DNA of 64,000 bases from an uncultured Spirochaetaceae bacterium. GTDB lineage: Bacteria > Spirochaetota > Spirochaetia > DSM-16054 > Sediminispirochaetaceae. Positions 1-64,000 of this stretch are shown piece after piece. The translations under genes and the position numbers were made by a program. Numbering within the stretch: the first letter of the stretch is position 1; each line of letters opens with the position of its first letter. Under the pieces are notes generated by a model that was not told the origin of the DNA, did not search any database, and worked only from the letters and a program-made list of their open reading frames with translations. Where the stretch lies: contig CAYFUX010000004.1 in the NCBI GenBank assembly GCA_964346455.1, forward strand, positions 44,959 through 108,958, given 5' to 3'.

Positions 1-273
1 AAAGTGAACAATGCCGTCCTCCGGGCCCAAGACATGGTGACCGAGTTGATGGTCTCGCTCGATTTTGAAAAGGGCGGTGAGGTAGCGCATAATCTCTTCA
101 GCCTTTACATGTACTTTAACCGTCAAATGATGCAGGCCAATATTGATAAAGACGCAGAGAGCCTCAAGACGATTCGTAGTCAGCTCGCGGAACTGAGGAG
201 CGCCTGGGATCAGATCATCAACAAGCAGAGCAGCAGTGGCGAAGGCTCCGGCGGCATCAATATTGCGGGCTGA
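1..273 (+). CDS. fliS: flagellar export chaperone FliS, C-terminal part (5' end lies outside the window)
   Basis: Open from the window edge in frame 1. HNLFSLYMYFNRQMMQANIDKD...LAELRSAWDQI resembles the C-terminal helices of FliS. Confidence 0.7.
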   Translation, partial: KVNNAVLRAQDMVTELMVSLDFEKGGEVAHNLFSLYMYFNRQMMQANIDKDAESLKTIRSQLAELRSAWDQIINKQSSSGEGSGGINIAG

Positions 274-299
274 CCGGTTCCCGCCGGAGGAGCTGAAGG

Positions 300-572
300 A
301 TGGACGGCGCACAGGAAAGGGACGGGGAACACCGAATCGCTTATCTTCAGCAGCGGGAGTGCATAATAGACAGTTATCTACGCGTTCTTGACCTCGAGGT
401 TGAGGACCTAGAGCGCGACGACGATGAGAGGCTCCGGAGCCACGCTAGGATGGAACGTGAGTTGGTACGGATGCTCGAAGAACTGACACGGAAGATCGAC
501 GAGCCTCCCCCAGAAAAGCGCATCTATGGTGCAGCGCTGTCCTTTACATCGATATACACACATGAACAGTAA
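300..572 (+). CDS. small acidic coiled-coil hypothetical protein downstream of fliS
   Basis: 90-aa ORF rich in charged heptad-like sequence (LDLEVEDLERDDDERLRSHARMERELVRMLEEL). Its end overlaps the likely polA start by 11 nt. No family recognised. Confidence 0.4.
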   Translation: MDGAQERDGEHRIAYLQQRECIIDSYLRVLDLEVEDLERDDDERLRSHARMERELVRMLEELTRKIDEPPPEKRIYGAALSFTSIYTHEQ

Positions 573-3285
573 ACAGCACGCAATGCTCTACATACTCGAC
601 GGCTACAGCTTAATCTATCGCTCCTACTTTGCATTTATCAATCGGCCGCTGACCAATCCGCAGGGGCAGAATGTATCGGCTTTCTTCGGCTTTTTCAGAA
701 CCTTACTTTCCTTCTTCCAGCAGTACGCCCCCGAGGAGTTTGTGGTCGTCATGGACTCCCGAACTCCAACCTTCCGACACGAGATGTTTCCAGAGTACAA
801 GGCAACCCGCGAGAAAGCTCCGCAGGACCTCCATGACCAGGTTCCGATGATCGAGGAGACCCTGCGGAAGATGAACATCGGGATTCTGCAGCGGGACGGG
901 TTTGAGGCGGACGATATAATTGCCACCCTGGCCCGCTCGCGGGAACGTGCCGGCGGCGAGTGCCGCATCATCACCGGCGACAAGGATTTGCTGCAACTGG
1001 TGAGCGACAACGTGGCGATGCTGCGTCCTGAGGGCGGTGACTATCGCCGGTTGGGTCCCCACGAGGTGGAGGAAGAGCTGGGGGTAGCCCCGGAACAGAT
1101 TATTGATTACCTCTCCCTCGTAGGGGACCAGGCGGACAATATTCCCGGGGTAAAGGGTATCGGCCCCAAAACGGCGGTGAAACTGCTGCGCACCTACAAG
1201 ACGCTCGAGGGTATCTATCGGCACCTTGATAAATGCAGCAAAGGCGAGCAGAAGAAACTGCAGGAGGGAAAGGAGAACGCCTTCCTCAGTAAGCGGCTGA
1301 TCGTACTCAAACCCCTGGAGAGCACGGAGGAGTGGGGAAAGGTGCTTTCTGCAAAGCGAATCGATCTTTCGGCGGCGGTTTCCGATTTTTTGGAACAGGG
1401 GGCAAAAAGCCTCGCAGAACAGGCGCAGGGTGGCAGCTTGAGTGATGAACAGCAGCGCTCGGCCTCTGCCGGCAGCGATACGGCCGACGGCTACGACGGC
1501 ACGGGCGTGTACGAAGCGGTGACCGATCACCGCCGGCTGCAGGAGGTGCTCCGGAAGGTGCACGAAACCGGTCGATGTGCCTTCGATGTAGAGACCGACA
1601 GCCTGGACGATATGACCGCCCGACCGGTCGGCTTCTGTATCTCCGTGGAGAAAGAAAAAGGGTGGTACATCCCGCTGGAGGCCGCCGGTACCCGATACTT
1701 TTCGGACGGAGAGCTGCGTGAAGCTCTTCGCCCTCTGCTGCAGGACGGATCGGTGGAGCTGATCGGCCATAACTTCAAATACGACTACAAAGTGCTCAGC
1801 CGCTGGGGGCTGCCCCCGGCACGGATTGCTTTTGACACGATGGTGGCTGCGTGGCTGCTGGACACGACTGCCAGCTCCTACGGCTTGGACGCGCTGGCGG
1901 AGAAGTGGCTGGGGTACCGGACTATTCGCTACAGCGATGTAGTGCCAAAGGGCGGCAGCTTTGCCGGAGTCCCTCTTGAGACTGCAAGGGATTATGCCGC
2001 CGAGGATGCCGACATCACCCTGCGACTGTGCGAGGTCTGCAGCGCCAGGCTTCCGGAAGAGGGGCAGGAAGCGCTCTTCCACGAGACCGAGGCTCCGCTG
2101 GTGCAGCTGCTGGCGGAGATGGAACTGCGGGGCATCCGGCTCCTTCCTGAAAGGCTCCGGGAGTACTCGGCAGAGTTGGAGAAGAGTCTGGAGGAGATCG
2201 AGCAGCGGGTCTGGAAGGAGTGCGGCCGGGAGTTTAATCTCAACTCCCCCAAGCAGCTGCAGGAAGTCCTGTTTGAAGAGCGCAAGCTGAAGCCGGTCAA
2301 AAAGACGAAAACCGGCTATTCCACCGATGTCGGTGTGCTGGAGGAGCTGGCTAAAGAGGACATAGTCCCTTCCCTGGTCCTGCAGCACCGCAGTATGCAG
2401 AAACTGAAATCCACCTATGTAGATACTCTTCCTGAGCTGGTGAATGCGGAAACCGGACGCGTTCACACACGGCTGGTGCAGACCGGCACCGCCACCGGTC
2501 GTTTGTCCAGCAGGGACCCGAACCTGCAGAACATTCCCATCCGGGAGGAGTCGGGGCGCCGTATCCGGCGGGCCTTTGTCCCGGATGAGGGGTACAAACT
2601 CGTGAGCGCCGACTACAGTCAAATAGAGCTGGTAGTCCTGGCTCACCTCTCCGGCGATCCGGCGCTTACCCGCGCATTCACGGAAGGGGAGGACGTGCAC
2701 CGCCACACCGGAGCGCTCATCTTTGGGGTGGAGCCGTCGGAGGTGAGCAGTGAGCAGCGCCGGATCGCCAAAACTATCAATTTCGGCGTCATGTACGGAA
2801 TGTCCGCCTTTCGCCTCTCCCGAGAGCTGGAGATTCCTCGGGCAAGAGCAGAGGAGTTTATCACCGCCTACTTCAACAAATACGCATATATTCAGCAGTT
2901 CATCACCGCCACCGTGCAGCAGGCGGAGCAGCAGGGCTACGTCTCTACTATGTACGGCCGCCGACGGCCGCTGCCGGGGATCAACAGCCGCAACCGGACA
3001 GAGAAGCAGGGTGCTGAACGCATTGCCGTCAATACACCCATTCAGGGGACAGCGGCGGATATCGTGAAGACGGCGATGCTGCGGATCGACCGCCGTATTC
3101 GAGAAGAGGAGTTGCCGCTGCGGATGCTGCTGCAGATCCATGACGAGCTTATTTTCGAGGCCCCCGCCGAGCGTGCTGACGAGCTGGCCAAACTTCTGCA
3201 GCATGAGATGGAACAGGCGGTCAGTCTCGATGCCCCCTTGAAAGTGAGTGTCGAGGTAGGCGACAGTTGGGGGGATTTCCACTGA
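562..3285 (+). CDS. polA: DNA polymerase I (5'-3' exonuclease, 3'-5' exonuclease-like and polymerase domains)
   Basis: N-terminus LYILDGYSLIYRSYFA. Polymerase motifs DYSQIELVVLAH, RRIAKTINFGVMYGMS and QIHDELIFE. Start chosen at ATG 562 (MNSKQH...) rather than the ORF-track start at 526. Confidence 0.95.
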   Translation: MNSKQHAMLYILDGYSLIYRSYFAFINRPLTNPQGQNVSAFFGFFRTLLSFFQQYAPEEFVVVMDSRTPTFRHEMFPEYKATREKAPQDLHDQVPMIEETLRKMNIGILQRDGFEADDIIATLARSRERAGGECRIITGDKDLLQLVSDNVAMLRPEGGDYRRLGPHEVEEELGVAPEQIIDYLSLVGDQADNIPGVKGIGPKTAVKLLRTYKTLEGIYRHLDKCSKGEQKKLQEGKENAFLSKRLIVLKPLESTEEWGKVLSAKRIDLSAAVSDFLEQGAKSLAEQAQGGSLSDEQQRSASAGSDTADGYDGTGVYEAVTDHRRLQEVLRKVHETGRCAFDVETDSLDDMTARPVGFCISVEKEKGWYIPLEAAGTRYFSDGELREALRPLLQDGSVELIGHNFKYDYKVLSRWGLPPARIAFDTMVAAWLLDTTASSYGLDALAEKWLGYRTIRYSDVVPKGGSFAGVPLETARDYAAEDADITLRLCEVCSARLPEEGQEALFHETEAPLVQLLAEMELRGIRLLPERLREYSAELEKSLEEIEQRVWKECGREFNLNSPKQLQEVLFEERKLKPVKKTKTGYSTDVGVLEELAKEDIVPSLVLQHRSMQKLKSTYVDTLPELVNAETGRVHTRLVQTGTATGRLSSRDPNLQNIPIREESGRRIRRAFVPDEGYKLVSADYSQIELVVLAHLSGDPALTRAFTEGEDVHRHTGALIFGVEPSEVSSEQRRIAKTINFGVMYGMSAFRLSRELEIPRARAEEFITAYFNKYAYIQQFITATVQQAEQQGYVSTMYGRRRPLPGINSRNRTEKQGAERIAVNTPIQGTAADIVKTAMLRIDRRIREEELPLRMLLQIHDELIFEAPAERADELAKLLQHEMEQAVSLDAPLKVSVEVGDSWGDFH

Positions 3286-3902
3286 GTTCTCGCACACCCG
3301 ATCATGGAACCACTCCACCGCCTGTCCTGGGATTGACGGGCCCGTACTGTGCCGGGAAGAACGTCGCGGCAGCGGTGTTCGAAAGGCGTCGGTGGGAGGT
3401 GATCGATGTGGATCGTCTCGGCCACCGCGTAGTTGATGAGAGTGCAGAGCGTATCGTTGCCGAGTTTGGTCGGCAGGTGGCTGGGGAGGATGGGGGAATC
3501 GACCGGCGGGCTCTGGGCGAGATCGTCTTTGCAGATACGCGCAGGCTGCGGAGGCTGGAGGCGATCGTGCATCCGGAAATGCGGCGTCGGGTAGCCGACC
3601 AAATTGCCGAGAGTTCGGCCCCGGGAGTATGTATCAACGCCGCCCTATTATTTCCTATGGAACTCCACCGCCACTGTTTGGCAGTTATTATGGTGAAGGC
3701 CCCTCTGTTCCTGCGTATGCGCAGGGCTCTACGGCGGGACGGGCTCTCGCTATGGCAGATTGCGCGGCGGTTTTTCCGGCAGCGGCAACTCTTTCCTAAA
3801 CAGTTGCTGAGGGATGTCGATATCTATAGTGTGAAGAACTCCGGAAGTCCCGAAGCACTCGAGACCAGGGTGGCGGAGTTGCTCGATTACTTCGAACGGT
3901 AG
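3267..3902 (+). CDS. coaE: dephospho-CoA kinase
   Basis: P-loop GLTGPYCAGKN, a central HPEMRRRV segment, and the classic position just after polA. The start is uncertain because the ORF overlaps the polA end. Confidence 0.8.
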   Translation: MGGFPLSSRTPDHGTTPPPVLGLTGPYCAGKNVAAAVFERRRWEVIDVDRLGHRVVDESAERIVAEFGRQVAGEDGGIDRRALGEIVFADTRRLRRLEAIVHPEMRRRVADQIAESSAPGVCINAALLFPMELHRHCLAVIMVKAPLFLRMRRALRRDGLSLWQIARRFFRQRQLFPKQLLRDVDIYSVKNSGSPEALETRVAELLDYFER

Positions 3903-3910
3903 GGTGAACG

Positions 3911-4705
3911 ATGGAACAGAAGAAAATATTGTGGATACTATTTGCGGTGACGCTTTTTTTCCTGGTGGTTGTGGGGGCCGGGTTCATCTGGTTCTATCCC
4001 GGGGCGCAGCAGCCGCAGGAACAGCAGGCTGCTGTTGATGGTCCTGGCGTAGGTCCTGAGGAAACCACGCCGAAACTGACGGAGACGCAGGCGGTTGAAG
4101 AAGAACAGGACTTTGATCCGATCGAATGGATGCGATCGTCCGAGAATTATCCGGGTTTGCGCGAGCCGCAGGAGTCGGCCGGGGAGAAAAAGGAGCAAGA
4201 GGAAAGTTTCATAGTAGTCTACGGCCAGGACGATTCGGGCGAGGATAGCGAGCAGGAGCCGCCGGTAGCTCCACAGCAGCAGGAGAAAGATTCCGCTAAA
4301 GAGGAGCGTCCTAGTACGGACCCTGCTCCACAGGAGAGCGTTTCCGACTCACAGACCGCCGCCAAAGAGGTTCCCGAGAAAAAGAAAAGGGAAGAGACGA
4401 CGCAGGAGCAAAAACGCTACGAGGGAACTGAGAAGACCATTCGTACCGTCGAGTATTGGATTCAAACCGGTTCCTACACCAGTAAAAGCCGCGCCGAGCA
4501 GGTACGAGATGAGCTGGAGAAGAAGGGCTTTACCAGCCGGATTACAGTGAAAGATGTTGAGGGTGAGCAGTATTTCCGGGTGCGAATCGGCCCCTATAAA
4601 CACGAACAAGAGGCGGAGAAATTTCTCAAATGGGTGAAGGAGATAGAGAAGTTCGAAAAGAGCTACGTTTCCCAGGTATACAGTGAGAAGAAGGTTGCCG
4701 ACTAA
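3911..4705 (+). CDS. SPOR domain-containing membrane protein
   Basis: N-terminal TM helix (ILWILFAVTLFFLVVVGAGFIWF), an acidic low-complexity linker, and a C-terminal SPOR-like fold (YWIQTGSYTSKSRAEQVRDELEKKGF...YFRVRIGPY). Confidence 0.8.
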   Translation: MEQKKILWILFAVTLFFLVVVGAGFIWFYPGAQQPQEQQAAVDGPGVGPEETTPKLTETQAVEEEQDFDPIEWMRSSENYPGLREPQESAGEKKEQEESFIVVYGQDDSGEDSEQEPPVAPQQQEKDSAKEERPSTDPAPQESVSDSQTAAKEVPEKKKREETTQEQKRYEGTEKTIRTVEYWIQTGSYTSKSRAEQVRDELEKKGFTSRITVKDVEGEQYFRVRIGPYKHEQEAEKFLKWVKEIEKFEKSYVSQVYSEKKVAD

Positions 4706-5771
4706 GCAGCCCCATCCGTTCAGCCGCATACAGCTCATTCGCAGGAAGGAGGATCTTCCTCCTTCCTTTGTTTTGTATCCCCGGGAGGAGCGCTTTTTTG
4801 AGCAGGACAGACCGGCCAGAGTCGGAGCTTTGCCCTTTTCAGTAACCGGATACTTCCTGGGACTGGTGGGGGAGAGGGAGGATGATCCGTTGCGGCGGCA
4901 GTGTATACCCACAGACCGGGAGTTCGAAACCCTCTCCTGGGAAGTTGAAGACCCCCTGGACGAAGAGCCGCGGCAGCCGGTGACCGACGTAATTCACCGG
5001 TACCACAACCGGGTGTTGCTGCGGGTAACTGACGAGTGCGCCCTGTATTGCCGTTACTGTTTTCGCCGTTTTTTCTCGGGGGGGCGCCGAGCTGCGCTTT
5101 CATCCGCAGAACTGCAGGAAGTTGCCGAGTATCTCAGGAGGCACCCGGAGGTCAAAGAGTGTATCCTCAGCGGCGGAGACCCGCTTACCCTGGGTGCGGA
5201 GCGGCTTGAAGAGCTGATGACGACACTGCGCAGTAGACGGCCCGATATTGTGGTGCGTATTGCAAGCCGCATCCCGGTAGTTGCGCCGCAGACGGTGGAT
5301 GGGTCGCTGGCGGAGATGCTGCGCCGCTTTGCCCCTCTTTTTGTGGTTACCCAGTTTAACCACAGCAGAGAAATAACCCGGGAGAGCGCTCGCGCGGCGG
5401 CCGTTCTTGTGGATGCCGGCATCCCGGTACTCAACCAGAGCGTTCTTCTGCGGGGCGTGAACGACAGTGCCGAGGAACTGGGACGGCTTTTCCAGGGTCT
5501 CGTCTCGCTGCGGATCAAACCCTACTATTTGTTTCAGGGCGACCTTGCCCGGGGGACGGCGCACTTCAGAGTTCCCCTCGGAGAGGGCTTGGCGCTGGTG
5601 GAGAAACTGCGGCGCAGCATTAGCGGCGTGGCGATGCCGGTCTACGCCCTTGATCTCCCCGGCGGCGGGGGGAAAATTCCGCTTACCGAGCAGTATCTGC
5701 TGGAAAAACGGAACGACGAGTATCTCTTTCGCTCTCCCGAGGGCGGCGTCTACCGCTATCCGGCGGAGTAG
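4683..5771 (+). CDS. epmB: KamA-family radical SAM lysine 2,3-aminomutase, probably the EF-P beta-lysylation enzyme EpmB
   Basis: Radical SAM CxxxCxxC motif (CALYCRYC). Also VLLRVTDEC, SGGDPL and a family-typical C-terminal block. Length is nearer EpmB than a full KamA. efp and epmA lie 5-6 kb away. GTG start is uncertain. Confidence 0.75.
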   Translation: MRRRLPTKQPHPFSRIQLIRRKEDLPPSFVLYPREERFFEQDRPARVGALPFSVTGYFLGLVGEREDDPLRRQCIPTDREFETLSWEVEDPLDEEPRQPVTDVIHRYHNRVLLRVTDECALYCRYCFRRFFSGGRRAALSSAELQEVAEYLRRHPEVKECILSGGDPLTLGAERLEELMTTLRSRRPDIVVRIASRIPVVAPQTVDGSLAEMLRRFAPLFVVTQFNHSREITRESARAAAVLVDAGIPVLNQSVLLRGVNDSAEELGRLFQGLVSLRIKPYYLFQGDLARGTAHFRVPLGEGLALVEKLRRSISGVAMPVYALDLPGGGGKIPLTEQYLLEKRNDEYLFRSPEGGVYRYPAE

Positions 5772-5779
5772 GGACGGCG

Positions 5780-6865
5780 CTATTGCGCGGAGCTCGAAAC
5801 ACGAATTTCCACTCTGCGGTTGAGACGCTGTTCATCGCGCTCCTCGGTAACCGGTTGTTTGCCCCCGTACCAGGTGATATTGGGCTTGTCTTCCGGATTC
5901 CAGCCGCTCCGCTGTAAATAACGGTATACTGCCCGCGCCCGATCGGCGGAGAGGCCCATACGGCCTTGTTCCGTTCCGTAGAGCGCGCAGTGACCGGCGA
6001 TCTCAACCCGCGTGGCCTGAATATTGCGCAGGGTTGGCACGAGCTCTCGGAGTTTCTCCTTTACGTTGTCGGTGAGGCGGGCACTGTCGGGAGGAAAGTA
6101 AACCGTCTTCTCTTGAGGGGCGGCGGCCGGCTTTTCGGTGTTCGGCGCCCCTCCGCGTTCCTCCGGCTTTTCAGCAGCCGCTTGGTCGGCAGCGGCGGAC
6201 TCGCGGTCGGCAGCTTCAGTGTCTTGGTCTGCCGCAGCGGCGCTTTCTTCCCCGCTTGCAGATTGCTCCTCCTGCTGAGCCGTTTCGTCGGGCGATGCGG
6301 CATCTTCCGTAGCAGCGTAGGATTGCTCCTCAGTAGACTCCTCAGCAGTCCCCTCAGTGCCGTTTTCCTCCCCGCCGTACGTGTCCCTTTGTTCTTCGCT
6401 TTGTTCTTCGGTTTTCTCCGGCTCGGGAGAGGGGCCCCCGGAAACAGCGGGGGAGAGACAACTGCGGGCGAGCAGGAAAGAGCCAAAGAGTACGACTGCT
6501 GCAGGAATGAGCAGTAAGAGCAGGTAGGGGCGGCGTGAACGGGGAAGGTACCGCCGCAGGGAGATTTCCGTGCCCCCGTAGCGGCTCCCGTCCACTTTGA
6601 TATCGACACGGAGGGTATGGCGCCCGTCAAAATCGCCGTGGAGCACGATGCGGGGTGCTCCCGCAGGCTTCTGAGGAAGAGGGTCTAGAGTAAAAGTATA
6701 GAGAAAGATCCGCTCCTCCCCACGCATGAGATAGAGATTAACCTCCGCCCGGCGCTGATTGTCGGCGAGAGTGGTGAGTTCCATCGAGCGTTTGCGCGCC
6801 TGGTCAAGCGGGAGAAAGCGGGCGTAACGTACGTGTTCAACTTCTACGGCACAATAATAGTTCAC
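5780..6865 (-). CDS. OmpA-family protein with an Hsp70 substrate-binding-like N-terminal domain
   Basis: C-terminal OmpA-like peptidoglycan-binding domain (VEIAGHCALYGTEQGRMGLSADRARAVYRYL...NRRVEIRV). It also has a central TM helix, an acidic linker and a DnaK-SBD-like N-terminus. Confidence 0.85.
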   Translation of the reverse strand: MNYYCAVEVEHVRYARFLPLDQARKRSMELTTLADNQRRAEVNLYLMRGEERIFLYTFTLDPLPQKPAGAPRIVLHGDFDGRHTLRVDIKVDGSRYGGTEISLRRYLPRSRRPYLLLLLIPAAVVLFGSFLLARSCLSPAVSGGPSPEPEKTEEQSEEQRDTYGGEENGTEGTAEESTEEQSYAATEDAASPDETAQQEEQSASGEESAAAADQDTEAADRESAAADQAAAEKPEERGGAPNTEKPAAAPQEKTVYFPPDSARLTDNVKEKLRELVPTLRNIQATRVEIAGHCALYGTEQGRMGLSADRARAVYRYLQRSGWNPEDKPNITWYGGKQPVTEERDEQRLNRRVEIRVSSSAQ

Positions 6866-7034
6866 ACTAGATAGTGTAACCTTTTATGTAGCTCGGTCAA
6901 GCAAAAATATATAAAGACCTCGGCTTTTCAAAAGAAGATCTTTGAACTGTCAGAGCCAGTTCACCATGCGGGGTACGGGCAGTCAGAAAGAGGTATTCAC
7001 CGGCAGCTATGCTCCCGCAGCTATCCTCTTGCAG

Positions 7035-7862
7035 CTACTCTCCCGGATAGGTAAGGAGCCGCCGCAGAGCCTCTCCCGCTTCGCCTGCGGTGGCACGGAT
7101 AAACACATCGGTTATATCATCGGTATACAGCGACTTGTTGGGGTTGACCTCGATGATAGTCGCCCGATTTTGTGCGGCGGTGTGGGGGACCATGGCCGCC
7201 GGGTAGACCTCACCGGTGGTGCCGATCAGCAGCATACAGTCGGTTTGCTCGGAGATTTCCTGTGACCTGCGCAGGGCTTCCGGTGGAATCGATTCGCCGA
7301 AAAAAATAAAATCCGGTTTGAGCACTCCGCCGCAGGAGCAGCGGGGGATATCGGGCTCGAGCAACTCTTCCCCTACGTCGTACCGAGCGCCGCAGGAGAT
7401 GCAGGTCAGCTGACGGGAGCTGCCGTGGTACTCGATCACATTGCGGCTGCCGGCGCGGTGATGGAGCATGTCGATATTCTGTGTGATGAGTCCTTTGAGA
7501 AGCCCCTGCTGCTCGAGTTCGGCGAGAAGCAGATGGGCCGCATTGGGTTCTGCCTTACCAAAGAAGGAGTAGAAGATTTCCTTGATCACGGGCCAGCTCT
7601 CGCCGGGATTTTGATAGAAGTAGCCCAATTCCAAAATGGAGGGGTCATATTTACTCCAGAGGCCATTTTCTCCCCGGAAGGGTGGAATCCCGCTCTCCAC
7701 GGAGATCCCCGCACCGGTAAAGGCGCTGAGAAAGGAAGAGCGGCGCATAATCTCTGCCGCATTTTCGATTTGTTCCTGGAAATTTGCTTCGTGGGTATAG
7801 CTGCTGCTCATATCAACTCTATCGTAACAAGGACCGCTATAGCCCTGCAAGCTCTTTTTCAC
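7035..7862 (-). CDS. cobB: Sir2-family NAD-dependent protein deacylase
   Basis: GAGISVESGIPPFRG, ITQNIDMLHHRAG and zinc-ribbon cysteines CISCG...CSCGG. An alternative start exists at 7811. Confidence 0.9.
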   Translation of the reverse strand: MKKSLQGYSGPCYDRVDMSSSYTHEANFQEQIENAAEIMRRSSFLSAFTGAGISVESGIPPFRGENGLWSKYDPSILELGYFYQNPGESWPVIKEIFYSFFGKAEPNAAHLLLAELEQQGLLKGLITQNIDMLHHRAGSRNVIEYHGSSRQLTCISCGARYDVGEELLEPDIPRCSCGGVLKPDFIFFGESIPPEALRRSQEISEQTDCMLLIGTTGEVYPAAMVPHTAAQNRATIIEVNPNKSLYTDDITDVFIRATAGEAGEALRRLLTYPGE

Positions 7863-7937
7863 CGGCGTGTTGTGTTGGGGGATATTTCAATGCCGGGGTT
7901 TGAATAAGCAGGCGGCAGCTGGTAAATACAAAATAGG

Positions 7938-8730
7938 ATGGAAAATCTGGAGACACTGCTGGAAACACTTTTCTTTACCCCCTTACGATCGGCACCCTAC
8001 ATCTGCCGTTCACCCTCTTTACTCTAGAGATCGAGTTCATAGTGCCGACGGCGGGGGCTATTTTTGCTGACGGTCCTGAGTTTGGCGGGGAGACTACTGG
8101 GAGCCAAGATTTTTGAGTATCTGCGGGCCTTTGGCAGTGTGCTGAACCACCCTTTGGTAAAAACCGGCAATACCAGCATTACCTTTGTTACACTTATATT
8201 TGCGATACCCGTTTTTTACCTCGCCTCCTGGGCCGGCAAAGCGTCCAGAGGCCTGATACGCCACTCCGTGTTCTCCCGAATGGGGCTGGACGAGGCGCAG
8301 CAGTTCTCTCTCATGAGCCTGGTGCGCTATACGGTAATGGTGCTTGTCTTGCTGGTGGGACTGCCGGTTATCGGGATAGACCTGTTGGCCTTAACCGTCA
8401 TCTTCGGCGTCCTTGGTATCGGTCTGGGCTTCGGGCTGCAGAGTGTGGTGGCCAACGTTTTTTTCCGGGTTGATCATTATCATCACACTCCTTTAACGAC
8501 ACGTCGATCGTGATCTGCAATGATATCGGGGTTTCGTATTCCAGCGACGTGGATCGAGTGTTGGAAGTGCTCAATGAAGTGGCCTACCGCAATCCGTATC
8601 GTATGCAGGGGCGGGAACCTATAGTGCGTTTTAAGGAGTTTGGCGGGCGCTGCGGCGGGAGAAGATCGAGGTGCCCTTTCCCCAGCGGGATCTCCACGTA
8701 CGTTCCGAATGGCCGTCCTCGAGCCCCTAA
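7938..8730 (+). pseudogene. decayed MscS-family mechanosensitive channel gene (frameshifts plus internal deletions)
   Basis: The MscS signature is spread over three frames. These are the pore-helix region GIGLGFGLQSVVANVFF then FSGLIII (frameshift at the T-run near 8461), IGVSYSSDVDRVLEVLNEVA...VRFKEFG, and the terminal IEVPFPQRDLHV. The segments between them are far too short for the family. Confidence 0.75.
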
Positions 8731-8925
8731 TCTGCCGGTGAAGGCGATGAAGGCGATGACATGGCTGAAAGTGATGACAGAAATGAAGGCTGTGAATAGT
8801 AAGAGGAACAAGTGTAGGTAAAAGCAGACAGCATGGGGTTGTCGAGGCACGGCACATCTGGACCTTTGTTGGACCCGTTCACAAGAGGGCGGAGCTGCTT
8901 ACAGAGCTCAAAGCTCGTTGCAGAG

Positions 8926-9393
8926 CTAATGTTCGACTGAAGAGGGGGCGTTTGCCTTCTGCACCGTGCAGGTTGGATATTGCTCGTTCAGAATGTCTTC
9001 AAGCGTTACGGTGCTGAAATAGCGATCAAACACGTCGTACGTATGCTCCCAAAACTCGTGGACGTGACAGATGTTTTTGCGGTCGCAGGGCTCTTCAAGA
9101 TCGTTCTCGTCCTTGGTGCAGGGGGCAAAATGGACCTCTTCGCCGACGGCTTGAAAGATGTCGGAGACCGAAACCTCGCTCAATGTACGATTGAGCCTAA
9201 ATCCTCCCCCGGGGCCGCGGGTGGAGCTGATAATCCCGGCCTTACGGAGACGGAAAAAGATTTGCTCGAGAAACTCGGCGGAGATGTCTTCGGTTTCGGA
9301 GAGCACGCGAATAGAGATAGGTTTCCCGTTTTCGTCCATCGCGAGCCGAAGAACCGCTCGTAAAGCATAGCGTCCCTTTGTTGTTACTCTCAT
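8926..9393 (-). CDS. Rrf2-family transcriptional regulator (IscR-like, probable Fe-S ligand cysteines)
   Basis: MRVTTKGRYALRAVLRLA and a winged helix (ISAEFLEQIFFRLRKAGIISSTRGPGGGFRL). C-terminal Cys/His cluster CTKDENDLEEPCDRKNICHVH. Start set at ATG 9393. Confidence 0.9.
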   Translation of the reverse strand: MRVTTKGRYALRAVLRLAMDENGKPISIRVLSETEDISAEFLEQIFFRLRKAGIISSTRGPGGGFRLNRTLSEVSVSDIFQAVGEEVHFAPCTKDENDLEEPCDRKNICHVHEFWEHTYDVFDRYFSTVTLEDILNEQYPTCTVQKANAPSSVEH

Positions 9394-9478
9394 AGCCTTA
9401 TATCCTATTAAAAAGATTATTTGATACTCTACTATATCGTATACTGGAAAAATTGTAAAACAATGGTGTCTACAAAAC

Positions 9479-10702
9479 TCATTTTTTTTGAAGAACGAGG
9501 CTGCGATAGCCTTGATGCTTGGAACTGCGGCCGGTGAGAAAGGCGGAGGAAGTGCGCAGGAACCGATTGATATCCGCGCTGCGGCCAAAGACAAAGAGAA
9601 TTCCTCCGGGCTCGAGGAGAAGCTCCGCAGCGTTCAGCAGTTCCTCCGGAAGTGGATTCTCCGGCAGATGGTGAACCTCCGCTACGAATAGCTCGTAAAC
9701 ACCGGCGGCAGTGAACTCCGGCAGTTCCGCCGGGGAAGCGGTGAGATAGATCTCTCCGGGGCGATCGAGCGGCAGGTTGTGGCGGCTCGTGGCGAGGGCC
9801 AAGCTGTCGCGGCCGGCACAGTCTATTGCCGTCTCCTGTGAATCGCACGCCGCATGGAGGAGAAGCGGAAGGTAGCCCTGTCCCGGCGACCAGATCAGGG
9901 CTCGGGAAGAGATATTCCGGCCGCGGAGGAACCTTTCGAACAGATGCGCCCGCTTGGGCGGCGTGTCAAAATCGGCCAGTCCGTAGACGGTGTCCAGCGT
10001 GAAGCGGGTACGGCCGTAGCGCGCCTCCACTCGGCTGCGAAAATACTCTTTGCCCGGGGGAGAACTGGGAGTCGGAGGAAGAGCGTTTTTTCCTGGAGAG
10101 GTGTAAAAACGGGCGTGAAAGACCGAATGGCCGCTTTCGTCCTGCCGGTATTCGATCTCCGCATTGTAGTCGCGCAAGAGAGAGTATATGTAATCCGAAA
10201 GACTCCTGACAATAACGAAACAGGCGGTGCCCCCCGGCTTCAGCACATAACCGGCGTATTTTACAAAGGCCGCCAGAACCGGTGCCCCCGCTTTTGCCGG
10301 GATATTGGAGAGCAGCAGATCCAGGGAGTCTTCCTTCAAATGTTCGTAGCCGATCCCCCGGAGTACTTCGACCCCCTGTTCGATCCCGTTCTCCCGGCAG
10401 TTTGCCTCTGCAAAGGCGGCGGCCAGTGCATCCCGATCCTGCATAATCACCTGCAGGCGAGGATGGCGTTTTTTGAGCGTGAGGCCGAGAGGCCCCACGC
10501 CGCAGCCGAGGTCGAACACGCTATGCATCTTCTCCAGTGCAATATGCCCGGGGAGAGAGTTCAGCAGCAGCTTGGTGCCTTTGTCGATATCATAGCTGCT
10601 GAAGAGTGTTTGGGAGAGGAGGAATGTGAGTTCACTTCCGCCAAAGCGGAAACTGACCCGCTTGTTACTGTAGCGGGAGATGATGTGCTGAATGATATCC
10701 AC
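9479..10702 (-). CDS. two-domain class I SAM-dependent methyltransferase (RsmC/RlmG-like)
   Basis: SAM-binding motif VFDLGCGVGPLG and the catalytic-type motif SNIPAKAG in the N-terminal half. The C-terminal half is a degenerate second Rossmann-like domain. Confidence 0.75.
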   Translation of the reverse strand: MDIIQHIISRYSNKRVSFRFGGSELTFLLSQTLFSSYDIDKGTKLLLNSLPGHIALEKMHSVFDLGCGVGPLGLTLKKRHPRLQVIMQDRDALAAAFAEANCRENGIEQGVEVLRGIGYEHLKEDSLDLLLSNIPAKAGAPVLAAFVKYAGYVLKPGGTACFVIVRSLSDYIYSLLRDYNAEIEYRQDESGHSVFHARFYTSPGKNALPPTPSSPPGKEYFRSRVEARYGRTRFTLDTVYGLADFDTPPKRAHLFERFLRGRNISSRALIWSPGQGYLPLLLHAACDSQETAIDCAGRDSLALATSRHNLPLDRPGEIYLTASPAELPEFTAAGVYELFVAEVHHLPENPLPEELLNAAELLLEPGGILFVFGRSADINRFLRTSSAFLTGRSSKHQGYRSLVLQKK

Positions 10703-10707
10703 GGGAC

Positions 10708-11271
10708 CTACTGGTTGACCCGCTCGACATACTCTTTGTTTTCGGTGTTGACGAGGATTTTCTCTCCCTCTTTAATGAAGATGGGCACCTTCACCTTCAT
10801 GCCGGTCTCTACCTCTACTATCTTGGAGGCGCCGGTGACTGTGTCGCCTTTGACGGCCTCTTCCGCCTTGGTGACGGTGTAGACGATCTTAAACGGGAGT
10901 TTGATATCCAGAGGCCGGTCATCCCACATTAAAAGGGTGTAAGTCTCGCCCTCTTTCATTAAGTCCCGGTACTCCTCGAAACCCTGTACCGGTACGGTAA
11001 ACTGGTCGTAGGTCTCCAGGTTCATGAAGTGGTAGTTGTCACCGTCGTTAAAGAGGTATTGGCAGTCCATATCCTCCACCAGAATGTCTTCGAGCTGATC
11101 CTGGGTTTTGAAGGTTTCCCGCAATACCTTCCCGGTGGTGGGATTTTTTAGTTTTGCCCGGGTGAAGGCCGAACCTTTGCCCGGGTTCACGAACTCCCGA
11201 TCAGTTACGATATAGGGTTCACCTTTGATGAGGATCGCCATCCCCTTTTCCAATGCTCCGGCTTTGATCAT
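10708..11271 (-). CDS. efp: elongation factor P
   Basis: 187 aa. The conserved loop FVNPGKGSAFTRAKLKN carries the modifiable Lys. Typical three-domain length. Confidence 0.95.
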   Translation of the reverse strand: MIKAGALEKGMAILIKGEPYIVTDREFVNPGKGSAFTRAKLKNPTTGKVLRETFKTQDQLEDILVEDMDCQYLFNDGDNYHFMNLETYDQFTVPVQGFEEYRDLMKEGETYTLLMWDDRPLDIKLPFKIVYTVTKAEEAVKGDTVTGASKIVEVETGMKVKVPIFIKEGEKILVNTENKEYVERVNQ

Positions 11272-11335
11272 ATAGTTACCTCTGTCTCTTTGATAATGGT
11301 GTATACTCGCAGTCCGAGCAACGAGATGTGCAGTG

Positions 11336-12310
11336 TTATAGTGTAGCAGATAAAGGAAAGAATATCACCCCCTCGATGGAATCAATCCCTTCTATCGCCA
11401 TCAGAAGACGGTCGAATCCGAGGGCCGTACCGCTGCACTCCGGAAATGTTTCGCCGTCAAAGAGGCGCAGAAACTCCTCATCGGCGTCGGGAATAACCTT
11501 TGACCCGGCGCTCTGTTTGGCAGCCTCTTCGGAAAAGAAGCGGCGGACTTTTGCCGGGGAAGTCTCTTCGGAGAAGCAGTTCGCGATTTCGATGCCGCCT
11601 GCGTACAACTCCCAGCGCTCGCGCCAGGGGGTGCCGCTCTTTTCCCTGGCTAGACAGGAAAGCTTACGCGGGTAGTCCATAAGCACCAGCGGACGGTCCT
11701 GCGGAAGCTCCGGCTCTACGAAGGTGAGGAAAATCCGATTGAAACGCTCTTCCCAATCCGCTTCCTCTTCGGAAGGGGAGAGGCCGAGCTCTCGGAGTCT
11801 CTCCTCGAGGGCAGCGGCGGTGAGGTTGCGGGCGAGGTCGAAACCGGCATAGCGCTGAAACGCTTCCTGAACAGACATCCGGCGAAACGGGGGGCGGAGG
11901 TGAGCGGGAGCTTCTGCGGGGAGCACCGCCCGAAAGAGTTCTTCAGTGGTGTCGATGGAACCTAGGTAGTCCGCTCCCACAGTATACCACTCGAGCATGG
12001 TGAACTCCGGGTTGTGTTGGCGGCCGCTTTGTTCGGCGTTTCGAAAGCAGCGAACACACTGAAAAATGTCGCCGCTGCCGGCGGCGATGAGTTTTTTCAT
12101 ATGAACCTCCGGGGAGGGAATGAGATAGAGCGGGCGGTCGCCCCCGGGGCTGTAGTGGTGAGTTTCAAACGCCTCGATAGGTGCTTCGGGAATAAGCGCC
12201 GGGGCGAGAACCGGGGTCTCTACCTCGAGGTAGCCTTCCTCGGTGAAGTAGCGGCGTACCGCGTCGAGGAGCCGCGTGCGCCGTCGTTGCAGGTCGAATG
12301 TCATTGCCAT
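11336..12310 (-). CDS. epmA: EF-P lysine aminoacylase (GenX/PoxA, truncated class II LysRS paralogue)
   Basis: YLEVETPVL, LIPSPEVHMKKLIAAG, FRNAEQSGRQHNPEFTMLEWY and a class II aaRS core without an anticodon domain. Start set at ATG 12310, giving 324 aa. Confidence 0.85.
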   Translation of the reverse strand: MAMTFDLQRRRTRLLDAVRRYFTEEGYLEVETPVLAPALIPEAPIEAFETHHYSPGGDRPLYLIPSPEVHMKKLIAAGSGDIFQCVRCFRNAEQSGRQHNPEFTMLEWYTVGADYLGSIDTTEELFRAVLPAEAPAHLRPPFRRMSVQEAFQRYAGFDLARNLTAAALEERLRELGLSPSEEEADWEERFNRIFLTFVEPELPQDRPLVLMDYPRKLSCLAREKSGTPWRERWELYAGGIEIANCFSEETSPAKVRRFFSEEAAKQSAGSKVIPDADEEFLRLFDGETFPECSGTALGFDRLLMAIEGIDSIEGVIFFPLSATL

Positions 12311-12385
12311 ACTTGGGAGTGTAGCAGAATCGCTCTTTTTCTTATATACTTGCGGCAAGATACAACACTGAAAGGATCGTTCAAA

Positions 12386-15370
12386 ATGAGTGCATTACGC
12401 GTCGGCGACAGCGTCCACGGCTTTACCGTGGTTTCAATACAGGATATCGATGAGTACCAGGGCAGGGGGATCAGGTTGCGGCATGAGGCGACCGGTCTCG
12501 ACCTTTATCACCTCTACAACGACGACCGCGAAAACCTTTTCGCTTTTGCCTTCAAGACTCCGCCGCGAGACAACACGGGAGCCGCCCACATTGTCGAGCA
12601 CGCGGTCTTGTCCGGTTCGGGGCGCTTTCCGATCAAGGACCCTTTCTTGGCTTTAATGAAGGGGAGCATGAACACTTTCATGAACGCAATGACGTACCCG
12701 GATAAAACCGTCTATCCCGCGGCCACCACTGTAAAGAGCGATTATTACAATATGATGAAGGTCTACGGCGATGCGGTCTTTTTTCCACTGTTGCGCAAGG
12801 AAGTGTTCCTCCAGGAAGGCCGGCGGATCGAACTCGACGAGCAGGGGAATCCTCAGGTGCAGGGCATCGTGTTCAACGAGATGAAAGGCTCCTACTCAAG
12901 TTTCGAGTCTATCGTCGGCGAGTGGTCGTACCGGAGTATCTTTACCGACAGCCCTTACTACTACGACAGCGGCGGTCATCCGGCGGAAATTCCCGATCTG
13001 GGCTACGAGGACTTCCGGCAGTATCACTCTACCTATTACCATCCTTCTAACTGTCGCATGTTTCTCTACGGAAACATTCCGACCGAGGAGCAGCTGGAGT
13101 TTCTGCAGCATGAGCTCCTCGCCGGTTTTCACGCGGGGACCGTGGCGGAGGAAATACCGGCGCAAACGCGCTGGAGCGAGCCTCGGGAAATGGAGGTCAA
13201 AGGACCCCTTTCGGCGGAAGAGGGGGAAGACGAGGCGAAGACTACGGTAATTGTCAACTGGCTGGTCGGATCCTCTACCGATCCGCTGGAGATGCTCTCT
13301 CTGCAAGTGCTGAGCGACATGCTGCTCGGCTACTCCGGCACCCCTCTGCAGAAGGCGATCAACGAGTCCGAGCTCGGGGAGGATATGGCGCCTGCGAGCG
13401 GTCTGGAGACCGATGTGGCGGAGGTGGTCTTTACCGCTGGCCTGCGCGGGACCGACAGAAGCAAGAAGAAGGATTTCGAAGAGCTCGTGCTGGAGGAGCT
13501 GCGGCGGCTTGTTCGCGAGGGACTCCCACGGGACCTGGTGGAGGGCTCGCTGCGGCGGGTAGAGTTCCGCAACCGTGAGATCAAGGGCGGTGCGCCTTTC
13601 GGACTGCGCCTCATGGGACGGGCGCTGCGCGGCTGGCTGCATGGACAAGCCCCCGAGGCAACGCTGGAGTTTGCTCCGCATATAGAAGAGCTGAAGCGAC
13701 GCTATGAAACGGAGGAGCGCTATTTCGAGCGCTTAATAGAGCAGCGTCTGTTGCATAATGCGCACCGCAGCACTGTTACTATCGTCCCCGACCGCAGCTA
13801 CCTGCAGGAGCTCGACGAGGAGATCGAAAAGAGGACAAGGAAAAAAACGGCCGGTATGACCGAGGAGCAGCGTCAGGAGCTTGATGAGGAGCTCCGGGCG
13901 TTCCGCACGTTTCAGGATACTCCCGACAGCGATGAGGAGCGCGCAAAGATTCCCCGTGTGAGCCGTGAGGAGCTGCCGGAGGATATCCCGTTGATCGACA
14001 CGCGGGAAGAGCACATCGGCGAAACTCCTTTTTACTCGCACGATCTCTATACTAACGGAATTGTGTACGTGGATTGGGCCTTTGATATTCATGGGCTCTC
14101 CCGGGAAGAGCGCCAGCTGCTGCCGTTGCTGGGGAAAATGCTTGTCTCAGCCGGTCTTCCCGGCGAGAACTACGATCGGGTGGCGCGGCGCATGGCTCTC
14201 TCCACCGGAGGCATCTATCCGTACCTCGAGGAGAGCCCGAAAGTGAGCCGCCGGGACGAGCACCTGGAGCTGCTGCTGTTTCGGCTCAAGAGTCTGGAGG
14301 ATTCGGCTGACGAGGCTTTGTCGCTGCTGACGGAGTTGCTGCTGCAGGCGGAGGTGGACGATGCAAAACGGCTCCGGGAGGTGCTGTTTGAGTACCGCAA
14401 CGATATGCGCTCGGCGGTGATTCCGGGAGGCCATTCCTTTGCCTCCCTACGAGCCCTTTCGCGGATCTCACACTCTGCGGCGGTAGAGGAGGAATGGCGC
14501 GGTATCGAACAGCTGGAGTTTCTCTCCGGTTTTGACCCTCGCAGTGAAGAGGAGATGGAGGCGCTTGCCCGGCGGCTTTCCGACCTGCGCGGAAAACTCC
14601 TATGCAGGGAGCGAATGCTCGTCAACGTGACTGCCGAAGGCAAGTGGGTCGCAAATCTAAAGCAGCGTATAGGTACTCTGCTTCCCCGCATCCAAGGAGA
14701 CGGCGAAAACGGCTCTGAAGGAGACCCGGGAAAGGAGCACTCCGCCGCCGCCTACGCGGAGCTCGGAGAGCCGGTGGACTGGGAAGGCTTGGAGATTCCC
14801 GCCGCGGTAGGCTACGCTGCTCTTGCACTCCCCGGATCCTACTTTGGGGAGGAGGCTCATGCATTACAGGTCTTGATTGCCCACCTCCTGAAGACTGACT
14901 ATCTCTGGGAGAAGATTAGAATGAACGGCGGAGCCTACGGTGCCGGCGCCTCTGCCCACGGGCTGGAGGGGGTATTTTCCTTTTTCAGCTACCGTGACCC
15001 CTCTGCGGCGGATAGCCTGGAGGTGTTTCTGCAGGGCCTGGAGCAGATTGCGGCGGGCCGCTTTAGCGAAAGTGATGTGGAGCAGGCGGTGATCTCGGTG
15101 GTGGGGCACGACCTGCGGCCCCATTCTCCCGGAGAGAAGAGTCTTATCGGGCTGCGGCGGACACTACTGGGAATTACCGACGAGATCCGGCGAGAGAAAC
15201 GGCGTACGCTTCTGGCCGCAGGGCGCAGTAGTCTACAGGAGGAGGCACAGGCTTTGACGGAACGGGCGAAGAACGCAGTTCGTGTGGTGCTCGCCTCCCG
15301 GGAGACAGTGCAGGAGGCAGCCGGCCGTTACCCGCAGGCCCGCAGTCGGCGTACGCGCGTTTCCATGTGA
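12386..15370 (+). CDS. M16C-family zinc metallopeptidase (PreP/insulinase-like)
   Basis: HxxEH zinc motif (HIVEHAVLSGS) followed by PIKDPFLALMKGSMNTFMNAMTYPDKTVYP. About 994 aa. Start set at ATG 12386, because the ORF-track extension to 12014 overlaps epmA. Confidence 0.9.
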   Translation: MSALRVGDSVHGFTVVSIQDIDEYQGRGIRLRHEATGLDLYHLYNDDRENLFAFAFKTPPRDNTGAAHIVEHAVLSGSGRFPIKDPFLALMKGSMNTFMNAMTYPDKTVYPAATTVKSDYYNMMKVYGDAVFFPLLRKEVFLQEGRRIELDEQGNPQVQGIVFNEMKGSYSSFESIVGEWSYRSIFTDSPYYYDSGGHPAEIPDLGYEDFRQYHSTYYHPSNCRMFLYGNIPTEEQLEFLQHELLAGFHAGTVAEEIPAQTRWSEPREMEVKGPLSAEEGEDEAKTTVIVNWLVGSSTDPLEMLSLQVLSDMLLGYSGTPLQKAINESELGEDMAPASGLETDVAEVVFTAGLRGTDRSKKKDFEELVLEELRRLVREGLPRDLVEGSLRRVEFRNREIKGGAPFGLRLMGRALRGWLHGQAPEATLEFAPHIEELKRRYETEERYFERLIEQRLLHNAHRSTVTIVPDRSYLQELDEEIEKRTRKKTAGMTEEQRQELDEELRAFRTFQDTPDSDEERAKIPRVSREELPEDIPLIDTREEHIGETPFYSHDLYTNGIVYVDWAFDIHGLSREERQLLPLLGKMLVSAGLPGENYDRVARRMALSTGGIYPYLEESPKVSRRDEHLELLLFRLKSLEDSADEALSLLTELLLQAEVDDAKRLREVLFEYRNDMRSAVIPGGHSFASLRALSRISHSAAVEEEWRGIEQLEFLSGFDPRSEEEMEALARRLSDLRGKLLCRERMLVNVTAEGKWVANLKQRIGTLLPRIQGDGENGSEGDPGKEHSAAAYAELGEPVDWEGLEIPAAVGYAALALPGSYFGEEAHALQVLIAHLLKTDYLWEKIRMNGGAYGAGASAHGLEGVFSFFSYRDPSAADSLEVFLQGLEQIAAGRFSESDVEQAVISVVGHDLRPHSPGEKSLIGLRRTLLGITDEIRREKRRTLLAAGRSSLQEEAQALTERAKNAVRVVLASRETVQEAAGRYPQARSRRTRVSM

Positions 15371-15397
15371 TTCCTGCATCCGCGTGATTCCTGCATC
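15367..15397 (+). repeat. tandem direct duplication GTGATTCCTGCATC-n3-GTGATTCCTGCATC spanning the peptidase stop codon
   Basis: Read directly: 15367-15380 and 15384-15397 are identical 14-mers. Confidence 0.8.
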
Positions 15398-15429
15398 TGC
15401 CCGGCGTATGATGCGAAGAGACCGAGGCT

Positions 15430-16773
15430 CTAGCTTTCGAGCTTGTCGTCTCCCCAGACGGTGCGCATGCGCCGCAGATTTTCTTTGACGTTCCGGGGGT
15501 CGAGCTGTTCTTGACGGCGCTGCAGAAAAATACAGCGGTTGATTTCGGCATTTTTGAGGACTACATCGTGAGCGAGCGCCTCGCAGGAGGGGCTCCCGCA
15601 CACGCCGCAGTCTACATGGGGCAGTTGTTCGAGCGTATCTTCGATCTGCTGCATCTTTTCCATCGCCTGCTCCATGTCGTCGTCGAGTTTCACGATTGAG
15701 CGGGGTTCGATGTGGTCCAGTTTGAACTCTTCTTTGAGCGTCTCGCCGTGGCGCCGGATTTTCTCCCGCTCTTTCTGCAGGACCCCCTCCATCGATCGGG
15801 AGCGGTGGTGGAGGCGCTCGGCGGTAAGAAACCGGTTGCCGGAGCCCAGAATGCCCCCGGCACAGCCTTCGTCGCAGGAGCGGAGCTCGAGGAAATCGAC
15901 CCCTTCGATTTCTCCGTTCTCCAGCTTTTCCAGGAACTCGATCACATTGTGAATCCCGTCCACCGCCAGGGTGCGTCCTTTTATCCGCGGGGCCTCGCCG
16001 CCGGTAAGGCTCCAAATGACGGCGTTGCCGGAAAGGGAGCGAGGCGGCGGCACTGTACAGCTCTCTTCACGCTTCTGTTTAACGATAGTCTTGTGAACGA
16101 GGTTGAAGAGGTAGTTCATATTGATCACGCCGTCAAAGATGCTTTCCTCTTCGCCGGTCGGACTCTTGATAGCGGCGATTTTAGCAGCGCAGGGGGTGAC
16201 GTAGAAGATACCGATCTGTTCGGGCTCCGCCCCCTCTTCCTCGGTCAGGATCGTTTTGGCGTAGTGAGCGGTGAGATCGAGAGGCGGTTTGATCAAATTG
16301 AGATGGCTGACCAGCCCGGGAAAGCGGACCTGGATGAGCCGTACAACTGCGGGGCAGAAGCTGGAGATTACCGGGTGCCGTGAAGCGTAGGTGATGTACT
16401 TCCCGCTGACGAGGCTAAGGATATCGCTGCCAAACTCCGCCTCGTAGACAGCGGTAAATCCGAGCTCATGGAGAGTGCTGTAGATCTGCTCCTCGGAAAT
16501 CTCATCGTTGAATTGCCCGATCATGACGGATGGCAGCACGGCAATACGATGACGGTAGCGGTAGATCTTCTGAAAGTCGTCTTGTTCTACCACAATGGCA
16601 TTCACCGGGCACACTTCCATGCAGTTACCGCAGTCTACGCAGCGGGCGGCATCTACATGCGCTGTTCCACGGTATACCCTGATAGCGCCGGTAGGGCAGA
16701 TCGTCATACAGCGGGTACAGCCGAAACAGGTTTCTTCGTCCACCTTGAGTGCGTGGTGGAAAGGCGGCCGCAT
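15430..16773 (-). CDS. [FeFe]-hydrogenase-like Fe-S protein (2x4Fe-4S ferredoxin domain, H-domain-like core, C-terminal RnfB-type Fe-S domain); putative sensor
   Basis: CFGCTRCMTICP and CVDCGNCMEVCP. H-cluster-type cysteines in SSFCPAVV, TPCAAK and SCDEGCAGG. C-terminal DCGVCGSPSCEALA...INRC. Confidence 0.8.
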   Translation of the reverse strand: MRPPFHHALKVDEETCFGCTRCMTICPTGAIRVYRGTAHVDAARCVDCGNCMEVCPVNAIVVEQDDFQKIYRYRHRIAVLPSVMIGQFNDEISEEQIYSTLHELGFTAVYEAEFGSDILSLVSGKYITYASRHPVISSFCPAVVRLIQVRFPGLVSHLNLIKPPLDLTAHYAKTILTEEEGAEPEQIGIFYVTPCAAKIAAIKSPTGEEESIFDGVINMNYLFNLVHKTIVKQKREESCTVPPPRSLSGNAVIWSLTGGEAPRIKGRTLAVDGIHNVIEFLEKLENGEIEGVDFLELRSCDEGCAGGILGSGNRFLTAERLHHRSRSMEGVLQKEREKIRRHGETLKEEFKLDHIEPRSIVKLDDDMEQAMEKMQQIEDTLEQLPHVDCGVCGSPSCEALAHDVVLKNAEINRCIFLQRRQEQLDPRNVKENLRRMRTVWGDDKLES

Positions 16774-17204
16774 TACGCTCCTCCCTCTTGCTGATTGAAA
16801 TAGATGATCATCTCAAGCTCGGTATGATCCCCGGCGCTGCTGCGAATATCGAGGTAGTCGGTATTTTGCTTGATATTGGGCAGTCCCATCCCGGCGCCGA
16901 AGCCCATCTCCCGGATCTCCTGAGTGGCGGTGGAGTAGCCTTCAGACATCGCAAGATCTATATCGGCTATTCCCGGTCCTTCATCCCGGACCAGTACATG
17001 GATTTTTTGCCCGTCAACGTCGATCTCCATAGTTCCGCCGTACGAGTGGCCCACCACATTGGTTTCAGCTTCGAAGAGGGCTACCATCGCACGTTTGACC
17101 GTGGCGCTGTCTACGCCGAGTTGTTTGAGAATCTTCTTTACCTTGCTGGAGGCGTTTCCCGCCCGGGAGAAATCACCCGCTTCTATGGAAAAATCGAAAT
17201 GCAC
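16773..17204 (-). CDS. anti-sigma-factor-type Ser/Thr kinase (HATPase_c domain only)
   Basis: 143 aa with an N-box-like EAETNVVGHS, a G1 box DEGPGI and a G2 box GFGAGMGLPN. Its stop shares nt 16773 with the start of the downstream gene. Confidence 0.8.
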   Translation of the reverse strand: MHFDFSIEAGDFSRAGNASSKVKKILKQLGVDSATVKRAMVALFEAETNVVGHSYGGTMEIDVDGQKIHVLVRDEGPGIADIDLAMSEGYSTATQEIREMGFGAGMGLPNIKQNTDYLDIRSSAGDHTELEMIIYFNQQEGGA

Positions 17205-17246
17205 CGTTGTTCTTCCTTTATGGTCGTCCTCTGTGGTCGTGACATA

Positions 17247-17708
17247 TCAGAACACCGGCTTCAGACCGGCGTTAAACAGCAAGCCGCTGCTCTTGAACAT
17301 GGAATATTCGGTAGAGAGCAGCGCGATATCGTTCTCCTGCGCCAATTGTATCATTCTGGGGCCGGGCTCCTTGCTGCGGACGAATAAGACGACCCCAATA
17401 TCGGCCATCTCAGCCGTTCTGACAGCCTGTACGTTATTGAGTCCGGTGATCAAAAGCAAATCGTCGGCAAGGAGGGTGAGCACGTCGCTCATCAGATCAG
17501 AAGAAAACGCCCGATGTACTTCACGCTGCGTGTCGCTCCCTGCGGTGTGAAGGGACCCGTTCACGGTCTCGATAATCTCTTGAATGTTCACTTCTTTTAC
17601 GTCCCCGTCTAATTCGATTGTTCCGCTGCTATTTGTTTCGCTACTATGTGTCCCGATACTATAGCAAATGGATCCGAAAACATAAAGCTGCCGAATATGA
17701 ATTGCCAT
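17247..17708 (-). CDS. DRTGG domain protein
   Basis: SDLMSDVLT...LLLITGLNNVQAVRTAEMADIGVVLFVRSKEP...AQENDIALLST is typical of DRTGG. Start set at ATG 17708, because a divergent promoter occupies 17725-17753. The start remains uncertain. Confidence 0.7.
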   Translation of the reverse strand: MAIHIRQLYVFGSICYSIGTHSSETNSSGTIELDGDVKEVNIQEIIETVNGSLHTAGSDTQREVHRAFSSDLMSDVLTLLADDLLLITGLNNVQAVRTAEMADIGVVLFVRSKEPGPRMIQLAQENDIALLSTEYSMFKSSGLLFNAGLKPVF

Positions 17709-17724
17709 GTGTATAAACTTTTTC

Positions 17725-17753
17725 TTGACAGCACTATAGAGCTGTCGTACACT
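17725..17753 (+). promoter_or_regulatory. sigma70-like promoter TTGACA-17-TACACT for the ABC importer
   Basis: -35 at 17725-17730 and -10 at 17748-17753, 76 nt upstream of ATG 17829. Confidence 0.6.
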
Positions 17754-17764
17754 GCACACAGTCG

Positions 17765-17778
17765 TGCAACCGTGTGCA
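17765..17778 (+). promoter_or_regulatory. LacI-type operator copy 1 (TGCAACCGTGTGCA)
   Basis: Exact 14-mer 11 nt downstream of the -10. Extended identity GTGCAACCGTGTGCATAA with copy 2. Confidence 0.7.
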
Positions 17779-17828
17779 TAAAACGGCGGTGGTCACGACT
17801 GTAAGCTTATTCAAAAGGAGCGTCATTT

Positions 17829-19190
17829 ATGAAGAATGGATTAAAGCTGTTTTTTGCGCTCCTGCTGATCGTTAGCATCGGCGGTTTCGGTTTCGCCGAG
17901 GGACAGCAGGAAAAGCAGGAAAAGCAGGAAAAGCAGGAACAGCAACTGGAAGAAGGAAAGGATTACTCGGACAACAAGTGGACTGACGGTAAGGACCTTT
18001 CCGGACAGACTGTCAACATTTTCGGGGCCTTTGTGGACACCGATGCCGAGCGGTTCGAAAAGAGCATGAAGCCCTTCGAGCAGGCCACCGGTATCGAGGT
18101 TGAGTACGAAGGATCGGGCGACTTCGAGTCCCTGATTACCGTCCGAACCGAGGGCGGAGATCCCCCCGACATCGCCGCTTTCCCGCAGCCCGGGCTGATG
18201 AGAGATGTAATGGATCGGGTCGATCACATCGACCTGAACAACTGGTTTAGCCAGGACTATCTGCAGCAGCAGTACAACCAGAGCTGGCTCGACCTCGCCA
18301 GCTACAAGGGAGAGATGGTCGGCGTCTGGTACCGTGCCAGCGTCAAGAGCCTGGTATGGTACGCCAAGCCCGTCTTCGAGGAAGAGGGCTATGAGATCCC
18401 CAAGACCTGGGATGAAATGCTGGCCCTCAGCGATCAGATGGTCGAAGACGGCTACACACCCTGGTCCATCGGCATCGAGAGTTCCGGCGCCACCGGCTGG
18501 GTCGCCACCGACTGGCTCGAGGACATCATGCTGCGCACCGTTGAACCTGAAAAGTACGATCAGTGGGTCAACGGCGAACTGCCTTTCGACTCCGAAGAGG
18601 TCCGCCGGGCCTGCAACCTTATGGCTGAAATCTGGTTCAACGAGGACTACGTCCTAGGCGGACGCAACAGCATCCTGACCGTGCCCTTTGGCGATGCCGC
18701 CACTCCGCTGGTAAAGGATCCGCCTCAGGCTCTGATGCACCGTCAGGCGAGCTTCATCACCGCCTTCCTGCCGGACGAAACCGAGCTGGGTGAAGATATC
18801 GACTATTTCTATCTTCCCCCGATCGACGAGGAGCAGGGCAAGCCAGTGCTCGGCGCGGGCGACTGCTTTTCCGCCTTCACCGACCGCGATGCAACGAAGG
18901 CGGTCATACGATATCTGAGCCAGGGTCTTTCCACCAAGGCGTGGCTGCAGTCCGGCGGCTTTGTCTCTCCGCACAACGACACTCCGCTCGACTGGTATCC
19001 GAGCGATCTCGACCGCGGCTATGCGGAGATTCTGCACAACGCGGACACATTCCGCTTTGATGCCTCCGACTTGATGCCCGGTCAAGTAGGCGCTGGTCAG
19101 TTCTGGACTGGAATGACCGACTGGGTCAGTGGACAGAGCCTTGATAAGGTCCTGCCAAAGATCGACGAAGCCTGGCCGGAAGAGGAGTAG
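17829..19190 (+). CDS. CUT1-family sugar ABC transporter substrate-binding protein
   Basis: Signal peptide, (QEK)n linker and a family-1 solute-binding fold of about 450 aa. Two MalF/MalG-type permease genes follow. Confidence 0.9.
   Translation: MKNGLKLFFALLLIVSIGGFGFAEGQQEKQEKQEKQEQQLEEGKDYSDNKWTDGKDLSGQTVNIFGAFVDTDAERFEKSMKPFEQATGIEVEYEGSGDFESLITVRTEGGDPPDIAAFPQPGLMRDVMDRVDHIDLNNWFSQDYLQQQYNQSWLDLASYKGEMVGVWYRASVKSLVWYAKPVFEEEGYEIPKTWDEMLALSDQMVEDGYTPWSIGIESSGATGWVATDWLEDIMLRTVEPEKYDQWVNGELPFDSEEVRRACNLMAEIWFNEDYVLGGRNSILTVPFGDAATPLVKDPPQALMHRQASFITAFLPDETELGEDIDYFYLPPIDEEQGKPVLGAGDCFSAFTDRDATKAVIRYLSQGLSTKAWLQSGGFVSPHNDTPLDWYPSDLDRGYAEILHNADTFRFDASDLMPGQVGAGQFWTGMTDWVSGQSLDKVLPKIDEAWPEEE
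17907..17939 (+). repeat. in-frame 9-bp tandem repeat (CAGGAAAAG) x3 plus a partial unit
   Basis: Read directly. It encodes QEKQEKQEKQE just after the signal peptide. Confidence 0.85.
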
Positions 19191-19236
19191 TCGAGATACT
19201 CCGTCTTTACGGAAGGCAGCAAAGAAAGTATTCATC

Positions 19237-19270
19237 GGTGCGGGCGGGCCCCCCGCCTGCACCTTTCTTT
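19237..19270 (+). terminator. GC-rich hairpin plus T-tract between the SBP and permease genes (attenuator or partial terminator)
   Basis: GGTGCGGGCGGG-ccc-CCCGCCTGCACC followed by TTTCTTT. Confidence 0.55.
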
Positions 19271-19290
19271 AATCCTGGAGGGAGTACCGT

Positions 19291-20400
19291 ATGCAAAATG
19301 CAACGAATCCGAAAGATCGCCTGTTCAACATTTTTGCGGCCTACCCGATGCGAATAGCGATATCCCTTGTTGTGCCGGTGGTCACCTTTCTCGTGCTACG
19401 CTGGAGCTTTGTCTTTATGCGGGATGCGGAGGCATCCAAATTGATAATTGCCATTGTGGCGCTCCTAGTGGGTGTCGGTGGGGTCTGGATTCTGTTCTGG
19501 GCAATGAACAACCTGGTGCACTTTATGCCCATCAGGATCCGGGATATTCTACGCCCCTACGTATTTGCGGGGCCTGCGATTGCCGTGCTGACTTTCTATC
19601 TCATTTTCCCCGGTATCCGTACGATCATTTTGAGTTTTATGAACCGCACCTCCACGGCGTTCGTCGGGCTCAGAAATTACGAGTTTGTTTTCACCGACCC
19701 GCAGATGCTGATCGTGCTGCGCAATACCCTCTTCTGGGTGATCCTGGTGCCCTTTTTCGCAGTGGCCCTTGGACTCATCGTTGCAGTCATGACAGACCGT
19801 CTGAAACCGACAAATGAGAAGATCGTTAAATCCCTGATTTTTCTCCCGCTGGCAATTTCCTTTGTCGGCGCCAGTGTGATTTGGCGTTTTGTCTATTATT
19901 ATCAGCCTGCCGGAGCCGAACAGATCGGGCTTTTAAATGCATTGATTACAACGTTTGGTGCGGAACCGCAGGCGTGGCTTATACTGCGGCCCTGGAACAA
20001 TTTCTTTCTCATTTTCATAATGATTTGGCTGCAGACCGGGTTTGCTATGGTTATCCAGTCTGCGGCGGTGAAAGGGGTCCCCAGCAGCCTGCTTGAAGCG
20101 GCCAGAATCGACGGTGCGGGAGAGATCCGCATCTTCTTCAACGTCATTATTCCCTACATCAAAGGAACGATCCTAACGGTTACCACCACTATACTCTTCC
20201 TGGTCCTCAAGGTCTTTGACATCGTCTATGTTATGACAAGCGGTAACTACGATACCGGGATAGTGGCCTCGCGTATGTACCAGGAAGCATTTATCTATCG
20301 AAACTTCGGTCGAGGTTCGGCATTAGCGGTCTTCCTGTTTATTGTGGTTATACCGTTTATGCTGAGGAATATTGTCCAAATGCGCGAGGTAAGGAGATAA
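19291..20400 (+). CDS. sugar ABC transporter permease (MalF-like)
   Basis: Multi-TM protein with an EAA-type loop (LLEAARIDGAGEIRIFFNVIIP). Confidence 0.9.
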   Translation: MQNATNPKDRLFNIFAAYPMRIAISLVVPVVTFLVLRWSFVFMRDAEASKLIIAIVALLVGVGGVWILFWAMNNLVHFMPIRIRDILRPYVFAGPAIAVLTFYLIFPGIRTIILSFMNRTSTAFVGLRNYEFVFTDPQMLIVLRNTLFWVILVPFFAVALGLIVAVMTDRLKPTNEKIVKSLIFLPLAISFVGASVIWRFVYYYQPAGAEQIGLLNALITTFGAEPQAWLILRPWNNFFLIFIMIWLQTGFAMVIQSAAVKGVPSSLLEAARIDGAGEIRIFFNVIIPYIKGTILTVTTTILFLVLKVFDIVYVMTSGNYDTGIVASRMYQEAFIYRNFGRGSALAVFLFIVVIPFMLRNIVQMREVRR

Positions 20401-20403
20401 ACT

Positions 20404-21318
20404 ATGAGTGATACTACGGTAGAAAGCGTACAGCGGGGCAGAGTAAACGTAAAGACGAGGAGTAAACGCATAGAAGAACTCGTAAAATCGATACCGATGC
20501 GCCTCGTTTTACTTGTGCTCGTGTTGGTCTGGACGCTCCCGACCCTCGGACTCCTGGTGAGCTCCTTCCGAACTCCCGAAGCGATTACCGAATCGGGCTG
20601 GTGGACCGCCGTCGGCAGCCTGTTTGAAGCGGCCCAGTGGACCCTGCAGAATTACGAGAGCGTCTTTTTTGCCGACTTCATGGGGCTGGCCTTTCTCAAC
20701 AGCCTTCTGGTAACCGTACCCTCGACAGTGATTCCCATTACTATCGCCGCCTTTGCCGCCTTTGCGATTGCATGGATGGATTTTCCCGGCCGGGAAGGAT
20801 TCTTCATGCTCATCGTGGGACTTCTCGTCGTGCCACTGCAGATGGCCCTGATCCCGGTTCTGAAGGTCTACACCCAGACCGACCTCAACGGCACCTACCT
20901 GGGGATATGGTTGGCGCATACCGGCTTCGGTTTGCCCTTGGCTACCTATCTGTTGTTTGGGTATATATCAAGTATACCGAAAGAAATTATTGAATCGGCA
21001 CATGCTGACGGCGCCACACCCTGGATGATGTTTACCCGGCTGGTTCTGCCGCTCTCTAAGCCCTCTATCGCCTCCTTCGCGATTTTCCAGTTCCTGTGGG
21101 TCTGGAACGACCTGTTGGTGGCTCTAGTATTTCTGGGTACGAAAAAGGAGAATGCACTGGTTACCACCAGGCTGGCGGAGATGGTTGGCTCGCGCGGTCA
21201 GGACTGGCACATTCTCACCTCCGGTGCCTTCCTGACGATGATCATGCCGCTGATTATCTTTTTTACTCTACAACGCTACTTCGTACGCGGTATGATGGCA
21301 GGTTCGGTGAAGGGATAA
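20404..21318 (+). CDS. sugar ABC transporter permease (MalG-like)
   Basis: EAA loop IIESAHADGATPWMMFTRLVLPLSKP. Separated from the upstream permease gene by 3 nt. Confidence 0.9.
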   Translation: MSDTTVESVQRGRVNVKTRSKRIEELVKSIPMRLVLLVLVLVWTLPTLGLLVSSFRTPEAITESGWWTAVGSLFEAAQWTLQNYESVFFADFMGLAFLNSLLVTVPSTVIPITIAAFAAFAIAWMDFPGREGFFMLIVGLLVVPLQMALIPVLKVYTQTDLNGTYLGIWLAHTGFGLPLATYLLFGYISSIPKEIIESAHADGATPWMMFTRLVLPLSKPSIASFAIFQFLWVWNDLLVALVFLGTKKENALVTTRLAEMVGSRGQDWHILTSGAFLTMIMPLIIFFTLQRYFVRGMMAGSVKG

Positions 21319-21373
21319 TTTTCACTGGCTTAGGCCGTACGCATACGAGTACGTTCCTGTTATGGCCGTATTC

Positions 21374-21410
21374 GCGCCGCGTTCCCTGATAGAGCGCGGC
21401 GCTTTGTGTT
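21374..21410 (+). terminator. intrinsic terminator after the ABC operon
   Basis: GCGCCGCG-n13-CGCGGCGC followed by TTTGTGTT. Confidence 0.5.
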
Positions 21411-21454
21411 AATGCACCCGGCGCACCGACGTGAAGGTTTGTACCTGTAAAGAG

Positions 21455-22276
21455 TTACTGATCGGAGGCGGCGAGGGGGTGAAAATAGTTGCCGTGTTGG
21501 AGCAGTTCGTCTCTGAAGGGAGCATACAGCGCCGGTGCGGCGGCGAGGATGTGCACGTACTCGCCCGAACGAACGTATTGAGCACGCGCACCGGCTTCAC
21601 GGGCGATACAGATTCCGGCCAGAACGTCCCATATTTTCACCTTGAGTTCCCAGTACGCATCATAGCCTCCTTCAGCAACAAGACATATATCGTATGCCGC
21701 TGCACCCAGGCGCCGAAGTCCTTGTATTTGTGGGAGCAGGGCGTTGATGAACACGAGGTTATTGTCCAGGCTGGTGGCTTTGTCGTAAGGGAAACCGGTA
21801 GCGACGACACTTTCGGAGAGCTCGGCCGCCGAAGAGGGATGCAGCGGCTTCCCGTTGCGCAGAGCGCCGCCGCCCTTGACGGCGGAGTAGAGGATGTCGA
21901 GAGAGGGAAGGTACACAACCCCGAGGAGCGGTTCATCCTCCTCGGCAAGGGCGATAGAGACGGCATAGAGCGGGAGCCCGTGGACAAAGTTGGTCGTACC
22001 GTCCAAAGGATCCACGACCCAGGTATAGCGGCTTTGGGTGCTCGAGGGAGTGTGCCCCTGTTCTTCACCGAGAATGGCGTGGTCGGGATAACGGGAGGAG
22101 ATAGCTTCGGTGATAAGCCTCTCGCTGTCACGATCCGCTTGAGTGACCATATCCGCGGCGGAGCTCTTTTTGTCGATCTGCAGGGACCCGCCAAAGCGCT
22201 CGGCAAGGAGGGCGCCTGCATTCCGGGCTGTGGTTTCGGCAAAGGTACGCAATTCCTGAAGAGCGGCGGTTTCCAT
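21455..22276 (-). CDS. inositol monophosphatase family protein (SuhB-like)
   Basis: ILGEEQG and WVVDPLDGTTNFVHG motifs, plus the C-terminal WDVLAG. Confidence 0.9.
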   Translation of the reverse strand: METAALQELRTFAETTARNAGALLAERFGGSLQIDKKSSAADMVTQADRDSERLITEAISSRYPDHAILGEEQGHTPSSTQSRYTWVVDPLDGTTNFVHGLPLYAVSIALAEEDEPLLGVVYLPSLDILYSAVKGGGALRNGKPLHPSSAAELSESVVATGFPYDKATSLDNNLVFINALLPQIQGLRRLGAAAYDICLVAEGGYDAYWELKVKIWDVLAGICIAREAGARAQYVRSGEYVHILAAAPALYAPFRDELLQHGNYFHPLAASDQ

Positions 22277-22457
22277 GCCTGCAGTGTACGATGGGGACGC
22301 AATCCTTGCAAGGAGAGGTGAAGTTCATCAAAAAGGACTTGATAATATCGAAAGGCCCCGGCATCTCAAAAATCGGGGATTTTCAAAAGTACCTCCGGTA
22401 ATTTTAAAATTACGTTTTCGCTTATTCTCGTTTATACATGCTATATTTGATATAGAT

Positions 22458-23120
22458 ATGGAAACTCTGCAAGTAATCCTGGTTGACGATCATCCGCCGG
22501 TGAGAGATGGCCTCAAGGCTTCCCTCCTCAGCGATGAAAATGTTGAATTGGCGGCGGAGGCGGGAGATGGGGCCGAACTGCTGGACCTTCTCTCACGCAT
22601 GAACGTAGACGTGGTAGTGCTGGATATCTCACTGCCGGATTATACCGGTTTGGAGCTGGTACAGATCATCACCGATACGTACCCCACGATCTCCGTGCTG
22701 GTGATGAGTATGTACAATAAGATCGATTATATCCTGGATGCGCTCGCCCGCGGTGCAAAAGGCTACATGACAAAGGAGAGCTCTTCGATTCGCCTTGCGG
22801 AAGCGGTGAGAAGAATCGGTGTAGGGGAGTACTATTTTGACCAGGTAGCTTTAGAAGAGCTTATCCGCAGGGCTCAGGAACAGGGGCACGGCGTTGTGAC
22901 CATCGATAATGAAGAGTATCAGCAGCTTACCGCGCGGGAACGAGAGGTAATGAGGCTTTTGGCTCTGGGCAATTCAGTAAAGCGTGTGGCCTATAGCCTC
23001 TCCATTAGCCATCGTACCGTCGAGAATCACCGTACCAGTCTCTACAAAAAGCTGCATGTGGAAAATGATGCAGAGCTTGTCCATTATGCTGCCCGCATCG
23101 GGTTGATCGAGATAGGCTAA
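22458..23120 (+). CDS. NarL/FixJ (LuxR)-type response regulator
   Basis: Receiver domain (ILVDDHPPVRDGL...VVVLDISLPDYTG) and LuxR helix-turn-helix (LTAREREVMRLLALGNSVKRVAYSLSISHRTVENHR). Start at ATG 22458. No kinase gene is adjacent. Confidence 0.9.
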   Translation: METLQVILVDDHPPVRDGLKASLLSDENVELAAEAGDGAELLDLLSRMNVDVVVLDISLPDYTGLELVQIITDTYPTISVLVMSMYNKIDYILDALARGAKGYMTKESSSIRLAEAVRRIGVGEYYFDQVALEELIRRAQEQGHGVVTIDNEEYQQLTAREREVMRLLALGNSVKRVAYSLSISHRTVENHRTSLYKKLHVENDAELVHYAARIGLIEIG

Positions 23121-23331
23121 CCGGCACTCGCTCCCAGATACGGTCCTTCCTCGCAAGCCTGTGAAAAATTCACAGTACAACGTGATATTCCCTTATACCA
23201 TCCCCCGCTGTATCTATGTATACTGACACTGAAAACAGAAAAAGAGAATACAAAAAGCTATAGAAAAACAGATTACACAAAGAAGATGTAATGAAATATA
23301 TAATAAAAAGATATGTAAGAAAGTATCTGAA

Positions 23332-23371
23332 AAGCAGGCGGTGATGAGGATGCTTACTGCCTGCTTTTTTT
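23332..23371 (+). terminator. intrinsic terminator closing an A-rich non-coding stretch
   Basis: AAGCAGGC-n19-GCCTGCTT with a 7-T run (23365-23371). Confidence 0.65.
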
Positions 23372-23437
23372 CAGTCTTTTAACATCCCGCCTGTCGACCG
23401 TGGGCTTTATAAGCTCTTCAAGCCGTATACCGCCGTA

Positions 23438-24193
23438 TCAGGAGTTGAGGTGATTCTGCGTCCGTTTGAGAATCAATTCGAAAAAGTGATCTACTAAGAG
23501 AGCCGTACCGGCTGCCGCAACCGCTCCCTCCATCACAAAGGAAGTGTTGTCCCGGACGAGGCCGGAGACAATCGGCACCCCGAGCCCTCCCGCGCCGATG
23601 ACCGCACCTGTGGTAGCGGTGCCTATGTTCAGGATGAGACTGGTGCGTGCTCCGGCTATAATGACTGGTAGCGCTAAAGGCAATTCTATCTTAAGCAGAA
23701 CTTGCAGTGGCGTCATGCCCATTCCCACCGACGCTTCCTTCACCTTCTCCGGGACCTCCCGCAGACCGCTGACCGTGTTGCCCAGGACGGGAAGGATGCT
23801 GTAGAGAAAGAGCGCCAGGAATGCGGGAGGGAAGCCGAAGCCAATAATGGGCACGGCCAGACTCAGAACGGCAACGGGGGGAAAGGTTTGCGCAAGGGCG
23901 GTAAGATCCTGGATAGGCTGAAGGAACTCTCTGCCCCGAGGTCTGGTTACGGCAATCCCGAGGAGCAGCCCCACCAGAATGGCGAGACTTGCCGAAGCGG
24001 CCACCAGGCCGAGGTGTTCGACAAAGAGGGTCGGCAAGGAAGCTCGAGGGTAGAGGATTTCATCTGTGTTTGGGAAAAGAGTTGCGAGAAGCGACCCACG
24101 GAAGGAAGGAAGGAGGAGAAAGAGGAAGAACAGTCCGGCGGCGCCGAGTCGCAGCAGAAACTTCCACAGTGATCGTTTAGGTTCAGCCTTCAT
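23438..24193 (-). CDS. osmoprotectant ABC transporter permease (YehW/OpuCB-like)
   Basis: 251-aa binding-protein-dependent transport permease. Overlaps the upstream permease gene by 11 nt. Confidence 0.85.
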   Translation of the reverse strand: MKAEPKRSLWKFLLRLGAAGLFFLFLLLPSFRGSLLATLFPNTDEILYPRASLPTLFVEHLGLVAASASLAILVGLLLGIAVTRPRGREFLQPIQDLTALAQTFPPVAVLSLAVPIIGFGFPPAFLALFLYSILPVLGNTVSGLREVPEKVKEASVGMGMTPLQVLLKIELPLALPVIIAGARTSLILNIGTATTGAVIGAGGLGVPIVSGLVRDNTSFVMEGAVAAAGTALLVDHFFELILKRTQNHLNS

Positions 24194-25406
24194 CGGGAGT
24201 CTCCCATTCGTCAGTATTTTTTAAGCCTTCGGACGTGGCAAGGGAGGTGAGAAACAGCATACCGCGGTCAACGATAACAGAAAGGGCAATGATCGGCAGG
24301 ACTCCTGCAACAATCAGATCCGGCGCTGCTTGACCGAGCCCCTGGAAGACAAAGGTGCCCAGCCCTCCGGCTCCGATGAGAGCCGCGACGGTGGTGTTGC
24401 CGATACACTGGACAAGGCTTATCCGCAGACCGGTGAGAATAATAGGAAGCGCCAGCGGGGCTTCAATATACCGTAGCAGCTGACGGCGATTCATGCCCAT
24501 TCCACGTCCTGCTTCGCGAACTGCCGGAGAGACTACGGACAAACCGGTAAAGGTGTTGCGGGTGATAGGAAGCAGGGAATAGAGAGTGAGGGCGATCAAA
24601 GCAGGGGCATATCCGATACCGCTGATGCCGGCCTCCCGGAGGAACGGAAGCTGCCGGGAAAGCGCTGCGAGCGGGGCGAGCATCAGCCCGAAAAGTGCTA
24701 GGCTTGGAATAGTCTGAATCCCGTTAACCAAGGTAAAGATGGGCTCACGCAGACTTCGCTTCCGATGGGCTCCCAGTGCTGCGGGGATTCCGATGAGTGT
24801 GGCGATGCCCACTGCGGAGAAAGAGAGCGAAAGATGCCTCCCAACCTCGAAGAGGAACTTATGTCCCCGGGAACTTACTTCCATGATGACAGCGGTAGGG
24901 GAGAATCCTCCTGCGACTGCAAACACGGTCAAAAACAGCGCTGGTAAAAGGAGGGAGGCGCTCTGAATAGTGCGGTTCTGTGAGGAACGGTAGACGCGAT
25001 TGAATAGGATGTAGGATGCGAGCAGAAGAAGCCAAAAACCGCCGGAGGGACTGAGACGGCCGTACTCATGCCCGCCCTGTTGGAGGAGTTGCCCCCCGTA
25101 GAGCAGCGAGGCAAGGAGGACGGCAAACAATAGGAGGGCGGCTGTTAATGTACGAGTCGAAGTGAGGCGGCCGCTTAAGGCAAGCAGCAGTAGAACTGCC
25201 ACGGTGATTATCAGTACGCCCGTGAGCACAGGCGACAGCTGCCAGAGGGTGAAGGTCTCTCCTTCGGAGATCCGGTTGGGACGAATGCGCAGCATGGCGA
25301 GGTGCAGAGGAGTAGACGCCAACGAAGCCACGGTGAGAAACAAGAGCGCACCCTCTCTCTGAAGAGAAAGGGTGCGGCGTTGAGCCTGAATTGCCACTGT
25401 GCCCAT
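24183..25406 (-). CDS. osmoprotectant ABC transporter permease with an extra N-terminal TM domain (YehY-like)
   Basis: 407 aa. The C-terminal half is a typical permease domain (LPITRNTFTGLSVVSPAVREAGRGMGM). The N-terminal half adds further TM helices. Confidence 0.85.
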   Translation of the reverse strand: MGTVAIQAQRRTLSLQREGALLFLTVASLASTPLHLAMLRIRPNRISEGETFTLWQLSPVLTGVLIITVAVLLLLALSGRLTSTRTLTAALLLFAVLLASLLYGGQLLQQGGHEYGRLSPSGGFWLLLLASYILFNRVYRSSQNRTIQSASLLLPALFLTVFAVAGGFSPTAVIMEVSSRGHKFLFEVGRHLSLSFSAVGIATLIGIPAALGAHRKRSLREPIFTLVNGIQTIPSLALFGLMLAPLAALSRQLPFLREAGISGIGYAPALIALTLYSLLPITRNTFTGLSVVSPAVREAGRGMGMNRRQLLRYIEAPLALPIILTGLRISLVQCIGNTTVAALIGAGGLGTFVFQGLGQAAPDLIVAGVLPIIALSVIVDRGMLFLTSLATSEGLKNTDEWETPDEG

Positions 25407-25432
25407 ATTTGCCTACTGTAGTACTCTAAAAA

Positions 25433-26383
25433 TTACTCTAAAAAACCGTTTTCCCGAAGATACTCTAGAGCGACATTTTCCGCAGGTTCTCCGTTGACGG
25501 CAATTCGTGAGTTGAGCCGCTGCAAAGTTTCTATGTCAAGTGAAGCAAACACAGGATTGAGACTCTCTGCGATCTCAGGGTACTTTTTGATGACCTCTTC
25601 CCGTACCACCGGAGCGGGCTGGTAGACGTGCTGTACGTTCCTGGTGTCTTTGAGCACCTTCAGCCCCAGAGTGGCTAATTGGCCGTCGGTTCCGTAGGCC
25701 ATTGCTGCGTTGACTCCGTCCGTCTGCTGGCTGGCTGCTTTCTCCGTAGTGGCGGTGTTGCCACCGGAGAGTATGAGCAGTTGATCGTTTTTCAGCTTGA
25801 AGCCATAGGCCTTTTCAAAGCTGGGAAGCGCACCTTCTCGGCTGGCAAACTCTTCCGAACACGCCAGCTTGAACGTGCCTCCTCCATTGACGTAGTCTGC
25901 CAGGTCTTCCAGGCTCTGGAGATTTTCCTGTTCCGCCAGATCTCTTCGTACGGCAATGGCCCAGGTGTTGTTTGCCGGGGCGGGCTGGAGCCAGCGCAGC
26001 CCGATTTCTCCGTCGAGCGTGCGGGCCCGCTCAAGAGCTTTTTGCGGGTCTTTCCACACTTCGGAGCTGTCGTCGTGGAAGAAGGCCGCATTGCCGGTAT
26101 ATTCCGGATACATGTCGATCTCACCGGCCTTGAGCGCTTTGCGGATTACCTCGGTAGTGCCAAACTGAGTTTGATCTTCTATGGAAAAGCCCTCTTCTTC
26201 GAGTAGGGCTACCAGCATATTACCCAGCAGGGCTCCTTCAGTGTCGATCTTAGAGGCCACGGTGATGGGCCCTTTCTTCTCTTCTGAACTCTTTTCGCTA
26301 CTCTGACTCGCCTCGCCGCCGCAGCTGGCCAGCAGGAATGAAGCTGCGAGAACCAGGGTGATTCCTATTTGTACTCTTCTCAT
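25433..26383 (-). CDS. glycine betaine/choline-type ABC substrate-binding lipoprotein (OsmF/OpuBC-like)
   Basis: Lipobox LLASC followed by an OpuAC-family fold of about 300 aa (DMYPEYTGNAAFF). Confidence 0.85.
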   Translation of the reverse strand: MRRVQIGITLVLAASFLLASCGGEASQSSEKSSEEKKGPITVASKIDTEGALLGNMLVALLEEEGFSIEDQTQFGTTEVIRKALKAGEIDMYPEYTGNAAFFHDDSSEVWKDPQKALERARTLDGEIGLRWLQPAPANNTWAIAVRRDLAEQENLQSLEDLADYVNGGGTFKLACSEEFASREGALPSFEKAYGFKLKNDQLLILSGGNTATTEKAASQQTDGVNAAMAYGTDGQLATLGLKVLKDTRNVQHVYQPAPVVREEVIKKYPEIAESLNPVFASLDIETLQRLNSRIAVNGEPAENVALEYLRENGFLE

Positions 26384-26588
26384 TGGTTTTCTCCTTTTTT
26401 TAGCGCCGGCTGGAATTGTTAACGCCGCTGCGTCTTTTGTCTGATAGTAGAGAATTTATCGGATCGGGTCAAATTGTTCTCACCACTATTATTCTTTCCA
26501 ATATATTTCTCTCTCATATGAGTCTCTGCGGAGTTCTGCTATAGCCTTTGAAGCTATGAAGGTGAAAATCTGAGTGTGGTCACGCTCT

Positions 26589-27395
26589 TCAGCCGTTGCG
26601 GCTGCGAAGGACGTGCTGCAGGAGCGCGGGGTCGTCGGTGAAAATCCCGTCCGCTCCCATGTCGAGGAGCCGTTCCATCGCTTCTCCTTGGTTTATGGTC
26701 CACACTTGGACCCATAGCTTAGCGGCGTGGGCTCTGCGAATAAACGCAGGGGTGACCACGGTGATCCCTGCGTAGCGGACCGGAACCTGCAGCACCATTC
26801 CCGGCGTGCGGGGCGGGGGAAGTACCCGTGCTTTCTGCCGCAGCACGAAAGAGGCTGCTTCCCGTTTCGAGAAGCTCGTGATCAGGCGGGGAAGGCGGGT
26901 TCGCAAATGGACGAGGGTAGGATGAGAAAAGCTGGCTCCGAGTACCCGCTCATCCGCGCGATGGGCACGGATAATATTGGTAAAGCGCTCCACCAAACGC
27001 GTGTCAGGGTCTTTGAGGTCGATGTTGAAGCGCATATGGGGCAATTCCTCCAGGAGCTGTTCAAGGGTGGGGATGCGGATCCCCCGGCCCCGGAAGGGGA
27101 AGCTTACTCCGCCGTCGGGAGTAAAGTGGTAGCCCGCATCAAGGGACTGCAGTTCATCGAGGCTGTGTTCCTTTATCGCTCCGTGTCCCTCGCTCATTCT
27201 CTCTACAGACTCGTCGTGCCACACCACGCACTCTCCATCCCGGGTGAGGTGGACATCCGTTTCGATGCAGTCCACCCCCATTTGGGCAGCACTGCGGAAG
27301 GCCGGGAGAGTATTTTCCGGGTAGCGGACGGAGTCGCCGCGATGAGCGCATACTATAGGAAAGGGATGTATAAAGGGATGGCGGATCGGTTCCAT
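26589..27395 (-). CDS. glycerophosphodiester phosphodiesterase
   Basis: GDPD motifs AHRGDSVRYPENT, IETDVHLTRDGECVVWHD and QVWTIN. Start set at ATG 27395. Confidence 0.85.
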   Translation of the reverse strand: MEPIRHPFIHPFPIVCAHRGDSVRYPENTLPAFRSAAQMGVDCIETDVHLTRDGECVVWHDESVERMSEGHGAIKEHSLDELQSLDAGYHFTPDGGVSFPFRGRGIRIPTLEQLLEELPHMRFNIDLKDPDTRLVERFTNIIRAHRADERVLGASFSHPTLVHLRTRLPRLITSFSKREAASFVLRQKARVLPPPRTPGMVLQVPVRYAGITVVTPAFIRRAHAAKLWVQVWTINQGEAMERLLDMGADGIFTDDPALLQHVLRSRNG

Positions 27396-27444
27396 CGGCA
27401 GCGTCTCCCTTTTCGCGCACAAGTTTAAGTGATAGCGTATTCGT

Positions 27445-28341
27445 ATGAAGCTGCCTCGTCAAGTTACGGCTGTGATTGTCCCGCCGGCACCCGTGTTGGT
27501 GGCGGGAGTGCTCTTTGCCTCCTTCTCTTCCATTTTTATTCGTCTCTCCTCCGCTCCTCCGTTGGTAATAGCGTTTTACCGTATGACCTTTGCCGCTGTG
27601 CTGATTGCTCCCTGGTTTTTTGCTAAAACCCTGCGGGAGTTGAAAGCTCTCAGCGCCCGGGAAATCCGGCTCTTGCTTGCCAGCGGGGTAAGTTTGGGGT
27701 TGCATTTTGCAACCTGGATCACCTCCCTCAGCTACACCAGTGTTGCCAGCTCGGTGGTTCTAGTCAGCACGCATCCCATACTCGTGTATCTTTTGAGCCG
27801 GCTTTTTTTGCGGGAGGCGGGGAGCATGCGAAGACTTCTTTTCGTACTTCTTGCGGTGGCCGGCAGCGGGGTGCTCTCTGCTGGTGATTTTGGAAAAGGC
27901 TCGAACGCGCTGTTTGGGGATCTATTGGCACTGCTGGGCGCCGCAAGCGTAGCGGTGTATCTCGTGATCGGCAGATCGGTTCGGGCGCAGCGCAGTCTGA
28001 CGCTCTACACGTTTGTGGTGTATACCGTCAGTGCGCTGTTCCTCCTGAGCTGTGTGACCGCCGCCGGCAACCGATTGTACCCGTATCCGCCCCGGGATTT
28101 CCTCCTTTTTGCCGCATTGGCGGTCGTGTGCACGCTGCTGGGCCACAGCATCTATAACTGGGCCCTGCGATATCTTACCTCCACCTTTGTATCCGTGAGT
28201 GTGTTGATAGAACCGGTGGCTGCTTCAGTTATGGCCTACCTGTTTTTCGGCGAGGTCCCTAATGCACTGAACGCGTTCGGTGCGGCACTGATTTTGGCCG
28301 GCATATACGGGTATAGCCGGCTGCGGGAAGGCGGGAATTGA
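27445..28341 (+). CDS. EamA/DMT-family transporter
   Basis: About 10 TM helices arranged as two EamA-like halves. 298 aa. Confidence 0.8.
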   Translation: MKLPRQVTAVIVPPAPVLVAGVLFASFSSIFIRLSSAPPLVIAFYRMTFAAVLIAPWFFAKTLRELKALSAREIRLLLASGVSLGLHFATWITSLSYTSVASSVVLVSTHPILVYLLSRLFLREAGSMRRLLFVLLAVAGSGVLSAGDFGKGSNALFGDLLALLGAASVAVYLVIGRSVRAQRSLTLYTFVVYTVSALFLLSCVTAAGNRLYPYPPRDFLLFAALAVVCTLLGHSIYNWALRYLTSTFVSVSVLIEPVAASVMAYLFFGEVPNALNAFGAALILAGIYGYSRLREGGN

Positions 28342-28366
28342 CAACCGGGGGAGGGCGCTTTAGACT
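28338..28366 (+). promoter_or_regulatory. sigma70-like promoter TTGACA-17-TAGACT for the GH65-bPGM gene
   Basis: -35 at 28338-28343 and -10 at 28361-28366. Confidence 0.6.
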
Positions 28367-28373
28367 GCAATAG

Positions 28374-28387
28374 TGCAACCGTGTGCA
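28374..28387 (+). promoter_or_regulatory. LacI-type operator copy 2 (TGCAACCGTGTGCA)
   Basis: Exact 14-mer 7 nt downstream of the -10 and 22 nt upstream of ATG 28410. Confidence 0.7.
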
Positions 28388-28409
28388 TAAACTACCAAAG
28401 GGAGCTGAC

Positions 28410-31394
28410 ATGTCAGAGGAGAATACAGCATACCATCCCTGGAAGATCGCCGAGCACGATATAGACGAAGCTCGCATGGACGACCGCGAAGCGCTTTTTA
28501 CCGTGGCAAACGGGCTGCTCGGGGTCCGGGGTACTCTCGAGGAGGGAAGTTATGCGTGGTGCAGAGGCACGTATCTAAACGGATTTTATGAGACGGGACC
28601 GATTGAATATGGCGAACGGGCCTACGGATTTCCCGAGGAGAGTCAGACGATACTCAACGTAGCGGATGCCCGGAAAATTCTGCTGCGGATCAATGGCGAG
28701 GTCTTCGATCTCACACAGGGCGAGCTGGAAGCGTACGTACGCGAAATGGATATGCGGGAAGGTGTGCTGCGGCGCAGCCTCGTGTGGAAAAGTCCCGGCG
28801 GAACGCGAGTTCGCTATGAATCGAGCCGCTTCACCCCTCTGACGCGCCCGGGGATTATGGTGCAGCGCTGCAGTGTGACGCCCCTCGAGGAAGAGATTCA
28901 GATCGAACTGGTCAGCAGTATTGACGGAGAGGTCTACAATCTGAGGGAAGAAGGGGGGGACCCCCGTGCGGGGGGGCGCTTGGACGAACGTAGCCTGCGC
29001 TACGACCCCCCGCGGCGCGGTGAAAACGGCGGAGTGCTGCGGGCCTGCACCGCGGCTTCCGGACTGGCCTATGCCGTTGCCGTTGGACATCGGGTGCGCT
29101 CCGGCGGCAAGGAGGTGGACGGGGAAATCCGCAGCTTTGCCGCCGATTGTGAGGCGGGTATTGTCGTCGAACGCACCGTGTCCCCGGGGCAGGAGGTGGA
29201 ACTCGAGAAGTATGCGGCCTACACCTATGGAGAGGCTGAGGAGCTTGATACACTCGAAGAGCAGGTCGGAAGCTTCTGTGACAAAGCGTGTGCCGCAGGC
29301 GTGGAGACGCTGCAAAGAGAGCACTTTGCATATCTGGCCGGCTTTTGGGAACGGGCGGATATCCAGATAGACGGCGACCCGCTTCTTCAGCAGGGAATAC
29401 ATTTTAATATGTTCCATCTCCTCCAGTCCATCGGCAGAGACGGGAAGACGAGCATTGCCGCCAAGGGGCTTACCGGCGAGGGATACGAGGGGCATTATTT
29501 CTGGGACACAGAGATCTATGTACTGCCCCTTTTCACCTATACTGCTCCGGAGATAGCGAAAAGGCTCCTAGAATACCGCTATTCGGTCTTGGAGCCTGCC
29601 AGATGGCGTGCAGCGGAAATGAGCCAGCGGGGCGCCCTCTTCCCGTGGCGGACCATCAACGGGCACGAAGCCTCGGCCTACTTTCTTGCCGGCACCGCGC
29701 AATACCACATCGATGCAGATATCTCGTACGGTATAAAGAAGTACCTGCAGGTCAGCGGAGATCAGGAGTTTCGACGTAAGGCGGCGGAGATTTTGGTGGA
29801 GACCGCCCGGATGTGGGCAGACCTTGGCGGCTATGTATCCCGGCGGGGAGGCGCGTTTTGCATCAACGGGGTAACCGGACCGGACGAATACACCGCCTTG
29901 GTCAATAACAACTATTACACTAACGTAATGGCGAAGGATAACCTTTTGACTGCGGCGGATCTAGTGGAGAATATTCGCGCAGAGGAGCCGGAGAGGTTTC
30001 GGGAGCTCGTCGCGGCGGTCTCGCTGCAGAAGGGCGAGCCGGAAGAGTGGCGTAAGGCGGGTGAGGCGATGTACTTGCCCTATGATCGAGAAATGGGTAT
30101 TCACGCTCAGGACGACACCTTTCTTGAGAAAGAGATCTGGAATATCGCCGCCATACCGCCGGAAAATCGGCCGCTGCTGCTTCACTACCATCCGCTGGTG
30201 ATCTACCGCTACCAGATTCTCAAACAGGCGGATACCGTGTTGGCGCTTTTTCTACAGGGCGAGCGGTTTAGGCTGGCGGAGAAAAAACGCGATTTTGATT
30301 ACTACGATCCGCTTACAACCGGCGACTCCTCGCTCTCCCCTTGTGTACAGAGCATTATCGCCGCCGAGGTAGGCTATCGTGAAAAGGCGTACGGGTATCT
30401 GAAGCAGACCGCCAGAATAGACCTCGACAACGTAAACGGTAATGTGCGAGATGGAATCCACACTGCCGCGATGGCGGGAACCTGGTCTGCGGTCGTGTAC
30501 GGTCTTGCGGGACTGCGGGATTACGACGGCGTGCCGCAATTCCGTCCCCATATTCCCTCCGTCTGGAGTCGCCTCACCTTCTCCCTGACCGTCAGAGGAC
30601 GTCTGCTGGAGGTGTCGATCACTCACGACGAGGTGGCGTATGCACTCAAAGAAGGCCATTCCCTCTCTCTTTTTCACGAAGGGAAAGAGCATACCGTATT
30701 CGCAGGCTCTCCGCTCGTCTTTTCGAATCGGCCCGACCTCGAAGCCGTGATTTTTGATCTCGACGGCGTGATCACCGATTCGGCAGAATATCATTACCAA
30801 GCCTGGAAACGCCTCTGCGAGGAGCTGGAAATACCCTTTGATAGGGATTTCAACCATAATCTGCGCGGGGTGGGGCGAATGGAGAGTTTGGAATTGATCC
30901 TGTCGCGGGTTCCCGAACGGCAGTATAGCGAAGCGGAAAAGCGTACGTACGCCAATCGGAAAAACGAGTACTACAAGGAGCTGATTACCCAGATTACCCC
31001 CGATGACCTTCTTCCGGGTATCCCGGAGCTTCTGCAAGAGCTCCGGAAAGCGGACATACGGATCGCCCTCGCCTCTGCAAGCCGCAATGCGGTGACGATC
31101 GTTGAGCAGCTGCAGATCGGCGAGCAGCTCGATGTAATGACCGACCCGGATCATCTCCAGAAAGGGAAGCCCGATCCCGAGCAGTTCTTTATGGCGGCGG
31201 ATATGCTGGAGCTTCCGTACCGCAACTGTGTGGGCGTCGAAGATGCGCAGGCGGGTATAGAGGCGATCAACGACGCCGGCATGTTCTCCGTGGGAATAGG
31301 CAATTACCTCGAAGGGGCCGATTGGATATGCAGCGATACTTCGGAGCTGACGCTAAAGCGGCTGCGGGAGGAGTTTCACCGCACGGTGAGCTGA
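28410..31394 (+). CDS. GH65 alpha-glucoside phosphorylase fused to beta-phosphoglucomutase
   Basis: GH65 core (GEGYEGHYFWDTEIY and catalytic-acid region GVTGPDEYTALVNNNYYTN). The C-terminal roughly 230 aa are a HAD-type beta-PGM (VIFDLDGVITDSAEYHYQAWKRL...GKPDPEQF...GVEDAQAGIEAINDAGM). Start at ATG 28410 with RBS AAAGGGAG. Confidence 0.9.
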   Translation: MSEENTAYHPWKIAEHDIDEARMDDREALFTVANGLLGVRGTLEEGSYAWCRGTYLNGFYETGPIEYGERAYGFPEESQTILNVADARKILLRINGEVFDLTQGELEAYVREMDMREGVLRRSLVWKSPGGTRVRYESSRFTPLTRPGIMVQRCSVTPLEEEIQIELVSSIDGEVYNLREEGGDPRAGGRLDERSLRYDPPRRGENGGVLRACTAASGLAYAVAVGHRVRSGGKEVDGEIRSFAADCEAGIVVERTVSPGQEVELEKYAAYTYGEAEELDTLEEQVGSFCDKACAAGVETLQREHFAYLAGFWERADIQIDGDPLLQQGIHFNMFHLLQSIGRDGKTSIAAKGLTGEGYEGHYFWDTEIYVLPLFTYTAPEIAKRLLEYRYSVLEPARWRAAEMSQRGALFPWRTINGHEASAYFLAGTAQYHIDADISYGIKKYLQVSGDQEFRRKAAEILVETARMWADLGGYVSRRGGAFCINGVTGPDEYTALVNNNYYTNVMAKDNLLTAADLVENIRAEEPERFRELVAAVSLQKGEPEEWRKAGEAMYLPYDREMGIHAQDDTFLEKEIWNIAAIPPENRPLLLHYHPLVIYRYQILKQADTVLALFLQGERFRLAEKKRDFDYYDPLTTGDSSLSPCVQSIIAAEVGYREKAYGYLKQTARIDLDNVNGNVRDGIHTAAMAGTWSAVVYGLAGLRDYDGVPQFRPHIPSVWSRLTFSLTVRGRLLEVSITHDEVAYALKEGHSLSLFHEGKEHTVFAGSPLVFSNRPDLEAVIFDLDGVITDSAEYHYQAWKRLCEELEIPFDRDFNHNLRGVGRMESLELILSRVPERQYSEAEKRTYANRKNEYYKELITQITPDDLLPGIPELLQELRKADIRIALASASRNAVTIVEQLQIGEQLDVMTDPDHLQKGKPDPEQFFMAADMLELPYRNCVGVEDAQAGIEAINDAGMFSVGIGNYLEGADWICSDTSELTLKRLREEFHRTVS

Positions 31395-31598
31395 ACTCGT
31401 ACTAAGCGCTGGATACGGTGAGCTGAGTTCCTTCCTCTCCGGCCGCTATCCGCAATAGTATTTGCAATAGATTTGGAGTGACCCGCAGCCCTCACTGCGG
31501 CCGTTGTGCACAAGCCCCGGCACGTCTGCGGTGCGGGGCCTCCTTGTTAGGCCATTGTTAGCCCCAAAAGGGCGACCCCCCGTGAACGTGAAGCGCTC

Positions 31599-33914
31599 TT
31601 ACAGCTCCCGCTTGACAGTTTGACCGGGGGCGAGGGTATACGGCGTACCCCGGTACCATACCGTCACCTCTTCCTGATTGCTTTCCTTAGAGACGATCGT
31701 TAATCCGTCGCGTTCGAGTTCCACCTGAAACTGGTTCCAGCGGTAAACCAGAGGAAAGGCGATTCGACGCCACTGCTTTGGAAGGTGCGGCTCAAAGACC
31801 ATCCCTTCAGGGGTGGTGCGGAAACCGGTAAAGCCAAAGACGACCATCTGCCAGGCGATGCCGCAGGCGGCGGTATGGATGCCGCCGATGAAGGTCCCGC
31901 CGCTGCTGGGGGGATTGGTGGTGTAGAGGTCTATGGTGCAGCTGTGATGAAAATACTCGTAGGCTTGCTCGTGATGTTCGATGCGGGAGGCAACGATAGA
32001 GTGTACTGCAGGGCTGAGCGAACTGCGGTGCTGGGTGTGGGGTTCGTAATATTCGTAGTTGGCTTTTATCGTCTCCCGGTCAAAACGGTCGGGATGCAGG
32101 CAGAAAAGCTGAACTACATCGGCCTGTTTGATGACTTGCGTGCTAACGGCGACTCCGTTGGGCCATCCCCAGTACTCTCCAGGATCCTTTAGCCTCTCGG
32201 CGAGAGCCTCCGGCGTGGTATCCTCCAACTGGAAGTAGCCTCTGAACTGCTCGATGAGGTCGCCGGGTTTCTCCGGGGAGGGGAGGTGAAGGTGTGCATG
32301 CATATGGCGCCAGAGCTCGATATGCCGCTCCTCGAGGGCTATATTTTCTCGCAATGTGTGGAGACTCTCCGGCTCTTCGGAGGCAAGACGGTCGTACACT
32401 TCCAGCGCCGCATTCAGGGCGTAGCTTGCCTGGTGGTTGGTGAAGGCGTTGTTGTCCACGTTTTCATGGTATTCATCCGGCCCGAGGACACGAACGATGT
32501 CGTAACGGTCCTGGTCCTTTTTATAGTAGGCGTGGGAGATGAGGAACTGAGCAATTTCAAAGAGCATCTCTGCTCCTCTGCTGCGAATAAACTCCCAATC
32601 GCCGGTGGCGAGGTAGTAGTGCCATACTGCGTAGGCGATGTCGGGGGAAATGTGGATCTGCCAGTTGTTGAAATGGTTGCGGAGCTTACGCCCGGTAAGC
32701 ACGTCGCTGAAAAAGTAGTCGGGACAGAGCTCGTCCCCGGTGTCACCGCTGATCCAGGGGTAGAACGCCCCGTAGTATCCCAGGTTCTTGGCTTTCCGGC
32801 GGGCCCCGTCGATGACCCGATGGCGGTAGACCAGCAAGTTACGGGCTACCTCGGGATTAGTATAAAGGTACATCGGCAGGTTGAAAATCTCCTGGTCCCA
32901 GAAGGCCGCCCCCTGGTACGCCTGACAGGAAAGTCCCCGGGCGCCGATGGGCAGGTGATCGGTGTGGGCCGGAGTGGCGATAATGTTGTGGTAGAAGTTG
33001 TAGTGGAGCAGAGCCTGGGCGTTGTCATCGCTCTCTACCCGGATATCGTACAGGTCCCATAAACGGTCCCACACGTGGTCGCTCCTGGCCGCCTCTGCGG
33101 CATATCCATGCTCCGCAGTTTTGCGGGCTTGCTCTTCAGCAGCCCGGGTGGGCTCTCCCGTATCGTTTCCGGAGTAGACGCTCATCATGTGCTCGAGCAC
33201 GATCGACTCTCCCGGCTGCAGTTCGAAGGTGAGTGAGCGGATAATCGAACGGCCGTGCTCATCGATCTGCTCGTCAAGGGGAGCGACGCCGTGGAGCGAA
33301 AAGCCCTGGGCGACGCTCACCGGAAGGCCGTTCTCGGTGGTACTGCACTCTACTCCCAGGACTCCCTCGGCTGCGAAAGGGATGCAGCGGGAAAAATGGT
33401 CCCCGTTCAGGCTCCACACCTCCCCATCGATGCCGGTCTGCACTTCTACCCGTCCGCCTGTATGGGCGGTGAAGGTAACTTTTTGGGGGACGAGGTGGAG
33501 GGAGGCGTAACTGGCAAAGCGCTCGAAGGAGAGGGAATACTCGCCTCCTTCCGCGGAACGCCAGCGATAGCCTCCGTAGGTACGACCGTGCCGAAAATCG
33601 AGGGAGAGGCTGAAGTCCGCGGCCCTTTTGTCGTAGAGACTGAGGGGAGTATCCCCTACAAAAAAGCGGGTGAAAAGGGCATTGGGTACGGTACACAACT
33701 CTTTCCATTTCCCATCGGCGTTATCGTACGTATCGCTGACTACACAGCCTACGTAGTCCTCTCTGGTCCATTCGGGAAAGGTGCCTCGGTATCCAAGATA
33801 GCCGTTGCCGGTCATGAAGTTGCTGCCGATCGTGACAATATGCGAGGGGTCGAAACGGGTCTCGTTGATGGTCCAGTCGCCGGTAATACGAATGGGGCTC
33901 TCTCTACGGTCCAT
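31599..33914 (-). CDS. GH65-family phosphorylase (kojibiose/nigerose/trehalose-type; specificity unresolved)
   Basis: 771 aa. SNFMTGNGYLGYRG, GAAFWDQEIF and catalytic-acid region VLGPDEYHENVDNNAFTN. Confidence 0.9.
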   Translation of the reverse strand: MDRRESPIRITGDWTINETRFDPSHIVTIGSNFMTGNGYLGYRGTFPEWTREDYVGCVVSDTYDNADGKWKELCTVPNALFTRFFVGDTPLSLYDKRAADFSLSLDFRHGRTYGGYRWRSAEGGEYSLSFERFASYASLHLVPQKVTFTAHTGGRVEVQTGIDGEVWSLNGDHFSRCIPFAAEGVLGVECSTTENGLPVSVAQGFSLHGVAPLDEQIDEHGRSIIRSLTFELQPGESIVLEHMMSVYSGNDTGEPTRAAEEQARKTAEHGYAAEAARSDHVWDRLWDLYDIRVESDDNAQALLHYNFYHNIIATPAHTDHLPIGARGLSCQAYQGAAFWDQEIFNLPMYLYTNPEVARNLLVYRHRVIDGARRKAKNLGYYGAFYPWISGDTGDELCPDYFFSDVLTGRKLRNHFNNWQIHISPDIAYAVWHYYLATGDWEFIRSRGAEMLFEIAQFLISHAYYKKDQDRYDIVRVLGPDEYHENVDNNAFTNHQASYALNAALEVYDRLASEEPESLHTLRENIALEERHIELWRHMHAHLHLPSPEKPGDLIEQFRGYFQLEDTTPEALAERLKDPGEYWGWPNGVAVSTQVIKQADVVQLFCLHPDRFDRETIKANYEYYEPHTQHRSSLSPAVHSIVASRIEHHEQAYEYFHHSCTIDLYTTNPPSSGGTFIGGIHTAACGIAWQMVVFGFTGFRTTPEGMVFEPHLPKQWRRIAFPLVYRWNQFQVELERDGLTIVSKESNQEEVTVWYRGTPYTLAPGQTVKREL

Positions 33915-33944
33915 ACCTTCTCTCTCAAAACAGGGTTGAACATC

Positions 33945-33973
33945 AGTATAAATTGTTATGCAACCGTGTGCAA
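33945..33973 (-). promoter_or_regulatory. sigma70-like promoter TTGCAC-17-TATACT (minus strand) for the GH65 gene
   Basis: The reverse complement reads TTGCAC (33973-33968), a 17-nt spacer, then TATACT (33950-33945). Confidence 0.55.
33959..33972 (+). promoter_or_regulatory. LacI-type operator copy 3 (TGCAACCGTGTGCA)
   Basis: Exact 14-mer sitting between and over the -35/-10 of the minus-strand promoter. Preceded by TTA, which completes the outer palindrome arm. Confidence 0.7.
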
Positions 33974-33997
33974 CCAGGGGCGGCTGTCCGTGTTTCC

Positions 33998-34025
33998 TTG
34001 ACAGTGGAAAATAAAGCGGTATACT
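33998..34025 (+). promoter_or_regulatory. sigma70-like promoter TTGACA-16-TATACT for the LacI-family gene
   Basis: -35 at 33998-34003 and -10 at 34020-34025. Confidence 0.6.
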
Positions 34026-34036
34026 GATGCTATAGG

Positions 34037-34050
34037 TGCAACCGTGTGCA
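34037..34050 (+). promoter_or_regulatory. LacI-type operator copy 4 (TGCAACCGTGTGCA), implying autoregulation
   Basis: Exact 14-mer 11 nt downstream of the -10 of the regulator's own promoter. Confidence 0.7.
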
Positions 34051-34084
34051 TTAGCATTGATCGAAAGAACTATGGGAAGGTTGT

Positions 34085-35134
34085 ATGAGTGACAGCAGTT
34101 CGGGGCGGGACAACGATTCGATAACGATAAAAGATATTGCCAGAATTGCGGGAGTAAGTCATTCCACCGTTTCCCGCAGCCTCAACGACAGCCCGCTGAT
34201 TTCGGAGCATACCAAGAATCGGATAAAGCATATAGCCCAAGACCTCAATTTCGCTTTCAATGCCAGCGCCCAGAGTCTTTCCACGCAAAAGACTGATACG
34301 GTGGGAATTATCTATCCCGAACTATTCGATACTTTTGGCAACAGTCTCTATCTGGGGCTGCTGGTGCAGGGCATCCGTCACGGCTTGGAAAAAGCCTCCT
34401 TGGACAGTATAGGAACGTTTCCGCGGAACCACTATACCGAGGAAAGCAATATCCGTAAGCTTATCAGCCGCAAGAAAATCATCGGTCTGCTCGTGATTCA
34501 CCCCGAAGTCCCGAAGGAGGATTGGGAGTATATCCGCGAGAGTCAGCTTCCCTTTGTAGTGCTGCACTTCAAACCCAGGAGCGTCGACTATTCCTGGATG
34601 GATTATATCTTTACCGACCATGTCAGCGGCGGGCATATGGCTACTGAGACCCTGATAAGAGCGGGGGCTAAGAATATTCTTTGCATGCGGGAAAACTCGA
34701 AAGAGAATCAGTTTGAGGAACGGACCGAAGGCTATAGAAGGGCACTCCGGGACCACGGTTTACCGGTTCGGGAAGAGATGATTGAATACGGCGATTGTTC
34801 CTTTGAGTTTGGTTACGAGAGAATAATGGCTCGGAAAGAGGAACTCGACAAGATAGACGGAATATTTGCCGAAGCGGATTTGGTGGCCATCGGGGCGATA
34901 GAAGCGCTCAAGGATCTGAGGGTGAGGATTCCGGAAGATATTCGGGTTATCGGATATGACGATACGGAACTCGGCAAGTTTTTCCGGCCTAAGCTCACGA
35001 CCGTTCACCAGCCTAGAGAGGAGCACGCCAAGCTGGCTTGTGAGCGCCTTATCGAGTTGTTGGAGGATAATCGGGGCGGCGGTCCTCTGCAGAGGGTGAT
35101 CGAGCCGCTGATGATGTACCGGGAAACCTGTTGA
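34085..35134 (+). CDS. LacI-family transcriptional regulator
   Basis: N-terminal helix-turn-helix ITIKDIARIAGVSHSTVSRSLN and a periplasmic-binding-protein-like effector domain. Confidence 0.9.
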   Translation: MSDSSSGRDNDSITIKDIARIAGVSHSTVSRSLNDSPLISEHTKNRIKHIAQDLNFAFNASAQSLSTQKTDTVGIIYPELFDTFGNSLYLGLLVQGIRHGLEKASLDSIGTFPRNHYTEESNIRKLISRKKIIGLLVIHPEVPKEDWEYIRESQLPFVVLHFKPRSVDYSWMDYIFTDHVSGGHMATETLIRAGAKNILCMRENSKENQFEERTEGYRRALRDHGLPVREEMIEYGDCSFEFGYERIMARKEELDKIDGIFAEADLVAIGAIEALKDLRVRIPEDIRVIGYDDTELGKFFRPKLTTVHQPREEHAKLACERLIELLEDNRGGGPLQRVIEPLMMYRETC

Positions 35135-35205
35135 ATCGCAGGGCATTCCTTTCTACCTTCATCGATACGGTTGATTACAAAAACGATTATCATTAATGTA
35201 AAGCT

Positions 35206-36300
35206 ATGGAGAACAAAGGAATTGTTGCGGTCGGCATGAGCGGGGGGGTGGACTCCAGTGTAGCCGCGTATCTGCTGGTACAGGAGGGATATCGCGTCGT
35301 AGGGGTAAGTCACTACATTTGGGAGTTCTCCTCATGCTGTGAAGAGAGCGCCATGCGGCGGGCCGAAGAAGTCTGTAGAAGTCTCGGCATCCCCTATTTC
35401 ATGATCGATTTGTATGGAGAGTTCGAGCGGCAGGTAATCGACGATTTTACCGCCGCTTATCTGCGCGGGGATACGCCCAATCCCTGTGTGCGCTGCAACG
35501 AGACGATCCGCTTCAGCCTTTTTCCGGAAAAAATCCGAAGCCGTCTGAAGGAGGAAGGCTTGTTGACGCCTGAGGAGTCCCTTTCCATTGCAACCGGACA
35601 CTACGTGCGCATCTGGAACACGGAGGATGAAATCCAACTGCTGAAGGGCCGTGATAGGCGTAAGGAACAATCGTATATGCTCTATCGACTACCGCGCAGC
35701 GTCCTGCCGTACTGCAGATTTCCGCTTGGAGAGTATGAAAAGCCGCAGGTGGTGGAGATGGCCCGGCGGGAAGGGCTGCCTACCGCAAGCGTGAAAGAAA
35801 GTCAGGATATCTGTTTTGTCGACGGTTCGTACGCGGATTTTGTTCGCCACAGGGCGGGAGTAGGCGACGTTGATACCTTCGGACCGATCTACGACCTTGC
35901 TGGACGTACTCTCGGAGAGCATCGGGGCTATATCAACTACACCATCGGGCAGCGGCAAGGACTCGGGCTTTCTGACGGCCCCTGGTACGTGGCCAAAGTG
36001 GATGCGGAGCATAACGCGGTTGTCGTTGCCCGCCGTGAAGAGCTGGGAGTACAGAAAACGGTGATCGGAGAAGAAAACTGGCTCACCGATTTGCCCGAAC
36101 GCTTTCAAGGGGCGGTAAAACTGCGTTACAACAGTGCTGAGGTAGGCGCTGAGGTAGTGCGACAGCCGGAGGGCAAAACGGAACTGCACTTTGATGAGCC
36201 GCAGGTGGTCACGCCGGGGCAGTCGGCCGTAGTGTACGACGGAGACCGCGTGCTCGGGGGCGGCATTCTCCTCAAGCACTCCGTTGTAGAAAACATATAA
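35206..36300 (+). CDS. mnmA: tRNA 2-thiouridine(34) synthase
   Basis: PP-loop VAVGMSGGVDSSVAAYLL. Conserved C..RCN cysteines (NPCVRCNETIRF) and QDICF. Confidence 0.9.
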   Translation: MENKGIVAVGMSGGVDSSVAAYLLVQEGYRVVGVSHYIWEFSSCCEESAMRRAEEVCRSLGIPYFMIDLYGEFERQVIDDFTAAYLRGDTPNPCVRCNETIRFSLFPEKIRSRLKEEGLLTPEESLSIATGHYVRIWNTEDEIQLLKGRDRRKEQSYMLYRLPRSVLPYCRFPLGEYEKPQVVEMARREGLPTASVKESQDICFVDGSYADFVRHRAGVGDVDTFGPIYDLAGRTLGEHRGYINYTIGQRQGLGLSDGPWYVAKVDAEHNAVVVARREELGVQKTVIGEENWLTDLPERFQGAVKLRYNSAEVGAEVVRQPEGKTELHFDEPQVVTPGQSAVVYDGDRVLGGGILLKHSVVENI

Positions 36301-36466
36301 GCGCTTTATTGCCGGGCCGTGCCGACTGAGAGGCATAAATGGGGGAAAATGGGCGATGCTCTTCTAAAAAACCCTTTACAATAAGGAATGGTTCGGTATA
36401 GTTATGGTACCTCCGACCTCTATGGACGGACAAAGTATATGCGTACGATGACAATAAGGACGGTGT

Positions 36467-39034
36467 ATGGACGGTAAGGCGCTGGTAATTGTGGAGTCCC
36501 CGACCAAAGCACGGACGATCAAACGTTTCCTGCCTAAACATTACACGGTGGAAGCAAGTATCGGACATGTGCGGGATTTGCCGCAATCTGCGGCGGATAT
36601 TCCTAAGAATTTGAAACAGGAGTCCTGGGCGAGACTAGGAATCGATGTGGAGAACGATTTTAAACCTCTCTATATCACTCCCCGGGGAAAGGGCAAAATC
36701 ATCCGCGAGCTGAAGAAAAAGATGAAAGAGGCGGATTACCTCCTGCTTGCTACGGATGAAGACCGAGAAGGAGAGAGTATCAGTTGGCACCTCGTGCAGC
36801 TGCTGCAGCCCGATATTCCGGTACAGCGCATGGTCTTTCATGAAATTACCAAAAGCGCCATCGAGCACGCTATTCAACACGGCCGAGATATCGATATGAA
36901 CTTGATAAACGCCCAGGAAACCCGCCGAATCCTGGACCGCCTTTTTGGCTATACTCTCAGCCCTTTGATTTGGAAGAAGATTGCCTACGGCCTCTCTGCC
37001 GGGCGGGTTCAATCTCCCGGGCTACGGCTCATCGTGGAGCGGGAACGGGAGAGAATGCGCTTTCGTAAGGCGGTCTATTGGGACCTCAAGGCGCAGCTGG
37101 CAAAACAGGATCCTTCTTCCGGAGGTTTTGAGGCGGTACTGGAGAGTCTGGACGGAAAGCGTGTCGCCGGAGGCAAGGATTTTGACCCCGCTACCGGCGA
37201 GGTGCTTTCCGATAAGGATGTAGTGGTTCTAGAGGAGGCCCGTGCTGAAGAGCTCCGCCAGCGTCTCTCCGAGGGAAACTGGAATGTGCGCTCCGTGACG
37301 GAGAAGCCCAGCCGCAGTAAGCCCTCTTCCCCCTTCATTACCTCCACGCTTCAACAGGAGGGTAATCGCAAACTCCGGATGGGAGCGCGGGAGACCATGC
37401 GGACCGCCCAGCGGCTCTATGAACAGGGCTTTATCACGTACATGCGAACCGACTCTCCGGCGCTTAGTAAGGAAGGTATAGCCGGGGCGAGAAACGCGGT
37501 AGAGGTACTCTACGGCGAGGAATACCTCTCCGAAGAGCCGCGGCAGTACGCCACAAAGGCTCAAACGGCTCAGGAGGCTCATGAGGCGATTAGACCCTCC
37601 GGGGGCGAGTTTCTGCATCCGGATAACACCGGACTTGAGGGGCGGGAAAAGCAACTCTATGCGCTGATCTGGAAGCGTACTTTAGCGAGTCAGATGGCGG
37701 AAGCCCGCAAAATCACCACCACAGCCAAAATAGCGGCGCAAGAGGCGCAATTCAGTGCCGCAGGTACCCGGATCGAGTTTCCGGGATTTATCCGCGTCTA
37801 TGTAGAGGGGAAGGACGATCCGGATGCGGCTCTTGACGATAAAGAGAGCTTCCTGCCGCCTTTAGAAGAGGGAGAGAGCTTGAGTCTCAGCGAATTGACG
37901 TCTCTGTATCACGAAACCAAGCCTCCCGCCCGTTACACCGAGGCCACTATTGTCAGAACGCTGGAGAATATGGGCATCGGCCGTCCCTCTACGTACGCCA
38001 GCATTATCAATACCCTCTTCGAGCGAGGCTATGTGCGCAAGCAGAGCAATGCTCTGGTACCTACCTTTACCGGTTTTGCTGTCATTCAGCTGCTGGAGAA
38101 CCATTTCGAAAATTTAATCAATTACGACTTTACCTCAGAGATGGAGAACACCTTGGATGAGATTGCTGTGGGAAATGTCGATCGTATCGAGTACCTGAAA
38201 CGGTTCTACGTTGGAGAGGAGGGGCTGAAACGCAAAGTCGAGAAACGGGAGAAAGAAATCAAGCCGGAAGAGTCGCGCACCATAAAGCTTCCCCATATCT
38301 CGGTAGTGGATGGTATAAAGGTCGGAAAATACGGCCCCTACATTATCTATCACGACAAAGAGAGCGGAGAGGATATCCATGCATCGGTGCCGGAAGAGTT
38401 CGCCCCGGCGGACCTCAGCGAGGAAGAGCTGAGCGAGATCATCTCTATCGCCAAAAACGGACCGGAACCGCTCGGTCAGGATCCGGAGACGGGGGAGAAT
38501 ATCTACTGTTTGACGGGGCGCTACGGCCCCTACTACCAGCGGGGAGAAAAGAGCGATGATAATCCCAAACCCAAACGGGCGGCACTGCCTAAGGGCACAC
38601 GTCCCAAAGATGCCACGTTGGAGGATGCGCTCAAACAGTTGAGCCTGCCCCGGTATTTGGGCGACCATCCGGAGAGCGGCGAGGCGGTCTATGCCAGCAA
38701 AGGTCGTTTCGGCCCGTATATCGTGCACGACGGCGATTTCCGATCTTTGAAAAAAGATGACGATCTTTTTGAAATCGATCTCAATCGGGCGCTGGAGATA
38801 CTGTCGGAGCCTAAAAAAGGACGGGGGCGCTCAAAAGTGCTCAAAGACTTTGGCAAGGACGAGGAGCTGGGGAAAAAGCTTGCCGTCTATGACGGCCGTT
38901 ACGGTCCCTACATCAAAGTGGGCACCAAGAACGTCTCGATTCCGGAGGAAAAACGGAATGAGAAGAGTATGGAGCAGCTCACGGTGAAAGAGGCGCGAGA
39001 GATCGTACGGGCCTCGAATAAAGTGAAAAGCTGA
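36467..39034 (+). CDS. topA: DNA topoisomerase I (zinc-finger-less C-terminal repeat type)
   Basis: Toprim domain LVIVESPTKARTI and EGESISWH, with active-site region YITYMRTDS. The C-terminus carries four G(K/R)(Y/F)GPY repeats and no CxxC pairs. Confidence 0.95.
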   Translation: MDGKALVIVESPTKARTIKRFLPKHYTVEASIGHVRDLPQSAADIPKNLKQESWARLGIDVENDFKPLYITPRGKGKIIRELKKKMKEADYLLLATDEDREGESISWHLVQLLQPDIPVQRMVFHEITKSAIEHAIQHGRDIDMNLINAQETRRILDRLFGYTLSPLIWKKIAYGLSAGRVQSPGLRLIVERERERMRFRKAVYWDLKAQLAKQDPSSGGFEAVLESLDGKRVAGGKDFDPATGEVLSDKDVVVLEEARAEELRQRLSEGNWNVRSVTEKPSRSKPSSPFITSTLQQEGNRKLRMGARETMRTAQRLYEQGFITYMRTDSPALSKEGIAGARNAVEVLYGEEYLSEEPRQYATKAQTAQEAHEAIRPSGGEFLHPDNTGLEGREKQLYALIWKRTLASQMAEARKITTTAKIAAQEAQFSAAGTRIEFPGFIRVYVEGKDDPDAALDDKESFLPPLEEGESLSLSELTSLYHETKPPARYTEATIVRTLENMGIGRPSTYASIINTLFERGYVRKQSNALVPTFTGFAVIQLLENHFENLINYDFTSEMENTLDEIAVGNVDRIEYLKRFYVGEEGLKRKVEKREKEIKPEESRTIKLPHISVVDGIKVGKYGPYIIYHDKESGEDIHASVPEEFAPADLSEEELSEIISIAKNGPEPLGQDPETGENIYCLTGRYGPYYQRGEKSDDNPKPKRAALPKGTRPKDATLEDALKQLSLPRYLGDHPESGEAVYASKGRFGPYIVHDGDFRSLKKDDDLFEIDLNRALEILSEPKKGRGRSKVLKDFGKDEELGKKLAVYDGRYGPYIKVGTKNVSIPEEKRNEKSMEQLTVKEAREIVRASNKVKS

Positions 39035-39046
39035 ACCTATCGGCGT

Positions 39047-39928
39047 TTATGATTCCCGGGGTGCGGCGGCGTTCTGTTCCTCGGGGCCCTCACTGCAGTA
39101 CTGCGCAATCCAACTGGAGAGGAGCGCGTAGAGCTCTTCCCGTTCCGGTTCATTGTGTACCTCGTGATAAGCTGCGGGAAACTCCCGGAACGTTTTTTCT
39201 TTGGAGCCGATACACCGATAGAGGTAATCACTTGACGAAGGGGGAACGATAGGGTCCTTACCTCCATGATACACAAGCACCGGCAAGGTGAGAGCAGCCA
39301 AATGCGACGGTGTGAGAAGACGCTCGAAACGCAGCAGCTGCAGCCCAGTATACCCCCGGATCTTTCCGGTGTAGACCAGCGGGTCCTTCCGATAGTGCTC
39401 CACCACTTCGGAACGCCGGGAAATGCCCCCGCTATCAAAGGGCATCAGCGGAAGCGTGGGGGCAATGGTTGCGGCGAGGCGGGCGGCGATCCGTCGCGGA
39501 AGGGAGGTTCCATCGCCGAGCCGAACTGCAGCGCCGGAGAGAATGAGCCCTGACAACACGCTCTGGTGCCGCAGTGCGTACAGGAGTGCAAGCCCTCCCC
39601 CCATGCTGTGGCCCATAAGGAAAAGCGGAACGTCTGTCTCAGGACGCACAACAGAGGAGATGAAAGTGTGCTGCTCCTCTACAAGATGTTCCAGTTTCCG
39701 GACAAAGGCGCGGGTACCGTTTGAATATCCGTGGCCGTAGAGGTCGGGTGCCCAAACGGTGCATCCCGCGGAGGTGAGCGCTGAGGCGAACTCCCGATAA
39801 CGGCCGCCATGCTCGCCGTAGCCATGGAATATAACTACCGCGGCTTGATCCTTCACGGGGGGAGACCAGCGGCGGAAAAAACGGGGCGCTCCGGTTTCCG
39901 GATACCAGTATGCTTCTTTGTAGTCCAT
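39047..39928 (-). CDS. alpha/beta hydrolase (lysophospholipase/monoacylglycerol lipase-like)
   Basis: Nucleophile elbow GHSMGG and an HG oxyanion motif (VIFHGYGEH). 293 aa. Confidence 0.85.
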   Translation of the reverse strand: MDYKEAYWYPETGAPRFFRRWSPPVKDQAAVVIFHGYGEHGGRYREFASALTSAGCTVWAPDLYGHGYSNGTRAFVRKLEHLVEEQHTFISSVVRPETDVPLFLMGHSMGGGLALLYALRHQSVLSGLILSGAAVRLGDGTSLPRRIAARLAATIAPTLPLMPFDSGGISRRSEVVEHYRKDPLVYTGKIRGYTGLQLLRFERLLTPSHLAALTLPVLVYHGGKDPIVPPSSSDYLYRCIGSKEKTFREFPAAYHEVHNEPEREELYALLSSWIAQYCSEGPEEQNAAAPRES

Positions 39929-40038
39929 GCGCTCTCCTCTTCTACTAAAAACTGTGGAGGGTGAATGTTTGGCACCTGCACCTTCACTCTATTATACTAG
40001 ATCTTAGGTGTACGGCGCTACCACAAAGGAGGGACTGC

Positions 40039-40515
40039 ATGAGCGCAAATATTTTGGTTTATACAAGTACCTACGGGGGAACGAAAAATATCATCGATCA
40101 TCTAGCGGGCCTGCTCCCTGAAGATGTGAAAATTCTCACCTTCAACGAACTGAGCGGGAAAGAACTGCAACAGGCAGAGCGGATTGCCATCGGGGGAGCA
40201 ATTCACGGAGGAGCGCTGCAGACGGAGTTGAAGGAGTTTCTGGAAGAGAAGACGGAGGAACTGCGAAAAAAGCGGCTGGCTTTGTTTCTTACCTGCATGC
40301 AGCGTGAATATGTGGAGGAATACTTCTTGCGGGAGTTCCCACACGAACTCACCGGGGAGGCAGATGTATTGCTGTGTTTGGGGGGCGACGCCGACCCCGA
40401 CAGGCTTAATGCTATTAACCGCCGTATTCTCAAGCGTACTACCGGAAGCGATGAGCGGCGTCAATGGCACGATACGGAGGCGATGGACCGGCTGGTACAG
40501 TTTTTCAAGGCCTAG
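40039..40515 (+). CDS. flavodoxin-domain protein (HemG/flavodoxin_5-like)
   Basis: ILVYTSTYGGTKNI N-terminal phosphate-binding-like loop. 158 aa. Start at ATG 40039 behind RBS AAAGGAGGG. Confidence 0.65.
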   Translation: MSANILVYTSTYGGTKNIIDHLAGLLPEDVKILTFNELSGKELQQAERIAIGGAIHGGALQTELKEFLEEKTEELRKKRLALFLTCMQREYVEEYFLREFPHELTGEADVLLCLGGDADPDRLNAINRRILKRTTGSDERRQWHDTEAMDRLVQFFKA

Positions 40516-40748
40516 AGTGTGCAGGTAATATTAACCGGGCAGGCTAATTGAAGAATGAGTAATTTAGACGACAAAAGAAAAACCGTGCAGATTTCTGGCC
40601 GAAAGAGGAATGTATGTAATAAAAAAATGAAGTTTTTGTTAGACTAATAAATAGTTGACTCAAAATGAATTATAGAAGGTGACGCTTGGTTGTGTCGTAA
40701 AAGTTATAGTAAAATCATAGTGCAGCGAAAATTATTTTAGGGTTGCTA

Positions 40749-40777
40749 TTGACTTTACCAGATGTTTTTATTACGAT
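40749..40777 (+). promoter_or_regulatory. candidate promoter TTGACT-17-TACGAT in the AT-rich proVWX leader
   Basis: Read directly. It lies in a 336-bp AT-rich gap in an otherwise GC-rich window. Confidence 0.35.
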
Positions 40778-40851
40778 AAAAACAAATCGGAAGCTTACAT
40801 GGATAGCGTAATAGTGATTCCTATAGAGTTGAAATAGTAAGAGGGATAAAT

Positions 40852-42150
40852 ATGGAAACGGATGCGAAAATAAAGGTAGATAACCTTTACAAGATCTTTG
40901 GCCCCAATCCAAAACGGGCTTTCCCGCTCATCGAGCAGGGAAAAACACGTGAAGAGATTTTAGAGAAAACCGGAAACGTCGTCGCCGTACGGGGGGTGAG
41001 TTTCGAGATCAAGCAGAAGGAGACCTTTGTGATTATGGGTCTCTCGGGAAGCGGTAAATCGACGCTCATTCGTACCGTAAACCGGCTAATCGAGGCCACT
41101 TCCGGACACATTTATGTGGACGGCGAAGATGTGACGCAGATGGATGCGGAAACGCTGCGGCAGAAGCGGCGGTATCTCATGTCTATGGTCTTCCAGCACT
41201 TCGGTCTCCTGCCACACCGCAACGTGACGAACAACGTTGAATTTGGCCTCGAGATCGGCGGCATGGATAAAGAGGAGCGCCGGGAAAAGGCCATGAAAGC
41301 CATTAACCTTGTCGGCTTGAAGGGCTATGAGTTTGCCATGCCCGATGAGCTTTCCGGTGGAATGCAGCAGCGTGTCGGTCTTGCCCGCGCCCTCGCTAAC
41401 GACCCGGAGATTCTACTGATGGATGAGGCCTTCAGCGCCCTCGACCCTCTGATCCGCTCCCAAATGCAGGATGAACTGCTTGAGCTGCAGGCCAAAATGC
41501 ATAAGACGATCATGTTCATTACCCACGATTTGGACGAAGCGCTGAAGCTCGGCGACCGGATCTTGATCCTCGGTCCTGACGGTACCGCCCGCCAGCTTGG
41601 AACGCCGGAACAAATTCTTTCCAACCCGGCGGACGAGTATGTGGCAAAATTTGTCGAGGATGTGGACAAAACCAAGGTTATAACCGTCAGCTCCATTATG
41701 CGTAAGGTTCCGGTTGTCACGAGTCCTAAGGACGGTCCCGGAGCGGCAAGCCGCACAATGGAAAAGAATGGTATTTCGAGCATCTTTGTCGTGGATACCG
41801 AGCGGCGCCTGAAGGGGCTCGCGAAAATCGACGACACTGTACAGCTGCAGAGGGAAAAGAAAGACAAGCTCGAAGGGATATTGGAAACCGATATCTATAC
41901 TACCTATGTATCGACGGCCATCGCTGACCTGTTGCCTATTGCGATAAAGTCAAGGTACCCGATCGCAGTAGTCGACGAAGACGGTAAGTTCAAGGGAATT
42001 GTCGATCGTGCGGCTATTATCAACGAGATGAGAGAAGATACCAGCGACGAGCAGACTACGAGTCACTATTCGGAGTACGCGGAACGGACGGAAGGGCTCG
42101 AAAAGCCCGAGGATACTGAAGAACAGGCTTCGCAGACTGAAAAGAAATAG
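40852..42150 (+). CDS. proV: glycine betaine/proline ABC transporter ATP-binding protein with tandem CBS domains
   Basis: Walker A GLSGSGKST, signature LSGGMQQRV and Walker B ILLMDEAFSALD. C-terminal CBS pair. Confidence 0.9.
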   Translation: METDAKIKVDNLYKIFGPNPKRAFPLIEQGKTREEILEKTGNVVAVRGVSFEIKQKETFVIMGLSGSGKSTLIRTVNRLIEATSGHIYVDGEDVTQMDAETLRQKRRYLMSMVFQHFGLLPHRNVTNNVEFGLEIGGMDKEERREKAMKAINLVGLKGYEFAMPDELSGGMQQRVGLARALANDPEILLMDEAFSALDPLIRSQMQDELLELQAKMHKTIMFITHDLDEALKLGDRILILGPDGTARQLGTPEQILSNPADEYVAKFVEDVDKTKVITVSSIMRKVPVVTSPKDGPGAASRTMEKNGISSIFVVDTERRLKGLAKIDDTVQLQREKKDKLEGILETDIYTTYVSTAIADLLPIAIKSRYPIAVVDEDGKFKGIVDRAAIINEMREDTSDEQTTSHYSEYAERTEGLEKPEDTEEQASQTEKK

Positions 42151-42176
42151 GAAAATAGGATAGAGGAGTAAACTGA

Positions 42177-43025
42177 ATGACTGAGTTGCTACGAGAAATA
42201 TTTAACATAGGTGGAGCCTTTGAAGCAGTCATCGATTGGCTGACCGACAATTTGGGCTTTGTCTTTGACGTTATCGCGAATATCATTGACGGGATTCTCA
42301 CCGTCTTCTTCGATGTACTGATGTTCGTGCCGCCGCTTGTAATGATATTGATTCTGGCGGGAATTGCCTTTGTGACGGCTAAGAAGGGCGTGGCCATTTT
42401 TACTGCCATCGGGTTTTTCATTATTTTTGCAATGGGATTGTGGCAGCCTACAATGGATACCATTGCCCTGGTGATTACATCGGTATTGCTGGCGCTGGTT
42501 GTTGCCATCCCTATTGGTATCTGGGCGTCGAAAAACGATGCGGTTGAACAGATTGTCCGGCCGATACTGGACTTCATGCAGACGCTGCCGGCCTTTGTGT
42601 ATCTGATTCCTGCGGTGCTCTTCTTCCGTCTTGGCGCGGTACCGGGCGTCGTGGCTACCTTGATCTTTTCCCTACCGCCGTCAGTGCGGCTTACGAACCT
42701 CGGTATTCGCCAGGTTCCTAAGGAGATCAAAGAGGCGAGCGTCTCTTTTGGCGCTTCCAACCGGCAGATGCTGGTCAAGGCCGAGCTGCCGGTGGCACTT
42801 CCCACGATTCTCGCCGGAGTGAACCAGACCATCATGTTGGCTCTCTCCATGGTTGTTATCGCAGGTATGATCGGTGCCGGCGGTCTCGGCAACGAAGTGC
42901 TGAAGGGTATTACCCAGCTGAAGATCGATCTCGGATTCGAGAGCGGCATCAGCATTGTAATTTTGGCTATTTTTCTGGACCGCGTCACCCAGGCGCTGGG
43001 TGAACTGACGCAGAAACAGCAATAG
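42177..43025 (+). CDS. proW: glycine betaine/proline ABC transporter permease
   Basis: ProW-like TM protein with permease loop PPSVRLTNLGIRQVPKEIKEASVSFGAS. Confidence 0.9.
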   Translation: MTELLREIFNIGGAFEAVIDWLTDNLGFVFDVIANIIDGILTVFFDVLMFVPPLVMILILAGIAFVTAKKGVAIFTAIGFFIIFAMGLWQPTMDTIALVITSVLLALVVAIPIGIWASKNDAVEQIVRPILDFMQTLPAFVYLIPAVLFFRLGAVPGVVATLIFSLPPSVRLTNLGIRQVPKEIKEASVSFGASNRQMLVKAELPVALPTILAGVNQTIMLALSMVVIAGMIGAGGLGNEVLKGITQLKIDLGFESGISIVILAIFLDRVTQALGELTQKQQ

Positions 43026-43103
43026 AGGTTCGTGGCTCTTCGGCATTACGATGCCGGGGTGCGCGAGATCGAAGTTCGAAAATCTTTTAAGGAGGATTTA
43101 TAT

Positions 43104-44009
43104 ATGAAAACCATGAAAAAACTTTTCATGCTTGCCATCGTAGTGATGGTTGCCACCACCTTTGTCTTTGCAGAAGGACAGCAGGAAGGTGCTGAACAGG
43201 AGGTCGACAAGACCGCCAATCTCGTCTATGTAAACTGGGCAGAAGGTATAGCCTACACTCATCTGGCAAAGAACATTCTCGAGACGCAAATGGGCTATGA
43301 GGTGAACATCACCGCTGCAGATGTAGCCCCCGCGTATACTTCAATTGCACAGGGGGATATGGATGCCTTTATGGAGACCTGGCTTCCCACGCTCCACAAG
43401 AGCTATGTAGAAGATTACGGCGACCAGATCACCGATCTGGGACATGTCTTCGAAGGTACCCAGAGTGGCTGGGTCATTCCGCAGTACATGGCGGATGATG
43501 GCGTTACCACCATCTCCGATCTGAGAGACGAAGAGGTAGCGGAGAAACTCGACTACGAGATTACCGGCATCGATGCCGGCGCAGGCGTTATGGTGACGTC
43601 TGATGAAGATACTATGCCCGCCTATAACCTCCGTGACTTCGGGTATGAGCTCGTCGCCTCCAGCGGCCCCGCTATGGCTTCCGCGCTTAAGAAAGCGATC
43701 GACAATGAAGAGTACATCGTCGTCACTGGCTGGAAGCCGCACTGGAAGTTTGCCCGCTGGGACCTCACTTTCCTCGAACAGGACGAAGAAAAGATTTGGT
43801 CAAAAGGCAATATCCACATCATGGGCCGCAAGAACATCAAAGAGGATAAGCCCGAGCTGGCTCAGTTCCTCTCCAATATGTTCTTCACCACCGAAGAGGT
43901 TGGTTCTCTGATGCTCGCCGTCCGCGAGTCCGATGCAGATCCGATCGAATCCACCAAGAAGTGGATGAATGAGAACCAGGACGTCTGGCAGGACTGGATT
44001 CCCGAGTAA
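43104..44009 (+). CDS. proX: glycine betaine ABC transporter substrate-binding protein
   Basis: Signal peptide, then an OpuAC-family fold (YVNWAEGIAYTHL...TGWKPHWKF). Start at ATG 43104 behind RBS AAGGAGG. Confidence 0.9.
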   Translation: MKTMKKLFMLAIVVMVATTFVFAEGQQEGAEQEVDKTANLVYVNWAEGIAYTHLAKNILETQMGYEVNITAADVAPAYTSIAQGDMDAFMETWLPTLHKSYVEDYGDQITDLGHVFEGTQSGWVIPQYMADDGVTTISDLRDEEVAEKLDYEITGIDAGAGVMVTSDEDTMPAYNLRDFGYELVASSGPAMASALKKAIDNEEYIVVTGWKPHWKFARWDLTFLEQDEEKIWSKGNIHIMGRKNIKEDKPELAQFLSNMFFTTEEVGSLMLAVRESDADPIESTKKWMNENQDVWQDWIPE

Positions 44010-44050
44010 GTACAATTACCAATAGGTAGTTAACTGAAAGGCAATCGCGT

Positions 44051-44076
44051 ACCGCCCCTTCGGGGGCGGTTTTTTT
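44051..44076 (+). terminator. intrinsic terminator after proX
   Basis: ACCGCCCC-TTCG-GGGGCGGT followed by a 7-T run. Confidence 0.85.
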
Positions 44077-44236
44077 ATTCCCTAGTACATTATTGCCTAG
44101 TAAACTGTTGAGACGGGTAGCCGAATCAGCTCTTCGCCGTGACCAGTATCGGGTATTACCGCGGCATTATATTGCAGGTTTCGAACACCTGCGTTAGGCT
44201 CAACATACTCAAATGAACAGAAGGAGGAGAATGATA

Positions 44237-44542
44237 ATGGAACAGCATCCACTCGAAGCTATTATGACCGAGGACAGTGAACTCTTTGCGGCGATCGAAA
44301 GAAACCGTGAACTTGCTTTTGAAAACGGTGCGCTCTCAAAAAAGATAAAACTCCTTATTGCGGCAGCCCTAGACGCCTCAAAGGGAGCTGATGAGGGGGT
44401 AAAGGCTCTTACCGAACAAGCACTCCGGGAGGGAGCCAGCCGGCAGGAAGTGATGGAGACTCTCCGGGTGGCCTACTTTGTTTCCGGGGCGGGAAGTATC
44501 TACACTGCCTCAAAAGGTCTCCGGGAGACGCTGAATAGCTAA
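44237..44542 (+). CDS. carboxymuconolactone decarboxylase (AhpD-like) family protein
   Basis: About 100 aa with a CMD-type helical pattern (LSKKIKLLIAAALDASKGADEGV...EVMETLRVAYFVSG). Confidence 0.75.
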   Translation: MEQHPLEAIMTEDSELFAAIERNRELAFENGALSKKIKLLIAAALDASKGADEGVKALTEQALREGASRQEVMETLRVAYFVSGAGSIYTASKGLRETLNS

Positions 44543-44665
44543 AACGTCACGTTACCGTACTTCACTTTACTTTATTAACGTGGCCTTCTATAGTTGAAAA
44601 GAAGAGAGGCGGAGAGCTCTGCTTCCCGAATTACCGCCCTGTGCGGAATACGAAGGAGGTTACGA

Positions 44666-45322
44666 ATGGCACATTCGATTTGTACAATAGTAGGAGTAGG
44701 CGAGAAAGTAGGCGCAGCGGTGGCAGAGGCCTTTGGTAAAGAGGGGTTCGAACTGGCTCTGATTGCGCGAAATCGGGACCACCTCACTGATATTGCAGGG
44801 CGCCTCGAGTCGGAGGGGGTCACGGTACGGACCTACGCCGCCGATGCCACCGACGAGAAAGCGTTGAAAAGCTGTTTCGACAGTATAGAGCAGGAGGCAG
44901 GCGTTCCGGAGGTCGTGGTGTACAACCCGGCGATCATCGCCGAGGAGAAGCCGAGTGAACTGACCCCCGAGGGACTGCAGCCGTATTTCGATGTGATGCT
45001 CTACGGAGCGCTCAATACTGTCAATGCGGCGCTTCCCCGTATGCGGCAAAGGAGCAGCGGTACGCTGCTGTTTACCGGGGGCGGATTTGCAATTGAGCCC
45101 GCAGTAGAGCTCTCTTCACACTCCATCGCTAAGGCGGCCCTCCGGAATTACGTGCGGGCGCTTTATAAAGAGCTCGAACAGGAGGGGCTGCATGCAGCTA
45201 CCGTGACAATTACAAGGCCCCTAGAAGCGGGGGAAGATATGCAGACGGCAGCGGCCCAGTTTGTGAAGCTCTACCGGCAGCAGCTGGCAGAGTACGACTG
45301 GGAGATCGTATACGGCGACTGA
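44666..45322 (+). CDS. SDR-family oxidoreductase
   Basis: Rossmann motif IVGVGEKVGAAVA, an NPAI-type motif and a catalytic-region YxxxK-like segment (SIAKAALRNY). Start at ATG 44666 behind RBS GAAGGAGG. Confidence 0.8.
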   Translation: MAHSICTIVGVGEKVGAAVAEAFGKEGFELALIARNRDHLTDIAGRLESEGVTVRTYAADATDEKALKSCFDSIEQEAGVPEVVVYNPAIIAEEKPSELTPEGLQPYFDVMLYGALNTVNAALPRMRQRSSGTLLFTGGGFAIEPAVELSSHSIAKAALRNYVRALYKELEQEGLHAATVTITRPLEAGEDMQTAAAQFVKLYRQQLAEYDWEIVYGD

Positions 45323-45325
45323 GTT

Positions 45326-45415
45326 CTATTCGGCGGAGTAGATGTGCACCTGGTTGCGGCCCGCCTGTTTTGCAGCATACAGATCTATATCCGCTGAGTT
45401 CGTCGGTTGTGGCGA
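45326..45415 (-). pseudogene. 3'-terminal remnant of a GGDEF diguanylate cyclase gene
   Basis: The last roughly 25 codons read ADIDLYAAKQAGRNQVHIYSAE*, the conserved C-terminus of GGDEF domains. Upstream of this the ORF is only the antisense of the hydroxylase gene. Confidence 0.5.
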
Positions 45416-45463
45416 GTGCATTGAGTTGTTTCTCCTTTTTTTTCCGTTCGGTGATCTTTTCCG

Positions 45464-46279
45464 TTGGTGATGAATATGGAACTTGAATCCTTGATCCGCC
45501 TTGGCGCCTTTACCGGCGGCTTTCTCCTGTTTGCCGTATGGGAGATTTTGCATGCCAGGAGAGAACGACCAACCGGAAGAAAATTTCGCTGGCCCGGAAA
45601 TCTCGGAATTACGGTGGTAAATACGTTTGTCCTTCGTTTGCTGTTTTCCACGGCGGCAGTGGGGACGGCGGCGGCTGTTTACGGCGCCGGATATGGGGCG
45701 CTGGCCGTATACCCTCTTCCATACTGGCTGCAAATCGTCGGAACCGTGCTGTTTTTGGACTTTACCGTCTACATCCAGCACGTGCTGTTTCATATTCTTC
45801 CTCTGTTGAGACGAATACACAGAATGCACCATATAGAGCAGGAACTCGACGTCACTACCGGGCTGCGCTTTCATCCCTTTGAAATGGTGCTCTCCACCCT
45901 TTTGAAAATGGGGGCGGTCGCCGCCCTGGGTGCTCCTCCTCTGGGGGTGATGCTCTTCGAGGTTATCCTCAACTTCACTGCTATGTTCAATCACGCCAAT
46001 ATCTACTTTTCTCCCCGTATTGATGCTGTGTTTCGTCTGTTAGTTGTCACTCCCGATATGCACCGGGTGCATCACTCTGTCTACAGAGATGAACGCAACA
46101 GTAACTACGGCTTCAGCATACCATGGTGGGACAGGCTTCTTGGTACGTATCGCGCTCAGCCGAGAGGCGGCCATCTGGAGATGATGCTGGGGTATCCGGG
46201 TTTCGCTGGCCACAGGATAAACTCCTTTCCGCATTTGCTGCTGCACCCCTTCCAGAAGATGAAACAAAGCGCGCGGTGA
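45464..46279 (+). CDS. fatty acid hydroxylase/sterol desaturase superfamily membrane protein
   Basis: Three His boxes (HVLFH, HRMHH, HRVHH) in TM context. The start may be 45476. Confidence 0.85.
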   Translation: MVMNMELESLIRLGAFTGGFLLFAVWEILHARRERPTGRKFRWPGNLGITVVNTFVLRLLFSTAAVGTAAAVYGAGYGALAVYPLPYWLQIVGTVLFLDFTVYIQHVLFHILPLLRRIHRMHHIEQELDVTTGLRFHPFEMVLSTLLKMGAVAALGAPPLGVMLFEVILNFTAMFNHANIYFSPRIDAVFRLLVVTPDMHRVHHSVYRDERNSNYGFSIPWWDRLLGTYRAQPRGGHLEMMLGYPGFAGHRINSFPHLLLHPFQKMKQSAR

Positions 46280-46332
46280 GCGCAGTAGCTACTTCAGGAG
46301 CATTACGAGGGGGCTACGCTCACGGGGGTGTA

Positions 46333-46938
46333 TTAGAGCACGCGGCGGGCCCAGAGGAGCCGCTGTACTATGGTGAAGGCCGTGAGCAGAGCCATGATGC
46401 TGTAGAGCGGCACGATCCAATGAGGGAACACGAGAAAGATGGTGAAGAAAAGCATTGTCTCAGTGCCTTCTATTAGCCCTGATGGCATGCGGAGAGAGGT
46501 AGTGCGTGAGGCAGGCTCGCCGTGCTGACGTTTCTCCAAAAGTGCTGCAAGGTACATCCAGGAAGCGCCGTTGATGTAAAAGAGTGCAAGGAGAAAGGCG
46601 AGGGAGAGGAACTCGGCCTTCCCGCTGTGGGCGATGGCAATGCCGATTACCAGGGCCGCATAGACGATGAAGTCGAGCAGGATATCGAGATATCCCCCAA
46701 AGTCGCTCTGCCGACCGTAGGCGCGGGAAATTGCACCGTCGAGACCATCGAAAGCTCGATTGAAGAGCCACAGCACTAGGGCGGAGAAAAAAACACCCGT
46801 TGCTGCACAGACGGCAGCGGCGATACCAAGGAGAAAGCCCCCCACAGTGACTGTGTTAGGCGAAAATAACTTTCCCAGCAGGGAAGCAGGTTTGGCGAGT
46901 AACGCGTCCTTTAGTGGGCGAAGAAGGGGATCAATCAT
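46333..46938 (-). CDS. CDP-alcohol phosphatidyltransferase family protein
   Basis: DGLDGAISRAYGRQSDFGGYLDILLD fits D-G-x2-(A/S)-R-x8-G-x3-D-x3-D. Confidence 0.85.
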   Translation of the reverse strand: MIDPLLRPLKDALLAKPASLLGKLFSPNTVTVGGFLLGIAAAVCAATGVFFSALVLWLFNRAFDGLDGAISRAYGRQSDFGGYLDILLDFIVYAALVIGIAIAHSGKAEFLSLAFLLALFYINGASWMYLAALLEKRQHGEPASRTTSLRMPSGLIEGTETMLFFTIFLVFPHWIVPLYSIMALLTAFTIVQRLLWARRVL

Positions 46939-47662
46939 CTAAATCCTCCGAGTTTCTGGGGGATGTCTCGGATGAATGGGCCTTAGCGGCCCGTATTTTT
47001 TTGCTTACCACCGGCACAAGGCTAAGAAGGCCTAGAAGAATTAGGGATAGGAGAACTTCCGGGGAGAGGAGGCTCTCACCGGGTTCGATTTGTGCCCCGG
47101 TGTGCCCCAGGTAGGCGTAGACAAAGGAGCCGGGAATAATTCCGATCGCCGTTGTCCAGAGGAACGTAATTGCCGGGATGGTAGTGACTCCGGAAAACAG
47201 GTTGATCAGAAAAAAAGGAAAGATAGGAATCAGCCTGAGCGTCAGCAGGTAGTTGCGGCCGTTTTCCTCAATTTCTCGATTGAAGCGTGCGAGCCGTTGC
47301 CCATACTGCTGCTGGATCGTGATTCCGATCAAAAAACGGGCTGCCAAGAAGACCAGAAAGGCACCCGTGACGGCGCCGATGTTGATCAGCAGCACCCCGA
47401 CCCAGGGCCCGAAGAAAAAGCCGCCCAGCAGGGAGAGGACGGTTGCTCCCGGGATAGATAGCGAGACGGTGGTGATGTAGAGAAGTACATACACTACTGC
47501 GGCATAGAGAAAGCGTTCACGTATAAAGTCGATCAGGCGGTCGCGGTTTTCTGCGAGCCGGGCAGGGTCCAGCGCCTCTTGAGCGGGGGTAAAACGGTAG
47601 AGCAGAACACCTACTGCGGCGATTGCGGCAATTATGCCTAAGCGAATAATAATCTTCTTCAT
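46931..47662 (-). CDS. TVP38/TMEM64 (DedA-related) family membrane protein
   Basis: VSLSIPGATVLSLLGGFFFGPWVGVLL core motif. Start at ATG 47662. Overlaps the downstream CDP-alcohol transferase gene by 8 nt. Confidence 0.85.
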   Translation of the reverse strand: MKKIIIRLGIIAAIAAVGVLLYRFTPAQEALDPARLAENRDRLIDFIRERFLYAAVVYVLLYITTVSLSIPGATVLSLLGGFFFGPWVGVLLINIGAVTGAFLVFLAARFLIGITIQQQYGQRLARFNREIEENGRNYLLTLRLIPIFPFFLINLFSGVTTIPAITFLWTTAIGIIPGSFVYAYLGHTGAQIEPGESLLSPEVLLSLILLGLLSLVPVVSKKIRAAKAHSSETSPRNSEDLDD

Positions 47663-47780
47663 AGCCTTCCCTCTTGAAACATCGAAGAGTTCGCGGGGGA
47701 AGTCAATGAGCCTGAGACGAAACGGAGGAGCATGGGCAGAGCAGAGTGTAGAGGCTGAAACTTTTACTGAAAGTGTTGAT

Positions 47781-48208
47781 ATGAAGTGGAATGTAATTAT
47801 TCTCATAGTAGGTACGAGCGAGAAGGAGTGGGATGCGATCGAGCAGGCCGCAGAAGGCGGTACGGTTAATCTTTATATGTGGGGTGGGGAAGCCCGCGCT
47901 AATGCATGGTTTGACGGATATGTGTCCGAGATACTGAAGAAGCGCTATGATATCGAACTGCGGCTTCGGGCAAAATCCTCGATGGGCGTTACCCGGATAC
48001 TGTGCGAACCTTTGCGATGCAAGGGGGTTTTTTTTCCAATTATCACTTTCTCTCCATAGCCTTCAATGCTGCAAAGGTCCCGGAAGCACTTGTAACCGCC
48101 AAATTCCTACTCTCCCCCGAAGCGCAGTATTCGAAAAATTTACCGCAAAACTGGGGGGACCTTACGCAGAGTATCTTGAAATACGCTGGAAAGAGGAGAT
48201 CCTGTTAG
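47781..48208 (+). pseudogene. remnant of a YnjB-like ABC substrate-binding protein gene
   Basis: An N-terminal piece (EWDAIEQAAEGGTVNLYMWGGEARANAWFDGYVSEILKKRYDIEL) and a C-terminal piece (FLSIAFNAAKVPEALVTAKFLLSPEAQ) lie in different frames. Only about 140 codons remain of a family that is normally about 400 aa. Confidence 0.5.
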
Positions 48209-48255
48209 AGTGAAGCTGAATACAACGGAGAAACGTGATCAAAGGAGGGGCTGGA

Positions 48256-49695
48256 ATGAAACGGAGAGGGTATACGCACGATTGCATTGTCCTAGGGGGC
48301 GGTAGCGGGGGACTGACGGTGGCCGCAGGAGCGGCGCAGTTGGGGGTAAAGACAGCATTGGTAGAGGGCGAGCATATGGGGGGCGACTGCCTCTACTACG
48401 GCTGTGTTCCCAGTAAAACGCTTCTCAAGAGTGCGGAGATCGCTTCTGCCGCCGCTGCAGGCGGACGGTACGGGGTACGCACACAACAGGGGAAAGCTTC
48501 GGGGGCAGCAGCGATTATGAACCGAATTGCGGAGGTGATTGGCGACGTCGAACCCCACGACAGTCCGGATCGGTTTCGGGAGCTGGGAACGGAGGTGTTT
48601 TTGAACCGCGGCCGCTTTACCTCCCCCCATACGGTAGCCCTATCGCAGGGAGGCGAAATCTCCGCTCCGAAGATCGTTATCGCTACCGGCAGCAGCCCCC
48701 TTATTCCGCCCATAGAGGGCTTGCGGGAGACCGGTTACTTGACAAACCGGGATATCTTTTCTCTTCAGAAACTTCCTTCTTCCCTGGTGGTGCTGGGGGG
48801 AGGGGCGATCGGATGCGAGATGGGGCAGGCTTTTGCCCGCCTCGGGAGCAGAGTGACGCTGGTGGATATGCTCCCGCAGGTGCTGGGGGCGGAAGACGCC
48901 GATATGGCTGCTGTCCTGGAGGAGGCATTGGTGCGGGACGGGATAGAACTGCGTCTCGGAAGTACGGTGCGGGCGGTACGAAGTGAATCACGTGGTACGC
49001 GCGTAGTTATAGACCGGGAGGGCGTAGAGGAAGAGCTTCTCGGAGAGAAGATTCTTGTGGCCCTCGGACGGCGCGGTAATACGGATGAGCTGGGACTCGA
49101 TGCGGCGGGGGTAGAGCGGAACGGTAGCTTTATTCCAGTGGACTCCTCTTTACGGACGAATGTCCGTCACATCTATGCCTGTGGGGACGTGAATGGTAAG
49201 TATCTCTTTACCCACGCCGCCGGAGCGGAGGGTTCCTTTATCGTTCGTAAGGCGATGCTGCACCTTCCGGGAACTATGGACTATACGCATATGCCTAGGG
49301 CGACATACACTGCTCCGGAATTGGCCTCAGTCGGATTAAACGCGCGGGAGGCCGAGGAGCGGGGCATACGGTACCGAGTTCTGCGGGCCGATTTCTCCGA
49401 CAACGACAGAGCGTGTACGGAGGGGGTTGAAGAGGGGGGCATAAAAATCTTAATAGACCGCCGCGACCGCGTAATAGGAGTTCAAATAGCCGGAGCGCAT
49501 GCAGGGGAATTGCTAGGGATAGGGGTGCTGGCGGTTAAGGAGCGGTGGAAGATTTCCCGGCTTATGGCTCCGGTCTTCCCATACCCGACCCTGGCGGAAG
49601 TGTACCGTGAAGCGGTTTCGGATTATTTGGCACCTAAACTTTTTAATGAACGGGTGCGTGGGCTGCTGCGGATGCTCTTTGGCTATCGGGGATGA
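48256..49695 (+). CDS. FAD-dependent pyridine nucleotide-disulfide oxidoreductase (lipoamide dehydrogenase/mercuric reductase-like)
   Basis: FAD motif VLGGGSGG, redox disulfide GGDCLYYGCVPSK and NAD motif VVLGGGAIGCEMG. Start at ATG 48256 behind RBS AAAGGAGGGG. Confidence 0.9.
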   Translation: MKRRGYTHDCIVLGGGSGGLTVAAGAAQLGVKTALVEGEHMGGDCLYYGCVPSKTLLKSAEIASAAAAGGRYGVRTQQGKASGAAAIMNRIAEVIGDVEPHDSPDRFRELGTEVFLNRGRFTSPHTVALSQGGEISAPKIVIATGSSPLIPPIEGLRETGYLTNRDIFSLQKLPSSLVVLGGGAIGCEMGQAFARLGSRVTLVDMLPQVLGAEDADMAAVLEEALVRDGIELRLGSTVRAVRSESRGTRVVIDREGVEEELLGEKILVALGRRGNTDELGLDAAGVERNGSFIPVDSSLRTNVRHIYACGDVNGKYLFTHAAGAEGSFIVRKAMLHLPGTMDYTHMPRATYTAPELASVGLNAREAEERGIRYRVLRADFSDNDRACTEGVEEGGIKILIDRRDRVIGVQIAGAHAGELLGIGVLAVKERWKISRLMAPVFPYPTLAEVYREAVSDYLAPKLFNERVRGLLRMLFGYRG

Positions 49696-49699
49696 AGGG

Positions 49700-50705
49700 C
49701 ACGCAAACTGCGGGAATACTCGCGCTTGAGGAACAGCAACGGCTTCAATATATTTGCCATGGGCCCCGCCGGAGCAGGGAGAACATCTATTGTGCAGGAG
49801 TTTGTCGGGAAGCAGGCTACTTAAAAGCCGGTTCCTGACGATTGGTGTTATATCTTCAATTTTGACGAGCCCCATAAGCCGCGGGCGCTGCGGCTGCCTG
49901 CCGGAAAGGGCCGCATGTTTCGGGATGCGATGGACAAGCTCATCAAGAATCTGAAAGAGAATATACGTCAAGCCCCTGAGCGGGAGGATTTTGAGAAGGA
50001 ACGTAGCCGGTTGATGAACGAGATGCAGCGCCGTCAAAGAGAAGAGATGACCTAACTCGAAAAACAGGCCAGGGAGAGGGGCTTCACCATACAGCAGGGG
50101 CCCCGGGGCTTCGTCATTATGCCTCTCAAAGAGGACGGCCAGGGGTGGAAGCATTTTGACCGCGGCGGTACGGCGCGGATGATCGAGTACGGCAGCGAGC
50201 TGACACAGGATCAGAGTAAAATATCGACCCGCTTTGCCGATATCTGTGATTTGGCCAGGGAGGCCGATTATATCGCCAAACAGGAAGATGCCGCGGAGAT
50301 AGGCCGGGACCACGTCCAGCGGGCGGTAGATGCAAAGAAGTACCGTTCCAACCGGATCGAGGAGTTGATCCAGGAGATGATCACTCGGGGCGATATCTTC
50401 ATCGATACCTCCGGCACGGTAGCAGGCCAGGTGAACGGACTCTCCATCGCCCAGCTCGGCGATTACTCCTTCGGCCGTCCTTCCCGAATCACCGCCCGCA
50501 CGTATGTGGGCCGTGCGGGGGTGGTGAATATCGATCGCGAGGTCGTAATGTCCGGCCCCATTCATAATAAAGGGGGCATGATCCTCACCGGGCGACCAAA
50601 AAGATCGAAGGATTCTTCGATGTATGTAAAACGCTCGGCCTCACAGGCGATCAGGGAGTGATCCTTCACGCGGCTTGGGACATGTATTCACAGAAGAAGG
50701 AGTGA
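49700..50705 (+). pseudogene. decayed Lon-like AAA+ protease gene
   Basis: Recognisable segments lie in shifting frames. They include FNIFAMGPAGAGRTSIVQEFVGKQA, DDWCYIFNFDEPHKPRALRLPAGKGRMFRDAMDKLI (an in-frame TAA follows at EEMT*) and QVNGLSIAQLGDYSFGRPSRITARTYVGRAGVVNIDREVVMSGPIHNKG. The tail reads GLTGDQGVILHAAWDMY. Most of the ATPase body is absent. Confidence 0.6.
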
Positions 50706-50730
50706 GCCGTGTTCTCTTTACCTATAAAAG

Positions 50731-50767
50731 GGGCCCGCTTCCGGATCAGAATCCGAAAGCCGGGCCC
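50731..50767 (-). terminator. long imperfect hairpin, probable terminator of the minus-strand operon
   Basis: GGGCCCGCTTCCGGAT-caga-ATCCGAAAGCCGGGCCC. On the minus strand it is followed by CTTTTAT. Confidence 0.4.
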
Positions 50768-50820
50768 AAAGGAAAGTGTTGTATCGGCGGTGACCGTCCG
50801 CCGAAAGCACTTGGTTTTAT

Positions 50821-50869
50821 TAGCCGCTATTAATGGCTGAATGGCTGAATGGCTATTGAATAGCGGCTA
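50821..50869. repeat. 11-bp perfect inverted repeat enclosing a tandem 8-mer (AATGGCTG x about 3)
   Basis: TAGCCGCTATT ... AATAGCGGCTA with AATGGCTGAATGGCTGAATGGCT in the loop. Confidence 0.8.
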
Positions 50870-50929
50870 GTATGCTGCACTCGGTGTACGGAACCTTTTA
50901 CGCCCCCTGTATACGGCACAGAGGGGCCG

Positions 50930-52450
50930 TTAGTAAAGCCCCGTAAAGCCTCCGATGACGTAAATGGTCGCCGAAACGATGATGCTGGCCACGATGGTCA
51001 TGAAAACTCCTGCTAGGGCCATATCCTTGATGGAGAAGTAGCCGGCGGAGTAGGGGATGACGTTGGTAGGAGTGGAGGTGACCAGGATAAAGGCCATGCT
51101 GGTTGTCAGGGCCGCCGGCATGGTGATGGACATCGGCTCGATTCCCAAGTTCTGGGCCAGGGTAATCATAATCGGAATGATGATCGTGGCGGTGACGGTG
51201 TTGCTGGAGAAGGCGATTTTCAGGAAGCTGATGATCAGCACTACCAGAAATACCTGCAGAAACGGGTGGATTCCGCCTATGCCTCCCAAAAAGACTACCG
51301 AGAGCCAGCTCGCCGCACCGGTTTGGTAGAGCATCATGCCGATGGAGATTCCCGAGACGATCAAGAGGATGCTGCTCCAGGAGATCTCCTTCTCGATTTC
51401 GCTCCACTTTATCCCGCTTACTTTAGGGAAAAAGAAGACCGAGGCGGTCAGCAGTACCGGCATACTGATGGGTATGCTGATGCCCAGTATAGTCTCCCAG
51501 AGGGGAGTGGAGAGCCACAGGAACACGGTGGCCAGAAAGATGACGAACGTTACTTTTTCCTCCCGGCCCATTTTCGGAAGGTCGTGATACTCCTGCTGCA
51601 GCTCCTCTTTTGTTTTTTTCAGCCGCGGCATCTCCGGCCGGAAAAAGAGCATAATCATACCCCAACAGGGCACCAGTAGCAGTATGCCTGCCGGCACCCC
51701 GTACATCATCCAGCCGGTGAAGGAGAGTTCCACTCCGGCCATTTCTTTGAGAAAGCCGATGGCAAGCGGGTTGGGTCCGGCCCCGGAGGGGGCGGCAATC
51801 CCACCGATAATCGGCCCCCAGGCGGCGGCGATCATCAGCGCCTTGCCAAAGTTGCTCTTCATCGGCGTCACGCCCTCTTCTTTGAGAATGGAGACGCCCA
51901 GGGGCATCAGCATTGCCGCTACGGCGGTGTTGGTGATCCACATGGAGAGCAGCGCACCCACCGCCAGAAAGCCGAGAATAATCAGGCTGGTGCGGTTGCC
52001 GGTCTTGGAGAGCAGAAACACCGAGATGCGGTTGCCCAGCCCGGACATGGTAATAAAGGAACTGAGGGTCAGCACGCCGATAAAGAAAATGAATATGTGG
52101 TTGCCAAAACCGACGCGCACTACCTCCTGGAAACTCTCCACCCGCAGCAGTGCAAGGAGAAGGATACCCAGGAGCCCGGTGAAATGGAAGGGAATCGCCT
52201 CGGTCATCCAGAGAATCAAGGCGAAGAGCAGTACGCCCATAGCCGTTTGTCCCGCCGGGGTGAGGGTGGCGCTGCCGACGTTTCTGAAACTCTCGGGCAG
52301 GGGGAGGTTGGCTACTACCAGGGCCGCCGCAAAGGCGACGGCGAGAACTATCAACCGAACGGTAGCGGACGGAGAGTGGGAAGGAGAAGGGGGGGTGCTC
52401 CCCTCCGCCTCCCTGGATTCCTGCGCGGTTCGCTCGTCGCCGCCGCTCAT
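50930..52450 (-). CDS. DASS/SLC13-family anion (di-anion) transporter
   Basis: 506-aa polytopic protein with the two hairpin-tip motifs ITNTAVAAMLMP and SSNTVTATIIIPI. Overlaps the upstream gene by 4 nt. Confidence 0.85.
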   Translation of the reverse strand: MSGGDERTAQESREAEGSTPPSPSHSPSATVRLIVLAVAFAAALVVANLPLPESFRNVGSATLTPAGQTAMGVLLFALILWMTEAIPFHFTGLLGILLLALLRVESFQEVVRVGFGNHIFIFFIGVLTLSSFITMSGLGNRISVFLLSKTGNRTSLIILGFLAVGALLSMWITNTAVAAMLMPLGVSILKEEGVTPMKSNFGKALMIAAAWGPIIGGIAAPSGAGPNPLAIGFLKEMAGVELSFTGWMMYGVPAGILLLVPCWGMIMLFFRPEMPRLKKTKEELQQEYHDLPKMGREEKVTFVIFLATVFLWLSTPLWETILGISIPISMPVLLTASVFFFPKVSGIKWSEIEKEISWSSILLIVSGISIGMMLYQTGAASWLSVVFLGGIGGIHPFLQVFLVVLIISFLKIAFSSNTVTATIIIPIMITLAQNLGIEPMSITMPAALTTSMAFILVTSTPTNVIPYSAGYFSIKDMALAGVFMTIVASIIVSATIYVIGGFTGLY

Positions 52451-53343
52451 GCCGAACCTCCCTTGCCGGTTACATCCATGAGCAGTTCTCCCACGTACCG
52501 CGGCCGCGCCGCTACCTTGGCGCCCGCCGCCTCAAGAGCTTTCGCCTTCTCCTCAACGGTTCCGGTGCCACCGGTAACGATGGCCCCGGCGTGCCCCATC
52601 TTCTTGCCTGCAGGAGCGGTTCGCCCGCCCATGAAGGCGACGAGGGGTTTTGTGAAGCGGCCGGCTTCGATCTCCGCCGCAACCTCCTCCTCCATCGTCC
52701 CGCCGAGTTCGCCGATGATTACGACCGCCTCGGTCTCCGGGTCCTTCTCATAGAGCGGCAGCATCTCGGCAAAGCGGGTGCCGGGAACCGGGTCGCCGCC
52801 GACGCCGATCAGGGTAGAGACCCCGAAGCCGGCGGAGACCACCATACTGGTCACCTCGTTGGTGAGCGAGCCGCTGCGCGTCATCACGCCGATGGTCCCG
52901 GGGGTGTAGACGCGCTGTATCCAGTAGGGAAAGAAGCCCATCATCGCCTTGCCGGGGCTGATGACACCGCTGGTGTTGCCGCCGATCACCGCAGCGCCTG
53001 CCGCGCGGGCGGCCTTGCGGATCTGGAGCGCGTCGTGAACCGGTATGCCGTCGGCGACGGTGACGATCGTTTTTATGCCGCCGTCGAGGGCTTCGAAGAC
53101 GGCGTCCTTGGTGAAGCGGGGCGGGACAAAGAGCATTGCCGCATCCGCCGAATGCGCCGCTACCGCCCGCTCGACAGTATGATAGACGGGAATTTCTTCT
53201 ATCTCCTGACCTTCTTTGCCGGGGGTGACGCCGCAGACGATGTCGGTGCCCATCCCCTTCATATGGCTGGTCCAGTAGGCGCCCTCTTTGCCGGTGATGC
53301 CCTGAATCAGAACCTTGGTATGTTGATCGATTACGATGCTCAT
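52447..53343 (-). CDS. ADP-forming acyl-CoA ligase alpha subunit (SucD-like, divergent)
   Basis: SucD architecture with the phospho-His loop GHAGAIV and CoA-binding QGITGKEG. The usual GPNCPG reads GGNTSG. Confidence 0.85.
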   Translation of the reverse strand: MSIVIDQHTKVLIQGITGKEGAYWTSHMKGMGTDIVCGVTPGKEGQEIEEIPVYHTVERAVAAHSADAAMLFVPPRFTKDAVFEALDGGIKTIVTVADGIPVHDALQIRKAARAAGAAVIGGNTSGVISPGKAMMGFFPYWIQRVYTPGTIGVMTRSGSLTNEVTSMVVSAGFGVSTLIGVGGDPVPGTRFAEMLPLYEKDPETEAVVIIGELGGTMEEEVAAEIEAGRFTKPLVAFMGGRTAPAGKKMGHAGAIVTGGTGTVEEKAKALEAAGAKVAARPRYVGELLMDVTGKGGSA

Positions 53344-54464
53344 GCCGTGCCCCCTTTCGCAGCGGCTACCGCCTTGCGGACCGCCTCTTCGGTGTCGAAA
53401 ATCGGTTCCAGCCCGGCCCGCTTGAGGATCGTGATCGCCTCGTCTTCGTTGGTCCCGCGGATGCAGGTGACAATGGGACGGTCCGGCTGAAGCTTACCGA
53501 TCGCCTCGACAACCCCCTGAGCCATCACATCCGCCCGAGCGATCGTGCCAAAGGTGACGATCAGGATGACCTTGGAGGGGTTTTGCAGACACAGTTCCAT
53601 CGCGCGGACGGCGCGGCGATAGTTGGGCCCGCCGAACTCCAGATAATTGGCTACCGTTCCCCCCTCGTAGTTGATTAAATCGTAGACGGTGGTTGTCAGT
53701 CCCGCTCCGGCGCACATAAGGCCGATGTCGCCGTCAAACTGCAGATACGGAATCCCCTCCATAGCCGCCTCGTATTCGGTGTCGCTGTCAAAATAATCGC
53801 GGGTCCTCTCGAACTCTTTTTGTCGGAATCCGGCGTTGTCGTCGATCATCAGCTTGGCGTCGCCGGCCACCAGCGAGTCATCCCCGGTGAGAAAGAGGGG
53901 ATTGATCTCCACCAGTTCGGCGTCGTAGTCCTTAAAAACCCGGTAGAGGGAGAGGATAATCTTTGCCGCCGCCTTGGCCGCCTCGCCGGTGAGGCCCATG
54001 TCGTACGCCGCCGCCCGGGCGTGAAAGGGCTGGAGGCCGCGAAAAGGGTCGAAGCGTTTTTTTACGATCGCCTCCGGCTTTTCCCGGGCGAGGGTTTCGA
54101 TCTCTACGCCCCCCTCGCCGCAGGCGATCACCATGCCCTCTGCACGTTCCGGATCCACCGTGATGGAGAGGTAGAGCTCCCGTTTGATATCCACCGCCTC
54201 CTCAAACAGGATCTTGGGAATCCCTTCCGGACGGGCGAAGAGTTCCTGCGCCAGCTGACCGGCTTCCTCCCCGCTTTTCGCCAGCTTGATCAGTCCCGCC
54301 TTACCGCGGCCGCCGGCAAGGACCTGGCTTTTGACGGCACAGGGAGCGCCGACCTTTTCCGCTGCCGCGGCGACTTCTTCGGGGCTCGCCGCCAGTCCGC
54401 TTTTCGGAACCGGGATGCTATAGCGGGAGAACAGCTCCTTGGCTTGGTATTCGAAGAGCTTCAT
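53340..54464 (-). CDS. ADP-forming acyl-CoA ligase beta subunit (SucC-like, divergent)
   Basis: ATP-grasp N-terminus MKLFEYQAKELFSRY...GGRGKAG. The usual FGGIVRC loop reads FGTIARA. Confidence 0.85.
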   Translation of the reverse strand: MKLFEYQAKELFSRYSIPVPKSGLAASPEEVAAAAEKVGAPCAVKSQVLAGGRGKAGLIKLAKSGEEAGQLAQELFARPEGIPKILFEEAVDIKRELYLSITVDPERAEGMVIACGEGGVEIETLAREKPEAIVKKRFDPFRGLQPFHARAAAYDMGLTGEAAKAAAKIILSLYRVFKDYDAELVEINPLFLTGDDSLVAGDAKLMIDDNAGFRQKEFERTRDYFDSDTEYEAAMEGIPYLQFDGDIGLMCAGAGLTTTVYDLINYEGGTVANYLEFGGPNYRRAVRAMELCLQNPSKVILIVTFGTIARADVMAQGVVEAIGKLQPDRPIVTCIRGTNEDEAITILKRAGLEPIFDTEEAVRKAVAAAKGGTA

Positions 54465-55894
54465 GCCTGCCTCCCTTCGTAGCTGTCATAGCGTTTCCAG
54501 AGGTCCCCCCACATCTCATCATCACTCGGTTTTACCGGATCGAAAGGCTCGGAGACCCAGGTAACGTTGAGAAAGTGTTTGTAGTAGATATTTTCGGTGG
54601 TGATGTTGCCGCCCCAGGTGCCGCAGCCGAGGGTCACGGTGGAGGGCATGCCGTTGAAGAAATTGCCGCCGTTGGCCGGTGCTTGAGGCTGACGAACCAT
54701 AATGCGGCTGGTTTTCATCTCCCGGCTCATTGTGTCGATATACTCGCTATTCCAACTGTGAATGCCGCAGGAGTGTCCGCTACCCGCATAGTCGGTGATC
54801 TCTTTCAGCAGCTCCAAGCCGTCGCGGAAATCTTCGCACTCCCACAGGGTCAGCACCGGGGAGATCTTTTCACCCGAAAAACGGTCACCGGCCGCGGGAC
54901 GGGAGCCCTCCACCGCCAAGACCTTGGTACCCTTGGGAACGGAGAGGCCGGCATCGGCGGCGATTTTTTCCGCCGATTGGGAGATTATTTTAGGGTTGAT
55001 CACTATTTTTCCCTTTTTGTTGGGCTGCCACATCCACTTTTCCAGCTCTTCTTTCTCTTCCGGCGTGCAGAGATAGGTGCTGTTCTCCTGGAGGGCGTTG
55101 AGAGCTTCCTCGTAGACATCTTCGTGGATGATGGCCGAGTTTTCCGAAGAGCAGCTGGTGGCGTAGTCGAAGGCCTTGGAGAGGACGATCTTGCTCGCCG
55201 CGTCCGAGACATCGGCGTCCTCGGCAATGATCTGCACTGCGTTTCCGGGGCCTACCCCGTAGGCGGGGGTGCCGCTCGAATAGGCGGCCTTGACCATAGG
55301 CCCGCCGCCGGTGGCCAGCACAAGATCCACTTGGCGCATCAATTCACCGGTCAATTCAATAGAGGGCTCCTCGATGATCTGCACCAGATCCTCCGGCGCC
55401 CCCACTTTACGCAGGCCGGCACGCATGAAGTCTACCGCCATCTTGGAACAGCCTTTTGCCGAGGGATGGGGAGCAAAGATGACCGCATTGCCGCCCTTGA
55501 GAATGGAGACGGCGTTGCTTCCGGGGGTGGCGGTGGGGTTGGTTACCGGGGTAAGCGCGCCGACGACGCCGACGGGCTTGCCGTATTTTTTGATTTTGTT
55601 TCGGGTGTCCTCTTCGATAAGCCCAACCGACGGGGCGCCTTTGATATCGCGAACCACGCCGAGAATCTTGCCCTTGTGCTTTTTGATTTTATCCTCGACG
55701 TTGCCCATGCCGGTCTCTTTCACCGCCGCCCGGGCGAGCTGTTCGATATTTTTATCCTCATAGACTTTCCAGGCGGCGGCGAGCGTCAAGTCGTCCACTT
55801 GCTGCTGAGAATACCCGGCGGCGATCTCCTGGGCCGCCCTGGCTTTTTCCATGAGGCGTCCGATGATGCGACTATTCTCCTCGTTCTTTTCCAT
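54461..55894 (-). CDS. CoA-acylating aldehyde dehydrogenase (Clostridium kluyveri SucD/EutE-type)
   Basis: VGALTPVTNPTATP, GVGPGN, catalytic Cys region TSCSSENS and C-terminal TLGCGTWGGN. 477 aa, with no NAD(P)+ hydrolytic-ALDH Glu motif noticed. Confidence 0.85.
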   Translation of the reverse strand: MEKNEENSRIIGRLMEKARAAQEIAAGYSQQQVDDLTLAAAWKVYEDKNIEQLARAAVKETGMGNVEDKIKKHKGKILGVVRDIKGAPSVGLIEEDTRNKIKKYGKPVGVVGALTPVTNPTATPGSNAVSILKGGNAVIFAPHPSAKGCSKMAVDFMRAGLRKVGAPEDLVQIIEEPSIELTGELMRQVDLVLATGGGPMVKAAYSSGTPAYGVGPGNAVQIIAEDADVSDAASKIVLSKAFDYATSCSSENSAIIHEDVYEEALNALQENSTYLCTPEEKEELEKWMWQPNKKGKIVINPKIISQSAEKIAADAGLSVPKGTKVLAVEGSRPAAGDRFSGEKISPVLTLWECEDFRDGLELLKEITDYAGSGHSCGIHSWNSEYIDTMSREMKTSRIMVRQPQAPANGGNFFNGMPSTVTLGCGTWGGNITTENIYYKHFLNVTWVSEPFDPVKPSDDEMWGDLWKRYDSYEGRQA

Positions 55895-55907
55895 ATCCCC
55901 TCCTTGT

Positions 55908-55929
55908 AAAAAAGCCGCCCGACGGCGGC
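55908..55929 (-). terminator. short GC hairpin plus T6 between the isomerase and aldehyde dehydrogenase genes (internal attenuator)
   Basis: The minus strand reads GCCGCC-gtcg-GGCGGC-TTTTTT, then the RBS ACAAGGAGGGG and ATG. Confidence 0.45.
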
Positions 55930-55999
55930 CGGCGGGGCTTTGGGGATGTAGGTCCTCTATCGCCTCTCGCCGGCCCTCAGCGGGCGGCCCTAACCGTTC

Positions 56000-56476
56000 T
56001 TACTTGAACTGTTCGTTCTCTATATCCTGCACCTTGCCAAAGGCGTTGGTCAGGAAGTCCTTCTTGAACTCCATCTTTTCGGTAAATTCGACCGAAAGCC
56101 AGGCGTCGACGATTTGGGTACCTAAAAAGGGTGCCGTGATCCAGCCTCCCATGGTGAGTACGTTGGCGTTGTTGATGATCTTGCCCCGTTCGCCGGCAAA
56201 GATGCCGTCCGCCACTGCGGCGTAGACGCCCTTGTGCTTGTTGGCGACGATCGCCATGCCCTGACCGGTTCCGCAGATCAGAATTCCTTTCTGAGCGTCT
56301 CCGTTTTGGATTGCTTTGGCAACCTTAGGGGCCTGTGCCCAATACGGCTGAGGATGGTCGGCATCCTCGATGCCGTGATCGGTCACTTCGATGTCTTCCC
56401 GCTTGCCAAGGTGCTCCACCACAGCGTTCTTGAGTGGAAATCCGGATAGATCCGATGCTATTGCTATTTTCAGCAT
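56000..56476 (-). CDS. RpiB/LacA/LacB-family sugar isomerase (divergent)
   Basis: Family core GILICGTGQGMAIVANK with the catalytic Cys. 158 aa. Confidence 0.85.
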   Translation of the reverse strand: MLKIAIASDLSGFPLKNAVVEHLGKREDIEVTDHGIEDADHPQPYWAQAPKVAKAIQNGDAQKGILICGTGQGMAIVANKHKGVYAAVADGIFAGERGKIINNANVLTMGGWITAPFLGTQIVDAWLSVEFTEKMEFKKDFLTNAFGKVQDIENEQFK

Positions 56477-56501
56477 AATGCTTCTCCTTTTTATCGTGAA
56501 A

Positions 56502-57443
56502 TTATCGCGATTTCTTCAGCAACGTGCGTGCTTTTTCAGCAATGTTCGCAGCGTTCATGCCAAAGCGCTCCTGCAGGTAATCGAGGGTTCCGACTTCTCC
56601 GAACTCTTCGTTCACGCCGACTCGGCTCAGAAAAGCTGGCTGTTCCTCTGCAAGCGTCTCGGCGACCGCCGAACCGAGGTAGTTGAGAATCTGGTGGTTC
56701 TCGCAGGTGACAATGGCACCGGTTTTCTTGGCGTAGGTGGTGACCAGCTCGCGGTCGATCGGCTTGACGGTGTGCATGTCGATAACCGCCGCTTCGATTC
56801 CTTCTTCGGCAAGCATGTCTGCCGCCTTCAGCGCTTCGGGGACCAGTACAAAGCCGGTGGCGATCAGCGTCACGTCTCCGCCCTCGCGCAGGACTATCCC
56901 TTTCCCCAGTTCGAAGTTTTGCGTCTCGTCATAGATGGCGTTGCCGCCCTTGCGGTGCAGACGCATGTAGGTGCAGCCATAATGCTCGTACGATTTGCGT
57001 ACCAGTGCCGCAAGAGACACGTTGTCCGAAGGTTCGAAAACCGTCAGACTGGGAATGTTGCGCATGATGCCGCCGTCTTCCAGGGACATATGGGTGCCTC
57101 CGTTGAAGGCGGCGGTGATCCCGGGATCAGTTCCCACCAATTTCACATTGAGGTGGGCATAGTTGGCGGAGATGAAGAATTGGTCGTAGGTCTTACGGCC
57201 GGCAAAGGAGGTAAAGCTGGCGGCAAAGGGTATTTTCCCCACCGAAGAGAGCCCCGAGGCAACGCCGACCATATTGGCCTCTGCCACACCGATGTCGAAG
57301 GTACGCTGCGGAAACTTTTCGCTAAAGGGAACGGTGCCGCTCGCCTTCATAAGGTCCGCTTCCAGAATTACCACTCGCTCGTCCTGTTCAGCGAGTTCTA
57401 TGAGGGTGTCGTTGTAGGTTGCTCGCATATCTTGGGTACTCAT
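56502..57443 (-). CDS. transketolase, C-terminal (pyrimidine-binding) subunit
   Basis: RTFDIGVAEANMVGVASGL and the typical C-terminal domain. Its start ATG shares nt 57443 with the upstream stop (TAATG). Confidence 0.9.
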   Translation of the reverse strand: MSTQDMRATYNDTLIELAEQDERVVILEADLMKASGTVPFSEKFPQRTFDIGVAEANMVGVASGLSSVGKIPFAASFTSFAGRKTYDQFFISANYAHLNVKLVGTDPGITAAFNGGTHMSLEDGGIMRNIPSLTVFEPSDNVSLAALVRKSYEHYGCTYMRLHRKGGNAIYDETQNFELGKGIVLREGGDVTLIATGFVLVPEALKAADMLAEEGIEAAVIDMHTVKPIDRELVTTYAKKTGAIVTCENHQILNYLGSAVAETLAEEQPAFLSRVGVNEEFGEVGTLDYLQERFGMNAANIAEKARTLLKKSR

Positions 57444-58279
57444 TACGCCTCTCCTTTCTCCAGACGAGCGATCGCCTCTTTGGCCGTCTCGTAGTCGTAC
57501 TTCATATTGTGATTCCCCAGGTCGCCCTCGGCAAAGTAGGCGCCCTTGCCTTTGACCGTATCCAGAACAATCATCGTGGGGCGGCACTGCTCCTCCTTGG
57601 CCTTTTTGATAGCCCAGTCGATTGCAGTAAGCGAGTGGCCGTCCACCCGCAGCACGTTCCAGCCGAAACCGACCCATTTTGCATTGAGGTCGTCCAGGTT
57701 CATGATGTCGGACGTGTAGCCGTCGATCTGCATCTTGTTGTAGTCGGTGAACGCAATGAGACGGTTGAGCTTGTAGTTGGGGGCGCACATGGCCGCCTCC
57801 CAAACCTGCCCCTCGTTGCTTTCACCGTCGCCGATAATGACATAGGTGTAGGCGTCGATGCCGTCGAGCCGATGACCGAGGGCTTTGCCGATGCCGGCGG
57901 AGAGCCCCTGGCCGAGTGAGCCGGCGCTCATGTCGATCCCCGGGGTGCGCACCATGTCAGCGTGGCTCGGTAGCTTGGTTCCTCCCTGGTTGAGGGTGTA
58001 GAGCCACTCTTTGGGAAAGTAGCCCTTGTCGGCGAGGACGCTGTACAGCGCCGGGCCGGCATGACCCTTTGAGAGGATAAGCTGATCCCGATCCCGCTTT
58101 TTCGGGTTTTGTGGGTCGATATTCATGTGGCGATAGTAAAGGCTGGTCAGCACCTCGACTATAGACAGGGAGCCGCCGATATGACCGACGCCCAGGTAGC
58201 CGATGGCGTCGATGGTCAGGATTCGAATCCGCTTGGCGGTCTCCTCAAGTTCCTGCAGTGTGTCTTTTTCCATCTGCAT
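57443..58279 (-). CDS. transketolase, N-terminal (thiamine diphosphate-binding) subunit
   Basis: GHIGGSLS, SKGHAGPALY and the ThDP motif GDGESNEGQVWEA. Confidence 0.9.
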   Translation of the reverse strand: MQMEKDTLQELEETAKRIRILTIDAIGYLGVGHIGGSLSIVEVLTSLYYRHMNIDPQNPKKRDRDQLILSKGHAGPALYSVLADKGYFPKEWLYTLNQGGTKLPSHADMVRTPGIDMSAGSLGQGLSAGIGKALGHRLDGIDAYTYVIIGDGESNEGQVWEAAMCAPNYKLNRLIAFTDYNKMQIDGYTSDIMNLDDLNAKWVGFGWNVLRVDGHSLTAIDWAIKKAKEEQCRPTMIVLDTVKGKGAYFAEGDLGNHNMKYDYETAKEAIARLEKGEA

Positions 58280-58325
58280 CTCTCCTTCATGTACGGATAA
58301 TCTTATTATTTACTTCGTGAAAATA

Positions 58326-58354
58326 ATTATACCGGAGAGTTCCTCTTTTGCCAA
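58326..58354 (-). promoter_or_regulatory. sigma70-like promoter TTGGCA-17-TATAAT for the transketolase operon
   Basis: The minus strand reads TTGGCA (58354-58349), a 17-nt spacer, then TATAAT (58331-58326). An AT palindrome ATAATCTTATTAT (58297-58309) lies in the leader. Confidence 0.55.
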
Positions 58355-58519
58355 GCGTGTTTTTGGGGTTTTCGGTGAATTCGGCCGGCTTAGCTACAGC
58401 AAGGTCTATAGCGGGGACCAGGCAGTGGCTGTGCGGTGCTGCTGGCTGCGGAAAAAACTATGCAGGAATTGGAAGTTCTGTTACGATGTAGATATATTTA
58501 GTTGCGGAAAGAAAAGAAG

Positions 58520-59686
58520 ATGACGAGAGAGCCTTTACGCGGAAACGATGTGCGTCTACAGAATGAAAAACTCGTTTTGAGTATTATACACAAGAGCGAC
58601 GGGATAAGCCAGTCCGATGTGGTGCAGATGACCGGACTCAAGCCTCCTACGGTGTACCGTATCTTCTCCAGCCTCGAGGAGGAGGGCTTGATTCTGGTCA
58701 GCCGCAAGAAACAAGAGTACGGCGAGCGGAAAGGGCGCCGGCCGGTGTATTACCGCACAAATCCTGATGCGTTCTATATCATCGGCATAGATTTCTGGGT
58801 GCGGTCGATGGCGATTAATGTCCTCGATTTTGGTGGAAATGCCGTCTATGAGGAGATTGTCGAACTCTCTCAACACCCGGACACCGCGGAGGTGGCGGAG
58901 ACTCTTGTCAGCCTGACTGAGAAAGCGATCAATGCTTCCGGGATTTCACGGCAAAAACTCTTGGGCATCGGAATCGGCGCACCGGGAAGGGTGGATATTG
59001 AAGCCGGAAAGGTGATCCATTACGGGCGAATCCGGGGAATGACCGACTTTTCCATCCAGGCCCCGGTGGAGGAGGCGTTTGGAGTGCCGGTGCATGTGCA
59101 CAACAACGCTTCGGTCATTGCGCTGAGTGAGTATCGCTACGGAGTGGCCCGGGAGACCGAAACCCTCTTGACGGTGCTCATTCGCAGCGGGGTCGGAGGC
59201 GCCTTTATCAACCACGGCCGTATATTTGTTACGCAGCACCGTACAACGATGGAAGTTGGGCATATGTCGGTGGATCTTCAGGGAAGGCGCTGCGATTGCG
59301 GCGGGACGGGCTGTCTGGAGACCTACCTCTCGGAGGACGCTATTTTGAGGGATTGCGCCCAACGGGGGCTTCCCGGAGAACTGGAGGCCCTCGACAGAGG
59401 GATAGAAGCGGGAGATGAGAAGCTTCTTTCACTGCTGCGAGAGAAGACCGCGGTCTTGGCGGAGGGTCTGCGCAGCCTTTTCCAGCTTTTCGGTCCGGAT
59501 AGTTTCCTGCTGGTCACCCGCTCCCGGCGTCTTTCGGAGTTTTTGGCCCAGGAAACCGCCGCAGCGCTCAGCTGCAGTGCCGCTGCGGGCGACGGCAGCA
59601 CATCTCGAATTCTTTCCGCACCCTACGACCCTATTATGGCCGGCAAAGGGGCCGCCGACCTCGTATTGGACCATTTCTTTGCTTAA
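58520..59686 (+). CDS. ROK-family transcriptional regulator (NagC/XylR-like)
   Basis: N-terminal winged helix-turn-helix (ISQSDVVQMTGLKPPTVYRIFSSLEEEGLI). ROK sugar-kinase-like fold with the zinc motif HMSVDLQGRRCDCGGTGCLE. Start at ATG 58520. Confidence 0.85.
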   Translation: MTREPLRGNDVRLQNEKLVLSIIHKSDGISQSDVVQMTGLKPPTVYRIFSSLEEEGLILVSRKKQEYGERKGRRPVYYRTNPDAFYIIGIDFWVRSMAINVLDFGGNAVYEEIVELSQHPDTAEVAETLVSLTEKAINASGISRQKLLGIGIGAPGRVDIEAGKVIHYGRIRGMTDFSIQAPVEEAFGVPVHVHNNASVIALSEYRYGVARETETLLTVLIRSGVGGAFINHGRIFVTQHRTTMEVGHMSVDLQGRRCDCGGTGCLETYLSEDAILRDCAQRGLPGELEALDRGIEAGDEKLLSLLREKTAVLAEGLRSLFQLFGPDSFLLVTRSRRLSEFLAQETAAALSCSAAAGDGSTSRILSAPYDPIMAGKGAADLVLDHFFA

Positions 59687-59696
59687 CTTCCCTTGC

Positions 59697-59737
59697 CTAC
59701 CTTCTACCGGTTGGCATGGACAACCGGTAGAAGGTAG
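59697..59737 (+). terminator. perfect 17-bp stem hairpin after the ROK gene (no strong T-tract)
   Basis: CTACCTTCTACCGGTTG-gcatgga-CAACCGGTAGAAGGTAG. Confidence 0.45.
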
Positions 59738-59846
59738 AATTTCAATGCCGAGATAGAGATCTATCAAACACGGCGATTTGTTAGACTTTCAAAGGACAGT
59801 TTCCTTTTAAAGATAAAGAATGAACGATTCGGAGGGTTGGTACGTT

Positions 59847-60959
59847 ATGGAAAAGCTCCTTTTTGCAGACATGCAGGCCGATTTCAGCAACTCGTTGGAG
59901 AAGAAGTTCCGCAAAATTCTGAAAAAGAGCGAGTGGTTTGAAACCATCAAAGAAGGGGAAATCGTAGCCGTGAAGGTACACGTCGGCGAACGCGGCAATT
60001 TGGGATACATCAACCCCAATTTTGCACGCATTGTAGTTGAAGAAATTAAAGCCCGGGGAGCCACTCCCTACCTGACCGATACCAATACGCTCTATTCCGG
60101 CGGGCGGCATAATGGAATACAACACTCCATCACCGCTATGCAGCACGGTTTCGGTTATGCAGCCGTAGGTGCGCCGTTCCTTCCGGCGGACGGGGTGCGT
60201 GGTCTCGATTACCGCGAGGTGGAAGTAGACGGCAGGCATTATACAAAGGCCAAGCTTGCCGGGGGAATCCTGCAGGCGGAAAAGATTATTTTTCTCACCC
60301 ATTTCAAGGGGCATATCGAAGCCGGTTTTGGCGGAAGCATTAAAAATCTCTCGATGGGCTGTGCCTCGGTGGCGGGAAAAATGGAGCAGCATGCCGCCGC
60401 CAAGCCGAGTGTGGACTTCGAGAAGTGCGTCGGCTGCCGGCAGTGTTACTGGGCATGTCCTGTGGACGCCATCACTATGGAAAACAAGAAGGCGGTTATC
60501 GACTACGATCTGTGCATTGGCTGCGGGCAGTGTGTGGCGGCCTGCAACTACGGCGCCATGAATCCGGGCTCCGCTGCGGAGACGAAGGATTTTATCGAGA
60601 AAGTGACCGAGTACGCCTATGCCGCCCGGGAGTATTTTGGTGAAAATGCCTTCTACATTAACTTTGCCATGAACATTACCCCGGACTGCGACTGCTGGCC
60701 GGCAAACGATGTGCCGGTGGTGGAAGATGTCGGCTTTCTCGCAGGACGGAATCCTTTTGCTTTGGACCGGGCTACGATGGACTTGGTCAACGAATCGAGA
60801 GCTAACGTCGGCAGCCGCCATTACGAAAAGCTCTCCGGCGAGCGCAAGGAAGATCTCTTTGGCCATGTGTGGGAGGAGGTGCCGGTGGGTACCACCTTCG
60901 ACTATGTACAGAAGCAGTTCAACGTCGACTTAGGTTACGAGCTGCGAACCATTAAGTAA
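59847..60959 (+). CDS. DUF362-domain protein with an inserted 2x[4Fe-4S] ferredoxin domain
   Basis: DUF362-like N-terminus (VAVKVHVGERGNLGYINP...PYLTDTNTLY...FKGHIEAGFGGSIKNLSMG). CVGCRQCYWACP and CIGCGQCVAACN. Start probably at ATG 59847. Confidence 0.8.
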   Translation: MEKLLFADMQADFSNSLEKKFRKILKKSEWFETIKEGEIVAVKVHVGERGNLGYINPNFARIVVEEIKARGATPYLTDTNTLYSGGRHNGIQHSITAMQHGFGYAAVGAPFLPADGVRGLDYREVEVDGRHYTKAKLAGGILQAEKIIFLTHFKGHIEAGFGGSIKNLSMGCASVAGKMEQHAAAKPSVDFEKCVGCRQCYWACPVDAITMENKKAVIDYDLCIGCGQCVAACNYGAMNPGSAAETKDFIEKVTEYAYAAREYFGENAFYINFAMNITPDCDCWPANDVPVVEDVGFLAGRNPFALDRATMDLVNESRANVGSRHYEKLSGERKEDLFGHVWEEVPVGTTFDYVQKQFNVDLGYELRTIK

Positions 60960-61237
60960 GCTGTTGTGCAGAAAGCGGAGCTGCTGTAAAAGCGGAGGGG
61001 GAGCTGTTGGAAAGGCTTCCCCTCCGCCTTGATACCCCTCCACTCCCGCATCCCCGCCGCATTGTCATAGGCGGGCATCTTATGTACAATGAGCATTCTC
61101 ATGCACGCTGCACTGTCTTTGGCCTTACGCATAACACCTCTAGATCGTAATACCTGCACGGCAAATTTTTATTGACATACCGGATAAGCCGTGGTTTACT
61201 TCCTTGTAGAAAGAAAATAATTTTCTAAGGAGGAACG

Positions 61238-62512
61238 ATGAAACGGACTATTTCCGTAGGCTTGTTTGTAGCGGTTGCTCTTCTTTTCCTGGCAATGCCT
61301 CTTTTCGCGGGAGGAGAGCAGGAAGAGAAGGGAGGCCCGGTAACTCTGAACTGGCCCTGTATCTGGGTCGGTGAAGATGCCAAGGCCGATGTAGTGGCTG
61401 AACTGGTAAAAGAGTTCAATGAGAAGCACAAGGGTGAGATCAAGGTCGAAATCGAGGAGATGCCCTCCTACGATGTCTATGACAAGAAGATCCTCGCGCA
61501 GATTTCCGGCGGCGAGGTGCCCGATATTTTTACCCTCAAATGGACACCCGATACGCGCGATTTCTACGAAGGCGACACCCTGATGGACATGACCGATGAG
61601 CTGCAGGGCAGCTGGGGCGACGACTTCAGCTCCGGGCTCATCAGCGAGGTGACGATCGACGGCCAGGTCAAGGTGCTGCCCTATACCACGGCAATCACGC
61701 CGCTCTGGTATAATGAGGACCTCTTTAAGCAGGCCGGTATCGACGAGTTCCCCGAGACCTACGATGAGTTCTGGCAGGCCGCCGAAAAGCTGAAGGCCGA
61801 GGGCATTACGCCTACCAGCCAGATGACCGGCGGAGCCAACGCCTGGACCAGTATGCTGTGGTACAGCCACATCATGGCCAGCGTAGGCGGACCGGACGTA
61901 TGGGACAAACCGCTCACCGATCCGGTGTATGTCGAAGGTGCCAAGATTCTCAAGCGCCTCTATCAGAACGGCAACACCACCAAGGACGCCATCGGCGGCG
62001 GACCGGAGATCCCCTCGGGCCACTACCTGGCCGAGCGGACCGCAGTCTTTTGCAACGGCCCCTGGTTCATCGGCAACATCCGGGAGAATGCTCCTGAGGT
62101 GTATGAGTCCACTAAGCTCACCTCCGCCCCCGCCGCTGAAGACGGCCGTAAAGGCGCTCAGGTCGGCTTTATCCAGACCGTCCTCGCCTCCGGCGCCAGC
62201 ACTCCTCGCAAGCAGGAAGCGGCAAAGACCTTCCTCAAGTATATGGCTAAACCGGAGAACGCCAAGCGCATCTCTCTGGATTCCGGCTCTCTGATGGCGA
62301 TTAACTTCTCCGTCGGTGAAGACGAAGAGATCGATCCCCTGCAGAAGGCCTTTATCGAGAAGCAGGAAGAAGCCTCTTTCATCGTAAGCCATCTCTCCGG
62401 AAAGTTTTCCGCCTCGGTGGTGCAGGAGTTCGGACCGGCTCTCGATCAGTTGGCTATGGATAGAGCCACTCCCGAAGAGTTCGTAGAAATGCTGCACGAG
62501 GCTAGTCAGTAA
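61238..62512 (+). CDS. CUT1-family sugar ABC transporter substrate-binding protein
   Basis: Signal peptide then a family-1 SBP fold, 424 aa. Two permease genes follow. Confidence 0.9.
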   Translation: MKRTISVGLFVAVALLFLAMPLFAGGEQEEKGGPVTLNWPCIWVGEDAKADVVAELVKEFNEKHKGEIKVEIEEMPSYDVYDKKILAQISGGEVPDIFTLKWTPDTRDFYEGDTLMDMTDELQGSWGDDFSSGLISEVTIDGQVKVLPYTTAITPLWYNEDLFKQAGIDEFPETYDEFWQAAEKLKAEGITPTSQMTGGANAWTSMLWYSHIMASVGGPDVWDKPLTDPVYVEGAKILKRLYQNGNTTKDAIGGGPEIPSGHYLAERTAVFCNGPWFIGNIRENAPEVYESTKLTSAPAAEDGRKGAQVGFIQTVLASGASTPRKQEAAKTFLKYMAKPENAKRISLDSGSLMAINFSVGEDEEIDPLQKAFIEKQEEASFIVSHLSGKFSASVVQEFGPALDQLAMDRATPEEFVEMLHEASQ

Positions 62513-62533
62513 GCTGCGAGCTTCGAATTTCAA

Positions 62534-62570
62534 CCGGACGGGAACCTTCTGGGTTTCCGTCCGGCTTTTA
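62534..62570 (+). terminator. hairpin plus short T-tract between the SBP and permease genes (attenuator)
   Basis: CCGGACGGGAAC-n8-GTTTCCGTCCGG followed by CTTTTA. Confidence 0.5.
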
Positions 62571-62593
62571 CTAGCACAAAGGACACAAACCGT

Positions 62594-63478
62594 ATGAACA
62601 CCTGGAAGAGCAACTGGAAGGGGATCATTCTCTTTATGATCCCGATCGGGCTAATGTATACGACCTTCTTTATTTATCCCTTCGGCTTTGTCTTCTTTTC
62701 CAGTCTGACGGAATGGAACGGAATCAGCGCGATGGAGTTCCAGGGACTCTCCAACTACACGAAGCTGCTGCAGGCTTCGACTACTCAGATCGCCATTCGG
62801 AACAATATCTTCTGGGCTCTTTCCCTCGGATTTCTACAAGTGGGTTTTGCAGCTATTATTGCGTTTATTCTGGCGCGTAAGCCCCGCTTTTGGAAATCAT
62901 TGCGGACTATCTATTTTGTCCCCAAGGTTATCTCAATGGTGGCTATCGCGATGCTCTGGAAAGCGGTGTACAATGCCGAATTCGGAGCACTGAATGCGGT
63001 CCTTACCCTCTTCACCGGTCAGGAGTGGAGCCACAACTGGCTGGGGAGTTTCGGCACCGCCCTGCCGGCGATCATTGCCCAGGAGGTGATGTACATCGGC
63101 TACTTCATGATCATCATCGTGGCGGGGGTCATGTCGATTCCCAAAACGTTCTACGAAGCAGCCGAGATCGACGGAGCGTCGGTGCTGCAGCAGGAACGTC
63201 ATATAACGATTCCCATGGTGTGGGGCATCATCGTGACCGCCATGACGCTAGCTATGGCCTACGGTCTGCGGCACTTTGAGGCTACCTTTCTTATGACCGG
63301 CGGCGGTCCCGGTCACAGCACTACCACACTTGCCCTCACTATGTACGATAAAATCGGCGCCAGGAAGCTTGGAGAGGCGAGCACGTTGGGAACGATCCTC
63401 GTGATAGTCGGGTTTACGGTAATAGTGACGCTCAACCGGACCTTGGGGAAGAAAGGCCTCACCGGGGAAGATCAGTAA
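62594..63478 (+). CDS. sugar ABC transporter permease (MalF-like)
   Basis: EAA loop FYEAAEIDGASVLQQERHITIPMV. 294 aa. Confidence 0.9.
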   Translation: MNTWKSNWKGIILFMIPIGLMYTTFFIYPFGFVFFSSLTEWNGISAMEFQGLSNYTKLLQASTTQIAIRNNIFWALSLGFLQVGFAAIIAFILARKPRFWKSLRTIYFVPKVISMVAIAMLWKAVYNAEFGALNAVLTLFTGQEWSHNWLGSFGTALPAIIAQEVMYIGYFMIIIVAGVMSIPKTFYEAAEIDGASVLQQERHITIPMVWGIIVTAMTLAMAYGLRHFEATFLMTGGGPGHSTTTLALTMYDKIGARKLGEASTLGTILVIVGFTVIVTLNRTLGKKGLTGEDQ

Positions 63479-63487
63479 TTGGGAGAG

Positions 63488-64000
63488 ATGCGTACTATGA
63501 TACTTGAAAAGCTAAAATATATTACGGTCCACACGGTTAAATGGGCCTACCTACTATTTTTTCTTGCCGTGGCTCTTCTGCCCCTCATCTGGCTGTTCAT
63601 ATCTTCGTTCAAAACGGAGGCTGAGTTCAATACGCAGCCTCTCGGGCTTCCAGAGGTGTGGCAGTTTCAGAATTATATCAATGCGGTGAGCGTGGCCAAT
63701 ATGCATGTCCTGTTTATGAACTCGATCATTATTGCCACTACTGCGACGCTGCTCAATCTTTTGGTGACCTCAATGGGAGCGTTTGTAATAAGCCGCGAGC
63801 ACTTTCGTTTTCGGGACAGCATATCCAATGTGATCGTCAGCGGGGTGGTGATGCCTATCGTGGCATTTATGGTTCCGTACCTGGCGATTATTCGCACCTT
63901 GGGGCTGTATGATACTCGTATGGCATTGATTATTACCTATGCGGCCATTAATCTTCCTATCAGCTTTTTCCTTGTCAAAAGCTTTATGGTGGGAATACCG
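63488..64000 (+). CDS. sugar ABC transporter permease (MalG-like), 3' end outside the window
   Basis: Not in the ORF track because it runs off the window. My frame-2 translation is MRTMILEKLKYITVHTVKWAYLLFFLAVALLPLIWLFISSFK...LGLYDTRMALIITYAAINLPISFFLVKSF, open to nt 64000. The start is 63488 or 63497. Confidence 0.8.
   Translation, partial: MRTMILEKLKYITVHTVKWAYLLFFLAVALLPLIWLFISSFKTEAEFNTQPLGLPEVWQFQNYINAVSVANMHVLFMNSIIIATTATLLNLLVTSMGAFVISREHFRFRDSISNVIVSGVVMPIVAFMVPYLAIIRTLGLYDTRMALIITYAAINLPISFFLVKSFMVGIP

Follow-up and report, generated by a model that had tools for sequence, protein, structure and literature searches.

Four identical 14-bp sequences on sigma-70-like promoters suggest a LacI-family regulon for predicted trehalose and glucosylglycerol phosphorylases in a Sediminispirochaetaceae genome

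Why does one 14-nt sequence recur, letter for letter, at four promoters of a spirochete genome, and which protein would read it? The window, by which we mean the whole 64,000-nt stretch of DNA that was analyzed, comes from a Sediminispirochaetaceae MAG and contains four exact copies of TGCAACCGTGTGCA, all on the plus strand (O1 to O4 in the list below). When the entire 3.33-Mb assembly was scanned, these four were the only exact copies, no copy with one mismatch was present, and none of 100 dinucleotide-preserving shuffles contained the 14-mer. A preliminary description of this DNA had placed four identical 14-mers at the same coordinates, had judged them to be beyond chance, and had proposed a genome-wide scan for more. 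The exact search and the shuffles agree with the first two claims, and the scan, run as an exact and one-mismatch search, returned no further sites. It also bears on the concern, raised there, that the motif might be a widespread repeat unrelated to promoters, since no copies beyond the four promoter-linked ones were found genome-wide. The features of the locus are as follows.

17725-17753, plus strand: importer operon promoter, TTGACA-17-TACACT (consensus scan, 10 of 12 matches; −35 and −10 conserved in orthologous regions)
17765-17778, plus strand: putative operator O1, 11 nt past the −10, with the SBP start codon 51 nt further on (exact copy in the same place in the relatives examined)
17829-21318, plus strand: ABC importer operon, with the SBP gene at 17829-19190 and permease genes at 19291-20400 and 20404-21318 (Pfam SBP_bac_1 and BPD_transp_1)
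19237-19263, plus strand: GC-rich intra-operon hairpin that separates the SBP gene from the permease genes (10 G-C pairs out of 12)
21374-21402, plus strand: terminator-like hairpin at the end of the importer operon (11 pairs, 9 of them G-C, then a T-run)
28338-28366, plus strand: GH65-bPGM promoter, TTGACA-17-TAGACT (consensus scan; conserved in relatives)
28374-28387, plus strand: putative operator O2, 7 nt past the −10 and across the expected start of transcription (relatives have an exact copy or the variant TGCAAACGTGTGCA)
28410-31394, plus strand: GH65-beta-phosphoglucomutase (bPGM) fusion, predicted inverting trehalose phosphorylase (EC 2.4.1.64) plus bPGM (Pfam GH65 N, m, and C, and HAD)
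31599-33914, minus strand: stand-alone GH65, predicted 2-O-alpha-glucosylglycerol phosphorylase (EC 2.4.1.332; match to 4KTP/4KTR)
33945-33973, minus strand: promoter of the predicted glucosylglycerol phosphorylase gene, TTGCAC-17-TATACT or TGCACA-16-TATACT (sequence reading and consensus scan)
33959-33972, plus strand: putative operator O3, lying across the −35 and spacer of the preceding promoter, with O4 78 bp further downstream
33998-34025, plus strand: regulator gene promoter, TTGACA-16-TATACT (consensus scan, 11 of 12 matches, the best hit of the region)
34037-34050, plus strand: putative operator O4 (predicted autoregulation), 11 nt past the −10, with the start codon 35 nt further on
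34085-35134, plus strand: predicted LacI-family repressor, 349 aa (Pfam LacI HTH, Peripla_BP_1, and Peripla_BP_3)

Each copy of the 14-mer sits on a sigma-70-like promoter. The three plus-strand promoters, at O1, O2, and O4, rank among the four best sigma-70 scores between 17600 and 35300 (11, 10, and 10 of 12 matches), and at the minus-strand GH65 promoter both the −10 and the operator-flanking A that completes the −35 are conserved in relatives. The promoter geometry given earlier for all four sites had been read from the sequence and was reproduced by the consensus scan.

Conservation of the 14-mer was assessed in 17 genomes of the family, with the relevant loci fetched for 12. The pattern TGCAA[C/A]CGTGTGCA was found in 17 of 17, three to four times per near-complete genome, and a reversed-pattern control gave 0 in the family genomes versus 3 to 4 occurrences of TGCAAMCGTGTGCA per near-complete genome. 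In the 12 genomes with fetched loci, every copy precedes one of three targets, namely, the importer operon, the GH65-bPGM gene, and the divergent GH65/LacI region, and none lies elsewhere. Together these genomes contribute 44 distinct sites, with 2.0 bits at every one of the 14 positions except position 6 (C or A), which has 1.6 bits and where the GH65-bPGM site carries a single C-to-A change in three genomes. Thirteen positions are thus invariant across four genera, and conservation stops sharply at the edge of the 14-mer.

Three of the four copies in the window lie downstream of a −10 and would be transcribed, and in this genome the four copies all point the same way, which would suit an RNA-level element of 5′ UTR leaders or a small dispersed repeat unrelated to any DNA-binding protein. 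We consider such an origin extremely unlikely. O3 lies in a −35 and spacer and so is not transcribed with its gene, the orientation relative to the target gene is flipped in three other genomes (G019, G030, and G017), and Rfam gave no match. The sharp boundary of conservation, the low copy number, and the uniform placement in the fetched loci also count against it.

The shape of the site was compared with that of known operators. The 14-mer is an imperfect palindrome with a central CG (TGCAAC-CG-TGTGCA), in which 10 of 14 positions are symmetric. Its even length, its central CG, its location 23 to 58 bp before start codons, and the presence of one autoregulatory site follow the rules described for the LacI family (PMC4052901). 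The asymmetry is strictly conserved, which is unusual for predicted LacI motifs and counts against the operator model. The longer palindrome suggested previously, TTATGCA-n6-TGCATAA, did not hold, because each of the four sites has different flanks, and across the 44 related sites the flanks are unconserved (no more than 1.2 bits at −1 and 0.8 bits at +1 to +3).

The gene at 34085-35134 encodes the candidate binding protein. Its N terminus matches HTH_LacI (PF00356, E=3.3e-15, residues 14 to 57), its effector domain matches Peripla_BP_3 (E=5.9e-28) and Peripla_BP_1 (E=5.4e-18), and its PDB relatives are RbsR, CcpA, and PurR (E=1e-35 to 1e-40). The recognition region, AGVSHSTVSRSLN, is invariant or nearly so among orthologs, and the hinge region carries a Leu (SAQSLST in the window; A[QR]SLST in most orthologs); a hinge Leu is the LacI-family partner of an even-length, roughly palindromic operator with a central CpG, the combination present here (PMC4052901). 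All named NCBIfam equivalogs (RbsR, PurR, CcpA, GalR, E. coli TreR, MalI, and others) scored the regulator below their cut-offs, with RbsR the best at 178 versus 531 bits, CcpA at 134 versus 442, and TreR at 69 versus 357, and the protein was therefore filed under none of them. Pfam assignments bore out the gene identities given in the preliminary description: an SBP with two permeases, a GH65-bPGM fusion, a second GH65, and a LacI-family regulator.

The motif and this regulator occur together. Regulator orthologs in the three other genera of the family (62 to 74% identity) have the same 14-mer upstream, and the motif precedes the ortholog in every family genome in which the upstream DNA is assembled. 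Across the class, presence of the motif tracks presence of the ortholog. Outside the family, three of four genomes with an ortholog of 46 to 53% identity have the motif next to the gene, and the fourth (G034) has a two-mismatch variant; a genome with a 40% homolog (G022) has a one-mismatch variant, and a single motif copy was found in 1 of the remaining 19 genomes. The arrangement of targets varies. One genus (g2) has a nonorthologous importer behind the same promoter-operator arrangement, and in another (g3) the GH65 cluster is directly adjoined by the importer. In G030 and G034, from other families, LacI, SBP, permease, and GH65 genes form one codirectional cluster, the GH65 being bPGM fused in G034. 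In G019, the operator stands ahead of two operons, one with a GH13 alpha-glucosidase and importer genes and one of the GH13-GH65bPGM type. Phylogenetic footprinting and this co-occurrence support the dispersed LacI regulon proposed earlier.

The sites could be genuine operators for another binder, either a LacI paralog or a CcpA-like global regulator, with the adjacent LacI gene being merely a target. The motif does resemble the generic TGnAAnCGnTTnCA class, and the genome encodes at least one paralog, of 48% identity, with a closely related operator. This paralog, on contig C16, has a different recognition helix (AGTSLSTVSRSLN) and its own operators (TGCAAGCGCTTGCA and TGCAACCGCTTGCA), unlike those of the window regulator. 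A CcpA-like binder fits poorly with three to four sites per genome, since such a regulon is not global, and with the CcpA score of the regulator. Given also that the motif accompanies this orthologous group, immediately upstream in every family genome with assembled upstream DNA and in three families beyond it, we regard another binder as very unlikely. The LacI-family repressor encoded by gene 34085-35134 very probably has the four 14-mers as its operators and would control the importer and the two phosphorylases.

The substrates of the two GH65 enzymes, the only GH65 genes of the genome, were predicted from residues at diagnostic positions. The stand-alone enzyme aligns with BsGGP (4KTP/4KTR) at E=7e-232 and 49.5% identity over 737 aligned residues, and it contains GPDEYHEN and SSLSP (catalytic acid and phosphate site). 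All seven glycerol-site residues of BsGGP (Y327, W381, F395, F396, F409, Y572, and K587; list from PMC11442529) are identical in it and are retained in 10 orthologs; five of the seven are specific to glucosylglycerol phosphorylases. The enzyme is therefore predicted to be a glucosylglycerol phosphorylase. In the fusion, the C-terminal part (residues 777 to 964) scores 255.2 bits against TIGR01990, above the cut-off of 189.4, and matches PDB bPGMs at E=6e-64. Its GH65 part carries the trehalose phosphorylase signatures W391/R392/A417 (WRA), loop-3 S-A-Y, I394, and P585 (CsKP numbering; motifs defined in PMC11442529 and PMC8537180), conserved in 15 orthologs with minor loop variants (SSY, SAF, and SPY). 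Of the six correlated positions 64/392/394/402/416/585 (TRIGPP-like), CsKP 64 and 416 fall in ambiguous or gapped alignment here. The fusion is predicted to be a trehalose phosphorylase, an assignment that rests on the signature positions.

A regulon otherwise built as proposed might instead serve kojibiose, nigerose, maltose, or another alpha-glucoside, in which case both trehalose and glucosylglycerol would be wrong. Among solved structures, the fusion matches a maltose phosphorylase best (E=1e-117) and a kojibiose phosphorylase next, in a comparison that included no trehalose phosphorylase structure, and the available text of PMC3899277 describes weak phosphate-dependent kojibiose hydrolysis by BsGGP. 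Motifs of maltose phosphorylases (HNE, MVI, and KV[MF]NES), kojibiose phosphorylases (WET, TPK, and EEAP), and trehalose-6-phosphate phosphorylases are absent from the fusion, and the trehalose signatures are present in their place. Together with the intact glycerol site of the second GH65 and the importer of genus g2, which is of the trehalose/maltose-binding type (6J9W, E=7e-126; 1EU8, E=2e-78), this makes another alpha-glucoside unlikely. Homology bears out the earlier guess, an alpha-glucoside or a glucosyl compatible solute, and narrows it to a predicted pair, trehalose and 2-O-alpha-glucosylglycerol.

The importer operon encodes SBP_bac_1 and two BPD_transp_1 proteins, as in CUT1-type carbohydrate importers. 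It contains no ATPase gene; among other CUT1 systems, this role falls to a shared ATPase whose gene lies outside the operon. The PDB relatives of the SBP are all weak (E about 1e-9), and it has no characterized close relative; importer orthologs in other spirochete families share an apparent operon with LacI and GH65-bPGM genes. The preliminary description held that the regulon defines the substrate class of the importer without any homology argument. The class itself, alpha-glucosides or glucosyl solutes, stands, but the claim was overstated in that the importer substrate rests on association; an importer of this SBP lineage is predicted to carry trehalose and/or glucosylglycerol. A GT20 OtsA/GgpS synthase was not found in the genome, with which uptake of external solutes fits.

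A working model can be drawn from these features. When inducer is absent, a repressor dimer would occupy each operator, with the hinge-helix leucines inserted at the central CpG, as is known for the LacI family. In front of its own gene, the GH65-bPGM gene, and the importer operon, the repressor would block RNA polymerase at or just past the transcription start; in the promoter of the second GH65 gene, it would mask the −35 and spacer. Release would require an inducer of the alpha-glucoside type, with trehalose as the leading candidate and beta-glucose-1-phosphate (beta-G1P), a predicted product of both enzymes, as an alternative; in G019 the operator governs, by position, hydrolase (GH13) operons, which argues against beta-G1P as a universal inducer. 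The GH65-bPGM fusion would convert trehalose to glucose and beta-G1P, the latter being turned into G6P by the fused mutase, and the stand-alone GH65 would convert 2-O-alpha-glucosylglycerol to glycerol and beta-G1P. The regulon thus looks like one for uptake and phosphorolysis of two compatible solutes typical of cyanobacterial mats. Counted against it is that one regulator and one importer would serve two chemically different solutes.

A bolder reading, which we consider doubtful, is that this single repressor and single importer, with an SBP of uncharacterized lineage, integrate scavenging of trehalose and glucosylglycerol, that the repressor might sense beta-G1P rather than the substrates, and that the operator asymmetry is functional (oriented or half-site-specific binding) and not inherited. 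In a weaker variant, the reversible phosphorylases would also build both solutes in a genome without an OtsA/GgpS-type synthase.

The window regulon is well supported but ordinary in kind, a local autoregulated LacI sugar regulon in a free-living spirochete, and it leaves the current understanding of LacI-type regulation unchanged. It offers a clean regulon model (one operator sequence, four promoters, and one repressor) for the poorly studied free-living halophilic spirochetes, and it suggests a physiological role for genes that are vague by homology, namely, an orphan SBP lineage and a predicted GH65 glucosylglycerol phosphorylase outside the Firmicutes. It supports the view that mat and sediment spirochetes may feed on osmolytes released by cyanobacteria. 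The invariant 14-bp operator and the consensus-like promoters might also serve as a compact repressor-operator pair.

Firmicute maltose/maltodextrin systems combine a LacI-family regulator with an ABC importer, a GH65 maltose phosphorylase, and a beta-phosphoglucomutase (for example, B. subtilis MdxR/YvdE-mdx and Enterococcus/Listeria MalR). The window regulon shares with them the LacI-type control, the importer with an inverting GH65, and the handling of beta-G1P by a bPGM. It differs in that its phosphorylase has trehalose rather than maltose signatures and is fused to the bPGM, in that a second GH65 has glucosylglycerol phosphorylase signatures, and in that the genes are spread over 16 kb with an osmolyte-related insertion between them. 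Local autoregulated LacI-family sugar-catabolic regulons have also been described by comparative genomics, including TreR and ThuR (trehalose) and MalR and MdxR (maltose/maltodextrin), in a survey that mentions spirochetes 0 times (Ravcheev et al. 2014, PMC4052901). The window regulon resembles these in the HTH_LacI and periplasmic-binding-protein core, the even-length central-CG operator, the predicted autoregulation, the distances to start codons, and the small set of transporter and catabolic genes. Its regulator, in contrast, is the equivalog of none of those named (E. coli-type TreR included), its operator is asymmetric and nearly invariant across four genera, and trehalose and glucosylglycerol enzymes are combined in it. 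The enzyme of Bacillus (Salisediminibacterium) selenitireducens, Bsel_2816 (4KTP/4KTR; PMC3899277), is 49.5% identical to the 31599-33914 enzyme and has all seven glycerol-recognition residues in common with it. The available text of PMC3899277 mentions no regulator or operator for Bsel_2816 (LacI, transcription, and gene cluster are absent from it), whereas the window gene can be assigned to a defined regulon that includes an importer. Finally, the fusion resembles the GH65 trehalose phosphorylases of Thermoanaerobacter brockii, Caldanaerobacter, and Thermobispora (PMC11442529, PMC8537180) in WRA, SAY, R392, I394, and P585, as well as in the catalytic acid (GPDEY) and the Ser-Ser/His phosphate site, but unlike them it carries a complete bPGM at its C terminus.

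Four exact copies of the 14-mer TGCAACCGTGTGCA are present in the window, at 17765, 28374, 33959, and 34037, every one of them on the plus strand (sites 1 to 4, or O1 to O4, the predicted operators of the LacI-family regulator). The symmetric forms of the 14-mer, in which positions 5/6 and 9/10 are exchanged, are TGCAACCGGTTGCA and TGCACACGTGTGCA. The preliminary description had placed four copies at promoters; these positions were borne out, its promoter geometry was exact to the base, and its gene calls were right. A consensus scan gave the same layout, with the three plus-strand promoters ranking among the four top-scoring sigma-70-like matches in 17600-35300 and site 3 placed inside a minus-strand promoter, at its -35 and spacer.

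Genes of the window and a regulator paralog elsewhere in the same genome (G000)
17829-19190, importer binding protein (SBP) gene
19291-20400 and 20404-21318, importer permease genes
28410-31394, gene for a GH65 phosphorylase fused to beta-phosphoglucomutase (GH65-bPGM)
31599-33914, minus strand, stand-alone GH65 gene
34085-35134, LacI-family regulator gene
Contig C16, 33414-34421, minus strand, paralog of the regulator (48% identity)

No copies of TGCAACCGTGTGCA arose in dinucleotide-preserving shuffles (0/100), and when up to three mismatches were allowed, further matches occurred at chance level (8 seen versus 3.8 expected). A search of the whole assembly (3.33 Mb, 87 contigs, 56% G+C) returned only the four exact copies, all in the window, which spans 44959-108958 of contig C4, and no 1-mismatch copies. 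Nineteen 2-mismatch sites were detected, mostly within long open frames; one is part of the C16 paralog's own predicted operator pair. This genome-wide exact, 1-mismatch, and 2-mismatch search found no further regulon members in G000.

Next, conservation of the site was examined. The source of the window is a free-living spirochete of the Sediminispirochaetaceae. Orthologs of the regulator (62 to 74% identity) occur in all three other genera of this family, and the exact 14-mer lies upstream of the regulator ortholog wherever that DNA is assembled. Of the 17 genomes scanned across the family, 16 contain the exact 14-mer and all 17 contain a match when C or A is permitted at position 6, while a reversed-pattern control gave none; with C or A at position 6, near-complete genomes carry three to four copies each. 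Sites mapped in 14 fetched loci from 11 relatives precede the SBP operon, precede GH65-bPGM, or fall in the GH65/LacI divergent region, and in three genomes (G009, G010, and G011) the GH65-bPGM site reads TGCAAACGTGTGCA. Each promoter class conserves its -35 and -10 hexamers, as well as the spacing from these to the predicted operator. Among 44 sites with distinct flanks, position 6 carried 1.6 bits of information and each of the other 13 positions 2.0 bits; outside the 14-mer, position -1 did not exceed 1.2 bits and positions +1 to +3 did not exceed 0.8 bits. The extended palindrome TTATGCA...TGCATAA proposed earlier was thus unsupported. The profile itself is that of a predicted protein-binding site, not of a repeat element. 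A dispersed repeat or mobile element was ruled out, since there are only four copies, identity ends at the 14-mer edges, and all are at promoters. An RNA element was likewise ruled out: the 14-mer sites have no match in Rfam, site 3 lies outside its gene's transcript, and the orientation flips in other families.

To relate the site to the regulator outside the family, 24 class-level genomes were compared. Orthologs of 46 to 53% identity were present in four of the 24 (G017, G019, G030, and G034), and the motif adjoins the ortholog gene in three of these four, with a 2-mismatch variant in G034. A 1-mismatch variant lies directly upstream of a 40% homolog in G022. The other 19 genomes yielded a single copy of the motif, in G027, which has no ortholog of the regulator; this copy may be due to chance or be the site of another LacI protein. 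It reads TGCAAACGTGTGCA and is located at 4029-4042 of locus L083, within an unrelated ABC operon of the ribose type, where it falls between the genes for the binding protein and the permease. Orthologs of the regulator share the recognition region AGVSHSTVSRSLN and a Leu-containing hinge region (SAQSLST in the window regulator and A[QR]SLST in most orthologs). The C16 paralog has the recognition region AGTSLSTVSRSLN and is preceded by different predicted operators, TGCAAGCGCTTGCA and TGCAACCGCTTGCA. Over 7553-7568 and 7705-7720 of L082, this upstream pair reads ATGCAAGCGCTTGCAT, a perfect palindrome, and ATGCAACCGCTTGCAT. The paralog's recognition helix is TSLSTVSRSLN versus VSHSTVSRSLN in the window regulator. 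From sequence, the two proteins look like a natural specificity-switch pair. Identity of the window regulator with CcpA/cre or E. coli-type TreR was ruled out by NCBIfam cutoffs.

O1, O2, and O4 begin 7 to 11 nt past the -10 hexamer and would cover the transcription start and early transcribed region, and O3 would cover the -35 and spacer of its promoter. These predicted operator positions argue for control by repression. The predicted operators match the usual LacI-family layout, an even-length site with a central CG located 30 to 140 bp before the start codon; autoregulation is found in 72% of LacI-family cases (PMC4052901). DNA looping between O3 and O4 was unsupported: their spacing differs by genome (69 to 70, 78, 133, and 159 bp), and the Peripla_BP_3 domain extends to the end of the regulator (residue 349), so that a LacI-style tetramerization helix has no space. 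The sites were therefore treated as independent.

The link between the importer and the phosphorylases was then followed across genomes. In genus g3 of the family (G002 and G008), the importer operon adjoins the GH65 cluster and the Opu insertion is absent. Co-directional gene orders were found in G030 (GH65-LacI-SBP-permease-permease) and G034 (LacI-SBP-permease-permease-GH65bPGM). In genus g2 of the family, the third predicted operator stands before a nonorthologous importer with an unchanged promoter layout (TTGACA-17-TACACT, 5 nt, then the predicted operator), whose SBP resembles alpha-glycoside and trehalose/maltose-binding proteins (6J9W, E=7e-126; 1EU8, E=2e-78). The SBP and both permeases are exchanged and the downstream LuxR response regulator is kept (L071 343-3753 in G004; L065 in G001), which looks like in situ transporter displacement. 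In G019, an exact site lies before a GH13 alpha-glucosidase-SBP-permease operon and an A variant before a GH13-GH65bPGM operon (L073 8803-8816 and L084 4346-4359), locations indicating that the regulator's target set was probably rewired between families. From the arrangements in g3, G030, G034, g2, and G019, the regulator with its motif is predicted to be an alpha-glucoside regulator of long standing in the class Spirochaetia, whose core partners would be the importer and the GH65-bPGM enzyme. We infer the importer substrate by association. A strong GC-rich hairpin of 12 pairs separates the SBP gene from the first permease gene, at 19237-19263; hairpins of this kind in ABC operons often raise the SBP-to-permease expression ratio.

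The genes between the importer and the phosphorylases encode a LuxR-type response regulator, an OpuA-type osmoprotectant ABC system, a GDPD phosphodiesterase, and an EamA transporter. A stretch of ∼7 kb (21431-28341) varies among genera (window versus L064 of G002), and its OpuA-type system is without an ATPase; absence of the Opu genes in g3 brings the importer much nearer the phosphorylases. EamA is directly upstream of GH65-bPGM in every case. Past the importer terminator, the 296-residue open reading frame at 21431-22321 matched nothing in Pfam or NCBIfam and overlaps long opposite-strand frames.

To predict substrates, both enzymes were compared with characterized relatives. The stand-alone GH65 matches Bacillus selenitireducens 2-O-alpha-glucosylglycerol phosphorylase (PDB 4KTP/4KTR; E=7e-232; 49.5% identity over 737 aligned positions). 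All seven glycerol-holding residues (BsGGP numbering: Y327, W381, F395, F396, F409, Y572, and K587), five of them specific to this class, are identical in it and in 10 orthologs. The fusion enzyme's nearest solved relatives are maltose and kojibiose phosphorylases; both identities were ruled out by signature motifs. At published specificity positions (CsKP numbering), it carries the trehalose-phosphorylase signatures W391, R392, and A417 (WRA motif), S-A-Y in loop 3, I394, and P585, kept in 15 orthologs; alignment at positions 64 and 416 was unreliable. Motifs of maltose, kojibiose, nigerose, and trehalose-6-phosphate phosphorylases are absent from it, and its C-terminal domain scores above the bPGM equivalog cutoff. 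No other GH65 genes were found in G000, and no GT20 OtsA/GgpS-type synthase was detected in its assembly (95.7% complete), an absence that would fit uptake of external solutes. The organism is presumably salt adapted. Both trehalose and glucosylglycerol reportedly abound as osmolytes in cyanobacterial mat consortia (PMC5507952).

Trehalose is the simplest guess for the inducer, because GH65-bPGM would be the ancestral partner. Beta-G1P in this role would account for joint induction by the two solutes, but the GH13 hydrolase operons of G019 are a poor fit to it.

The regulator is an equivalog of no named regulator by NCBIfam cutoffs, spirochetes are not mentioned in a large LacI survey (PMC4052901), and our literature search found neither the 14-mer or its variants in any paper nor a paper connecting Sediminispirochaeta with trehalose or glucosylglycerol. 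As predicted here, the system is a local, autoregulated LacI regulon of a thoroughly known kind. Three features would be modestly unusual: an asymmetric predicted operator in which 13 of the 14 positions do not vary among four genera, predicted trehalose and glucosylglycerol enzymes under one predicted repressor, and an importer apparently replaced in situ in one genus.

Follow-up and report, generated by a model that had tools for sequence, protein, structure and literature searches.

An uncultured spirochaete, known from a microbial-mat metagenome, carries a cluster of seven co-directional minus-strand genes (50930-58279). With a probability of about 0.85, the cluster is predicted to encode the sulfoglycolytic transketolase (sulfo-TK) pathway in its oxidative variant, which ends in sulfoacetate. 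The operon is very likely the spirochaete copy of a published sulfoquinovose (SQ)-degrading pathway, which yields one extra ATP and excretes sulfoacetate from the plant and cyanobacterial sulfosugar SQ. This variant has already been reported for Spirochaetes and is not a new kind of system. The original prediction took it as established by Liu 2021; according to PMC12890257 and PMC11659671, it was only predicted there, Chu et al. 2023 then demonstrated it using recombinant enzymes, and it has been characterised in Acholeplasma sp. The interpretation itself is supported by a GH31 gene just beyond the window (the whole 64-kb stretch of DNA analysed), by SauS as the best model of the dehydrogenase, and by synteny with clusters carrying SqvD and SqvB.

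Proposed pathway

In the pathway proposed from homology and gene context, sulfoquinovosyl glycerol or SQ would be imported by a CUT1 ABC system (61238 onward), and SQ would be freed by the YihQ-type GH31 encoded just outside the window. SQ would be converted to 6-deoxy-6-sulfofructose by an isomerase that was not found at the locus. The split transketolase is predicted to transfer C1-C2 onto glyceraldehyde-3-phosphate, giving xylulose-5-phosphate and 4-deoxy-4-sulfoerythrose, which the RpiB-like isomerase may convert to sulfoerythrulose. A second transketolase round would give a second xylulose-5-phosphate and sulfoacetaldehyde. The SauS-like dehydrogenase and the SucCD-like ligase would convert sulfoacetaldehyde to sulfoacetyl-CoA, with NADH, and sulfoacetyl-CoA to sulfoacetate and ATP, respectively, and sulfoacetate would leave via the DASS carrier. 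A divergent ROK repressor, bound to TTATTT-N9-AAATAA over the -10 box, probably keeps expression off.

Organization of the operon

The first two genes encode the transketolase N-terminal, TPP-binding subunit (sqwG-like, TktN; 57443-58279, 278 aa, PF00456) and the pyrimidine-binding and C-terminal subunit (sqwH-like, TktC; 56502-57443, 313 aa, PF02779 and PF02780). They are followed by genes for a RpiB/LacAB-family isomerase (sqwI-like; 56000-56476, 158 aa, PF02502), a predicted CoA-acylating sulfoacetaldehyde dehydrogenase (sqwD-like; 54461-55894, 477 aa, best model NF047625), a SucC-like ligase subunit (53340-54464), the SucD-like CoA-binding/phosphohistidine subunit of the same ligase (52447-53343, 298 aa, NF004230) and a DASS-family anion carrier (50930-52450, 506 aa, TIGR00785). 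All seven family assignments were confirmed with Pfam and NCBIfam profiles, and the open reading frame coordinates bear out the seven-gene minus-strand operon originally described. The start/stop overlaps of 1-4 nt are also as described: a TAATG junction at 57443, where the TktC ATG and the TktN stop codon have one base in common, and 4-nt overlaps at 54461-54464, 53340-53343 and 52447-52450. The proposed 3' terminator-like hairpin is real; folding of the RNA of 50700-50935 places it at about 50731-50768 (minus strand), followed by UUUU, and it is the likely operon terminator.

The GC hairpin followed by T6 between the sqwI-like and sqwD-like genes (55913-55930, minus strand) also exists as predicted, and may serve as a partial terminator or affect RNA stability. 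It had further been considered as a divider between unrelated units, a role that does not hold, because the hairpin is not kept in close relatives and the transketolase-ligase linkage is conserved. The gene arrangement is more than chance, since the same block recurs in dozens of genomes.

Transketolase and RpiB-like isomerase

The TktN-like protein matches PF00456 (E 9e-52), has the GDG...N TPP motif visible in its translation, and is 51-83% identical to its orthologues across 40 syntenic loci. Its best PDB match is 6yak, a split-chain transketolase. The RpiB-like protein matches PF02502 (E 9e-38) with scores under the RpiB equivalog cutoffs. Its catalytic CGTG is retained, and SDLSG, IINNAN, MGGW and an FTEKM C-terminal extension replace SDHGG, EHNDAN, LGER and GGRHxxR; the lost motifs include those that bind phosphate in RpiB structures. 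Of 30 RpiB-like proteins aligned from syntenic loci, 29 share this motif set, and the remaining one (L014) is a canonical RpiB that was used as a contrast. The protein is proposed to isomerise 4-deoxy-4-sulfoerythrose to sulfoerythrulose.

Dehydrogenase, ligase and carrier

The best NCBIfam model of the dehydrogenase is SauS (NF047625), at 522 bits against an equivalog cutoff of 600, followed by AdhE (425 bits) and EutE (346 bits); among PDB structures the dehydrogenase is closest to 8cei, C. kluyveri SucD. Homologues with 61-76% identity were found in 64 genomes. The SucC-like subunit scored 347 bits against the SucC equivalog cutoff of 370, and the SucD-like subunit 333 bits against the NF004230 cutoff of 336. 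The profile comparisons came out in favour of the original prediction, with SauS topping the dehydrogenase models and the SucC-, SucD- and RpiB-like proteins all below equivalog cutoffs. The SucC-like subunit carries its own signature, FGTIARAD, YLEF-GGPN and CAGAGLTTTV, (near-)invariant in 42 orthologues, where true SucC has FGGITRAD, FLDIGGGA and GNGAGLVMYT; the substitutions fall in loops that align with FGGI and GGGA, two motifs conserved in true SucC. The SucD-like translation contains the GHAGA phosphohistidine motif, and its orthologues in syntenic loci are 65-82% identical. Public databases label the homologues succinate-CoA ligase.

The DASS carrier (TIGR00785, 231 bits, cutoff 199) adjoins the ligase genes in 44 of the 64 loci, and in 6 a MatC-type carrier takes its place; the DASS carrier is proposed to export sulfoacetate. 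The ligase-dehydrogenase-DASS module is homologous to the SauCD-SauS-SauI cluster of B. wadsworthia, in which SauCD and SauS were shown to use sulfoacetate and sulfoacetyl-CoA but not succinate, and SauI, a DASS-family carrier, is a proposed importer (PMC10413351).

Elsewhere the module adjoins a class-III aminotransferase; among solved structures, this enzyme is closest to taurine:2-oxoglutarate aminotransferase. Taurine transamination also yields sulfoacetaldehyde.

Conservation across genomes

Neighbours within 10 kb were compared in 64 GTDB genomes with a close dehydrogenase homologue. SucC/D genes lie beside the dehydrogenase in 60 of these loci, a DASS or MatC carrier is kept in 50, the RpiB-like gene in 43 and the split transketolase in 40. 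The transketolase and ligase units are linked in 40/64 genomes, in two different gene orders. At 28 of the 40 transketolase loci, GH31, a FucI-like gene regarded as SqvD (best NCBIfam model: the sulfoquinovose isomerase SftI) or DUF4867/SqvB also occurs within 10 kb. The module stands without a transketolase or RpiB-like gene within 10 kb in 20/64 loci. The operon block is syntenic with clusters carrying the SQ isomerase SqvD and SqvB, and in orthologous clusters with an Arg-type YihQ the downstream enzymes are 60-75% identical. The set includes Acholeplasmataceae, with the gene order GH31, two permeases, binding protein, SqvD, TktN, TktC, RpiB, MatC, dehydrogenase, SucC and SucD.

ABC importer, probable sulfoquinovosidase and missing SQ isomerase

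The source contig (L001) continues with the ROK gene, a DUF362 gene, a CUT1-type substrate-binding protein gene (61238-62512, plus strand, SBP_bac_1/8), two permease genes and GH31. Permease 1 (PF00528), through which the source contig was recovered, lies at 62594-63478 and permease 2 at 63497-64000, both on the plus strand, the latter cut by the window end (L001 10904-11743). Copies of the binding protein with 35-75% identity occur in 16 syntenic GTDB loci and in L070; its top PDB hits include no solved SQ-binding protein. SQ or sulfoquinovosyl-glycerol is the substrate proposed from context.

The original prediction was correct that the window holds no GH31, SQ isomerase or mutarotase, yet the next gene after the permeases, which begins 372 nt outside the window, encodes a YihQ-type GH31 (674 aa; window-equivalent 64372-66396, L001 11779-13803). 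With 866 bits the protein clears the cutoff of the NCBIfam YihQ equivalog (553); it matches the E. coli sulfoquinovosidase structure with E 4e-202, and aligns end to end with the E. coli and A. tumefaciens sulfoquinovosidases. Of the genes expected beyond the window, this one was found; SqvD, SqvB, YihS and mutarotase were absent from the 64-kb window and the following 10 kb. Among the 120 best SqvD relatives (identity to the query 61% or more), none is on a contig that equals the source contig in length.

The sulfonate-binding signature of sulfoquinovosidases is Q/E-RWY, including Arg301 (PMC12780224). The source GH31 has Gln at this position and retains Q288, W304, D405, D472 and Y508. Gln occurs in 7/7 spirochaete Q-type copies; the copies from Firmicutes and Acholeplasmataceae retain Arg. 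L014 and L065 have both types, a co-occurrence that suggests distinct specificities. The Gln-type GH31 occurs together with SqvD and SqvB in the spirochaete clusters L020, L064 and L066.

Alternative explanations

It is unlikely that the same enzymes serve another sulfosugar or sulfo-glycoside, or that SQ enters via an undescribed isomerase, as a real lineage variant. The lack of SqvD and SqvB near the operon, the Gln in the seven spirochaete enzymes, the two GH31 types in L014 and L065, and the binding protein's PDB hits would fit such a variant. The Gln-type GH31 nevertheless accompanies both genes in three spirochaete clusters, and Q288, W304, D405, D472 and Y508 are all retained. SqvD is missing within 10 kb at 19/40 transketolase loci, so that a distant location of this gene is the simpler reading. 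The chance is smaller that a neutral or deoxy sugar, including 6-deoxyglucose, is cleaved to glycolaldehyde or acetaldehyde and converted via glycolyl-CoA or acetyl-CoA to the free acid and ATP. The missing phosphate-binding motifs of the RpiB-like protein, the loss of the charged Arg301 and the dehydrogenase's similarity to acetaldehyde dehydrogenases agree with this route, but a conserved di-/tri-anion DASS or MatC carrier would be needless for acetate or glycolate. The SauS model, the Arg-type YihQ clusters with their similar downstream enzymes, the module's link to a taurine-type aminotransferase and the sulfoacetate specificity of characterised homologues (PMC10413351) also point away from it. 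This reading extends to 6-deoxyglucose the tetrulose- or pentulose-to-glycolate alternative that the original prediction had raised.

Slighter still is the probability of the reductive direction, in which sulfoacetate would be imported, activated with ATP and reduced to sulfoacetaldehyde. The homologous Bilophila cluster runs that way (PMC10413351), and the module lacks transketolase and RpiB-like neighbours in the 20 loci noted above. Here, however, it is under one promoter with, and translationally coupled to, the transketolase and isomerase genes, and imported sulfoacetaldehyde would be of no productive use to a transketolase; a sulfoquinovosidase and a sugar importer adjoin the operon, and genes for isethionate sulfolyase, Xsc and sulfite reductase were all absent from the window and its 10-kb extension. 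Least probable are two unrelated units, one interconverting succinate, succinyl-CoA and succinate-semialdehyde with a dicarboxylate carrier and the other a pentose-phosphate transketolase and RpiB. The C. kluyveri SucD match, ligase scores only slightly under the SucCD cutoffs, the hairpin between the units and the database names accord with this arrangement, which the original prediction had also raised; the 40/64 linkage in two gene orders, the unconserved hairpin, the substrate-loop motifs of SucC, which every orthologue has replaced, the missing canonical RpiB motifs and the sulfoquinovosidase in the cluster disfavour it.

Promoter and ROK regulator

The proposed sulfo-TK operon is preceded by the promoter TTGGCA-17-TATAAT (58326-58354, minus strand; 11/12 sigma-70-like consensus matches). 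The strong promoter claimed here holds up: it ranks top among sigma-70-like sites in an 11-kb scan (50400-61400), and its -35 and -10 blocks are kept in an alignment of six relatives (A1). As a class, promoter-like and terminator-like sites in this region showed no enrichment over shuffles.

A perfect palindrome, TTATTT-N9-AAATAA (58306-58326), overlaps both the -10 box and the region of the transcription start. It is the sole perfect copy within the window and the only long invariant block in the intergenic alignment, and perfect copies lie at the same position 5' of TktN in L004, L005, L006, L051 and L070. The palindrome, a new detail of this system, probably serves the divergent ROK regulator as its operator. 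A weaker copy with two mismatches (61200-61220), just 5' of the binding-protein gene, is a possible second operator; with up to two mismatches, 4 hits were obtained against 1.04 expected, and this copy, taken alone, could be chance.

The regulator gene (58520-59686, plus strand, start taken from the JGI gene call) encodes a NagC/Mlc-like ROK-family protein with an N-terminal winged helix (PF00480 and HTH_24), which the NagC and Mlc models match with scores under their cutoffs. The ROK regulator and sugar ABC importer originally reported to flank the operon were both confirmed, and a ROK gene adjoins the block in 32/64 loci.

Gene organization of the operon

The seven co-directional minus-strand genes (50930-58279) of the original prediction are borne out by the ORF table and by the sequence. 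In the order of transcription, they encode a TktN-like protein (sqwG-like, 57443-58279, 278 aa; Transketolase_N, PF00456), a TktC-like protein (sqwH-like, 56502-57443, 313 aa when read from an ATG overlapping the upstream TAA by one base; Transket_pyr, PF02779, and Transketolase_C, PF02780), an RpiB-like protein (sqwI-like, 56000-56476, 158 aa; LacAB_rpiB, PF02502), an aldehyde dehydrogenase (sqwD-like, 54461-55894, 477 aa; Aldedh), the SucC-like beta subunit (53340-54464, 374 aa; ATP-grasp_2 and Ligase_CoA) and SucD-like alpha subunit (52447-53343, 298 aa; CoA_binding and Ligase_CoA) of a ligase, and a DASS symporter (50930-52450, 506 aa; assigned with Pfam/NCBIfam). The overlaps claimed earlier were confirmed: the ATG at 57443 shares one base with the preceding TAA, and three further junctions overlap by 4 nt. 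The promoter TTGGCA-17-TATAAT (58354-58326) has 11 of 12 matches and is the top promoter-like site in an 11-kb scan, and a long GC hairpin followed by UUUU is found at the operon end (about 50731-50768). Another GC hairpin with a T6 run is present between the isomerase and dehydrogenase genes (55913-55930). The 3' UTR of the DASS gene (50700-50930) contains several strong hairpins (z = -5.3 vs shuffles) and an 8-nt unit, AATGGCTG, repeated 2.9 times at 50832-50854. Rfam gave zero matches in the window.

Enzymes encoded by the operon

The transketolase is predicted to be of the two-subunit SqwGH type, with PF00456 on one protein, PF02779 and PF02780 on the next, and translational coupling of the two genes. 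Synteny in 40 loci supports the view that these TktN and TktC proteins are probably orthologous to those of other sulfo-TK-type loci.

The RpiB-like protein retains the catalytic CGTG motif and carries SDLSG, IINNAN, MGGW and an FTEKM-type C-terminal extension in place of the canonical SDHGG, EHNDAN, LGER and GGRHxxR. Of 30 RpiB-like proteins aligned from syntenic loci, 29 share this non-RpiB signature; the exception, a second and canonical RpiB in the related locus L014, provides a contrast inside the same alignment. By equivalog score (97 vs 139 bits for TIGR01120; 123 vs 135 for NF004051) and by the SDHGG, HN(D/N)AN and GGRHxxR motifs, it does not qualify as a ribose-5-phosphate isomerase B. 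In RpiB structures, the motifs replaced here supply the phosphate-binding His and Arg residues, so their loss fits a substrate other than a phosphate ester. PF02502 and this distinct signature mark the protein as a candidate SqwI, an enzyme whose activity is itself still at the stage of a proposal in the literature (PMC9594981).

The top NCBIfam model for the dehydrogenase is NF047625, the acylating sulfoacetaldehyde dehydrogenase SauS, at 522 bits and below the curated cutoff of 600, followed by AdhE (425 bits) and EutE (346 bits). Among solved structures, its closest match is C. kluyveri acylating succinate-semialdehyde dehydrogenase (PDB 8cei), a relationship that agrees with literature descriptions of SqwD and SauS (PMC10413351). 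The ligase is predicted from its domains (ATP-grasp_2 with Ligase_CoA; CoA_binding with Ligase_CoA) to be an ADP-forming two-subunit enzyme, and the alpha subunit retains the GHAGA phosphohistidine motif. Both subunits narrowly miss the SucCD equivalog cutoffs (beta 347 vs 370 bits, alpha 333 vs 336). When the beta subunit and 41 orthologues from syntenic loci were aligned with Thermus SucC, the motifs FGTIARAD, YLEF-GGPN and CAGAGLTTTV, (near-)invariant in the 42 orthologues, were found at the positions of FGGITRAD, FLDIGGGA and GNGAGLVMYT of SucC, respectively; the canonical FGGI and GGGA are thus replaced by FGTI and GGPN. The named beta-subunit homologues (P0121-P0240) carry the public labels succinate-CoA ligase subunit beta, acetate-CoA ligase family or ATP-grasp protein, and none among them is labelled sulfoacetate-CoA ligase. 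The motifs FGTIARAD and YLEFGGPN (ligase) and SD[LK]SG, IINNAN and MGGW (isomerase) could be used to correct annotation.

Importer and GH31 gene beyond the window

Divergent from the operon are genes for a NagC/Mlc-like winged-helix regulator of the ROK family (58520-59686), a DUF362 protein bearing a pair of 4Fe-4S motifs (59820-60959) and a CUT1 sugar-binding protein (61238-62512) and, downstream of the last, two ABC permease genes, the second truncated by the window end. The continuation was read on JGI 3300012002 Ga0153774_1000013 (161 kb), matched by the exact permease 1 protein and carried here as L001; in ENA, copies of this locus bear the label microbial mat metagenome. A look-up with the PolA ORF, aimed at the upstream side, gave no match. 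Directly after the permeases, 372 nt past the window end, a gene encodes a 674-aa GH31 protein (L001 11779-13803; window-equivalent 64372-66396). Its score on the YihQ equivalog model NF007746 is 866 bits (cutoff 553), and it can be aligned end to end with the sulfoquinovosidase of E. coli (5aed, E 4e-202) and with that of A. tumefaciens, which places a YihQ-type glycosidase in the cluster. The extension of the contig proposed earlier as a check therefore favours the sulfo-TK reading.

The accepted sulfoquinovosidase signature combines Q/E-RWY sulfonate recognition with an Asp nucleophile and an Asp acid/base (PMC12780224). The GH31 linked to the window keeps Q288, W304, Y508 and the catalytic D405 and D472, but departs from this signature at Arg301, which is Gln (KQLEW vs KRVMW). 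All seven spirochaete copies of the Gln type in the alignment share this replacement, as do one Acholeplasmataceae paralogue and L070 (the Gln-type loci are L001, L011, L018, L020, L039, L064, L066, L070 and L065 13493-15463). Arg301 is kept in the Firmicutes and in most Acholeplasmataceae copies, and L014 and L065 hold one GH31 of each type. Three Gln-type spirochaete clusters (L020, L064 and L066) carry the sulfoquinovose isomerase genes SqvD and SqvB, so the Gln-type proteins are still read as predicted sulfoquinovosidases. A basic residue compensating for the lost Arg301 was sought at R137 (after the GEQ(F/Y)S motif), which correlates with the Gln type (Arg/Lys in seven of eight copies, His in one); the case is weak, the pattern being broken by L070. 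The apparent clade of YihQ-like GH31 proteins with Gln at this position is a small addition to what is known and gives enzymologists a clear target.

The DUF362 gene was considered as the missing isomerase or as another pathway member and rejected, as the family is huge and has copies in unrelated contexts, including those at 66% and 55% identity. DUF362 shares a Pfam clan with the LarA N-terminal domain (PMC11770544). The gene is flanked by its own inverted repeats, adjoins the cluster also in L051 and L070, and returned only seven loci in a metagenome scan. A 376-aa VWA-like gene follows the GH31 gene (L001 13890-15020), and in L076 (3294-5592), a contig that carries no further homologues of genes from the cluster, a 71%-identical DUF362 copy lies immediately before the homologue of this VWA-like gene. 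As the two genes are adjacent there and flank the importer and GH31 genes here, the sulfoquinovose uptake cassette looks inserted between them, both being apparent older neighbours.

The missing sulfoquinovose isomerase

The SqvD (FucI-like) isomerase, usually accompanied by SqvB (DUF4867), is absent from this cluster. Searches by tblastn with SqvD and SqvB proteins from related loci found nothing in the window, no SqvD, SqvB, YihS or mutarotase was found in the window or the following 10 kb, and the same region has no isomerase-family Pfam matches. The earlier statement that the window holds no sulfoquinovosidase, isomerase or mutarotase thus holds, with the GH31 lying just beyond. A spirochaete SqvD query returned 1388 relatives, of which the best 120, all with 61% identity or more to the query, include none on the source contig; a divergent SqvD may still lie there, or some other contig of the genome may hold a copy. 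Since 19 of 40 comparable transketolase loci likewise lack SqvD within 10 kb, a distant SqvD gene is the simplest explanation. RpiB-type enzymes use substrates of erythro configuration at C2-C3, and sulfoquinovose is threo; on these stereochemical grounds the proposal that SqwI performs both isomerisations was considered unlikely. A NagB-like protein recurs in the related clusters L070, L064, L041 and L044 and has no homologue in the window.

Distribution of the gene cluster

A scan with the dehydrogenase over one genome per GTDB species gave 64 loci (61-76% identity), mostly in Spirochaetota MAGs (Sediminispirochaeta, Alkalispirochaeta, Sphaerochaetaceae), and others in Clostridia (Vallitaleaceae, Christensenella) and in Acholeplasmataceae or Izemoplasmataceae. 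Within 10 kb of the dehydrogenase gene, SucC/D-like genes are present in 60 of the 64 loci, a DASS carrier in 44 (a MatC-type carrier in its place in 6), an RpiB-like gene in 43, a split transketolase in 40, a ROK regulator in 32, a FucI-like gene whose top NCBIfam model is the sulfoquinovose isomerase SftI in 23, GH31 in 18 and DUF4867/SqvB in 6. GH31, SqvD or SqvB is also present in 28 of the 40 transketolase loci. The order in spirochaetes is transketolase-isomerase-dehydrogenase-ligase-carrier and in several Clostridia dehydrogenase-ligase-carrier-transketolase-isomerase, and the two halves of the operon remain linked in both. In Acholeplasmataceae the order is GH31, two permeases, binding protein, SqvD, TktN, TktC, RpiB, MatC, dehydrogenase, SucC and SucD. 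A GH116 glycosidase recurs in spirochaete sulfo-TK clusters (8 of the 64 GTDB loci and L070; L020, L027, L033, L037, L039, L042, L052, L062 and L070). In L029 and L036, the importer genes are accompanied by an NAD-dependent glycosidase (GH4) and a kinase of the APH-like type, and GH31 was not detected there; L045 also has GH4.

Proposed pathway and comparison with known systems

The locus matches the oxidative sulfo-TK scheme as published (PMC9594981, PMC12890257), with each proposed step resting on homology and context. A sulfoquinovoside would be taken up by the ABC importer and hydrolysed by the GH31, and sulfoquinovose would be isomerised to sulfofructose. The transketolase would cleave twice with glyceraldehyde-3-phosphate as acceptor, the isomerisation of sulfoerythrose to sulfoerythrulose falling between the two cleavages. 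Sulfoacetaldehyde would be oxidised to sulfoacetyl-CoA, from which the ADP-forming ligase would make ATP, and sulfoacetate would be exported. The original prediction of a candidate ATP-yielding route to sulfoacetate is supported by the YihQ-type GH31, the SauS-best dehydrogenase, the ligase and isomerase signatures and the synteny.

This pathway is already known: a prediction made in 2021 was borne out experimentally in 2023. PMC12890257 and PMC11659671 credit the demonstration to recombinant enzymes of Acholeplasma sp. (Chu et al. 2023, Appl Environ Microbiol) and state that the variant occurs in Spirochaetes, Firmicutes and Tenericutes. The Acholeplasma sp. variant (SqvD, SqwGH, SqwI, SqwD and SqwKL) corresponds to the predicted enzyme set of the window locus plus SqvD, with a split transketolase, an RpiB-family isomerase, a CoA-acylating dehydrogenase (putative in the window locus), an ADP-forming two-subunit ligase, and a GH31 and ABC importer in the cluster. 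Identities to the window proteins are 56-58% (TktN), 49-54% (TktC), 44-45% (RpiB-like), 62-65% (dehydrogenase), 59-62% (SucC-like) and 69-74% (SucD-like), taken from recovered Acholeplasmataceae MAGs that may differ from the strain of Chu et al. The window locus has a DASS carrier, a ROK regulator and a Gln-type GH31 without SqvD in the cluster, whereas the Acholeplasmataceae loci have a MatC-type carrier, a GntR/UTRA regulator, SqvD and an Arg-type GH31. The sulfo-TK route to isethionate in Clostridium sp. MSTE9 (Liu et al. 2021, ACS Catal; reviewed in PMC9594981) has the same upper part (YihQ, SqwGH and SqwI), but in that strain SqwF reduces sulfoacetaldehyde to isethionate and SqwE exports the product. 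The window locus, which has no Fe-ADH or TauE-type genes, encodes oxidation and substrate-level phosphorylation instead.

In Bilophila wadsworthia, SauCD, SauS and SauI are a homologous ADP-forming ligase, acylating sulfoacetaldehyde dehydrogenase and carrier of the sodium:sulfate-symporter family, and the Sau enzymes were shown to be specific for sulfoacetate (PMC10413351). That cluster lacks transketolase and glycosidase genes and runs the opposite way, spending ATP and NAD(P)H and feeding an isethionate sulfolyase for sulfite respiration (PMC10413351). A reverse, Bilophila-like direction for the window locus, which this homology would allow, fails on the operon structure and on the lack of a desulfonating enzyme nearby.

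The alternative of a succinate module unrelated to a separate transketolase unit draws on the likeness to SucCD and C. kluyveri SucD (8cei), which have the same fold and catalytic machinery, with the GHAGA and catalytic Cys motifs present here. It fails because the scores fall under the equivalog cutoffs, the SucC substrate-loop motifs are replaced, and linkage to transketolase and glycosidase genes is conserved in a context of sulfosugar catabolism. The internal hairpin, once taken to divide two unrelated units, is not conserved in relatives and was rejected as a module boundary. A neutral sugar as substrate fails to account for the conservation of an anion carrier, for a dehydrogenase of SauS type and for the sister loci tied to taurine.

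That the locus uses another sulfosugar, or an isomerase not yet described, has a low probability. The fullest form of this idea, which we regard as improbable, is a spirochaete lineage using sulfo-TK without the canonical entry enzymes: loss of the sulfonate-binding Arg and the absence of SqvD/SqvB nearby would point to an undescribed sulfoquinovose isomerase or another sulfo-glycoside, with a portable ATP-yielding cassette from sulfoacetaldehyde to sulfoacetate that sister genomes seem to couple to taurine transamination. Under the oxidative sulfo-TK reading, the locus leaves the picture of how the pathway works unchanged; a fermentative mat spirochaete is predicted to be equipped to use four of the six sulfoquinovose carbons with extra ATP and to pass sulfoacetate to sulfite-respiring partners, which fits current models of anaerobic sulfur cycling. 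The ROK operator candidate, the ligase and isomerase signatures relative to SucC and RpiB, and the public succinate-CoA-ligase-type labels are small additions.

The module without transketolase

The loci L016, L024 and L035 contain the dehydrogenase-ligase-DASS module without transketolase, beside a class-III aminotransferase whose closest solved relative is taurine:2-oxoglutarate aminotransferase. The aminotransferase is putatively a second route to sulfoacetaldehyde. These neighbours, and the presence of both kinds of locus (L035 and L064) on the OY782041.1 chromosome, suggest that the module's shared substrate is sulfoacetaldehyde. An ATP-yielding conversion of taurine or N-acyl-taurine to sulfoacetate could be encoded in the three loci, and no such route was found in the literature searched. 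The portability of the module is another small addition. Two amidohydrolase-like genes and a GntR regulator are also present (L016 469-9106, L035 2524-9874, L024 8518-9918). In the Christensenella/Clostridia MAG loci L040, L041, L044, L046 and L049, the module adjoins GH31, with transketolase absent within 10 kb; a class-V aminotransferase and GFO/IDH/MocA oxidoreductase and/or NagB-like and NagA-like genes occur across L040, L041 and L044, no one locus having been seen to hold the full set.

Regulation and remaining genes of the window

A perfect palindrome, TTATTT-N9-AAATAA (58306-58326), covers the last -10 base and the start region of the operon promoter. No second perfect copy exists in the window. 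Five related loci have a perfect copy at the equivalent position ahead of the transketolase gene, and no other long block is invariant in the intergenic alignment, which has diverged elsewhere. The adjacent regulator is NagC/Mlc-like, and the shape of the palindrome recalls operators of that type. The palindrome is a candidate operator of the ROK regulator and offers a testable site; no ROK-type regulator of sulfoquinovose clusters was found described in the literature examined. A copy with two mismatches (61200-61220) is located 18 nt ahead of the start codon of the binding-protein gene and could be due to chance: at up to two mismatches the window has four matches against 1.04 expected, and four were reached in 1 of 100 shuffles. 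Just past the ROK stop codon, a perfect 17-nt inverted repeat (CTACCTTCTACCGGTTG / CAACCGGTAGAAGGTAG, 59697-59737) overlaps a promoter-like site upstream of the DUF362 gene and may act as either terminator or operator.

Elsewhere the window has housekeeping genes, transporters for sugars and betaine, and a pair of genes for GH65 glycoside phosphorylases (28383-31394 and 31599-33914), one fused to a HAD (beta-phosphoglucomutase-like) domain, with a LacI regulator nearby (34085-35134). A gene at 15430-16773 encodes a [FeFe]-hydrogenase large-subunit domain with ferredoxin-like motifs, consistent with an anaerobic fermenter able to dispose of the NADH of the oxidative branch.
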